A stretch of 52,293 nt of DNA, taken from assembly GCF_004010195.1 (NCBI RefSeq), contig NC_057719.1:21102979-21155271 (forward strand). Direction: 5' to 3'. Shown piece after piece: positions 1 to 52,293 of this stretch (position 1 is the first letter of the stretch; each line of letters starts with the position of its first letter). Source of the DNA: Chiloscyllium plagiosum (Eukaryota). Position numbers and translations under genes: made by a program. A model generated the notes under the pieces. That model was not told the origin of the DNA. It ran no database searches and saw only the letters and a list, made by a program, of their open reading frames with translations.

Positions 1-62
1 ATTGAACCTAGGTCTCTGGCGCTGTGAGGCAGCAGTGCTAACCACTGTGTCATCGTACCGCC
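1..62 (-). mobile_element. HE1-like (V-SINE) tRNA-derived SINE, 5' head, cut by window edge
   Basis: Reverse complement reads ggcggtacgatgacacagtggttagcactgctgcctcacagcgccagagacctaggttcaat, with Pol III A/B-box-like motifs; matches the other SINE heads in the window. Confidence 0.85.
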
Positions 63-974
63 AACCTTTTTAGGCTTTTTAGACTTTTTAGTCTTTAATC
101 TTTTTAGATTAGTTCTTATAGCACAAAAGGAGGTCATTCTGCCAATAGCACACCTCAAATAATTCAATGATTTGAAATTTTTAAACTGTTACAGCCAAAA
201 TTTGTAAATTGTAAAAATCAAGGAAAACAACAATATAACTGAGGAATGCACTCGGCACAAGAGGCAACTTAAAGCATTGGCTTTAAGCTTTGCATCATTC
301 TGACAAAATGCTGGAGGAATGCTGGTCAATCAGGCATATTTCAGCTCACAGATCTAACCATTGTGAACAGCAATTGGGAATGCCACAAGCACACTGTGGC
401 TGCAAGCCTCAAGCTCAATCTTCTACCCAGGAGTCAACAGACATTTGCTAATTGGATCTAGATTCCACCTGTCACAGGTTCCAAACCATTGTAACCCTGA
501 TCGCCCCAGCCCGAATGGAATCCCACTCAGTGCCACAAGTTCTTTGGTTGCCCTATGTTCAGTTTCCATCTGGACAAGTATGTTGGCATTCCTCTTGTTG
601 TCACATACAGCAGGATGTTCTCCTTTTAAGTGTCACACTATAACCATATAGAGGAGCATGGGGAAAGAATTAAGAGGCTGTTGCAATTACAGTGTAGGCA
701 AAATGTATGTTTATTGACATAATATTGCATCTGTAAGTATAGTTTTTAAAAGATTGTTTACAGGATGCAGGCTCTGTTGGTCCAGTATTTATTGGCCAGG
801 GGGTAATTAAGAGTCAGTCACATTGCTGTGGGTCGGGAGTCCAAACAGGATAAGCATGGCAGATTTCCATCCCTATATGTTAACTCTGGTTCTTCTGAAT
901 TGTTCAGAACCCTTGCTCCAGGATTTTGTGCACAGATAGATCTAACTGCTGTAAATGAAGCACTAGTGAACCAA

Positions 975-1066
975 AACAAAACTTGCTGGAAACATTCAGC
1001 AGGTCTGGCAGCATCTGTGGAAAGCTATCAGAGTTAACATTTCAGTTCAAGTGACCCTTCTTCAGA
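975..1066 (-). mobile_element. Family C Penelope-derived short element with decayed hammerhead core
   Basis: Minus strand ctgaagaagggtcacttgaactgaaatgttaactctg...ccacagatgctgccagacctgctgaatgtttccagcaag; homologous to 9527, 22597 and 49013. Confidence 0.7.
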
Positions 1067-2871
1067 TCAGACTTTCATCTATTTGAAAGATCAGCTATGA
1101 GCTGTACGTCAATTCAGCTCCCAGAACCATCAGTTCAGCCAATCTAGAAACAAAAGTATTTACCCTATTCCAATTCACATCAGAACCAAACACCTAGAAA
1201 TTTAGCCACAAAAGGCCTCACAATGTGCTGTGAATCTTGTATTTTACAAGAACCTAATTTTAATTATTTAGCATTGAAACCATTTTAGAAACCATAGTGA
1301 GAATCCCGAAGAACTTAAAATCGGGGTCTGAGACCACTGTGCACTGTAAAATGATTCTATTGTTATCTGTATCCAACATATATACATGTGGATGTGATCA
1401 AAATATGTGTGACATTATCCTTAATTTGGAATAAATCTGTGAAAATAAATAATGATGAACAAACTCATAAAAGTTTGCTACTGAGTAATTGGAATAGGTG
1501 CTCCCAGTCAGAAAAGACAGGTTGCTCTATATTCTAGTGTACTGATCACAGTAAGAGAACATTCACATTCCGTGTGCTGTGGTGTTACCACCACAATTGT
1601 GTCCAGCACACTCCAACCACTGTGGATGATTCCATTGATAAATCAAAAGTTGAAAATTAGGAAAAATTTGTAAACTGCAAATCTAAGAATGGCAGTAATT
1701 TTGCAATTTGGTCTTAAATCTTTAAAGCAACAAAAGATGCAGAGCAGCTTGCAAAGGTTTATAAAGAGTGGCAGCAGATTGTTGGGACAAATAAGAGAAT
1801 ATAAACCAGTTCACCTCAGGCTTCTCAGTCCATTTGTGATATTAGCTGGAGTCAAGAGGTTCTGTCAGATAGTAGCTTTGTCCCATTTCCATTGGTTTCA
1901 TTAATTCATTAGCACAAGTGATCTTTGATTCTCTGAGTGTTTTACTTTTCAAATGGGTTTTCAATGACAAAAAAATGTCTTTTTTAAAATGAAAAAAAAT
2001 TAGATTATAATACCCTTATTTGTAATAGTCTCAATTTCATCAGAAGTAGAATAACAAAACGTCGAAACATATTAATTTCAGCAGAACTCGAAATTTTTCT
2101 CCAGCTGGTGTAGAATATCTTTTTTTTTACCCAGAAAAGAAAATAATTGCCCTAAAGAACATCTCTTTATATCAATTCAAATCTAAGTATGCATTTTAGC
2201 ATACTGTGAGCTATTTCAGAGTAGACAGCTATGATAATCAACTGTGAAAAAACTTTAGAATGCTTTTTGTTTAGATTCACTTCAGCCTGCTGGTGGACTG
2301 ATGTTATTGCTACAAAACTGAAGGCACAATGGAGAATGTGAAGGTCACTTGCTCGGTTTGGCTCACTTAATTAGCCTGATCAAGGGTTTGACTTACTATG
2401 AAATTCCTTTTCAGTGGTACCACTAGCATGGGGTCAGGTTTAATTTGAACCATATTTCTCATGCATGCAAATCATTTCTTGACTTGCGTCTTAGACTGGC
2501 AACAGTGTCTTTCGAGTGTTAAACACATCTGTTAACACACCAAGAGTAATAGACTCAACCTTTGTGTTGGACTGGTATGATTTCCTGATGGGGATAAACC
2601 AAATTTTGAAATATCAGAGGTTCTTCACATGTTTCAGTGATTTTCATGATTTCCTTGCAAGCTCAGGGTAGGATGAAACAAATTTTATTGAATGTTGAAT
2701 ATTGAATATAATTCTTTCTTCCCCTTTGACCCTTCCCCCCTTCACTCCTGAGAGGTCAACTGTCCTCTAGGTATCATCAGCTCTTTAATATATACACATG
2801 TAAATATTCTTCATGTATAAATGGAAATCATCCATTGGCATCAAGATCATAAAGATCGATCATAAGTTTAT

Positions 2872-3160
2872 ATGTTCATAAAATACAGGAGCAGAATTCG
2901 GCCCATCAAGTCCACTCCGCCATTCGATCATGGCTGAGATGCTTCACACCCCCAATTTCCTGCCTTCTGTCTATAACCATTCAACACATTACCAATTAAA
3001 AATCTTTCAAACTCCTCCTTAAATTTATTCACTGTCCCAGCTTCCACCGCACTTTGGGTAGCAAACTCCACAGATTCGCAACCCTTTGAGAGAAGTAGCT
3101 TCTCTTCAGCTCTGTTGTAAATTTGCTACCCCTTATCTTAACACTGTGACCTCTATCCTT
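2872..3160 (-). mobile_element. CR1-clade LINE 3' end fragment
   Basis: Homologous to the fragment at 43470-43800; typical CR1 ORF2 C-terminus and 3' UTR. Confidence 0.7.
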
Positions 3161-3207
3161 ATAAGGAATATGGTAACAATGCGTTAATATTACTGAACCA
3201 ACTATGC

Positions 3208-3633
3208 AGATGCCTGGTATGGAGAGAAGGTCTTATGATGAAAGGTTCAGGGATTTGAGGTTGAGAAGGAGGTTGAGAGGTGACTTAATTGAGACATATA
3301 AGATAATCAGAGGGTTAGCTCAGTTGGACAGTGAGAGCCTTTTTCCTAGGATTGTGATGGCGAGCACAAGGGGGCATAGCTTCAAATTGAGGGGTGATAG
3401 ATATAGGACAAATGTCAAAGATAGTTTCTTTACCCACAGTAGTAGGGGCGTGGAACGTACTGCTGCAACAGTTGTAGACTTGCCAATTTTATGGGTATTT
3501 AAATGGTCATTGGATAGGCAGATGGACGAGATGGAATAGTGTAGGTTAGATTGGTTTCAGATTGGTTTCACAGGGTGGTGCAACATCAAGGGCCAAAGGG
3601 CCTGTAGTGCATTGTAATGTTCTGCGTTCTATG
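3208..3633 (+). mobile_element. CR1/HER1 LINE 3' end
   Basis: Translates to CR1 ORF2 C-terminus (RRRLRGDLIETYKIIRG...TRGHSFKL); ends in a gttctatgt-type tail. Confidence 0.9.
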
Positions 3634-3710
3634 TAGATGTTTGATCAAAAGACATTCATTCATATTGCATTATGGTTGATCAATAATTTAAACTTACCAA
3701 ATTAAATCAT

Positions 3711-3836
3711 AGGAGAAAGTGAGGACTGTAGATGCTGGAGATCAGAGCTGAAAATGTGTTGCTGGAAAAGCGCAGCAGGTCAGGCAGCATCCAAGGTGCA
3801 GGAGAATCGACGTTTCGGGCATGAGCTCTTCTTCAA
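3711..3836 (-). mobile_element. Family A Penelope-type short element with hammerhead motif (C3 mutated)
   Basis: Minus strand ttgaagaagagctcatgcccgaaacgtcgattctcc...cactttctcc; near-identical to 7319-7447 and 26134-26255. Confidence 0.85.
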
Positions 3837-4126
3837 ATGAAATCATATCTGGACTTGGACATATCACAGAAGGAGGCCTGCAACATTCTGACCGAGTGCC
3901 AATTTCCCACTTTCCCCAATACCCTTGCACATTATTTTTATCTAAATAATCATCAAATGCTTTCTTTAATATGTCAATCAAACAATATAGAAATATGAAC
4001 TGGAGAACCATTATACAATGTCATCATGCCAATATGTGACTCCAATTCCGCTGAAATGGCTGAGCAAGTCATTCAGTTGCCCACAAGAAGGTGACTTATC
4101 AACACTTCCTCAAAAATAACAAAATT

Positions 4127-4440
4127 CATACAGAATCCTTACAGTGTGGGAACAGGCCCTTCAGGTCCACACTGACCCTCTGAAAAGTGCCCCACCCCTC
4201 TACATTTATCCCTGACTAATACACCTAATGTACACATCCCTGAACACAATGGGCAATTTAGTATGGCTAATTCACCTAACCTGCGAAGTCTTGGATTGTG
4301 GGAGGAAACTGAAGGACTCAGTGGAGACCCACACAGACACAGGGAGAACGTGCAAACTCCACACAGACAGCTGCCCAAGGCTGGAATTGAACCTGGGTCC
4401 CTAGCACTGTGAGGCAGCAGTGCTAGCCACTGTGCCACCC
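4127..4440 (-). mobile_element. HE1-like SINE
   Basis: tRNA-like head, central tgtgtggagtttgcacgttctccc domain, CR1-derived tail gggcctgttcccacactgta. Confidence 0.9.
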
Positions 4441-4670
4441 CAAATGTTGGAGTTGCCAATAACATCATGAATGAATAAGGAAAAAAATTCTCCAAGTGTC
4501 ATTATTCTACTGATTAGGTCTGGCTAGCTTTGTTTCCATCTCATTAGCCAAGAACATCGTAGCCAGTTGGCACAATGGTTGAAGTCAGCACAGAGATGAG
4601 ATAGAATGGTGAGGCCATTCAGTTTAATATGGCACATGCCAATGCATAAAGCCTGAATATAAAACAAAAG

Positions 4671-4983
4671 GGTGGCTCAGTGGTTAGCACCGCTGTTTCA
4701 CAATATCAGGGACCTGGGTTTGATTCCACCCTTGGGTGATTGCCTGTGTGGAGTTTGCACATTTTCCCTGTGCCTGTGTGAGTTCCCATTGAAAGATGTA
4801 CAGGTTAGCTGGATTGGCCATGTTAAATTGTTCATGGTCTCCAGGGATGTGCAGGCTAGGTGGGATAGCCATGGGATATGTAGGGTTGCAGCATTAGCTG
4901 GTGGGATGATCTTTGGAGGGCCAGTGTGGACTCAATGGGACTAATTACTTGCTTCCACACTGTAGGGATTTTAACGACTCTAT
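4671..4983 (+). mobile_element. HE1-like SINE
   Basis: ggtggctcagtggttagcac head, V-type central domain, cttccacactgtagggatt tail. Confidence 0.88.
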
Positions 4984-5871
4984 TGTGGTCAAAAAAGCAG
5001 CAATTAATACATCCACAACTATTTTTGAGAATACCTAATGGCTTGGATCTTCTGAGTTGCCATATTCCCAACTCATTATGACCGAGTCAACCTGCCCTCA
5101 TCATCCCCTTCCCCCTTCTTCTGCAATCTTCCAATCCTGTCTAACCCGCCAGCAATGTTATGTTACAAGCAGTCTTAATCATTTCAGAATGGAACTACAG
5201 TCCTCGCTGGGGACGAAACTTCACCCCAAAGAGCTGCCAGCCAATATAATTGCTCAGCAGTTCTGCAGTCCCATCAGAACTAAGATTGATTGACTGTCAT
5301 TACTGCATCAGCAGAGGGAAGGAGAATGATGGAGCGTGGACTTTAAGGTAATCCTCGGATATCAGTCAGGCTTGATAGTGGGGAGGGCATCAAGGCTAGG
5401 TTTTAGAAGCTGGGACACTGATTTAATGAAGGTGCAGTCATGTTCATGATAACAGGTAAATAATGAATCACATGTCAGGGATGGATTAGCTCTGCAAATT
5501 AGTTAAAACAATAAATCACTTCATAAAATATGAAGGGGGCATGATGTCCAATCAACTGATAAAGCTTGCAAACCCATAGCGCCAAACTAGCCGTCTGAGT
5601 ATCAGCAGTATACAGAGTATATGGGAGTCCTTCAAAGTGAACTGTCTAAAAAGGCAAGATACACATACACGAGTACAATATATGGGAGTGGACAGGGAGG
5701 AAGCAGGGGTTTGGATTATTGGAGTTCTTCTGATCCCCCTCCAGCCTCCCCAGAAAATAACACCCCTCTTAGCTAACAGCAGCCTGTGCAGTGAAAGCTT
5801 CTGGGTTGTCCACCTTCCCTAGCCACACTAAAAATAATGGCAGACTGAGTGGCTGTACATTTCACACCCAT

Positions 5872-6186
5872 TTAGATTAGATTCCCTACAGTGTGGACAC
5901 AGACCCTTTGGCCCAACCATCCACACTGACCCTCCGAAGAGTAATCCACCCAGACCCATTTCCCTCTGACTGATGCACCTAACACTACAGGCAATTTAGC
6001 AGGGCCAATTCACCTAACCTGCACATCTTTGGACTGTGGGAGGAAACTGGAGCACCCAGAAGAAACCCACGCAGACACGGGGAGAATGTGCAAACTCCTC
6101 ACAGACAGTTGCCTGAGGCTGGAATCGAACCTAGGACCCTGGTGCTGTGAGGCAGCAGTGCTCACCACTGAGCCACCAGGCCACCC
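5872..6186 (-). mobile_element. HE1-like SINE, full length
   Basis: (ttaga)n tail at left, tRNA-like head at right. Confidence 0.92.
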
Positions 6187-6354
6187 CTAAAATTCATTTG
6201 AGCTAGGTAGGAGCTCAAATGAGCCCAGCCACACTAAAAATAATGGCAGACTGAGTGGCTGTACATAAGGGGCTGTACATTTCACACCCATTTAACATGG
6301 GGTAAAATGAGAGGTGGGAGGGTAGGCAGCGAGAAGGCTGCCCATTTTATTTAA

Positions 6355-6538
6355 GATTGGGGGAGCCGGTATTGGACTGGGGTGTACAAAGTTAAAAATG
6401 ACACAACACCATGTTATAGTCCAACAGGTTTACTTAACACTGCTCCTTCACCTGGACAAGCTGTTGAAGGTGCAGCGCTCTGAAAACTAATGCTTCCAAA
6501 TAAACCTGTTGGACTATAACCTGGTATTGTGTCATTTT
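6355..6538. mobile_element. Family B Penelope-type element, inverted pair
   Basis: Arms ~6395-6450 and ~6461-6538 are reverse complements; decayed core ctgttgaaggtgcagcgctctgaaaacta; direct repeat cattttatttaa at 6343-6354 and 6533-6544. Confidence 0.8.
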
Positions 6539-6711
6539 ATTTAATGCCTTCCCTTGTCTTCAAAATGCCAGCAGAAGGGATTGTAAAGTGCAGTCATTTC
6601 AGAGGCTGATCACCAATATTTTCAAATCAAGCTGTTCAGAGATATTATTATTACTCATCTCTGGAGCAGGTGAGACCTGTTCCAATGGACTGTAAAATGA
6701 GCAAATGTAAA

Positions 6712-6795
6712 ATCAGAAGTCACATGACTCCAAGTTATTGCCCAGCAGGTTTATTTAAAATCACAGCTGATGGAGCGCTGCTCCTTCATCAGATG
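6712..6795 (-). mobile_element. Family B element fragment
   Basis: Minus strand ctgatgaaggagcagcgctcc followed by a decayed aaataaacctg-type segment. Confidence 0.65.
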
Positions 6796-7318
6796 ACATG
6801 AAATATAAAGTAGGTCAGGGTTAAAGAATTTAGGGAGGTTTATAATAGCAGCTGAAAGTGCATTAACCACCCTAATTGCAGCCTGGTTACGGAACCATTT
6901 TACTTAACAACCATGCTGTAATAAAGCGTAAATGCAGCAAGAAACTGGAGCCAGGGTTTATTAATAGGAAGCTTCACCCAGCTTTGTGACAGAGCCAGTC
7001 GAGACTTTGTACCCAATCAGCAATCTACATTTAAAGCAGTTGTTTTGGTGTCACACTAACATTAAATTGCAGAGTGTGGATGCACTGTTAGATTAGAAAA
7101 CGTTATTAACTTTACACCCCTAACAAGATGCAGCATTTGAGCTGATGTTATATCATAGAGTGTTGATACCATGCTTATTCTCAAGTGATGGTTCTAGTTG
7201 GGTGCTGTAGAGTTTTATTTCCTTGATCCGACTGAACTGCAGGAAATGTCAGATAATATGATAAAAAGGAAATTATTTTAACAATTGGTTAGTTGATACC
7301 AAGGCATACATTTCCAAC

Positions 7319-7447
7319 GGAGAAAGTGAGGTCTGCAGATGCTGGAGATCAGAGATGGAAATGTGTTGCTGGAAAAGCGCAGCAGGTCAGGCAGCATCTA
7401 GGGAACAGGAGAATCAACGTTTCGGGCATTAGCCCTTCTTCAGGAAT
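7319..7447 (-). mobile_element. Family A element with 13-bp target-site duplication
   Basis: atacatttccaac at 7306-7318 and 7446-7458 brackets the copy. Confidence 0.9.
7414..7445 (-). ncRNA. Minimal type I hammerhead ribozyme motif, core intact
   Basis: RNA UC-CUGAAGA-A-GGGC-UAAU-GCCC-GAAAC-GUU-GA: conserved core, 4-bp stem II, ACGU palindrome in place of stem III, 2-bp stem I. Activity untested. Confidence 0.7.
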
Positions 7448-8811
7448 ACATTTCCAACCCCAAGCAGGAGACTATTTGCAATTTGAAAGCCAGTGGGTCA
7501 AAATCTTGGATCTTCTTTCTCAGCCGTGCTATGGGTTTCCCTACAATGTTGCATCAAGGAAGTCAATAAGACAGCACACTAACATGCTTCAAGGATATAT
7601 AAAGATGCTGAATAAAAGTTGCATCTGTCAATGATGTTCATGTCCCCACAATATTTTTTAAATCTCCAGTAATGGAACTAAAAAAAACAACAAATTTATG
7701 TAATTTACATAATTCCCATTCCATAACAAATTTCATGTATCTACCTTGGTTTGCAAATCACGTCAGTGATGCTGGAAATTTTAAAGTTGGACAGTTGAAT
7801 ACTAGATAGATAAGCAATGCATGAGCTGGGGTGCACAATATAGGCAGGAGGGCGGAGTTTCAGGTAGGAAAATTAAACTTTTAAGTTTGTTGAATGCATC
7901 TCTTTCTCATTGCCACTTTTCCTGCAGAATTCAGTCTGATTGTCATGTTAGGCATTTTGTTAGAGATACAGTTCTTTAGATCAAGTTGCAGAAGCAGGTA
8001 GTTCTGATTCCCAACCTCGGATGGTGCCCAATGATCAGGAGAGGTGACCATTAGTATTCCACTCTTCGATCCCATAGCGACGTTTAATTCTGGAATGATC
8101 TTGGACCTCAAACAGTACAGAACGGGGCATTCACAATTTCTTTAAAATATCTGTGGAATCCATAACTCTTTTTTATGACTGTTTGAAAAAAAACATTTCA
8201 AGTATTTACATCATTGTAAAGAGGTCACTCATAATTTTCTTCAATTATAAGAAATAGTATTCTGTTTGACATGGCAACATTTGACCTGGAAGCAGAAACA
8301 AAAGGAAGGAAATTAAAATATGAAAACCACATAATAAGGTATAAAGGAATGTTGCGAACACAGTAGAGAGTTGATGTGAAAGGAGATGGGTGGCATCCAG
8401 ATGTAATTACAAAGAAATAGCAGAGACAAAAGCAAAGAAGAACATTGTGTGCAGAAGTAAATTTCAGTCAGGAGGAGTTCAGTTTTCTGTTTGTCAGGAA
8501 AGCAGACAGTAGGTTTTGGAGGTTCTGTGTGAACTGGCTAAAAAGGTCTAAACTCCAACTGGTTATGGATAGCTCAGAGGTGGTTAGATGTGGTAAAACC
8601 ACAAACCGGTGTATTTGTTGTTGGTTAGTTGAAAAGTTACTCTTAACGCTACACTATCAGATTGTCATCATCCGAGAGAGAGAGAGAGAGATGGCTTGTA
8701 GGAGAGTGTCTTGCCAATGATAATCATATTAGTGACATACAAAGGTGAAAACAGTTGTCACATAGAACTTCTGATTTACTTTGCATGAAAAATAAATTGT
8801 GAAACTAAAAT

Positions 8812-8940
8812 AAAACCAAGGCCTTTGCATGCTGGAGACCTGAAACTAAATCAGAAATTTCTGGTGAAACCCAACAAGTCTGACTGCATCTTTGTGAGAA
8901 AGTAGAGAAAACATTTTGAGTTCAGTGACTCTTCACCAGA
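8812..8940 (-). mobile_element. Family C element, decayed
   Basis: Minus strand tctggtgaagagtcactgaactcaaaatgtt...cagacttgttgggtttcaccagaaatttctg...ccagcatgcaaag. Confidence 0.6.
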
Positions 8941-9526
8941 GTTGCAGAATGATGTAGTTATGCATTTGTGCAGAAAATGATGTGAGTCTTTATGGTTTTA
9001 TAAACTTGTATCCAATAATTAAAGCAAAATTTACCTTTTTATTAGAAATCTGATTTGCCTGTTAATTCATTGCTAATTTATTTGGATTTTCATTTATGTG
9101 AATGTAAAAGCTACAAAAAGACTTATCTTGTTAGCAGTATCTTCATTTGAGGTCACTCAGTACATTTAGTTATTTTGGTTTACCGTGATTCCCACAAATG
9201 TCAGAGCAATCTCTCGATGCAGGGTGATTCGATCCTGACTGAGAGGTTCTCTTCATGATCCTTAGAGCCTTTCTATGGGAGAAGAGTCCATTGGAGAGGA
9301 CATTTCAGGGACCAGTGTGGAGCACTGAAAGCAATTATCTTCTCTATTCGGCTGTCTTTGCCTTTCAAGGTCTGGGAAACACAGCTGACCAGGACTAAAT
9401 CTGAAAAAAAAATATAAGACTGCTAACTTCAATAAGATACTCAAACTGCTTCTGAGAGTTTGTTGACTGGCCAGCTCTTATCCCACCTTGGTTAATTCTG
9501 TAAGTGGGTGAGTGTGACATGTTACT

Positions 9527-9655
9527 TCTGAAGAAGAGTCGCTGCACTCAAAACATTAAGTCTGCTTTCTCTCTGCACATGCTGCCAGACTCGCTGAGTT
9601 TCTTCAGCAATTTCCATTTTTGCTTCAGATTTTCAGCAACTGCAGCTTTTTGTCC
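9527..9655 (+). mobile_element. Family C element, decayed core
   Basis: tctgaagaagagtcgctgcactcaaaacattaag...gctgccagactcgctgagtttcttcagcaatttc. Confidence 0.7.
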
Positions 9656-9689
9656 TTTTTTTGCTAATTTGCATGATTTCCCATCATAA

Positions 9690-10030
9690 ATTAACTCTTG
9701 AAGTCCAGGTATCATTTCTTGCCAACTCCCTCCAGGACCAATATCTCCTTCCTCGGATGTGTTGCCCAAATCTACTCACAAGACTCCAAGTGATGTTTAA
9801 TCAGGATTTTATATAGCTGCAGCATAACATCTGTGTCCTTCTACTCAAGTTCTCTGGATATAAAGACCAATATTCCATTAGCATTCTTGATTATTTTCTG
9901 TACCTGGTTGTGACATTTAAAAGATCAATGTAACTGAAATCCCTAATCTCTTCAGACATCCACTGTACTTAATTTCATACCAGCCAGAAAGCACCCTGCT
10001 CTATTCTTTTTCAACACAAAATGGATAACC
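9690..10030 (-). mobile_element. Old CR1 LINE fragment
   Basis: Degenerate match to the CR1 LQLYKTLVRPHLEYCVQFW-encoding region seen in younger copies. Confidence 0.55.
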
Positions 10031-10681
10031 AGTATGTGTGTAATGAACAGTAATATCAGTAAACATAGAACAGAGACAATGTAAGTGAGTTTATGATATT
10101 TTATGCATGAACAGAAGCCACCAATCTATGGTACACAGTACAGGATGTAAATAGCATCATGATGTGTCCATCAATGGTCTGCAGTTGAGTAATGCATACT
10201 CCCAAGACATGAGCAGGAAATGGGGTGTTCAACATATTAGCTTTCTCGTAATCCTTAGTCAAACAGTTTTCCAGAATGTGCTTTTGTATTGTAAAAGTCA
10301 TGATCATGAAATACAAAGTGACTTACCAATATCTTCAGATAGCTACGTTAAATCTATGTCATAACCCTCTTAGCATCAACTTATCATCACCAACAGCTCA
10401 CATGTTTGGGAGATAGATCCACACAGTTCTTCCATCCCATACTGACACACACCAAACCACATGTTGCAAAACACAGTGTGGCGAAGAAGGGAGAATATTG
10501 CACAAGAGAATGATCAATGAATATGCCAACAGCTATCCTAACCTGAAACAGAGCAATGCAAATACGTCTGAGATTTTTGCATGAACAGCATGGGTTGATG
10601 GAAAGATACTACATCATTGTGTTTGATATAGATCGCATGACATTGCAAATAAGCAATGTTCAAGCCTTCTAAAGAAATAGA

Positions 10682-10776
10682 GGGTTGGAGATTTTGAGCT
10701 ATAGGGAGAGGTTGTATAGGCTTGGGCTGTTTTCCCTGGAGCGTCAGAGGCTGAGGGGTGACTTTATAGAGGTTTA
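10682..10776 (+). mobile_element. CR1/HER1 3' fragment, left half of a copy split by the 10777-13095 insertion
   Basis: Encodes LSYRERLYRLGLFSLERQRLRGDFIEV; colinear continuation at 13122. Confidence 0.8.
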
Positions 10777-13095
10777 GAACATAGAACATTACAGCACAGT
10801 ATGGACTCTTCGGCCCTCGATGTTGCGCCGACCTGTCATACCAATCTGAAGCCCATCTAACCAACACTATTCCATGTACATCCATATGCTTGTCCAATGA
10901 TGACTTAAATGTATTTAAAGTTGGCGAATCTACTACCGTTGCAGGCAAAGCATTCCATACCCTTACTACTCTCTGAGTAAAGAAACTACCTCGGACATCT
11001 GTCCTATATCTATCACCCCTCAGTTTGAAGCTATGCCCCTTTGTGCTCACCGTCAGCAGACTTGGAAAAAGGTTCTCCCTTGTCCACCCTATCTAACCCT
11101 CTGATCTTAATAGAGACATATCTTATATGTCTCTATTAAGTCATCTATCAACCTTCTTCTCTCTAACAAAAACAGCCTCAAGTCCCTCAGTCTTTCCTTG
11201 TAAGACCATCCCTCCATAACAGGCAACATCCTAGTAAATCTCCTCTGCACCCTTTCCAAAGATTCTACATCCTTCTTATAAAGCGGTGACCAGAACTGTA
11301 CACAATACACCAAGTGCGGCCGCACCAGAGTTTTGTGCAGCTGCAGCGTAACCTCATGGTTCTGGAACTCAATCCCTCTATTAATAAAAGCTAAAACACT
11401 GTATGCCTTCTCAACAACCCTGTCAACCTGGGTGGCAACTTTCAAGGATCTGTGTACATGGACACTGAGATCTCTCTGCTCCTCTACACTACCAAGGACC
11501 TTATCATTAGCCCAGTACTTTGCATTCCAGTTACTCCAACCAAAGTGAATCACCTCACATTTGTCCGCATTAAACTCCATTTGCCACCTCTCAGCCCAGC
11601 TCTGCAGCTTATTTATGTCCCTGTGTAACCTACAACATCCTTCGTCACTATCCACAACTCCACCAACCTTAGTGTCGTCTGCAAATTTACTAACCTACCC
11701 TTCTACGCCCTCATCCAGGTCGTTTATAAAAATGACAAACAGCAGTTGACCCAACGCCGACCCTTGCAGTACACCACTTGTAACTGGACTCCAGGATGAA
11801 CATTTCCCATCAACCACCACCCTCTGTCCTCTTTCAGCAAGCCAATTACTGATCCAAACTGATATATCTCCCACAATCCCATTCCCCCGTATTTTGTACT
11901 GTGGGGAACCTTATCAAATGCCTTGCTGAAATCCATATACACCACATCAATCGGTTTACTTTCATCTACCAGTTTGATCACCTTCTCAAAGAACTCAATA
12001 AGGTTTGTGACACACGGCCTACCTTTCACAAAACCGTGCTGACTATCCCTAATCAAATTATTCTTTACTAGATTATTTTAAATCCTATCTCTTATAGCCT
12101 TTTCCAACACTTTACCAACAACTGAAGTAAGGCTCATTGGTCTATAATTACCAGAATTGTCTCTACTCCCCTTCTTGAACAGGGAACCACATTTGCTATC
12201 CTCCAGCCTTCTGGCAATATTCCTGTAGATAATGACAATTTAAAGATCAATACCAAAGGCTCTGCAATCTCCTCCCTGGCTTCCCAGAGGATCCTAGGAT
12301 AAATCCCATCTGGCCCCGGGGACTTATCTATTTTCACACTCTGCAGGATTTCTAATACCTCTTCCTTGTGAGCCTCAATCTTATTGGAAACAAAATTCAA
12401 TAAAATTTAGACGAGACCACCAAAACTGGAAACAAGACAATTTATTATGAACTTGCAAGTAAGGGCTTCAAACTTAGGTTAATGTACAGTTATACCCTTT
12501 GAGCTGAGTGAGGTCATCTCTCCAGACTCCTAATTACCCAATCTCTCTTACTGTGCCAGACCACTGCCCAGTTGTGCTCCACCCTTATTACTTCCCCCTT
12601 CCCCAGGTTGGCAACTTTCCTTTCTGTAAGTGCTGACACATACATTTATTTTGTCAACAGTACATCTAAATCTGGTTTAACATTTTGTATCAATTCTGCT
12701 GGTACATTCCATCCTCGGACATTTCATTAACTTGTATCATTTTGTATAGCTCAAGCATTTCGGCTATCTCAGCTTTTTGCTGAAAGCATAATTTTACAAA
12801 AGTAACTTTTTGTTATAGTAATTACACACCAAAGTTAGTATTTAATTAACCACAATTATACACTGAAAAGTCCCTAAATACCTGCAGGGTTAATAGTTCT
12901 CTTGCTGTACCCCTTTTCTGTATGCTTTTTCTATATCTGCAAAAACAACACTTTACCCCATTTCTAACAATCCTACCTAGTCTAGTAGCCTGTATCTCAG
13001 TATTCTCCTTGATAACATTGTTGTTTTCTAGAGTGAATACTGTTGAAAAATATTCATTTAGTGCTTCCCCTATCTCCTCTGACTCCACACACAAC
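10777..13095 (-). mobile_element. CR1 LINE, 5'-truncated and frameshifted ORF2 (RT), containing a solo LTR
   Basis: ORF fragments [57 protein letters not shown]; (tagaaca)n tail at left. Confidence 0.93.
12382..12969 (-). mobile_element. Putative solo LTR (588 bp) inserted in CR1
   Basis: CR1 is contiguous across it (cctcaatc|ctacctagtc); ends tattggaaa...tttctaaca are imperfect inverted termini (TG..CA with one change); 4-bp flanks atct/atcc; minus-strand AATAAA near 12441. Confidence 0.6.
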
Positions 13096-13121
13096 CCTCA
13101 AGTGCCCTAACTGAGCCTTCA

Positions 13122-13454
13122 CATGGGCATGGATGGGATAAATAGACAAAGTTGTTTCCCTGGGGTGGGGGAGTCTGGAAATGGAGGGCATAGGTTTAGG
13201 GTGAGAGGGGCAAAATATAAAAGGGACCTAAGGGGCACCTTTTTCACACAGAGGGTGGTACATGTATGGAATGAGCTGCCAGAGGAAGTGACCGAGGCTG
13301 GTACAACTGCAACATTTAAAAGGCATCTAGATAGGTATATGCATAGGAAGGGTTTGGAGGGATATGGGCCGGAAGGGTTTGGAGGGATATGCTGGCAGGT
13401 GGGACTAAATCAACATGGGGTCTGTTTCTGTGTTGTATATTTCTATGACTCTAT
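13122..13454 (+). mobile_element. CR1/HER1 3' end, right half of the split copy
   Basis: GMDGINRQSCFPGVGES..GHRFRVRG..FFTQRVVHVWNELP; tctatgactctat tail; small tandem duplication near 13346-13391. Confidence 0.9.
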
Positions 13455-15056
13455 AAGTAGATGACATATTCAAGCTGCACATTTTCAAGCATCCATCACA
13501 CCTGATGAACACTTGGATATTGAAGGCATCACACCAGACAACAACTACACATTCAGTCATGACAACATGTAGCACAGCACAAAACACCACCAAATTTATA
13601 ATATCTGGATAAAGACTCAATCTGGTTATTTCCTACATTAGCTGAATTTTCTTATACACACACATTCTTGAACATGCAATCGAGAAAGCGTTTCCATTCT
13701 TTGAAAGGAAAGGGGGATGAGATTGCATTTTACCATAGATTCCAGGTACTGTCCCTTTAAATCAGCTACATGACATCACACCTCGGATTATTACGGCATA
13801 AAGGTACCCATTTCACCTTAGCAACAGTCTCTTTCTGTAATAGTGTCAGTTCAGTCAGTTGGTTGTGTGTGTATTGTAAGTAACATGAGTAAGCACAGAA
13901 ACCAGACTGCATGTGTAACTTCGTGATATTATTTTTACTAGTTGGATTTGGAAATAAACCTCAAGACATTTGACTGAACAGAACCTGACGATCCATGGTT
14001 TATGTTATGTGGGTTAACATAGTAAATTACAAAGAGCATCAGCTACCTCTCACTAGATAATTGTTTCTCTCTCCTTAGGGCCTGTAAACAAAGATTCCCA
14101 TGTAGTTTGTCTTGTGCCAGGCTCTGCTGTTGTTATCACTGCAACAACTTGTGTGCAATAATTGCTCCCTCTGTGTTCTTAATAGCTCCTGTTTGTATTC
14201 TCCCTGGAACCAGCCTTGGTGGCAATTTATTTAAGTGGTCTCTCACCATTTTCCTCCCTAGGATATTATCAAAGTGCCACATGTTAGATTGAGCGTCCTG
14301 GAATTAAATTAGCTTCCTTTGATCTAATTCAATAATTTAATCCTTTTATTCACAGGTTAAGTGAGATACAAAGCACAGAAGCCAACCATTTGGTTCAACC
14401 TTATCTCTGTTGGTATTGAGTTTTGACATAGTCTTCCACTTCCTTTTGACAGAAAATTCTAGTTACTAATCACTCCCTGAAAATAAAAACAAAACTTTTC
14501 TTTATTAGCTTTATTACTAACAATTATACATTTATGGCCCCTTTTGCCCAGATGTGTAAACTTTATACCTACCACGTCCAACCCATTCAGAATGTTAAAG
14601 ACATCTGTCAGATCACCTTCTCACTTCTACAGAAAATGTCCCACATGTTCAATCCTTCTTGATATCTATAATCTAATGTCATGATCTAACTTGGCCCTCA
14701 TACAAGTTTAACATAGCCTCATTACTATTGAATATTAAAATCCTGGAAATAAATCTTAATATATTGCTAAAAATGACACAACACCAGGTTATAGTTCGAC
14801 AGGTTTATTTGAAAGTACTGGCTTTCGGAATGTTGCTCCTTCATCAGGTAACTGTGGAGGAGGATCAAAAGATACAGAATTTATTGCAAACGATCACAGT
14901 GTCATGCATGCAACTAATGTGACATACTGAACAAACTAGCTTGCTGTTAAGTCTGTCATCTTTTAGAAGGGGTTGCAGGTTTTAGTTCATTAATATGCAA
15001 ATTCCAGGACTTCTTTCAAATCACATTCCTGAGATAATGTAAGGTTTTATTAAAAA

Positions 15057-15370
15057 TTAGATTAGATTACATTACAGTGTGGAAACAGGCCCTTCGGCCC
15101 AACAAGTCCTCACCAACCCGCCGAAGCGCAACCCACCCAATACCCCTACATTTACCCCTTACCTAACACTATGGGCAATTTAGCATGGCCAATTCACCTT
15201 ACCTGCACATCTTTGGACTGTGGGAGGAAACTGGAGCACCCGGAGGAAACCCACGCAGACACGGGGAGAACGTGCAAACTCCACACAGTCAGTCGCCTGA
15301 GGCAGGAATTGAACCCAGGTCTCTGGCGCTGTGGGGCAGCAGTGCTAACCACTGTGCCACCATGCTGCCC
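15057..15370 (-). mobile_element. HE1-like SINE inserted in the left arm of the family B element
   Basis: (ttaga)n tail and tRNA-like head; absent from the right arm. Confidence 0.92.
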
Positions 15371-15549
15371 TCAGCTCAGACAATACATTAAAGGTGTAAG
15401 ATTAGAGTCTGTCTGTATCCCAATCTTGGGTCAGAGTGGTTCTATTTCCAAAGTAGGAATTCATAAAAGGTTATGTGGATTGACTGCCTGCAGATTGTGT
15501 GTATTGAATGAAATAGAATGTATCTGCAATTACAATTCCCCATAGACCT

Positions 15550-15820
15550 GTATGTATGTGTGTGTGTGTGCGTGCATGTGAGGGAGAGAGGGAGGGAGGG
15601 AAAGAGAGAGAGAATGAGTGTGTGTGTGTGTAAGAGAGTGTGATTGTGTGCATGTGAGAGTGTATGTTTGCTTGTGTGTGCCTCTTAGGGGATATATGTG
15701 TGTGTGTCTGAGAGAGAGAGTCTTATGAGAGAGGGTCTGCATGAGTTTGTGAGTATGTAAGAGTGTGCACATACACTCTCTCTCTCTCTTTCTCCCTCAT
15801 ATGCATGCTCACACACATAT
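15550..15820. repeat. Compound (TG)n/(GA)n microsatellite switching to (TC)n/(CA)n
   Basis: Direct reading; strand composition flips near 15765-15775. Confidence 0.9.
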
Positions 15821-18480
15821 AAGTCCATGGGGTGATTTTGCATTTGCAGAATTGTAATTGCAGATACATTCTATTTTGTTCAAACCACACAATCTGCAGG
15901 CAGTCAATGCAATGTAACATTTTATAAATTCCTACTTTGGAAGTAGAACCAGTCTGATTCAAGACTGGAATACAGACAGACTCTAACCTCACATGTTTAA
16001 TGCATTGTCTGAGCTGAGATGTCACCTTTTATTAAAATAAAACCATAAGTTATCTTGAGAATGTGTTTGAAAGAGTTTCTGAGATTTACATATTAATGAA
16101 CCAAAACCTGCAATCCATTCTAAAAGACGAAAAACTTTACAGCAGTCTTGGTTTGTTCAGTGTACCATATCAGTTGCATGCATGACACGGTGATCTTTTG
16201 CAATAAAGTCTGTGTCTTATGATGCTGCTCCACAGCTACCTGATGAAGGAGCAGCACTCCAAAAGCTCGTACTTCCAAATAAACCTGTCGGACTATAACC
16301 TGGTGTTGCGTGATTTTTAATTTTAATTTTGTCCATCGCAGTCCAACACTGGCACCTCCACATGATAATATATTGTTAGCAGTTTCAGTACTTCATGGGC
16401 TTATTATGCTGCTTTTAATGATTTGGTCACCTTTTATCCCAAGGTTTGTGCTGTACAACCCCACTCAGTTTCTTATTTCTTTGAAAGTAATTTGTGTTAT
16501 TGTTGCAAAGCACACCACATCATATCTATTTAATCTAAAGTTCATTTTTCACTCAATAACCCAGTCTGTCAGTTTTCTAATGTCTTCTTGTATTATGTCA
16601 CATTCTTGCTTATGTCTATTCCTAAAAGTAGGCAATTCTTGTTATCCTTGATAGGCAAAGTGTGTTTATGTTTTTGTATTCTTGCCTCCTGAGCACTATT
16701 TAATATTATTTTTGAGGTTAGAGCAAACATTTTTACTAATATGATATCGACATGACAACAAACAACAACATTGTCAATCTCAGAAATTCTCTGGAAAGTA
16801 AATCACTGTTAGAAACAAATGATCCTGTTATGGTCTCTAGAATCAAATTTCTATATTTGAATGAAATTGTCTTTTGTGAATTTTCCTCTGAACAAGACAA
16901 GGATTTTACAATGCGTCATAACCAATCTTTCACAATACATGGCATTCCTATTAAACAGAGAATACTCCGAGTGTAAATGATCCCGAGAAGCCGTGAAATT
17001 CAAGAGTCCTGAATTTTACATCACAATCAATCTTACTTCTTCCATGATGCGTCTTGTGAAATATTACTCGTTTCATGATGGCACCTCATGACACACAAGG
17101 TGGCAACTGAAAAATACTTTGACAGATGTTACATGTAGGCCAGAGCTTACAGAATTTAAAAAGTGTTTTTTTTTGCTGCATGCCTATAGATATGTGGGAA
17201 ATCTTAAATAATAGACATTGGTCTCCATTGTATATTGAGTATAAAGCTTCCAAAATGTACCAATCTCTGTGTGACAGAATTTGATGGAACCCCATATTCC
17301 ATTATGGATGAAAGTCAGGGATCAACTTGATTGTATAACATCAAAGAAAATATGGAATGTCGAGCTATTTATTTGAGGACACAAGTAGCACTGAGTTGGT
17401 AAATTGCAATCCTATTTATTAAGACATTCTTCGGTATAATACACTGCTCAGATTGCAGGAATGTTTCCTTTTAAATGTTGCCAATGGAAATCATCATATC
17501 TTGCTCCCAGGTTTCATCCAGAACTGAAAATGACTTACTTATTCCTCTGTAGGGCATCTGGAACTCTTAGTGAAACTGCTGAACCCTATCTTCAGAGCCC
17601 TAATTTGGTCTTCCCAGTAATAACGTTCCTAATTGGAACAAGACATTGACAATTTTCTGCACAAAGAGCTGAAACATTGGAAGTAATAACTATCAAACCG
17701 TAGGAATTCAAATCTTGTAACCTTCTGAAGAGAAGCAATTTTTTCAAGAATATGTAGGAAGCTGGGCAATTTTGAAAGATTACCTTAAATTGCTACTAAT
17801 TTATTTTGTTTCTTTCAAAGCAAACTTTGCTTCAAGCGTTCATTACATAGATCACAAATTCTACTTTGCTTGAAGGTTGCATGATCTCAAAATTATTACA
17901 GAAATGTATGTGTGGAAAATCTTTTCTGTCAAGAACACAATTTTCTTTGCATATTTCAAGTCTGTAAAAACATCAAGAAATATGTATCTTCATAAGAGCA
18001 TGCAAATTAGATACTGCAAACTATATGATACCTCTAAGTGAGTAAGGTGCAACAATACTAATAGAATTAGTTAAGATCATTACCATGCATAAAAGTGAAC
18101 ACAAAAGGGCAAGGAGAGGAAAAGGTCACTTATCCTTTCAATGTTCATCCTGGAAATGCTCCCAGCATAGTGTCTAATTCAGCATGGTGTCTCATTATAT
18201 TGTTGCCTCTAATGACAATGCTTGATGATTCAAACTATTTGTCAGTCTTTAATTGTCATGGGATAATGTAAAATTACTGCAGGTTGGTGAGCAAAAGAAT
18301 TTGGCGAGGAGGGGCTTTTATATGTTTTCCTTCTCTTTCTTTAATTATTTTTGATAGCCTCCAGAGAGACTGGAGTTAAAAAGCCACATGAGAAAACAGG
18401 GTCTGATCAGTAAAATATCAAAGATTAACATTACAGAAGCGTTAATCACTAGTAAAGACTATAATCAAACCCAGCAAGAG

Positions 18481-18790
18481 GTGGCACAGACTCAATGGTT
18501 AGCACTGCTGCCTCATACCACCAGGGACCTGTGTTCAATTCCAACCGTGGGAATTGTATGGAGTTTGCACATTTTTCCCTGTGTCTATGTGTGTTTCCTC
18601 CCACAGTACCAAAGATGTGCAGGTTAGGAGGATTAGCTATGCTAAAGTGCCCATCGTGTCCAAGTATGTGCAGGCTAGGTGGATTAGCCATGCAAAATGC
18701 AGGATTACAAGGATTCAGTATGATGCTCTTCGAAGGGTTGCTGTGGACCCAAAGGACTGACAAGCCTGCTCCCACACTGTAGGGATTCTG
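18481..18790 (+). mobile_element. HE1-like SINE, diverged
   Basis: tggttagcactgctgcctca head, ggagtttgcacat domain, cctgctcccacactgtagggattct tail. Confidence 0.85.
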
Positions 18791-18859
18791 TGAGTATAAA
18801 AGTACATTTATTTTATGGGAGGCCAATTCAGCCATGCAAAATACGCATCTTGTGGCATT

Positions 18860-19265
18860 TGGAGAATTATGGACAGGTTGTATAACCAAGATGAACACAT
18901 ATGCAGAAAGTTTCATAAGCTCAGGACTTTGAACTCAAGTAATGTTGAAGTCATTGTGTTGCATCCATGCGGCTGAAGGTTATAGGAATAGCATTTTCAA
19001 AGAGGTGTTTACAGTGCAGGTTTGGAGCATGCAGGCAAATAATAAATGGCTGAGTTCCAGACAGTAAAAGGAAACTAGGCAGATGGTGCAGGATTCCCCT
19101 GAAGTCCTACTCAACGTCCAGTTCTCCATCCTAGATACTCGTGAGAATGATCATTCCTCAGAGGTGTGCAGCAAGTGCTATATCCATTGCACTACAAGTG
19201 GGCCATCTGTATTGAGGGAAGGAGAAAGAGTGGAAGAGCAGAAGTTGTTGGGAATTCATTAATTA
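18860..19265 (+). mobile_element. Old CR1 ORF1 (zinc finger / esterase region) remnant
   Basis: Degenerate HICRK(F) and AEVVGNSLI (cf. the GDS motif of CR1 ORF1 esterases). Confidence 0.5.
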
Positions 19266-19874
19266 TGTCTGTAATTGTTATTTAACAGACTATTAACTCT
19301 ACGCTGAGTTTGGCATCAAAAGACATTCAGAGGTTTTCAAGAGTTTCATTGCAAATCTATAATTTAGTAAAAACAGTAGTTTTGAACATTTCCCTTCTGG
19401 ACATTTCTCCTATCTTGAATCCAATTCTATATTTGGATAGAACCTAAGTCAATTATGTTGGAATTTCTTATGCTCTCCTCATTTATGTCTTCCCCTACTA
19501 CAGAAGCTTGGAGTCTTCATAACTTCTGAGAGTTCAATTGGCCTGAAATACTTGAATTATTTAACGTGAAATTTTGACAAAAGCTTTCCAAAAAGCTCTA
19601 AAGAAATGCTCAATAAACCCATGATTCACCTTATTCCACGGCTCTTTCAAATAATCAAGAGAGAAGTTGGACCAGGTTCCTTTTCGAAATCAAAACCAAT
19701 AGTTTCTTAATAAACCATTGCTATACTGGCCAGGTCTAACCTGCCTCTGACAACACACTAAATTATATTCTTATTGATAATTTTGATATATTCTTTTGTT
19801 AATTCATTCAATCTATTAGTTTAAGGTGGTTTGTTACTGCTAAATCCTTTTGTTTTGCAATATCACTTCCACTA

Positions 19875-20540
19875 TGAGTCAAAGAGTCATAGAGTTGCAT
19901 AGTACAGAAACAAACCCTTCGGTCCATCTCGTCTATGCCCACCAGATAGTGTAAATTAATCTAGTCCCATTTGCCAACATTTGGCCTATATCCCTCTCAA
20001 CCCTGTACTCATCCAAATGCCTTTTAAATGTCGTAATTGTACTAGCCCCCACCACTTCCACTGGCAGCTCATTCCAGATATGCACCAACCTCTGTGTGGA
20101 AAAAGTTGCCCCTTCGGTCCCTTTTAAATCTTTCTCCTCTGATCTTAAAGCTATGCCCTCTAGTTTTGGACTCCCCTACACTTGGAAAAGACTTTGACTG
20201 TTCACTCTATTTATGCCTCTCATGATTTTATAAACCTCTATAAGGTCACGCCTCAGCCTCCAATGTTCCAGGGAAAATAGCCCCAGCCTATTCAACTCCT
20301 GCCTATAACTCAAACCCTCCAATACTGGCAACATTCTTATAAATCTTTTCTGAGCCCTTTCAAGTTTCACAACATTTTTTGAATAGCCGGGAGACAAGAA
20401 TTGAACGCAGTATTCCAACAGTGGTCTAACGAATGTCCTGTACAGCTACAACATGACCTTTCAACTCCTATACTCAATGAACTAACCAAATACCTTCTTC
20501 ACCAGCATGTCTACATATGACTCTAATTTCAAGTAACTAT
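19875..20540 (-). mobile_element. CR1/HER1 LINE 3' end
   Basis: EYCVQFLSPGYSKNVVKLERAQKRFIRMLP; (catagagt)n tail. Confidence 0.9.
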
Positions 20541-20555
20541 GACTTCAAAATCTTT

Positions 20556-20901
20556 CATAGAATCCCTACAGTGAGGAAACAGGCCCTTCAGTCCAACAGG
20601 TCCACACCGACCCTCTGAAGGATAACCAACCCAGACCCATTTCCCTACCCTATTGTCCTATATTTATCCCTATTAATGCACCTAACATACACATCCCTGA
20701 ATACTATGGGCAATTTAGCACAGCCAATTCACCTAACCTGCACATCTTTGGATTATGGGAACCAAAGCACCCAGGGGAAACCCACGCAGACATGGGGAGA
20801 ATGTGCAAACTCCACAAGGACAGTTGCCTGACGTTGGAATCGAAATTGGGTACCTGGCGCTGTGAGACAGCAGTGCTAACCATTGAACCACCATGCTGCC
20901 C
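20556..20901 (-). mobile_element. HE1-like SINE
   Basis: Full head, central domain and CR1-type tail. Confidence 0.9.
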
Positions 20902-22596
20902 CTTTTAGCTTACCATAGATGTGTTACAACTAAAAATTCTGTTATCTTCCACAATGAATGTTCGAGAAAATATTTGAAATCTTTGATCATCTTTGACTTC
21001 ACTTCCACTTTAAGCTTCAAAATGTTCTTTAATTGCTTCATTATATGTTCATACTTTAATATCGTGCTTAACATATTTGACAGCATTTGTTTAGGCCTAG
21101 CTTACATTGTGTCTTACCTGCGTCAGCAAATCTATATTTCCTTTCAACATTCCTTTGTCTCCTTTTATTTCCTTTCCCTTGGGAATATCTCGTAACTGTT
21201 TGTTGGCTGTAATTGTGCAATCATTCAATATTTATCACATCAGCCAATGTGAGTCACTAACCACTTGTTGTAAATCACAACAAATGTTTTGTGGAAGGAG
21301 CATTGTCGGGTATGATGTATCATGGCTGGTGATAGCGTGCAGTTTTGCGTCTACAATGGTCCAGATGGTGAATTCAGCTAAGCTGCTGTAGGAAATTACC
21401 AAGTGGAAACCAGAAACCTCCCAGGAAGAAGCGAGCAAACACAACAGAACTAATAGTTCCCTTAAGTAGTCTTATTTCAATAGGGCCCTTTCAATTGACA
21501 TAACTCTTCCTCTTAATAGCATTACCTTGTACACTTTCATTTGCAAGCAATGAAAAGAGACAGAACAGTCCTCAGTCTCAATTAATCAGTATCCCAAAGC
21601 AGTACATATCACACATGGAAGCTTAGCCATAGAGCAGCAAGTCTGTTGCAGGTCACAGATCAAAAATAACTCAGAAGCAAATAGCCCCCAGGTTATATTT
21701 TGAATATCAGTGACAGAACTTTACCAACTTATATCTCTTGTTACGGCGTAAATTTCTGCGCATCATAAATCTTAGGTCTCTCATGGTGCTGAATACGTTA
21801 ATAACAAAGAAGGTTTGAGGCATCTCCAAATGAAGACATGCGTGTGTAGCACAATTTGGTAAAATTGTCAATTAAAAGTCAATGGCTCAAAGATTGGAAT
21901 ATAGTAATTAACCTTTTAGACATCAAAAAAATTACTGAGGCGCTAAATACTTTCTGCTTTATGTTCATTCTAATGCTCCTTATACCTTCATTTTGAATAT
22001 TAACATTTTGGAATTTTTTTTCATATTTAAAGCAGGTTTCCAGGGTAACAGCATTTTTGCTGTCTTTTCACCAGAAAATTACAGAAACAAGACATGGCAA
22101 TTATGACTCTGTAGAAATTAAAGTTACTTCCAATGGGAAATTTAATTTCTTTGATTGAAATGTTAAATGAAACAAAACCCAAAACAACTCTAAGTATGAA
22201 TTTATTAACAAAGCAATGACTACTAATAAGAAAAAAATGAAATTTCAGTTGTAATCTGAGGGTGACAAACAAATTACTTTATTATATCATTCATGGCATT
22301 GCACTCTTGCGTATGAATTTTATATGTAAATTCGAGCTCCCAATTCTCGGAATCAGATATGAGGTAACTAAACACTTGCCTGTTTCATCTTGCACTTTGT
22401 ATCCATAAAGAATTCACAGCCTTTTATAAATATGCTTGAAAATGCAGCAACATCAGAGTACAATTTCTGTTACAACTGTCCTTGTGCCTGGAATTAAAAA
22501 GGGGCACTTAACCAAGGGATGAATTGTAATAGAGTACCAATGTTTAGATTTTTGTATGAGCAATTCTGTGCAAGAGGCTTAATTAGCTCACATACG

Positions 22597-22728
22597 CTGA
22601 GGAAGGGTCACTCAATCTGAAATGCTAACACTGATTTCTCTCCACAGATGCTGCCACACCTCTTGAGCTTTTTCAAAATTTTTGTTTTTCTTTCTAATTT
22701 ACAGCATCCACAGTTCTTTCAGTTTTTG
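22597..22728 (+). mobile_element. Family C element, decayed core
   Basis: ctgaggaagggtcactcaatctgaaatgctaacactgatttctctccacagatgctgcc. Confidence 0.7.
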
Positions 22729-22915
22729 CTTAGTTAGTTCAGTAGACTGGTTTGCAATGCAGAGGGATGCCAGTGATGTGGGTTCAGTTCCTGCACCAGC
22801 TGAGGTTCCAAAGTAGGACTCTCTTTCTCAACCTTTCCCCTCCCCTGAAGCCTGGTGGCAGTTCAGTTAAAACACCAATTATCTCTCTGTAAGGAGGGAG
22901 TGAGACGATGGCTCA
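22729..22915 (+). mobile_element. tRNA-derived SINE of a second family
   Basis: B-box-like gggttcagttcc preceded by an A-box-like segment; body unrelated to HE1; family not assigned. Confidence 0.45.
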
Positions 22916-23770
22916 TCTACCTATTTATTCTGACCAAGCAAAATGAATTAGCAGCAATGTTAGTTGAGTTTGCTGGTGGCCATGTCTGTAAAATTGTACT
23001 ATTTCTCTGTTAAATAGATTTTTCCTCTGAGTGTGTACAATGACAGGACTGAGTTGCATTCATTTTAACATCACAAAGAACACCTTTGTTTCTTGCTGCA
23101 GCAATTGATGCTCTGTTGCATAAACAATAGGGAAGGGGCAAAGGTTCCTTCGATGAGTAACTGCAGCCCATACAAACTGGCCTTGAAGCAATGTGTACAG
23201 GCTTCAGTTCAGACAGTGGCTTCCATCTTGAAGTTACTCAAGATTTTGAAGAGTTCCTATTATATGTTATTGTTTCTCCTATTTTCAATGACCATGTGCT
23301 GGATTAAACTGACCTTCAGCAGGAACGACATGACTGCTGCAAGCAAATGATGTTGCTCATTAATTACTATATTTAAGCTTACATGTAAATGCATGGACTA
23401 CCCAAAGATTATGCAGCCCAGTTTCTTTTACCATTGGCATCAGTTCTTCACAAACTTTAAGATAAAGCAAAGTTAAAACTACAAAAACAGAAAATTTACA
23501 TTTGATTGAACTTTTAGTTCATATCTTGGTTGAGGAATTAGTTATGTCTGTCTACTGCTCTCTCTCTCTCTCTGTCTCTCTCCCCTTAAGGTCTCTCCTT
23601 TACAAAGACCACTTCATTCAACAGACATCCACAGATGCCATCTAACTCCCCTGTTTGGTACTCAGCTCACCATTACTACCTGTTGCTGGAGGTCCCCTTT
23701 CCCACTTTCCTGCTTGAAACTTACCATCCCAGTAGCTTCATATAGTGACTCACAGTGACTGTTCAGTAAG

Positions 23771-24353
23771 TGTTTTGGACCAGGCTAGCACCCCCCTCAA
23801 AATATTTTGAGAAGGTAGCCTAGTCCGTAACTTTATCTGATTTTAAAGGCAGATGTGAGGTGGATATTCTAGGTGTGATTCAACTGGTGAAACCACTCAG
23901 CTTTAAACAAAACAGAATTTATTTAAACACTACAAACAAAGGAAAATGGAATTTGGAATAACAACTACTGAGAAAAGTAACTGACCCGACACACTAGCTA
24001 TTACTAATTAACTGCTCCAATACAGTAACATCCCATAAACACACTCCTTGGCGAAAAGGTCAATTCAAACACAAATTCTTACAAACAAGAGGGAACAAAA
24101 CCTAAAGCAATTTCAGAAGAATGTCAGAGGAGTTCTTTACTGAAGCTTGCAACTCCCCTGAACTCACATATCTTGTGACTGCTACAGCTAAAACAAACTA
24201 GAAAAAACCTGAACTGGGAGGACTGGCCACTCCACTTCCATTATTAAATTGCTAAAAACCCCTAGACCCCTCAGCACCTCTGCATTTATGACCTCTCTTC
24301 AAAAAAAAAATACAAGGACATAATAACCTTGTTAAAGTGACAGCATCATCACA
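23771..24353 (-). mobile_element. Solo LTR (583 bp) related to the Gmr1-like LTRs
   Basis: TG...CA termini, perfect 4-bp TSD taag (23767-23770, 24354-24357); start tgttttggaccaggc..cctcaaaatatt resembles the LTR start at 35276. Confidence 0.8.
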
Positions 24354-25165
24354 TAAGTAATTGCGTGATCAGTAGGTTTGAGTGCAATGTAATGGGTAAA
24401 ACATTCAGGTTAATATTAGTAGCAGCGTTCTCTCCTTGTATCATCTCTCTTGGCAAATGATAACAGTGGGGATGATCTCCAGCATTTGTACAAAAAAAAC
24501 TTTTTAGTTGCATATCTTTACTAGTTCTTTCCAAGGCATCCAGGTTTTGTGGCAGATCCAGGTTTAAATCTAGGTCAGTCGAATCTCCAAGTGTCATATG
24601 ATTGATAGCACTAATTACTTTCATTGTTGCCACCCAGCAGATCATCGCTGCATCTCATCCTGGGGCTGGAAATGGAATAGGCTGGCCCCATTGGAAGTGC
24701 CCCTTTTCTTCATAACACACAGGTGAATCCAGTCTTCCTCAATACTATTTGATTCAGGTTCTCTGAAATCATGCAATGGCACTACATGCTGCACAATGCC
24801 ACTAATGAGGTCCTTGCCTCCAGACCTTTGTCGTTAAATAACTCACTTCTGTGAACTGTTTTCTCCAGCTGCCTCCAGCTACCAATTCAAAACACTGGTG
24901 CGAACACCTATGTCCAGTTGGCTATCCTACAATAAAATTAATTGGAAACTGAGTCTGTTAGTAGTCTGATATCCTAATGAATGGACTATTGTGCTGTGTG
25001 AGGTTCAGAATTCTGAGAATGCCCAGTATTGGCTAATTGGAGGTCGCTTCAAGAATCGTGATAATTTGAGTGGCTAAAAGGACAACCCAATTTCCTGTGA
25101 TTTGACTTGCTCGAGACCATGTACAGGCTGCTCCTCTTGAGTAGATGGAACAATATCAAAGACCT

Positions 25166-25281
25166 AGGAGAAAGTGAGGACTGCAGATGCTGGAGATCAG
25201 AGCTGAAAAATGTGTTGCTGGAAAAGCGCAGCAGGTTAGGCAGCATCAAAGGAGCAAGAGAATCAACGTTTCTTCAGGAAT
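25166..25281 (-). mobile_element. Family A element with hammerhead stem II deleted
   Basis: Minus strand attcctgaagaaacgttgattctc...cactttctcc. Confidence 0.85.
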
Positions 25282-25282
25282 T

Positions 25283-25485
25283 ACCTTGTTAAAATGACAG
25301 CATCATCACATAAGTAATTGTGTGATCAGCAAGTTTGAGTGCAATGTAATGGGTAAAACATTCAGGTTAATATTAGTAGCAGCGTTCTCTTCTTGTATCA
25401 TCTCTCTGGGTAAATGATAAGAGTGGGGATGATCTCCAGCATTTGTACAAAAAGAAACTTTTTAGTTGCATATCTGTACTAGTTC
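25283..25485 (+). repeat. ~200-bp direct copy of 24326-24527
   Basis: Aligns end to end with about ten differences counted by eye. Confidence 0.92.
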
Positions 25486-25709
25486 AAAGACCTCTTTGCT
25501 CCCAAACCTCCAAATATGTTGTTCACATCAGTCACCATAAATGCATTCCAAGGATGTCTGGATGTCTCTTACCAGGGTTGAGCCTAATATCATGCGTATT
25601 CTCAACTTCCTTACTTCCAGTGAATTATCTATTGGGTACCAATTGATAAAACTAAGAGAAGACCCAGATTATGAAAAGTGTGATTGTAGACACATAGAAA
25701 GAGCTTGAT

Positions 25710-25982
25710 TCTAGATTAGAGTGGTGCTGGGAAAGCACAGCAGTTCAGACAGCATCCGAGGAGCAGGGGAATTGACGTTTCAGGCAAAAGCCCTTCATCA
25801 GGAATATCCTGATGAAGGGCTTTTGCCTGAAAGGTCGATTTCCCTGCTTCTCGGATGCTGCCTGAACTGCTAAAGGTCGATTTCCCTGCTTCTCGGATGC
25901 TGCCTGAACTGCTGTGCTTTCCCAGCACCACTTTAATCTAGAATCTGGTTTCCAGCACCTGCAGTCCTTGTTTTTACCCAAG
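25710..25982. mobile_element. Family A inverted pair with internal 42-bp tandem duplication
   Basis: Centre cccttcatcaggaatatcctgatgaaggg; TSD aagagcttgat at 25699-25709 and 25983-25993; unit 25830-25871 repeated at 25872-25913. Confidence 0.9.
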
Positions 25983-26104
25983 AAGAGCTTGATGCATGCC
26001 TTGTAAGGAATGTACAGCCCTGCAAAGTTACAGACCCAATCATCTCAAACCTCTCCATCTCAACAAAAAACCTGGTGAACGATAGTTGACATCTTTCTTC
26101 TTAT

Positions 26105-26255
26105 GCTGAAAATGTGTTGCTGGAAAAGCGCAGAAGAAGGGCTTATGCCCGAAACGTCGATTCTCCTGTTCCCTGGATGCTGCCTGACCTGCTGCGCTTT
26201 TCCAGCAACACATTTTCAGCTCTGATCTCCAGCATCTGCAGACCTCACTTTCTCC
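26105..26255 (+). mobile_element. Family A element with a short inverted left arm
   Basis: 26105-26133 is the reverse complement of ~26192-26220; TSD atctttMttcttatg at 26091-26105 and 26256-26270. Confidence 0.9.
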
Positions 26256-26599
26256 ATCTTTATTCTTATGTCAATTAGGCATGCCCCCTTCTACCTTGCC
26301 AAATCTCATTCTAACATAATGCAAGTACCTATTCTAATACTTAAGAACTTTGCTACTCCCCTCACACAGGCTATTGGTGGGAGATCCCCACTAACTTGGT
26401 AAGAAAGTAAGACTTCATTGTTGCTGCATCAAGATCCTAAAACTCTCCATGTAAGCGAATCTCTGGAGTACAGAATGACAGACGGCTGTTTTTGAGAAGA
26501 CAATGTTTTGTGACATGGTGGTCAACATTGTGTTAAATATCTCCTGACATGGCTCAGGAACACCTCTCAGGTTATATTTGGCAGATATATCTGACATTT

Positions 26600-27262
26600 C
26601 CATTTGCTGCAGAGGAGAACTGTAGACTGAGAAGGTGCACGATCCAATGAGTTATTATTTCTGTGTCTTCTTCTCAGGCAGCTGAGCTTTTTATTTTCTG
26701 CTCAGTTCTTCCAAAGCTTTTCCAAACAAACAGCGACCAGAAACCAGCTGTCAATTGTAGGCACTCTTATAACTTTATGGTAGGTCCCAGGAAGTTGTTA
26801 CCTAGTGGGCAGTTCACTCGATGAAAAGTCTTTGTAAATATGGCTATCATCCATTCGAAGGGCATTTCTGAGTTTATGGCCTAACAATGAGTGTGTGCTG
26901 ATGGAGACTATTTCCTGACAAGAGATGTCTGAGACAGCAATGGTTAATACTGCTCAGTCTTTTCTTCTGTCTCAAATATGTGGTATCCAGTTCTCGCCAT
27001 TGTAAAGTGGTACACTGAGGACACAGTTTGACTTTCTCAGTTGGGCTACTCTTATTCAGCTTGAACGTAACAACTGAGACTGTTCCAATACGTGCGGTGA
27101 TTTCAGCATCAAGTGCCAGTTTACTGGTAATGGTGGAGTCTGGCTATGTGAAGCTGTCAATAGCTCAAGTGACACCCTGAATGATGACTGACGATGGGTG
27201 GCAACATTCTGGATAATGACATTTCACTTTTTGCTGCTGATGTCCAAACCAAGTTCTTTAAA
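26600..27262 (-). mobile_element. RTE-clade LINE remnant (RT C-terminal region)
   Basis: Degenerate translation KELGLDISSKK...DSFT.PDSTITSKLALDAEITARIG...RMDDSHIYKD resembles RTE FGLTIS.KKT / YLGSTIS...D.EI..RI / RMDD.RIPK motifs. Confidence 0.7.
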
Positions 27263-28629
27263 GAATTAAGAAAGTATGACCATTTGCTATGGAAGATTTT
27301 CCTTGGTATAAAATGCTAGTACCATATAACAGTATCAATACAGAACAACTCTCTAGTGAAGACTTGACACAATTTTCTCTTGGTGCTTAGTGAGCAAATC
27401 TGAACAGCTTTCCTCCAGTCTTGAAGGCACAAGAAATCCACAGGTTCAGTATGTGGCTCATCAGTGATGGGTGATAAATGCAGCTCTTACTATCAACACC
27501 CTCATCCCCAGTTTGAATAATACTCATTTTAATTAACTACTTATGGTCTGGTGTTAATTTGTTGCACATTAGTCAGGATGTCCGAATACACACTTTTACA
27601 TGCGTGTTATAGTCCAGTGTCATGGAGAGTAGAGACTCCAACAATCTGTTGATCATGTGGCTGATCAGGAATCTCTCCCATTCTTACTGGCTGCCATTGA
27701 CATGTGTTGGAAGGACCTGTAGTTTGATGTCTACTTGCTTGGCTGCTTTTTGAGTGCATCTTCCTTGGTCATCAAGCCCTATGGTAGGGTGCATGCTTCG
27801 AGCTTCTGATGCTACCTACTGCAAAACAAGAATTATGGTTTGACTCTCATGTAATTAGAAAATGGCACACAGCATGTGAAAAATAGCAGCACCACATAAA
27901 TTATGTACTTTAGATTACAGAAATTCTCAGCGCTTGACTGTACATTACTATGCATCATGCAAATTATCACTATAAATGGAGAAAGACTGATAAAAAGCAA
28001 AAACAATTAGAGACAACAGAACTTTCATTTTACCCTCTTGAGAACAATTGTTCCATTTTTGTCTGGAGACTGTCTGCATCATCCACGGCTGAATTGACAG
28101 ATCAAAGTTATTAAATCCTGTGAACACATTGCCAAAGGCATAGGCACCTGTAATGAGGAACTCAAGGTTCTGTAGAAAAAATGTCCCTCTACAATTTTTA
28201 AATATCTACAGTACATAGGAACGCAGCAGAAATGCTTACATTTTGCACATATTAGAAAACAAGTCACAATAATATCATAAAAGCTTTCGTACGTTCTCAA
28301 AGAAAAAAAATGCAGTAATCCTTCCAATGATCCTTTTGTAACACAGACAGACTGGCTGTCTGCTGAATAAATAACATCTCATCTATCTCAGAGGAGATTT
28401 ATATATGCCAAATGATGCATAAGTCAACATTGCAGAAATGAGTCGAAGTAGAATGAGTTTTACAAAAGGACAAGCATCTAGGATATCATCAAAGTCACAC
28501 AATGACTCGAATGCGATGTTCAGTGAACGGCTGAATGACACCAGTTATTTCTTAAACTGGCACTGGTCCACAAACCATCTGTAAGCTTTTGCTATGAATG
28601 GAACCATATGAGGATATTCTCACTGACAT

Positions 28630-28990
28630 AGAAGGGAGCTGGAGGATAACACTGGCAACAGTTTCAAAGACTGCAACAGACCAAGAAGTATAAGCGAGTC
28701 GAATGTACTATTGTCATAATTGAAAAGGTGACTTTATGGGCCACTAGAGTAATGTAGTAGAGGAAGAACTCTGAATGAGGTGCTTCAAATAAGGATTTTC
28801 TGAAAGATGGGCAAAGGTTTGGGAGTCAACAACATCTTCCAGGATTTTTGGAAGGTAAATGAGGTTAAGTCTGGAGGAATAAGTGGTAAGGACAGAGTGA
28901 AAGGAGAGTAGTATAGATTTGAAGGGGAGTTGGACATTCCTAAGGGAAACATTAACAATATCAGTTAATGTGAGGAACATCAAAGGAAGC
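28630..28990 (-). mobile_element. L2-clade LINE RT remnant
   Basis: NLIYLPKILEDVVDSQTFAHLSEN and AVFETV resemble L2 NLPFLSKILE.VV..Q...HL and AAFDTV. Confidence 0.6.
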
Positions 28991-29071
28991 TGGCTATTCA
29001 GTAGTTAGGTGGTAAGAAATTCAAGAGAGCAAGAGTTGAGGCAAGATAAGCTCAGAGAAGGATAAGCAAAG

Positions 29072-29222
29072 ATTTTAAATTCATTCTTGGGACATGGGTG
29101 ACACTGGCTGGCCATCGTTTATTGACTGTCCCTAGTTGCCCTTGAGAAGGTGGTGGTGAGCTGCCTTCTTAAACTGCTGCAGTCCACCTGCTGTGGGTTG
29201 ACCCACAAGGCCCTTAGGTAGG
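29072..29222 (-). mobile_element. CR1/L2-group LINE 3' tail
   Basis: Minus strand gcagcagtttaagaaggcagctcaccaccaccttctcaagggcaactaggg...cccaagaatgaattt; weaker copies near 770-870, 4030-4480, 7490-7655 and 27400-27520. Confidence 0.6.
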
Positions 29223-29225
29223 ACA

Positions 29226-29713
29226 CCTGTGTGGTGTACATCAATGACCTGGTGATTTTTAGTCACTCATGGAAGGAACATTTATAACATTTATCGGACT
29301 TGTTCGATTGACTTTGGAAGGCAGGCTTGGTGGTAACCCTGGCTAAAAGTGAATTTGCCAAAGCTCAAGTCACCTTCCTGGGCCATGTTATTTGACATGG
29401 ACAAACGGCCCCACGGGATGTGAAAACAAAAGTAATTGGGGAATTTCCCATACCATCGACAAGAAGAGCAGTGCCACTGGGATTGAGTGGATTTTTGCAA
29501 AGGTTTGTGCCAAATTTTAGCAGGGTGGCTGCTTTACTCACTGAATTGCTAAAAGGACAGCAAGATGCATCAGTGGGCAGCGGACTGGCAGAAAGCATTT
29601 GACAGCCTGAAGACTATGTTAATTACTGCCCCAGTATTGCCACACCTGATTACGCAAAGCCTTTCAAGGTGGCTATCGTCGCCAGTGATGTGGGTGTCGG
29701 TGCAATGCTCCTG
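29226..29713 (+). pseudogene. pol: Gmr1-like gypsy pol fragment (RT to RNase H), host copy, left part
   Basis: CVVYINDLVIFSHSWKEH..., AKSEFAKAQVTFLGHV, ..ASDVGVGAMLL; continues as QEDDEKIKRSIGYFSRKL after 36255. Confidence 0.9.
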
Positions 29714-30651
29714 TGTTATGGACAAGGCCAGACCATTCAAAACATTCTTAAGCAGGCAGCCCAGACCATAACTTTGCAATTGGTTTTGTAGATCGGCATG
29801 GTGGCTCAATGGTTAGCACTGCTGTCTTATAGCACCAGGGTCCCAGGTTCAATCCCAGCCTCAGGCGACGTCTTTGTGGAGTTTGCACATTCTTTCCGTG
29901 TCTGCGTGGGTTTCCTCTGGGTGCTCTGGTTTCCTCCCACAGTAGAAAGGATATGCAGGGCAGGTAAATTGGCCATGCTAAATTTCCCATAGTGCTAGGT
30001 GCATTAGTCAGAGGGAAATGGATCTGGGTGGGTTACTCTTCAGAGGGCCGATGTGGACTTGTTGGGTTGAAGGGCCTGTTTCTACACTTTAGGGAATTTA
30101 ATCTAATCTAAAAAGTGTTCAGAGAAAATTACCTGGATTAAGTTAGCAAGGCTGACTACCAGGTTAAAAAAAAAACGTTATTCACAGAATTACACGAAGA
30201 ACGGAATACAGAACTCAGTCTCTCTAAACTAGACTTAAGTATACTGTTCCAAATTTCACAACAGTCCCAATAAGCAAACCCCTTTTAAAACACGGTAGAA
30301 TAAAAAAGGTTCAGATGCTTACAGGTTGATGTTAGAAGGGCAGAAGAGAGAGTTTCCACACAGCTCACTGTTGAACTCCCAACCAGTTGTGGACTGAACT
30401 AAACTGCTTAGCTCGAGAGCTGACCACTCCCCTTTCATTCTACAGATCACTTCTAAAACATGACCACTTTGGCCTGAAGTGTCATCTGTTTACATATAAA
30501 CAAAGCGGCCTCTCAATACCCTTTAATCTCTGTACCAAACCAGTCTAATCGTAGCCAGCCTGGTTTATTACCCCTCTGAAAAAAATCAAGAACAGAGTAT
30601 ACTTGAGTCAAGGAACAGCTTTTAGCAAAAAAAGGGACTAGCTTTGTGATA
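29714..30651 (-). repeat. 3' LTR (contains an HE1 SINE)
   Basis: tgttatggacaaggccagacc...tttgtgata; homologous to 35276-36251. Confidence 0.9.
29794..30111 (+). mobile_element. HE1-like SINE inside the 3' LTR
   Basis: Full head and (atcta)n tail; absent from the 5' LTR. Confidence 0.92.
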
Positions 30652-30819
30652 CCTCCCCCCTTAAAAAAAACCATCAATACCAAAAGATGGCTTCATTTTT
30701 AACCCTTCAAAAACCCTGTTAGTAGTCTAAACACACATATACACTATACCAACTATAAACATGCAGACGTGCACAACCACATGCAAATTCAGGCCATGGT
30801 TCACCCAACTCCGAACATT

Positions 30820-32195
30820 TGAGTCTCGATAACGCATCAGCAATCACGTTTTTGCGACCTGCCACATACACAATTGTCAAATTGAATGGCTGCAACAACG
30901 AGCTCCATCTAAACAATCTGATGTTTTTGTTCTTATATTTTTCCACCAATGTCAATGGCTTATGATCAGTGTATATGATTGTCTCAGATGCATTGCTGGT
31001 AATACACACACAGAAATGGTGTAATGCCAACACCAAGTTTAAAGCCTGTTGCTCCACTGTTGAATATTTCTGTTGATGAATGTTCAACTTTCTGGCAAAA
31101 TACCCGATGGGTCTTTCTATCCTTTCGTCATCCTCCTGCAGGAGCACTGCATCAACACCCACATCACTGGCTTCGATGGCCACCTTGAAAGGCTTTGTGT
31201 AATTTGGTGTGGCTAAAACTGCGGCAGTGGTTAACACAGCTTTCAGGTTGTCAAATGCCTTTTGACAGTCCGCTGTCCACTGAAACTTCTTACTCTTTTT
31301 TTAACAATTCAGTGAGTGGAGCAGCCACACTGCTAAAGTTCGGCACAAACGTTTGGTAAAGTCCAATTATGCCTGAAACGTCGATTCTCCTGCTCCTTTG
31401 ATGCTGCCTGACCTGCTGCGTTTTTCCAGCAACGCATTTTTAAGCTCTGATCTCCAGCATCTGCAGTCCTCACTTTCTCCTAAAATCCATTCAACCCAAG
31501 GAACCATTGTGCTGCATTTTTCGTCGATGGTGTGGGAAATTCCCCAATTACTTTCGTTTTTGCATCTCGTGGGGCCATTTGTCCATGTCCAATAACATGG
31601 CAGAGAAGGTGACTTGAGCTTTGGCAAATTCACTTTTAGCTAGGTTTACCACCAAGCCTGCCTTCTGAAGTCAATCGAACAAGTCCGATAAATGTTTTAA
31701 ATGTTCCTTCCACAAGTGACTAAAAATCACCAGGTCATCAATGTACACCACACAGTTGGGTAATCCGGCAATGACTTTATTAGTCAGTCTCTGAAATGTG
31801 GTTGGAGTGTTTTTCATACCAAATGGCATGACTATGAACTGATATAGTCTATTTGGCGTTACAAAGGCTGAAATTGCCTTTGCTCACTCTGACTGAGGTA
31901 CTTGCCAATAGCCTCTGAGCAAGTCCAACTTAGAAATGTAAGCTGCCTGTCCGACGTTTTCGACACAGCCTTCCAACTGTGGAATTGGATATGCATCAGT
32001 CTGTGTAATAGCGTTGATGTTGTGATATCCACACATAACCATTGGTAACATCTGGCTTTGGCACCATGACTATGGATGAGCTCCAGTCACTGTAACTCAC
32101 TTCGATTATGTCATTTTGGAGCATGCGCTCTATCCCCTTCTGAACCTGTGCCAACTTTAGAGGGTTATGCCTATAAGGATGTTGTGTAAGCATCT
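30820..32195 (-). pseudogene. pol: Gypsy-type reverse transcriptase and RNase H, frameshifted
   Basis: QHPYR..., WSSSIVMVPKPD, YIDD at 31734-31745, EASDVGV, YTDHKPL, NVIADALSR. Confidence 0.93.
31367..31480 (+). mobile_element. 5'-truncated family A element inside pol
   Basis: ttatgcctgaaacgtcgattctcc...cactttctcc; flanks taaagtcca / taaaatcca. Confidence 0.85.
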
Positions 32196-32429
32196 CCTAT
32201 CTCTACATCATGCACAATTAGGTTAGTACTTCCCAGTTTATTTCCGCATATCTCCCCCTGTGATAGTAATAACTCTTTCAGGTCACTTTGATCTTTTTGT
32301 GGAAGTTAACTCAATAATTTATCCCAATTTTTGACAACTTCCTCATTGTCTAATTTGATTTGAGGAATGTCCAATTCAGAATCGTCTGAACTTGTAATCA
32401 TTAACACCTTCTCCTCTTGCTTTCCTTCC

Positions 32430-33500
32430 CTATCTAAATACCTTTTGAGCATTTTCACAGACACAAATCTGTGAGATTTCTTCCTGTCTGGAGTCGTTTA
32501 TCAAATAGTTTACCTCACTCAATTTTCTCTTGATTTGATAAGGTCCACTAAACCTTGCTTTTAAAGGCTCACCTGTTACTGGAGGTAACAGCAATACCTT
32601 ATTCCCAATTGCAAAATTGTGAATCTGTGATCTCTTATCCGCTTCCTGTTTCATTGTTTGCTGTGATATTTTTAAATGCTATCTCGCCAACTCTTCAGCT
32701 CTACTTAATCGTTCTCTAAAGTTTGACACATCGTCCAAATGGGTGGTCTCTAAATTCTGATTTATTAATTTCTCTTTAATCAATTTTAACAGTCCTCTTA
32801 CTTCATGGCCAAAAAAATAATTCAAATGGACTGAATTTGGTCGATTCATTGGGTGCACCTCTGATTGCAAAAAGTACTAACGGAATTCCTTATCCCAATC
32901 ACTTGGATAATCCTAATCATCAGCCCGCAACACGGTCTTTAGTGTTTGATACCATCTCTCTAGTGCTCCCTGCGATTCCAGGTGGTAAGCAGTAGATTTG
33001 AATTGCTTTATTCCCATGTTATCCATAACCTCCTTGAATAGTTTAGATGTGAAGTTTGATCCTTGATCTGACTGGATCTCTATTGGCAGGCCGTATCTCG
33101 CAAAAGATTTAAATAATTCTTCTACAACCCCTTTTGCTGTGATGTTACAAAATAGGATTGCCTCTGGAAATCTAGTTGACACAGCCACTATTATCAATAA
33201 ATACTTATTCCATTTTTTGTTTGAGGTAGGGGACCTACGCAATCAATCAAGTCTCTTGTGAAAGGTTCCTCAAATGTTGGAATAGGTATTAAAGGTGCAG
33301 GTTTTATTACTGCCTGTGGTTTTCTGATTTGCTGACACGTATGACTCATCTGACAAATTTTAGCTACATCTTTGTGTAATCCAGGCCAGTAAAAATGTCT
33401 TGTTTTTTTGCCTGTGTTTTCCTCACCTCTAAATGACCTCCAAGTGGGAGCTCAAACACCACTTGCAGCATCTACTTTCTATACCCTACTGGCAAAACAA
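32430..33500 (-). pseudogene. pol: Integrase (zinc-binding region, DDE core, GPY/F), frameshifted
   Basis: HFYWPGLHKDVAKICQMSHTCQ; STRFPEAI; YGLPIEIQSDQGSNFTS; ESQGALERWYQTLK; ARFSGPYQI. Confidence 0.93.
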
Positions 33501-33899
33501 TTTGATGAATCTCTACTCATTTCTCATCTGCTTGAATGTGTGATGGCCTCCATTTCCTCATTAAGACCTCACTTGTTAAGTAATAACACACAGGGATGCA
33601 TTCACTCTCCTTCTCTGTAAATGCCCCTTGCTACAACTGTTTTAACACCTCATCTTTCTGCTATAATTCAATCAGCTTAGCAGAGCTAAAGATACTTGCA
33701 TGTTTATCTATTTGCTCCTTTTCTGTACCACTTATCTGATTTAAAAAAAGTATTGGATAACACTATGTCAGCTTCTTTATTTGTGCCTTTCGATCCCTCC
33801 TGCAACAGCTTGTGCCTCTGTGATCTTGTGATCACACAATCAGGGAAAATTCCTGGATAAACATTCTCCATGTCTTCAGTTGCCTGTGTCACCACTGGC

Positions 33900-34200
33900 T
33901 TTTCAACTAGAGTAGGCAGCATGCCTATGGTGAATCAGCTGTATCATTTGCAAGGACAAATTGTCTTCCTGGACCTGAGAGTTTGTTCAGTACTCTGACC
34001 ACAAATTCGCCACTATTCTCTGGAGTCTCTCGCCTCACTTTATATAATTGAGTGTTTTTTGTCTCACCATGAATTCCTGTTACCTTTACCTTTTCTGGCA
34101 ATAGACCCTGAGGAGTACATGTCTCCTCATCCTTCAGCATTACCGACTGAGAAGATCCTGTGTCCCTTCATATTGTAACATCTTTACCTACTACTCATCG
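33900..34200 (-). pseudogene. pol: Aspartic protease region
   Basis: RDTGSSQSVML, with DTG at 34156-34164. Confidence 0.8.
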
Positions 34201-35177
34201 ACCATGGGAATAATCTTTACCCTTGCATGTATATTGTTTAAGCAGATCTAGCATTTGCTCCTTTATCAACCTCTGAACATCTTGTACACTCTGATGCAGT
34301 TGTCGAACTTCCCTTGCAATTTTCATTAGTAGTCCAACAAAACTTCCAGGCTTGCCCGATTTTCCTACATCTGGCTTTCTCCAAGCCCACCAACACTGCG
34401 ATTTTGTGTGGCCCAAATTATTACAATGAAAATACCGTCGCTTTATAGCTTCTTTATTCCCCCTCAAGGGTTTCTTTTTTACCCTGTGGTAAGTTATTCT
34501 TGTGATGTTCACTGAGATCTATCTTTCCCTTCCCACGTGAGGATTTCTCTTTGCCCCAATTTCTATTCCGCATGGACTGAAATCGATTCTGGAAGCCAAA
34601 CCAAGTTTTATGGACCAGCTCATAATCATCGGCCTCTTCAGCTACTAACCTTGCTGTTTTAACTCTCTGTTCTCCCGCATGAATTTGCATTACTTCCTTG
34701 CAAAGGTTACCTTCAGCCTTTATCTCCAGCCCTTTAAGCCGACTTTCCTTTTTAAGTGTCAGTTTTTGAAGTTCAACACTTCTCTCTTTTTTTTCTCCGC
34801 GCTCTCTTTATCCCTTTCTTCTGCTGCTCTCTCTTTTTTCCCCTCTGTTCTGCTGCTCTCTCTGTTTCCCTCTCTTCTGCTTTTAAGCAAAACCCAAACT
34901 GTTTCATTTCTGCTGCCTTTTCCTTATATCTTGCCTCTAACTCAAGCTGCTTCATTTGCAATTGAATTCTTGCCATCTCTACAGATTCTAATGGTTTCTC
35001 CAGCAAGTTCAAATGCTGAGTTACTGCTGTAATTATCTCTCCTTTCCTCACAGAAGCAGGCAGTTCCAATTCCAGCTTCTCTGCTAATTCCTGCAGCTTG
35101 GTCTTATTTACTTTTTGCAAAACTTCCAAAGTCATCGCATCCACATCCAGAAAACCTTTGGTGACTGAAAGAGCCAT
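34200..35177 (-). pseudogene. gag: gag, decayed
   Basis: MALSVTKGFLDV...; charged coiled-coil; EQRVKTARLVAEEADDY; zinc knuckle (Y)FHCNNLGHTKSQC. Confidence 0.85.
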
Positions 35178-35254
35178 TATTATCCCAAGTTGCGACGACC
35201 CAACCAAACCAACACCCAAAATGAAGACACTAGCAACTACCACTTGCTGTTTAA

Positions 35255-35272
35255 AATCCCAGGCAAGCCCCA
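35255..35272 (-). promoter_or_regulatory. Primer-binding site, tRNA-Pro-like
   Basis: TGGGGCTTGCCTGGGATT 3 nt inside the 5' LTR; resembles canonical PBS-Pro TGGGGGCTCGTCCGGGAT. Confidence 0.65.
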
Positions 35273-35275
35273 ATC

Positions 35276-36251
35276 TGTTATGGACAAGGCCAGACCACTC
35301 AAAATATTCTTAAGCAGGCAGCCCAGACCATAACTTTGCAATTTGTTTTGGTAAGTGGACAGTGGAACTTACCCAAATTAAGTCAGCGAGATTGACCACC
35401 AAGTTTAAAACAGACAAAAAAATGTATTCACAAAATGACACAATGAAACACGAAGAACAGAATAAAGAACCCCTCCAGAACTCAACGAGGTAAAAACAAT
35501 GACTGCAGATGCTGGAAACCAGATTCTGGATCAGTGGTGCTGGAAGAGCACAGCAATTCAGGCAGCATCCGAGGACAGGCAAAATCGCCATTTCGGGCAA
35601 AAGCCCTTCATCAGGAATAAAGGCAGAGAGCCTGAAGCGTGGAGAGATAAGCTAGAGGAGGGTGGGGATAGAGTAGCTCTATCCCCACCCCCACCCTCCT
35701 CTAGCTTATCTCTCCATGCTTCAGGCTCTCTGCCTTTATTCCTAATGAAGGGCTTTTGCCCGAAACGTCGATTTTGCCTATCCTCGGATGCTGCCTGAAT
35801 TGCTGTGCTCTTCCAGCACCACTGATCCCCCTCCAGAACTCAGTCTATCCAAACTAGACTTAAGTATGCTGTTCTGAATAAACACAACAGTCCCAATAAA
35901 CAAACCCCCTTTAAAACACAGTACAAAAAAGAGTCAGATGCTTTCAGGTTGAAGTTAGAAGGGCAGAAGAGAGGGTTTCCACACAACTCACTGTTGAACT
36001 CCCAACCAGTTCTGGACTGAATTAAGCTGCTCAGCTCAGCGTGAGAGCTGACCACTCCCCTTTCATTCTTTAGGTCACTTCTAAAACATGACCACTTTGA
36101 TCTGAAGTCTCATCTGTTTCCACATAAACAAAGAGGCCTCTCAATACCTTTTAATGTCTATCTCAAAACTGTCTGATTGGAGCCCGGCCTGGTTTATTGC
36201 TCCCTCTGAAAAAAATTAAGGACAGAATAAAAAGGGACTAGTTTTGTGACA
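35276..36251 (-). repeat. 5' LTR (contains a family A hairpin insertion)
   Basis: tgttatggac...ttgtgaca; homologous to 29714-30651. Confidence 0.9.
35485..35827. mobile_element. Family A long inverted pair
   Basis: ~145-bp arms around ggggatagag-tag-ctctatcccc (centre ~35675); 15-bp TSD cccctccagaactca at 35470-35484 and 35828-35842; absent from the 3' LTR. Confidence 0.92.
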
Positions 36252-36580
36252 TCTGCAAGAAGACGATGAGAAGATAAAAAGATCCATTGGGTATTTCTCC
36301 AGGAAGCTGAATGTTCTTCAGCAGAAATATTCAACAGTTGAAAAGGAAGCTTTGAGCTTGGTGTTGGCATAACAACATTTTGGTGTTTACATTGCCAGCA
36401 ACGCATCTGAGACAATTGTATACACTGATTATAACTCATTGACATTTGTGGAGAAATTTAAGGACAAAAATGCCAGACTGTTTAGATAGAGCCTGTTGGT
36501 ACAGCCATTCAATTTGATGGTTGTGCATATGGCAAGTCGACCAAATTTGATTGCCAATGCATTATCGAGATTTGAATGAG
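36252..36580 (+). pseudogene. pol: RNase H of host Gmr1-like copy, right part
   Basis: QEDDEKIKRSIGYFSRKLNVLQQKYSTVEKE...YTDYNSL...NLIANALSR. Confidence 0.9.
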
Positions 36581-36761
36581 AGATGGAGGCATTCAGTGCT
36601 GGGAGAACCACAGACTAAATCTGAATGTAGTTTTGCATGCTTGCCAGTTTATAGTCAATGAATGTATATGTGTGTTTTCGGGTACTAACCACTACTTTTT
36701 AGTGTTTTGAAAAATGAAGCCATCTTAGGATATTGTGGCTCTTTTTTTTTAACAGGAGAGG

Positions 36762-37398
36762 TGTCACAATGCTGGTCGGTTTACAAGGTTACTAAGTCCT
36801 TGAATTTTTTTCCAGAGAGGGGGTAATTGGCCAGGCTCCAACTAGGCTGGGTTTGAAAAATTTGTTCAGACCCTTTTTGTTTACCCCTAACAGATAATGC
36901 CTCCAGCCTAAGGCTTTCGTGTCTTTAAAAAAAGTATAATCAAAGGGGAGTGGCCAGCAAGCTGTGCAACTAGCCTTCATTTAGATTAGAGTTTTTGATT
37001 CAGTTCAGTAGCAGTATGTGTGAAGAAAGGTTGCTTGTTTTCTCCCTCGTTCTGCCCTTCTGAATTCTTAACCTGAAAGCCTGGTTTGTTTCATTTTTAC
37101 TGTTTGTGCTAAGGGATCTGCTTATGGGGATTGTTGCAAGTATTTTCAGAACAGCATCATTAAGATGGGATAGACTGTTGGGTGTTTGGATAGGATCATT
37201 CACCCGGTATTCTATTTTCTGTTCTTTGAGTTTCACTCCGTAATTTTGTAAACAAATGTTTTTTTAAAAACTTGGCAGTCGGACCAGCTAATTCACTTTG
37301 GGAATATCCACTGCACACCAGCCTAAAACAAATAGCAAAGTTACGGTCTGGGCTACATGCTTAAAAATGTTTTGAGGGGTCGGGCCTGGGCCATAACA
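36762..37398 (+). repeat. Gmr1-like LTR preceded by a PPT and followed by a PBS
   Basis: PPT aggagagg ending 36761; tgtcacaa...ccataaca; PBS tgggggctatttgcgggat at 37402-37420. Confidence 0.85.
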
Positions 37399-37545
37399 GA
37401 TTGGGGGCTATTTGCGGGATTTGTTTGTAGTTCCAAATTGGGATTTGGGATTTGAATTGTCTGGAATCGGAGACAGCAAGTAGTAGGTGTTGGCGTCTTT
37501 CTTCCAGATGTTTATTTGGTTGGTTTAAACAGAGATGGGATAGCC

Positions 37546-38352
37546 ATGGCTCTTTCAGTTACCAAATGTTTTCTGGGGGTGGAGGAAGTGACTTTGGGGG
37601 TTTTACAAAAGGTGATTAAGGCCAAGCTGTGGGAATTAACAAACAAGCTGGAGTTGGAGCTACCTGCTCACGTGAGGAAAGATGAGATGATTACAGCAAT
37701 AGCTCGGCATTTAAATTTACTGGAAACAACATCAGGATCTGTCAAGATGGCAAAAATTCAATAGCAAATGAAGCAGCTTGAGTTCTAGGCGAGAGATGAG
37801 GAAAGGGCAGCAGAAATGAAACAGTCTGAATTACGATTAAAAGCAGAAGAGAAAGAAAAAGAGAGAGAGTTTGAACTTCAGAAAATGACACTTAGAAAGG
37901 AAAGTCAGCTTAAAAGGATGGAAATGATGGCTGAAGGTGGGCTTAGTGAGGAAGTAATGCAAACTCATGTGGAAGAGCAGAGGGTTAAAATGGCAAGGTT
38001 AGTAGCTGAAGTGGCTGATGATTATGAGTTGGTTCATAAGACATGGTTTGGCTTTCAGAATCAATTTCAGTACATGAGGGATAGAAATTGGGGCAAAGAA
38101 AAATCCTCACATGGAAAGGGAAAGGTAGATCTCAGTTAAGATCAAAAGGATAACTTACCACAGGTTAAAAAGGAATCCCTTGAAGGGGACAAAGATGGTA
38201 AAAAGCTCCGATGTTTTCATTGTAATAAAATAGGCCTCATAAAATCACAGTGTTGGTGGGCTAGGAAAAAGCCAGATGTTGGAAAACAGGACAAGTCTGG
38301 GAGTTTTGCTGGAATGGTGTAGAAAGCACAGTGGAAGCTACAAAGCTGCATC
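37546..38352 (+). pseudogene. gag: Second Gmr1-like gag, decayed and 3'-truncated
   Basis: MALSVTKCFLGV...; EEQRVKMARLVAEVADDY; CFHCNKIGLIKSQC at ~38212; paralogous to 34200-35177. Confidence 0.88.
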
Positions 38353-38501
38353 TGTTTGTTTAAAACTTGGCAGTCAGATCAGCTCTGGGAATTCACTCTG
38401 GAAATATCCACTGTACACTTACCTAAAACAAAGAGCAAAGATACGGCCTGGACTACCTGCTTAAAAATGTTTTGAGGGGGCTGGACCTGGTCCATAAAAC
38501 A
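38353..38501 (+). repeat. 3' portion of a further LTR
   Basis: Matches 37257-37398 (aaaacttggcagtc...cttaaaaatgttttgagggg...ccataa(aa)ca). Confidence 0.8.
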
Positions 38502-38633
38502 GTGCAAACCAGAATACTGTCCAGATCTTGTGGTATTTGAACATGGACTTCTTCAGTATCTGAGGAGTCATGAATGGTGCTGAACATTATGCAATCATCA
38601 GTGAACATTCCCACCTCTGACCTTGTGTTGGAG
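38502..38633 (-). mobile_element. CR1/L2-group LINE RT fragment
   Basis: RSEVGMFTDDCIMFSTIHDSSDTEEVHVQIPQDLDSI (FADD-type motif). Confidence 0.75.
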
Positions 38634-40254
38634 TGGAATATAGAGAAAGATGGAGGAATCATGGAAAAAGTTTGGATCAGAAGGCTCGAGGAGGGAGGAA
38701 CACAGGGAGAATAAGACAGAAGCAGAATTAAGCTTCGTAACAATGACATTTATGAGCTGCTTGGGAAGAGAGGTGGATGTGTCAAGGGAAAGCGTTATGT
38801 GAAGATGAATTACAATGAAAAATATAATTCTGATTTATCTTTGCATTCCAAGCATGATCATGGAACAATTAGCAATATCTCTCTTTCAACTCCAAATTAA
38901 GACACATCATGCAATGAGTTTGAAATTATATGTCTTCTAATTAAGGCATAAAATTGTTAATTACAATCATGGATTTGATATTTGAGATGAGTTATTCTAC
39001 AGATGTTTCCATTTATGTGAAAATTTCAATTCAATAAAAAATTTGTGATAAGTGAATAAACAAGTTCTTTGAGTTTTATTTCCCAAAGTCAATCATTGTT
39101 AAATAATAAAAGAATGGTTCAACATTTTTCCCATGGGAGTTGAAAGTGGAGGGTGTGTGGGTTTGTTAATGTGGAACATCCAGCAATCAGAAACCTGGCT
39201 CTATTTTAATTGGTATTTCTCCCATACCCATTTGTTGCACTTCAGTATAAATTCCTCTTCGAATGTTGTTTGGTCCAGGTATTTTTATGTGGAAATATGT
39301 TGGCCGGTTTTTAACCTGGGATTTGCTTTGTACTGTCTTTCAGCTGGAAGGTTCAAAGATATCAGCAAGACAGACAAACGCTTGTGAATTGATGATGAAA
39401 GCATTATACTTCTCAGTTATTGTACACTACATGGGTGGAAGAATGTACAGCAGAATTAACAGGACCTTGCATTGATACAATAGGATTCAATCTGGAGGAG
39501 TTGTTTACAGGGATAAAAAGGTCTATGAGACAGAAATTGTAATTTTTGTATTATTTTTGCATTTTGCAACCTGAAACCTTAAGAAACATTTTGGAAATAG
39601 ATATTTTCTTGATGGAGCAACAAAGGAAAAACAACCTGTTTGTAACTTGAAATAAATGAAAATAGATGTGGTAGTGTTGTAGCCTTAATTGTGGTTTGAG
39701 ATGGATGACTCATATAGTAAAGATCACCAGTGTTCAATTTAGGAAGATTTTAGCTCTACAACCAACAAAAGGCAGCTATTAAACAAAGTGATAGAATATA
39801 TAGTTATTTTTATGTCTTACTTACAAATATGTAATATGTATATTGATTTTACATTTTTATATTCCCATTCTACTATGGCTCCCTTAGAATTAGTTGTTCT
39901 CTGCTCGTGTACACTACACAAAAGTCAATATTCTATAATGCTGACAATTTATCAAATAGCCCTTTCTCTATCACACAAGGTCAATACTTGTGTAATTATT
40001 GAGAACTAATTTGTGTTCTACTACTGAACTGCTCTTAGCTGTCTATATTGTTGCACTGATAGAGCTAGAGTTCTTCAGACTATGTTATAACTTAATCCAG
40101 TGTAAATGTGACAATAATGGTGTTAGAATGGCTACACAATAGTGATCACCACAAAGAAGGCAATATTCAGGTCGCCATCTACCTGGTACAGGCCTCCATT
40201 TGGCTGCCTGGAATGACTGTGTATAAGGAATACAATGAAGGCCTGAGTAAGCAT

Positions 40255-40476
40255 CTTGGCAAGCCACCAGTATTGGGGATTTTTCTGGTGGAGGTGTTGT
40301 CTATCCTTATTGATTGCAATCTGCAGGTCAGGAAGTCAAAAATTCATTTGCAGGGAGTAGCAGTGTCCTACGACTCGAGTTTGGAGATGAGTGTGGCTGG
40401 GATTATGCTGTTGAGGGTGGAGCTAAAGTCTATAAATAGGAGTCGGACGTAGGTACCCTTGTTATCCAGATGTTTT
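40255..40476 (-). mobile_element. Rex1/Babar-clade non-LTR RT remnant
   Basis: [33 protein letters not shown], followed by IFDFLT. Confidence 0.8.
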
Positions 40477-40617
40477 GAGGATGAAAGTAGGGCCAAAGAA
40501 ATGGCGTCTGCATGGCACTCTGATTTGCTTATTTTTTAAAAAAAGTCTACCATCTTTATGGGATCTTCCTACATGTAAACTGGTCAGTTCCTACTGGTCA
40601 GTTCTTACACGTAGCCA

Positions 40618-40839
40618 GGGCAAAAGTGAGGACTGTAGATGCTGGAAACCCAGAGTTTAGATTAGAGTGGTGCTGGAAAAGCACAGCAGGTCAGGCAGCA
40701 TCCCAGGAGCAGGAAAATCGACGTTTCGGGCAAAAGCCCTTCATCAGGAATAGTCTGTTCCTGATGAAGGGCTTTTGCCCGAAACATTGATTTTCCTGCT
40801 CCGCGGATGCTGCTTGACCTGCTGTGCTTTTCCAGCACC
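40618..40839. mobile_element. Family A inverted pair
   Basis: Arms ~40669-40750 and 40758-40839 around tagtctg; cttacac on both flanks. Confidence 0.9.
40718..40749 (-). ncRNA. Minimal type I hammerhead ribozyme motif, core intact
   Basis: RNA UC-CUGAUGA-A-GGGC-UUUU-GCCC-GAAAC-GUC-GA with a canonical GUC triplet. Activity untested. Confidence 0.75.
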
Positions 40840-41525
40840 CCTTACACATACACAGCCTGCCTTTGGTGTAATATTTTGTATGAGAATTGCTTTGAGAAGT
40901 ATCTGAGAGAGCTGATGAATTAGACTTTTTTTATGTTGGCATTGAGAACACTTTGTAAAGTGGACCTTTCTTCCAATTTCCAAAACACATTTAAGCAAGC
41001 AAAATATCTCATTTCGACAGTGTCAGCTCCCAATAGAATACTGGGCAGAATGTCAGACTGAAAGAAGTGAATCATGACATGTCTCAGAGACAATTTATGT
41101 GAAAACTTCAGACTGAATTGAGTTGTTTTTCATTTTATTTCTGGATCCATTTCATCCTTTTAAGGTTTCTTTATTTGCAGGCTCTGCCTTTTGCCGAACC
41201 TTGCATGGGATTTCATCTAGCATGACGGGACACAAATCATTTCATAACTGATTCAAATACATGTCTCGATTAGTTGAAGCTTACAATAATTTTGACTCAA
41301 TGCAATTTATTTCTTGTAGAATCGTTACAGGATATAAGATAAAATGACCATCATCAATTTGGTCATAGTTATTGGATCAGAAAGGTAATGGTCATAATTA
41401 GACCAAACTACCAAGGCTTATAGGCTCAAACTCAACAAATACAAACCTGACCATTTGCATTAATTACTCCTCAAAATTTGGAATTCAATCCTGCATAATT
41501 TTTATTGATACAGAAAGGTGCCAAT

Positions 41526-41709
41526 GTGAGGTTTACAAAGTTATGAGGGGCATGGACAGGGTAAATAGGCAAAGTCTTTTCCCTGGGGTCAGAGAGTCCA
41601 GAACTAGAGGGCATAGGTTTAGGGTGAGAGAGGAAAGATATAAAAGAGACCTAAGGGGCACCTTTTTCACACAGAGGGTGGTACGGGCTCTACGACTCTA
41701 TGATTCTAT
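41526..41709 (+). mobile_element. CR1/HER1 3' fragment with internal deletion
   Basis: MRGMDRVNRQSLFPGVRESRTRGHRFRVR joined directly to the ctctatgattctat tail. Confidence 0.85.
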
Positions 41710-41904
41710 AACATATCAAACACATCTAATCCAAGCTACATGCTACAAAAGGTGATAGTTTTGTCAGGACCTGCAGACAGTCAAAGTGAAGAGTCAAAGA
41801 CAGTCAAAGTGCAAAGGCCAAACCCATGAGGAGAAAATTCATTGCGGACCACCCATCAACAGTAGCTGTCAGTATTTCACAACTACTGCTATATGAATCA
41901 GAAA

Positions 41905-42905
41905 CACAGAATCATAGATTTGTTACAGCATAGAAGGAGGCCAATCAGCCTCCTTGTGAAGGGCTTATGCCCAAAATGTTGACTCTCCTGCTCTTCGGAT
42001 GCTGCCTGACTAGCCATGCGTTTCTAGCACCACATTCTTCGATGCCAATCAGCCCATCATGACTGCACTGGCTCTTCAAACCATCATAATTTCTTAATAC
42101 CAATTTTCAGCCCTGTATCTTCACTAATCGTCACTAAATAATCACCCAATGCACTCATGACTGCTTCAACTGAACCTGCATCCATCAAATTTCCAGGCAG
42201 TGCATTAGTTATTCCTTGTGTGAATAAGTTTTTTCTTCACATTATCTTTGCTTCTTTTGCACATCGTTTGACGTCTATGCCATCTCATTCTTGTTCATTT
42301 AATAAGCAGGAAAAGTTACTCCCTATTTGCTCTATCCAGCCCACTGAACCTCTATCAAATCACCTGAGACTGTTCAAGGAGAACAGTCCCAATTTCTTTA
42401 ATCTGTCCTCATAACTGAAGTTTCTCATTCCTGGAACTATTCTTGTCAGTTATTTCTGCATTCTCTCTAATACATTCACGTCTTCCAAATAATGTGCACT
42501 TATAAGTGTGCGCAATAATCCAGTTGAGGTTGAACGAATGCCTTGTAAATGTTCAACATCATCTCCTTGCCCTATTAATAAAATTGAGGACACTGTATGC
42601 TTTATTAACTGCTGTCTCCACTTATCCTACCACATTCAACGATCTGGGCACACATACCCTAAGATTCTCCCCTCTGCAAGCACTTTAGGATTGTACCCCA
42701 AATTATATTGTCTCGCAACATCCTTCCTATCAAAGTGAACATCTCACACTTCTCTGCTTTCAACCTCACCTGCCATTTACTCACCCATTCCACCATCTTG
42801 TTAATATCCTTTCAGAATTCTACACTCTCTTGCACACAGTTTACAATTCTTTGAAATTTTTTGTCATCTGCAAACTTTGAAATCGTCCCCTGCACACTGA
42901 GATTG
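41905..42905 (-). mobile_element. Old CR1 LINE 3' region
   Basis: CR1-type tail at left; minus-strand SKFADDKK motif near 42860-42880. Confidence 0.7.
41951..42043 (+). mobile_element. Family A element lacking the 3' tail, 11-bp TSD
   Basis: gccaatcagcc at 41940-41950 and 42044-42054; decayed core cttgtgaagggcttatgcccaaaatgttga. Confidence 0.8.
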
Positions 42906-43007
42906 AGATTACAAAAGACCTCACCATTTCAGAGGTGTGCAATAACATCCCTAGACAGATTGATTAGAAAATATGTAAAACATTTCAAGGACCCTAATAT
43001 ATTCATG

Positions 43008-43116
43008 GTCTCCGTGGTGCAGTGGTAGTATCTCTACCTCTGAGCTAGAAGATCTGAGGTTAAGTGCCACTGGCACCAGAAAAGTGTCATACCATGCCTA
43101 GAACAGTTGATTAAAA
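43008..43116 (+). mobile_element. Short tRNA-derived SINE
   Basis: gtggtgcagtggtagta (A box-like) and ggttaagtgcc (B box-like); 3' part similar to 42930-42972. Confidence 0.5.
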
Positions 43117-43159
43117 GAACACAATCTGCAAAGTTCTAGTTATAGTTTGCAAGCAAAGT

Positions 43160-43800
43160 GAGCAGATGTGGGTAATTGTAAGGTTATCCATTTCGCTTGG
43201 AGGACTAGAAAGAAAATGTATTATCTAAATGGTGAAAAATGTTAGTGTGCTCAATCACAGAAGGATCTTGGTGTCCCTGTGCATGACTTGTAGACAACTG
43301 GTATGCAGGTCCAGGTGGTAATATTGTAGGCAAATGGAATTATGGCAATAGAGTATAAAGGTAGAGAAGTGTTGTTTCAATTGATCAAGTTTCTGTATCT
43401 CTGGAGTATTACGTACAACTTTGGTTTCCTTACTTGAAGAGGCAGTTCCGAGGAGATTTCATAACTTCAGAAGAATATGGTAGTAAAATTAGGCCATTCG
43501 TTCCATCAAATCTGCTCTTCCATTCTATCTTGGCTGATATGTTCCTCACCCCACCTTCCTGCCTTCTCCCCATAAGCCTTCAACCCACTACCAATTAAAA
43601 GTCTGTTTTAGTCCTCCTTAAATTTACTCACTGTCACAGCAATGACCATACTTTGGGGTAGCGAATTCCACAGATTCATGACCCTTTGGAAGAAATAGGT
43701 TCTCCTCAACTCTGTTTTAAACTTGCTATCCCTTATCCAAAGACTATGAACTCTCATCATAGAATGAGCAAGCGTCCACTCCACATCTATTTTATCAACA
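43160..43800. mobile_element. Two old CR1 fragments (+ at ~43160-43465, - at ~43470-43800)
   Basis: Degenerate CKVIHF..., KDLGVPVH on +; the minus part is homologous to 2872-3160. Confidence 0.6.
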
Positions 43801-44621
43801 CTTAGTCATAGAGTCATAGACATGTACAGCACAGAAACAGCATACATTCCTATACTGCCCCCCAGGGAAACTCCACCACAAACCTTTCTCCAGCCTAAAA
43901 TCTATCCTTTGATTATGATTCCAAACTCACTTTTTACCATGTGCTACTAATTCTATTCCAAACAATTGTTTCCAGAAGCTTCCCCACAACCAAAGTTACA
44001 CTGACTGGTTCGTAATTACTGGAATAATCCTTACCACCTTTCTTTAACAAGGCCAGAACATTTGCAATTCTCCTGTCTTCTGGCGCCTCACAAGAATCTA
44101 GGGAAGACCGTAAGATTATGGCCAATGATCCTGTGATTTCTACCCTCACTTCATTCTAAATCCTTGGACGGGATCTAGTCCTTCATCAATTTTAGTCTGT
44201 AAAATACTTCGTTGTTATTTATTTGGAATCCTCCTCGTGTTAAAGTTTCCTCCTTTGACACCATGGCCTAGGCAACATCCTCCACTTTTGTAAAGTAAGA
44301 AGTAAAGTCTGCATTTAACACCTCACCCATGTCCCATGCCTCCATGTGTTACTTGCCTTTTCAGCCACTTATTAGTCCCACTAATCCATTAATCTTCTTT
44401 TACTATTTACGTGCGACAAAACACTTGTGATTCCCCTTTATGTTAGCTGCTAGTCTTCTCTCATAATTTCTCTTTCTTTCTTTTAGTTGCTGCCCTTTCA
44501 ATCTCCAGTGTCCTTCTTGACTCTCAACTGCATTTTTAGCCTCACACCCAACATAACCACACTCTTCAATTTCTACCTCCTTTGTCACACAGGGAACTCT
44601 GGCTGTGTTTGTTCTAATATG

Positions 44622-44665
44622 AGGAGAAAGTGAGGTCTGCAGATGCTGGAGATCAGAGCTGGAAT
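44622..44665 (-). mobile_element. Family A 3'-tail-only insertion inside a 70-bp direct duplication
   Basis: aggagaaagtgaggtctgcagatgctggagatcagagctg; 44552-44621 is identical to 44666-44735. Confidence 0.9.
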
Positions 44666-44998
44666 CATAACCACACTCTTCAATTTCTACCTCCTTTGTC
44701 ACACAGGGAACTCTGGCTGTGTTTGTTCTAATATGCCCATTTGAGAAATTCTACCTCGATTGTACCATTACCATCTTCTCTTTGAAGATAGCCCATTGTT
44801 CAGTGACTGTTTTTCCCACCAAACTCTTGTTCCACTCAATCCTGCCCAGTTCTGTTCTTAACTCACTGGAGTCAGATCTCTGTTATTTGATTTTTCTGAC
44901 TCTGGACTGTTGCATGTCATTCTCCACCACTATTCTGAATCTTATGATACAATGAACATGATCTTCTATCTGTTCTTCCATTGTTTTTTGATCCAACC

Positions 44999-45084
44999 TT
45001 GACAGCATGAGAAGTCATTCAGATGAGCAAGACTGGCATGTTTATCAGGTTGTCTGACTGAGTAGGGACCGTGACATGAACTCT
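44999..45084. repeat. 86-bp perfect inverted copy of 46406-46491
   Basis: Base-by-base reverse complement; no mismatch seen. Confidence 0.95.
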
Positions 45085-45829
45085 TATTTTTAAGTGTCAA
45101 GTCCGGCAATGCATCCATCTTTTCTTCTAAGACTGGACACATACTGATGAGGAAATTCTCCTGAACTCACTCTAAGAACATTTGCTCCTCATACCTCTTT
45201 ACAGTACCACTGTCACAGTCAATATTTGGATAATTGAGATCCCCTATTATAACTATATTATAATGTTGGCATTTCTCTATAATTTTCATGCCATTTGTTC
45301 CTCTATGCCTTTTCCATTGATTGGTGGACTATCCATCAGTTGATGGTCTATCTTGAATTTACTCCTTTTTGGGACATGAAAGCGTAACTTAGATGATTCC
45401 CAATGTCTAAAGCAGCCTATTGAGACATGTTTAAATTTGAAATAAAACAGAACCCTGTATGTAGAAACATTAGAAACAGGTAAAGACATTTCAAACACCT
45501 GAGTGTGCTCTGCTATTCAATTAGGTCATGTCTGAACGGCAGCCAAACTGAATTTACCTTTGTGTGCTGACTTTTGATATCCTTACCTAAAACAAATCCA
45601 TCTCAGTCTTTAAAGCTCCATTGAATCAATTTCTCCAGTAGTCTGAGGAAGAGAGCTTTAGATTCCCACTATCCTTTGTGTGAGAAACAGCACACAGTAA
45701 ACGGAAGTTAACATTATATTTTGATTATCTGTCAAGTTAAGATTGCAATACAGATCATGAGACCTGAAACTTCCTACAATGAAGACTAGTTGAATTCTTT
45801 CAGAAATCAAGAGTATTTGTCAAAAACAT

Positions 45830-46135
45830 CAGAGATAAAGGTCCCAGGGTAGGAAGTCCCAAACTTAAAGGCACAGGTTTAAGGTGAGAGGGGAAAAATA
45901 TAAAAGGGACCGAAGGAGGAACATTTTCATGTACAAGGTGATGTGTGTATGGAATGCCAGAGAAAGAAGTGGAGGGAGGTACAATTGCAACAATTAAAGG
46001 CATTTGGATGGGTACATAAATAGAATAAGTAGAAACTTTTGAAAATGTGACTAGATTAATTTGGATATCTGGTTGGCATGAATGAGTTGGACCGAAGGGT
46101 CTGATTTCATGCTGTACAACTCTCTGAGTCTGTGA
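45830..46135 (+). mobile_element. CR1/HER1 3' end
   Basis: ggcacaggtttaaggtgagagggg...ggaccgaagggtctg...ctctctgagtctgtg tail. Confidence 0.8.
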
Positions 46136-47404
46136 GTGGTTTACAACAAGATAACCTTCAATCCCTGCTGTTAACCTTTTCTGCCTGTAACTATTTTTTT
46201 TCTCTTGTTGCTTGGGAAAGGAATCTCTGTGCCACCTGACAGGTAATACAATGGCAGATTCAGGATGCTACTAATGAAATTGGGAGCACATTTTGTCTCT
46301 GGGTTCCATCCTGATACTTCCATTTCTCTGTCAATCAATTCCAATTTTTTTCAATGTAGATGTCTGGGTTGTACCGTCAACTACTGGAGTTGAGATCATT
46401 TCATCAGAGTTCATGTCACGGTCCCTACTCAGTCAGACAACCTGATAAACATGCCAGTCTTGCTCATCTGAATGACTTCTCATGCTGTCAAACTCTGTGT
46501 CCTTAATTTCAAGTTTATGATGTGTTGGGAGCAGGGAAGGTGAGAGAGATTCACGCAGAAGAAACCCAAGACTACATATGTACCTGTCAGGGGTTTTTGA
46601 AGTCAGCCATCTCAGAAAGTGCATATTACAAATGACAAGACAAGATGTTGCATAACTTAGAGGGGGCCTTGAAGGTAGCAGTGTTTCTGTGCACCTGATA
46701 CCCTTGTTTTTATAGTTGGCAGAGATCACAAACTTTGGAAGTGCTTCTCTGTTTCCTTCATATTGTAGCATCAGTTACATTTCAAGAGTTATTCACAGCT
46801 TGAGCTCATGAAGGACACTATCTAAAGCAAAGTTCTTTCTTTACTTTTTATCACGATATACACATCGGCAGGATGTTTATAATGCTCTTGTGAAGTGCCT
46901 CTAAATATTTATTATATTGAAGATGCTATATAAATGCAAATTGTTGTTGTTATTTCTCATTGACTTAACACATAACTTATCTATTTATTTAGATATATCT
47001 CTACTAATCGATTGCTGTACCTACATAAATACCAATTTTTCAAGTGTTATTATAAACATTTGTAGGAAATCATTATTCTCTGAACTTCCCAATCTTGTTT
47101 TTACCATGCTGCAAATATTCCTCATTACACCTGTGTCCTTCTGAAATTATAACAAAACATTTCTGACAGCAACGTTTTTTTCCCCAGGGGATTAAAACTG
47201 TGAAAATTCTTTATTGCTACCAGGGGCTTTGCTTCCTGCTATAATCTTTTAAAGTTTCAATCTCAAACATATGTCAGTCAAACATCTGTAGATTTATCCA
47301 ATCTTCATACTTTCTGCTTTCAACATTTCTGCCGTTAAGGACAATGCCGTACAATTTAACTTCTCAACAACAATCACCCTCGTATGTATGTCAAATAAGA
47401 AGAA

Positions 47405-47780
47405 AAGAGGGTTCGTACTTATATGATCTCTTTCATGATTTCCGGACATTCTAAAACATTTTGGAGTTAAAGAATTATTGTTTTAATAGAAGTGATACCA
47501 TGTATGAAATGTAATAGCAATCTAATAAAGCCCAGAAAATCTGTTTTTTGATGTTGATTTAACAATAATTCTGATCAGCAGATGAGGAAAAATTACTCTG
47601 CTCTTCAAAACAATGTCAAGAGATATTTTCCACCTACCCTCATGATCTTTGTTATAACGTTTATTTGGAAGATACCACTTACAGTCCAACAATCTCTCAG
47701 TATGGTATTGGATCATCAGAGCAGAATTTTGTGCTTACGTCTTTCTACTGGAACTTGAAACCAAAAAGTCAGAGAATGTG
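47405..47780 (-). mobile_element. Ancient DeuSINE-like (SacSINE1/AmnSINE-type) SINE
   Basis: Degenerate similarity to the Deu-domain consensus as recalled (taacgt...aagat...ctcagta...gattt.tgtgct...gaacttgaa); not aligned computationally. Confidence 0.45.
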
Positions 47781-48604
47781 ATGTTTGGGACAATTTATTA
47801 GAGATTGTGAAGGAGAGAAACAAGGCTTGTTTTACTTCAATGACAGTTTTATATCATTCCTCATTTACGCAAAATTGCAACAAGGTTATACCTAGTGAAT
47901 GTAACATGGAACGATGTTACTGCATGATGCACAGAACTCTTGTCTTTGGGGATGGGGAAGTTTGAGCAATACTATCTGGAATTTGCAATTACTTTCAAAG
48001 TAAGACTATCCATCTCTATTTAACTCATTTCCTAAAAAGCAAAGCTGACTAGATCAAACGTACCAGCTTAATGCCTCAGTGTGTTTTTATTCATATTGCA
48101 ATATTAGTCATTGAGCAAAAAATGCAATGAATTGTCATCAGCGAATTCTTGAAAAAAATTAAATGGGATGCCATCCCAATTAAAGTTCCAAAGGCTTTGT
48201 TTCAAGCAAACCTCAATAATCCTTTCCCTAGCCAATAACAAAGCTCAATTGTTACTGCAATTTAGGTATTGAGTGTGTAGCACTGGTCATCCTCAAAAGA
48301 ACAGCTCCTCAACAAGTCTTGCAAGTGTTCATTATAATTTGTCTATAATTTGAAATGTGAAACCCTCCCAACCTCCTCACCCGCAAAAAAATGATCAAAG
48401 TTGGTGTCTTGATGAAGATCTGAATATAAGGTTGTCTTAAGCGATCTCTGATTGGATTTGTAATTCATTTAATTGGTTCAGTGGGAAATGTCTGATTTGT
48501 TGTACTGGAATGAAAATGCAGAACACACTTTTAAACTGTGCTTGAATTTGCAGACATGAATGCAGAGACCTTCCCTGTAAACTGTACCCATCTGCACAAT
48601 GGAC

Positions 48605-48772
48605 AGAATTACTTCAATACACCACCTTGTTGCCTGGTCAGTATCTCTGTCTCAGGCTTGTGCAGTGTTCCAGCACAGCTCAGCAAAGCTGGAAGAACAG
48701 CACCTCATTTTCTGCTTTGGAATTCTACAGCCTTCTGGACTCAATACTGGGTTCAACAATTTTAGACCTTGA
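48605..48772 (+). pseudogene. C-terminus of a Penelope-like element ORF (GIY-YIG endonuclease), frameshifted
   Basis: YFNTPPCCLVSISVSGL, then after frameshifts KLEEQHLIFCFGILQPSGLNTGFNNFRP* (48686-48772), matching the PLE HF...E..LI..L.T..P.GLN pattern. Confidence 0.8.
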
Positions 48773-49108
48773 GGCATCTTCTCCATGTCCTTACCCAAAC
48801 CCCTACGTACCATGGTCTGCTATTACACTTAACCCATTGTTAGCCATGAATTGCTAATCATTCTTCCAGGCTGATCATCATCCACTCCTTTATCTGTTCA
48901 ACTGTTTTTCAGTCTCTTTGGGCTCTATCCCCACCCATCATTAACTTCTTATACCATCCCTCCCCCCCACTCCCTATTTTCTACATACCAAACAACATTT
49001 TCCTGGTTACCATCAGTTCTGAGGAAGGATCACTGGACCTGAAACAATCACTGTCCACAGATTCTGCTAGACCCGCTGAGATTTTCCAACAATTTCTGTT
49101 TTTGTTTG
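48605..49108 (+). mobile_element. 5'-truncated Penelope-like retrotransposon ending in the family C hammerhead module
   Basis: ORF end, pyrimidine-rich 3' region, then cagttctgaggaaggatcactggacctgaaac (49013-49045) and the family C 3' segment. Confidence 0.8.
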
Positions 49109-49174
49109 GGACAAAATTACTGGTTGACACAATCTCCAGAAGAAGAGAAATTGGAATCTTAATAAACTTCTGGA

Positions 49175-49842
49175 TGTTGGAGGTGTCGTTGACAGTATAG
49201 AGGGCTGTTGTAGTCTGCAGCGGGACATTGACAGGATGCAGAGATGGGCTGAGAGGTGGCAGATGGAGTTCAACCTGGATAAATGGAGGTGATGCATTTT
49301 GGAAGGTCGAATTTGAAAGCGGAGTACAGGATTAAGGATAGCATTCTTGGCAGTGTGGAGGAACAGAGGGATCTTGGGGTGCAGGTACATAGATCCCGTA
49401 AAATGGCCACCCAAGTGGACAGGGTTGCTAAGAAAGCATATGATGTTTTGGCTTTCGTTAACAGGGGGATTGAGTTTAAGAGTCGTGAGATCTTGTTGCA
49501 GCTCTATAAAACTTTGGTTAGACCGCACTTGGATAGATAGAGTCGATAGCCAGAGATTATTTCCCAGGGCAGAAATGACTAACATGAGGGGTCATAGTTT
49601 TAAGCTGGTTGGAGGAAAGTATAGAGGGGATGTCAGAGGCGGGTTCTTTACACAGAGAGTTGTGAGAGCATGGAATGCGTTGCCAGCAGCAGTTGTGGAG
49701 GCAGGGTCATTGGGGACATTTAAGAGACTGCTGGACATGCATATGGTCACAGAAATGTGAGGGTGCATACATGAGGATCCGTGGTCGGCACAACATCATG
49801 GGTTGAATGGCCTGTTCTGTGCTGTACTGTTCTATGTTCTAT
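49175..49842 (+). mobile_element. CR1 LINE 3' region with internal deletion
   Basis: EVMHFGRSNLKAEY..LQLYKTLVRPHL joined to DRVDSQRLFPR..RGHSFKL; (gttctat)n tail. Confidence 0.9.
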
Positions 49843-50026
49843 AAGAAGGGATTTCTGAATATGTGAGGATCTTGCTTTCATTTTGTAAAAGGCTTTTGTA
49901 AAATCAAGATATAATTTTTAAAATTTATCATCGTACTCTGCAGATACTTTTATAAAGCATTTTTACATGTAGTAAATGGATTATTTTTGGTTCATAAAGT
50001 GAACAGACATGTTATTAGTCATGTCA

Positions 50027-50148
50027 AGATTAGAGTAGTACTGACAAAGCACAGCAGGTAAGGCAGCATCCGAGGAGCAGGAAAATTGATGTTTCGGGCA
50101 AAAGTCCTTCATCAGGAATCTCCAGCATCTGCAGTACCCACTTTCGCC
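50027..50148. mobile_element. Family A element: tail-less minus arm joined to a plus-strand 3' tail
   Basis: 50027-50119 is the minus body; 50119-50148 tctccagcatctgcagtacccactttcgcc is the tail in the opposite orientation. Confidence 0.8.
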
Positions 50149-51116
50149 GACATTGTTATTCATCACTATATATCTCAAAAATACCAAAGATATTGGCCAT
50201 TCTGAGAAGATGTTAAAAAGACGGTCAGTCAGAAGACTGATTGTGAATACTTAAAGCATAAACTCTCAGGAGCAGGCTTGTTCAGAAAAAATATGGGTTA
50301 TGGTATTCTGTCTTCATGGAAAGAATTGACCTTAAACAAAGCTGCATTAACATATTCTGCTCTTGAACCACAGAGACTGATAGCATTGGTGTTTGCTTCT
50401 GAATCTTACCATCAGCAGTGCATCATGTATTTGAGTGGCACAACAGGTTTCATTTGCACACAGGCGACCTCAATATTTACTAAGATGAGTGCAGCTACAA
50501 TTTGACAGGGTATGACATGCTAACATCAGGCAAGCATGACCTACTTTATGAGAGGGCAATAGGAAAGGGAACGGATGGATGTACATCAGTGCCTGTGTGG
50601 AGAAAACTTACTAATGAACATCCTTCAAGTGCAGAGCACTTCAAAATACACACCAACAACAAGCACTTGTTAATTTAAAATTCAATTCCACTGAAGCACT
50701 ATTTTTATTTGAAAATGTATCTAGCTTCAACATTGGGATACTTGCATTCAGTCTCAAAATGTGATGGTATATAGCATTTGTAAACAATCTGTTGGCACGA
50801 CTGGACAAGTCAGATCCCACAATGAGTCTGAGGTTAATAGATTTTTAAAATAGTTTAATTAACACAATGATCCTCCACTGAAGTATAGTCGTACAAAGAT
50901 ATAAAGGTTCTTTGACAATGAAACAGATGTTTATTGCACAAAAGCCAGAAAAAGAAAATAAATAAAACAAAGTGAGTTATCTAGAAGTAGGACACAGTTT
51001 TCCAGATTTAAAAAAAAACAGTGCTCTCGCATTCATCACCTTGTTGGTCTTCTAGGTCTTGTTCCAGGATCTAGTTTAGCTTTAGAAAACAGACTTTTTG
51101 CACATAGATACCCAAT

Positions 51117-52293
51117 GTCATAGAGTCATAGAGATGTACAGCATGGAAACAGACCTTTCGGTCCAACCCGTCCATGCCAACCAGATATCCCATCCCAATC
51201 TAGTCCCACCTGCCAGCACCCGGCCCATATCCCTCCAAACCCTTCCTATTCATATACATATCCAAATGCCTTTTAAATGTTGCAATTGTACCATCCTCCA
51301 CCACATCCTCTGGCAGCTCATTCCATACACGTACCATCCTCTGCGTGAAAAAGTTACCCCTTAGGTCTCTTTTATATCTTTCCTCTCTCACCCTAAACCA
51401 ATGCCCTCTAGTTCTGGAATCCCCGACCCCAGAGAAAATACTTTGTCCATTTATCCTATCCATGCCCCTCATAATTTTGTGAACCTCTATAAGGTCACCC
51501 CTCAGCCTCCGCGGTCCAGGGAAATCAGATCCAGCCTGTTCAGCCTCTCCCAATAGCTCGATCCTCCAACCCTGGGAAATCTTTTCTGAAATCTTTCAAG
51601 TTTCACAAAATCGTTCCGATAGTAGGAAGACCAGAACTGCATGCAATATTCCAACAGTGGCCTAACCAATGTCCTGTACAACTGCAACATGACCTCCCAA
51701 CTCTCGTACTCAATGCTCTGACCAACAAAGGAAAGCATACCAAATGCCTTCTTCACTATCCTATCTACCTGCGACTCCACTTTCAAGGAGCTATGAGCCT
51801 GCACTCCAAAGACTCTTTGTTCAGCAACACTCCCTCGGACCTTACCATTAAGTGTATAAGTTATGCTAAGATTTGCTTTCCCAAAATGCAGCACCTCACA
51901 TTTATCTGAATTAAACTCGATCTGCCACTTCTCAGCCCATTGGCCCATCTGGTCTAGATCCTGTTGTAATCTGAGGTAACCCTCTTCGCTGTCCACTACA
52001 CGTCCAATTTTGGTGTCATCTGCAAACTTACTAACTGTACCTCTTATGCTCGCATCCAAATCACTTACATAAATAACAAAAAGTAGAGGGCCCAGCACCG
52101 ATCCTTGTGGCACTCTACTGGTCACGGGCCTCCAGTCTGAAAAACAACCCTCCACCACCACCCTCTGTCTTCTACCTTTGAGCCAGTTCTGTATCCAAAT
52201 GGCTAGTTCTCCCTGTATTCCATGAGATCTAACCTTGCTAATCAGTCTCCCATGGGGAACCTTGTCGAATGCCTTACTGAAGTCCATATAGAT
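51117..52293 (-). mobile_element. CR1/HER1 LINE, relatively young, cut by window edge
   Basis: (catagagt)n tail at left; long RT reading frame. Confidence 0.95.
51502..52287 (-). pseudogene. CR1 ORF2 reverse transcriptase domain
   Basis: [39 protein letters not shown]; frameshift near the C-terminus. Confidence 0.93.

Follow-up and report, generated by a model that had tools for sequence, protein, structure and literature searches.

Dispersed hammerhead repeats in Chiloscyllium plagiosum are terminal pieces of three families of Penelope-like elements

Hammerhead-bearing insertions in the window and genome-wide

The analysed window, a stretch of 52,293 nucleotides on contig NC_057719.1 of Chiloscyllium plagiosum, contains 19 insertions comprising 26 arms (17 of family A, 5 of family B, and 4 of family C) as well as one further degenerate family C copy at 8830-8940 (Table 1). 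This amounts to 19-20 insertions or about one per 2.7 kb, in line with the preliminary description of this DNA, which had given about 18 at roughly one per 3 kb. Head-to-head pairing is frequent among these copies and some of them reach remnants of an open reading frame (ORF), two features absent from that description.

Table 1. Coordinates of hammerhead-related insertions in the window (strand "." denotes composite features)
Feature	Position	Strand	Remarks
Family C arm	969-1066	-	Degenerate hammerhead; begins at ribozyme edge
Family A (A1) arm with tail	3711-3835	-	14 bp target duplication, 1 mismatch
Family B head-to-head pair	6351-6544	.	Tailed arm 6351-6432 (-), short arm 6461-6544 (+)
Family B arm, degenerate	6702-6792	-	
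Family A1 arm	7319-7447	-	Predicted +1 to tail end; intact core 7416-7443 (GUU); 13 bp target duplication
Family C arm, very degenerate	8830-8940	-	
Family C arm, degenerate	9526-9638	+	
Large family B head-to-head insertion	14768-16362	.	Arms of ~600 nt of PLE 3' region; left, short end, arm broken by a SINE at ~15057-15370; right, tailed end, with TATA-like box 16202, predicted +1 16232, hammerhead 16240-16268, poly(A) hexamer 16278
Family C arm with tail	22597-22720	+	
Family A1 arm	25166-25290	-	Stem II deleted
Family A2 head-to-head pair	25713-25978	.	Internal duplication; core 25774-25801 (-) fits descriptor, stem I broken
Young A1 insertion	26105-26255	.	29 nt inverted stub and tailed arm; 16 bp target duplication, 1 mismatch
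Family A1 arm	31367-31481	+	Begins within stem II; host site is an LTR-retrotransposon remnant
Family A2 head-to-head pair	35489-35828	.	~60 nt of upstream promoter region in arms; one long and one short end; 15 bp target duplication
Family A2 head-to-head pair	40619-40842	.	Both arms begin at ribozyme edge; intact core 40720-40747 (-); predicted single-hairpin fold, -169 kcal/mol
Family A arm, degenerate	41951-42040	+	
Family A tail-only fragment	44621-44664	-	Without hammerhead
Long family C copy	48689-49108	+	C-terminal remnant of PLE endonuclease ORF ~48689-48765, 3' UTR/promoter region, degenerate hammerhead at 49019
Family A2 arm (-)	50024-50148	.	First base G at predicted +1; joined to inverted tail fragment (+)

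All three families share the core of a minimal type I hammerhead, whose stems and palindrome covary between families as had been proposed. The covariation was tallied in register with the structure, using promoter-bearing natural copies as input; a MAFFT cross-family alignment left the stems out of register, so that its pair count is uninformative. Stem I is formed by UC/GA in A, CAC/GUG or UAC/GUA in B, and AGUU/AACU in C; stem II by GGGC/GCCC, GGAGC/GCUCC, and GGGUC/GACCC, respectively; and the palindrome replacing helix III is ACGU in A and C, and AGCU in B. The repeats carry the traits of hammerheads from Penelope-like elements (PLEs), namely CUGANGA, an extra base, a G-C-closed stem II, GAAA, the palindrome, a NUH site, and a short stem I. 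The core and stems of the family A consensus proposed earlier hold, but its position 7 is not U alone (A in 17 copies, U in 9), and the proposed stem I of B, uac/gua, does occur but is a minority form (third pair CG in 31, UG in 6, and UA in 6 of 47). The sequence downstream of the ribozyme is common to A and C (family D5).

A structure descriptor for minimal hammerheads had three strict matches in the window versus none in each of 40 order-3 Markov controls. Two of these are the cores previously placed at 7414-7445 and 40718-40749, both of which are indeed intact and on the minus strand; the former has the triplet GUU, a CpG transition at C17 that still conforms to NUH, and the latter GUC. 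The third combines its broken stem I with a G-U pair in stem II. Rfam misses these cores: a search of the window returned no hammerhead at E<=5, and the hairpins gave miRNA-like matches, all below the gathering score. Genome-wide, exact intact cores numbered 92,148 for A, 18,117 for B, and 278 for C, with none for the controls, and by extrapolation the genome holds about 0.9 million insertions. The very large ribozyme reservoir suspected earlier is therefore large in number, but that its members are working ribozymes found no support.

Relationship to Penelope-like elements

The PLE origin assumed in the preliminary description is directly visible, as longer copies of all three families extend upstream into PLE ORFs. 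A near-full-length family B copy (L132) contains an RVT_1 domain, shares 58% identity in its ORF with an intact relative of 881 aa, and spans the protein P0002 end to end, with breaks. Fragments of families A and C match another relative, P0019, which carries RVT_1 together with GIY-YIG (PF01541). A PF01541 search gave no match to the genome's own copies, and an uninterrupted ORF was recovered for neither A (checked in 20 loci) nor C. Within the window, the translated ORF remnant of the long family C copy corresponds to the ORF end of two other C copies (L108 and L125), themselves matching a GIY-YIG-bearing PLE protein; the remnant itself had no tblastn or Pfam match. The single ORF with reverse transcriptase and C-terminal GIY-YIG endonuclease that characterizes endonuclease-bearing (EN+) PLEs is hence recognizable, for A and C from fragments and with the domain seen in the relative. 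Furthermore, the CX2-5CxxC linker between reverse transcriptase and endonuclease, a Neptune trait common to Nematis, is present in B (L132) and A (L252), and degenerate in C (L125).

The layout of the copies is also that of EN+ PLEs. Direct pseudo-LTRs (pLTRs) surround the ORF, with hammerheads 3.37 kb apart in L132 of family B and 3.88 kb apart in L242 of family A, where the intervening sequence reads N; for family C, only the 3' pLTR/hammerhead copy was found. In addition, insertions show an inverted truncated copy, a 30-40 bp tail at one end, and a target duplication. The repeats are thus the hammerhead-bearing pLTR/5'UTR ends of three autonomous endonuclease-bearing PLE families. Their earlier portrayal as SINE-sized modules was apt with regard to size, but they are ends of autonomous PLEs that lack the upstream promoter: an upstream extension of at least 30 nt was present in 50 of 315 arms, whereas 265 stop short of that. 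No independent non-coding master with its own promoter, as expected of a SINE, is apparent, as the short unit starts downstream of the TATA region, and long and short copies belong to common subfamilies.

Ends of the copies and a model of their origin

The 5' edge of short copies is sharp and lies 4-8 nt ahead of the ribozyme, about 30 nt past a TATA-like box. When references were trimmed of flanking repeats, the 5' ends of 188 sampled A arms fell once in -29 to -11, 68 times in -10 to +2, and 9 times around the cut site; among B arms, 1 of 68 lay in -29 to -11. Among long copies, 37 of 48 from family B and 3 of 4 from family C carry TATAAA about 30 nt upstream of the edge, and in 23 of 27 from family A a fixed TTATCT motif occupies the TATA position. 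Among the B copies listed, 77 of 100 had G as the non-native base preceding the edge, compared with 12 of 29 for adjacent offsets (p=5e-4). Against junction controls, the listed A1 (54/100, p=0.12), A2 (61/100, p=0.22), and C copies (43/100, p=0.74) showed no such difference, the G excess exceeding genomic background in all four sets and junction controls only in B; internal truncations carried G in 24 of 70 cases. An extra G has been described as the mark of cap copying in L1 (PMC11702581), and here, where it is clear in B only, it suggests that uncut RNA was copied as far as its cap. Since stem I begins right at the edge in A and C, cap and structure are inseparable in these two families; in B, the G excess sits 5 nt beyond stem I. 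The sole usable RNA run displayed neither a pile-up of read ends nor a transcript start. Copying from cleaved RNA was considered as well and rejected, as the 5' ends have no peak at the cut site, with 1 of the 188 A arms ending exactly there.

The 3' ends of short copies fall at one of two fixed positions, the longer of which stops at the ORF ATG in family B (L132), while the ATG of family A lies about 38 nt further on. Head-to-head pairs combined a long and a short end in 73 of 84 cases and two long ends in one; target duplications flanked 38 of the 84 (30 of them 14-16 bp long) versus 3 of 300 controls; of 30 single young arms, only 4 had one. In tandems, an edge-starting unit follows a piece of the ORF start, with G common at the joint; short tandems with hammerheads 250-500 nt apart exist, and their unit length varies from locus to locus. 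Family B RNA is polyadenylated 29-32 nt past the cut site (551 reads), upstream of both fixed 3' ends and following a poly(A) hexamer retained in 41 of 47 long copies; such a hexamer is present in only a minority of A copies and in no C or D copy. The polyadenylated reads may derive from host transcripts ending within a copy. Family A reads of one RNA run go in both directions, 94% continuing into unlike flanks, and had no poly(A) among the loose ends listed.

We consider it likely that the short copies are stubs, which arose as the element's enzyme, working from the two cut ends in the target, reverse-transcribed no more than the initial 90-130 nt of its capped, uncut RNA. In each family, which its longer copies tie to a PLE ORF, the TATA-like box and initiator of the repeat would direct Pol II to begin transcription 4-8 nt ahead of the hammerhead. 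As known in vitro for another PLE, the protein would nick both strands, here about 15 bp apart, and initiate reverse transcription near the ORF start, at two fixed internal positions separated by about 35 nt. Each cDNA would then reach the cap, sometimes gaining a G, or be trimmed, and both would be joined head to head; long copies could result from a jump from the cap end to the 3' repeat of the RNA or, alternatively, from a circle made by hammerhead cleavage and ligation. Internal initiation at both target nicks would leave strong-stop-like 5'UTR copies, the ribozyme being constrained in active elements and mostly dead in inserted copies. As the copies likely stem from the capped start of uncut RNA, they probably represent a clue to replication rather than a store of working ribozymes.

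Ordinary 5' truncation, by which reverse transcription from the 3' end stalls near the ribozyme and palindromes form by fold-back self-priming, possibly on antisense RNA, would explain the many 5' ends inside the ribozyme; truncation and inverted pLTRs are standard in PLEs (PMC8557442), and self-priming on an antisense template has already been proposed (PMC3846280). We nevertheless regard it as unlikely, since ends just upstream of the edge are nearly nil in A and B alike, a stall would be expected at stem entry and not past it, the G excess of B lies beyond stem I, and the arms of a pair differ systematically in their 3' ends. An independent non-autonomous element of SINE or retrozyme kind, i.e. 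a short master transcribed alone, cut by hammerhead dimers, perhaps circularised, and mobilised by the PLE protein in trans, would be consistent with the fixed length of about 130 nt, the preponderance of arms stopping less than 30 nt upstream, and the short tandems, and animal retrozymes indeed stem from pLTRs (bioRxiv 10.64898/2026.07.22.740005). Yet short copies are devoid of the TATA region, show up to 96-99% identity with long ones, and share their loop variants; their edges lie away from the cut site, and the tandem units have no common length, all of which renders such an origin quite unlikely.

A functional reservoir, in which dispersed copies would form intermolecular dimers, cleave the host transcripts that contain them, and be retained for this activity, likewise appears highly improbable, despite more than 110,000 exact cores, the transcription of copies (1,746 and 1,708 reads in one run), and a pooled tally with core mismatches of 0.5-2.7% versus 4.7-7.5% downstream. 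This tally mixes subfamilies and is biased towards good cores; when arms within one insertion were compared with each other, 15 of 347 core and stem sites differed versus 118 of 1949 downstream (p=0.26, at low power). Post-insertion constraint on the cores is thus undetectable, and ribozyme activity is a prediction from sequence. Moreover, monomers were uncleaved and dimers scarcely cleaved in one study (PMC4209133), 1 of 9 Xenopus dimers was cleaved in another (bioRxiv 10.64898/2026.07.22.740005), and PAc required protein (PMC11167929). Read depth shows no step at the cut site, albeit in a poly(A) library in which cleavage ends are invisible. A same-strand neighbour within 1 kb accompanied 10 of 101 near-intact cores, and inverted pairs are predicted to fold as long hairpins; because the copies decay neutrally and most are either solitary or part of a hairpin, they are unlikely to constitute a working reservoir.

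Taking the stub model one step further, we tentatively raise the possibility that the PLE pseudo-LTR is a true U3-R-U5 terminal repeat, with the cap just before the hammerhead and poly(A) just after the second hammerhead. R would measure about 70 nt in family B, and as both initiation sites would lie only at the 5' end, every insertion would begin as strong-stop cDNA from both nicks. Long copies would then require strand transfer to the 3' R, or else the end hammerheads would pair, shed cap and poly(A), and ligate into a circle. If so, the million stubs would be products of a failed first step. Whether or not this holds, the copy ends record a replication cycle, confronting a 5'-proximal start of reverse transcription with the existence of long copies and tandems, and bearing on the role of the hammerhead; the positions of the predicted start, cut, poly(A), and two initiation sites make this cycle directly testable.

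Comparison with known systems

Dimer cleavage of PLE hammerheads was reportedly described by Lunse et al. in 2017. The ribozyme motif and the solitary copies are of an already known kind, as genomic minimal hammerheads that derive from truncated PLEs, whether solitary or on opposite strands, have been published (Cervera and De la Pena 2014, PMC4209133). The minimal type I hammerheads in metazoan PLE pLTRs described there equally lack helix III, have a palindrome at 15.2-16.2, an extra base before stem II, and G10.1-C11.1, and form several families per genome, mostly solitary with some opposite-strand pairs. In contrast, stem II is only 4-5 bp here, and the sum of at least 110,543 exact cores is more than tenfold the published vertebrate counts of minimal hammerheads, such as ~4,000 in coelacanth and ~9,000 in Xenopus, although search methods differ. 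The results and discussion of that paper name no shark, and in the main texts of the open-access literature we found no shark-specific or strong-stop description.

EN+ PLEs of the Neptune/Nematis type (PMC8557442, PMC3846280) share the inverted truncated pLTR, the one-ended tail of 30-40 bp, the target duplication, TATA and Inr in the pLTR, and the CX2-5CxxC linker before a C-terminal endonuclease. However, most insertions here are a promoterless piece downstream of the predicted start, and duplications measure 14-16 bp compared to 8-10 bp in the rotifer examples. Non-LTR retrozymes (PMC7229834, bioRxiv 10.64898/2026.07.22.740005), reported from one chondrichthyan genome and with up to 120,000 copies in axolotl, have the same type I hammerhead and pLTR origin, but are organized as tandem arrays, whereas here same-strand neighbours within 1 kb accompany the 10 of 101 sampled cores mentioned above, and the window catalogue contains no such pair.

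A parallel to our model is the green anole Poseidon element PAc (Frangieh et al. 2024, PMC11167929), in which two internal initiation sites likewise bound the tail. The PAc protein cleaves both strands and extends them from two such sites, mainly with unprocessed RNA as template. The main text of that study gives neither a cap edge nor a poly(A) position for PAc. Its ORF begins inside the hammerhead, placing the initiation sites 111-118 nt into the ORF, whereas in C. plagiosum they are located in the 5'UTR.

Hammerhead repeats, their origin and their abundance

The preliminary description counted some 18 dispersed insertions in the window; self-comparison and mapping gave 19 with 26 arms (an arm being one repeat copy, an insertion a single arm or a head-to-head pair), plus one degenerate family C copy. 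A strict hammerhead descriptor found three cores in the window against none in 40 controls, and an Rfam search of the window returned no hammerhead match. Both cores described as intact are so, and the covariation noted between families holds, as stem I, stem II and palindrome differ by family with pairing kept. Family D, a fourth one that is absent from the window and contributes 20 arms to a 974 kb sample, has a hammerhead with a stem II of 6-7 bp and an ACGU palindrome, and TATAAA upstream; at locus L013 a nearby endonuclease fragment looks Poseidon-like. The window's non-PLE repeats are similar to shark SINE (HE1, for the tRNA-type element) and CR1 families, and two family A insertions sit among its Gypsy-like fragments.

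Coordinates of the features (in the window unless a locus is named)
Feature	Location	Remarks
Intact hammerhead cores	7416-7443; 40720-40747	triplet of 7416-7443, GUU
Family D hammerhead	L046:522-555; also L013, L036, L139, L199, L210	stem I covaries UCA/UGA, CCA/UGG
Family C endonuclease remnant	48689-48765	seen by translation only
Near-identical local duplications adjoining or surrounding PLE arms	24322-24527 + 25279-25485; 44552-44735; 44999-45087 + 46403-46491	
Compound family A insertion	L234 (G000:C34, near 38.588 Mb)	tandem units on both strands
Broken Gypsy-like LTR-retrotransposon fragments	29224-38500	both orientations; RT, RNase H, integrase-like pieces
tRNA-type SINE, 8 copies	1-60, 4125-4440, 4670-4970, 5872-6188, 15057-15370, 18480-18793, 20554-20903, 29794-30111	~310 nt
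CR1-type LINE 3' fragments	3211-3631, 10681-12215, 13125-13372, 19878-20542, 41528-41685, 49176-49841, 51117-52290	

The repeats are PLE ends, as had been proposed, since longer copies of A, B and C are linked to PLE ORF or endonuclease sequence. Family B locus L132 carries a 5' hammerhead remnant, an ORF beginning at the end of the tail (the extra stretch of the long 3' end) and, 3.37 kb further, a 3' hammerhead; the ORF is broken, matches RVT_1 and spans an intact 881 aa relative (main blocks 46-62%), and of the named records one from Chiloscyllium punctatum comes closest to a family B protein fragment (93% across 20% of the query). Family A has endonuclease-region fragments upstream of the repeat, an ORF start ~38 nt past the tail and, at locus L242, direct repeats spaced 3.88 kb with N between them, while family C has upstream endonuclease fragments at loci L108 (E 5e-6) and L125 (E 1e-5). 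By motif, the CX2-5CxxC linker in A and B is like that of Neptune/Nematis elements (PMC8557442). The Pfam GIY-YIG profile matches a relative and none of this genome's own PLE copies. Pieces of the family B ORF also occur in two shark host protein models, P0056 (PPP1R12A-like) and P0115 (follistatin-related 5), possibly through exonisation or else annotation error.

Hammerhead-bearing repeats are very abundant in this genome. Exact-pattern cores in the 3.56 Gb assembly number 92,148 for A, 18,117 for B and, under a stricter pattern, 278 for C, with 0 for reversed-pattern controls. A sample drawn at fixed round coordinates, 100 stretches each 10 kb long (974,325 non-N bases), held 335 arms making up 251 insertions, family D included. 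Provided that unplaced contigs are similar, this scales genome-wide to ~1.2 million arms in 0.8-1.0 million insertions; published minimal hammerheads number ~4,000 in coelacanth and ~9,000 in Xenopus (PMC4209133). Of the very large ribozyme reservoir proposed earlier, the copy count stands, but the evidence on activity lends no support to a store of working ribozymes. Arms of one insertion (51 pairs) differ at 15/347 non-CpG core and stem sites versus 118/1949 downstream (p=0.26, at low power); a pooled mismatch tally gave the opposite direction, but is confounded. Few near-intact cores lie close to another on the same strand (10 of 101 within 1 kb), inverted pairs are predicted to fold as long hairpins, and monomers are described as not cleaving and dimers as cleaving weakly or rarely (PMC4209133; bioRxiv 10.64898/2026.07.22.740005). 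Judged from sequence, the genomic copies would be mostly inert.

The 5' edge and family B RNA

Copies have a sharp 5' edge before the ribozyme, the predicted transcript start (+1). Among 188 sampled A arms, 34 extend at least 30 nt upstream, 1 ends at -29..-11 and 68 at -10..+2, followed by 33 at +3..+14, 10 at +15..+25, 9 at +26..+31, near the hammerhead cut (+28), and 33 beyond +31; family B shows the same upstream gap (1/68 arms). In long copies TATAAA lies ~30 nt upstream of the edge (B 37/48, C 3/4), replaced in A by a fixed TTATCT motif (23/27). Where the base before the edge is non-native, it is G in 54/100 A1, 77/100 B and 43/100 C copies among those listed, and in 61/100 listed A2 copies, scored as G vs A only (all counted by eye). 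These values exceed genomic background in all four, and junction controls in B only (p=5e-4; A1 0.12, A2 0.22, C 0.74), the control loci being the heads of the A and B core listings plus the unbiased sample, with the A2-type entries and 8 B arms from widely separated pairs removed. There is therefore good support for a capped start at the edge in B, and no more than a suggestion of one in the other families; in L1, an additional G at the junctions of full-length copies is interpreted as the cap (PMC11702581).

In one poly(A) single-cell run from the same species, family B reads show a strand bias of about ten to one and a poly(A) site 29 nt (239 reads) and 32 nt (312 reads) past the cut, where the genome is not A-rich. 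AATAAA/ATTAAA stands at +38..+40 in 41/47 long B copies and is absent from 22/27 A copies and all C and D copies. The B poly(A) site precedes both fixed 3' ends, and a polyadenylated RNA of the element would therefore hold the initiation sites close to its 5' end and nowhere else; the reads may also derive from host transcripts. Family A reads run in both directions, and mapped A and B reads showed no end pile-up in this poly(A) library, which is blind to starts and cleavage.

Two 3' ends, proposed template jumps and PLE replication

Arm 3' ends fall at ~+80..+92 (short) or +110..+127 (long), and 73 of 84 head-to-head pairs are long-short, 10 short-short (some eroded or clipped by the boundary of the sampled stretch) and 1 long-long. 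Target duplications flank 38/84 pairs, 30 of them 14-16 bp long (control 3/300), and 4/30 young single arms (control 0/100). The local duplications around PLE arms are either insertion-linked rearrangements or assembly artefacts.

At A loci with an ORF start, 136-415 nt of ORF is often succeeded by a unit that begins at the edge; the breakpoint varies from locus to locus, and in several cases the joint carries a G. This arrangement fits cDNA reaching the cap and then jumping. Such jumping would also give rise to hammerheads in short tandems, which are retrozymes in raw form. Each unit of the compound insertion L234 is an ORF-start piece fused to the 3' region, in a retrozyme-like tandem.

We propose that Pol II transcription would begin at the edge, that cDNA would copy the RNA through to the cap, that reverse transcription would be primed from both target nicks, and that long copies may arise by strand transfer or via a circle. 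An open-access literature search found no shark-specific or strong-stop account of such elements, and the repeats offer a useful, testable clue to PLE replication. TATA plus Inr is already noted in a rotifer pLTR (the PLE pseudo-LTR; PMC3846280), and the D. virilis Penelope has a TATA-less internal promoter (PMC2377424), so that the upstream-TATA layout is not universal. A tail restricted to one insertion end is published for PLEs (PMC8557442, PMC3846280), and in PAc, the green anole Poseidon element, the protein uses unprocessed RNA as template and extends both strands, starting at two internal sites (PMC11167929).
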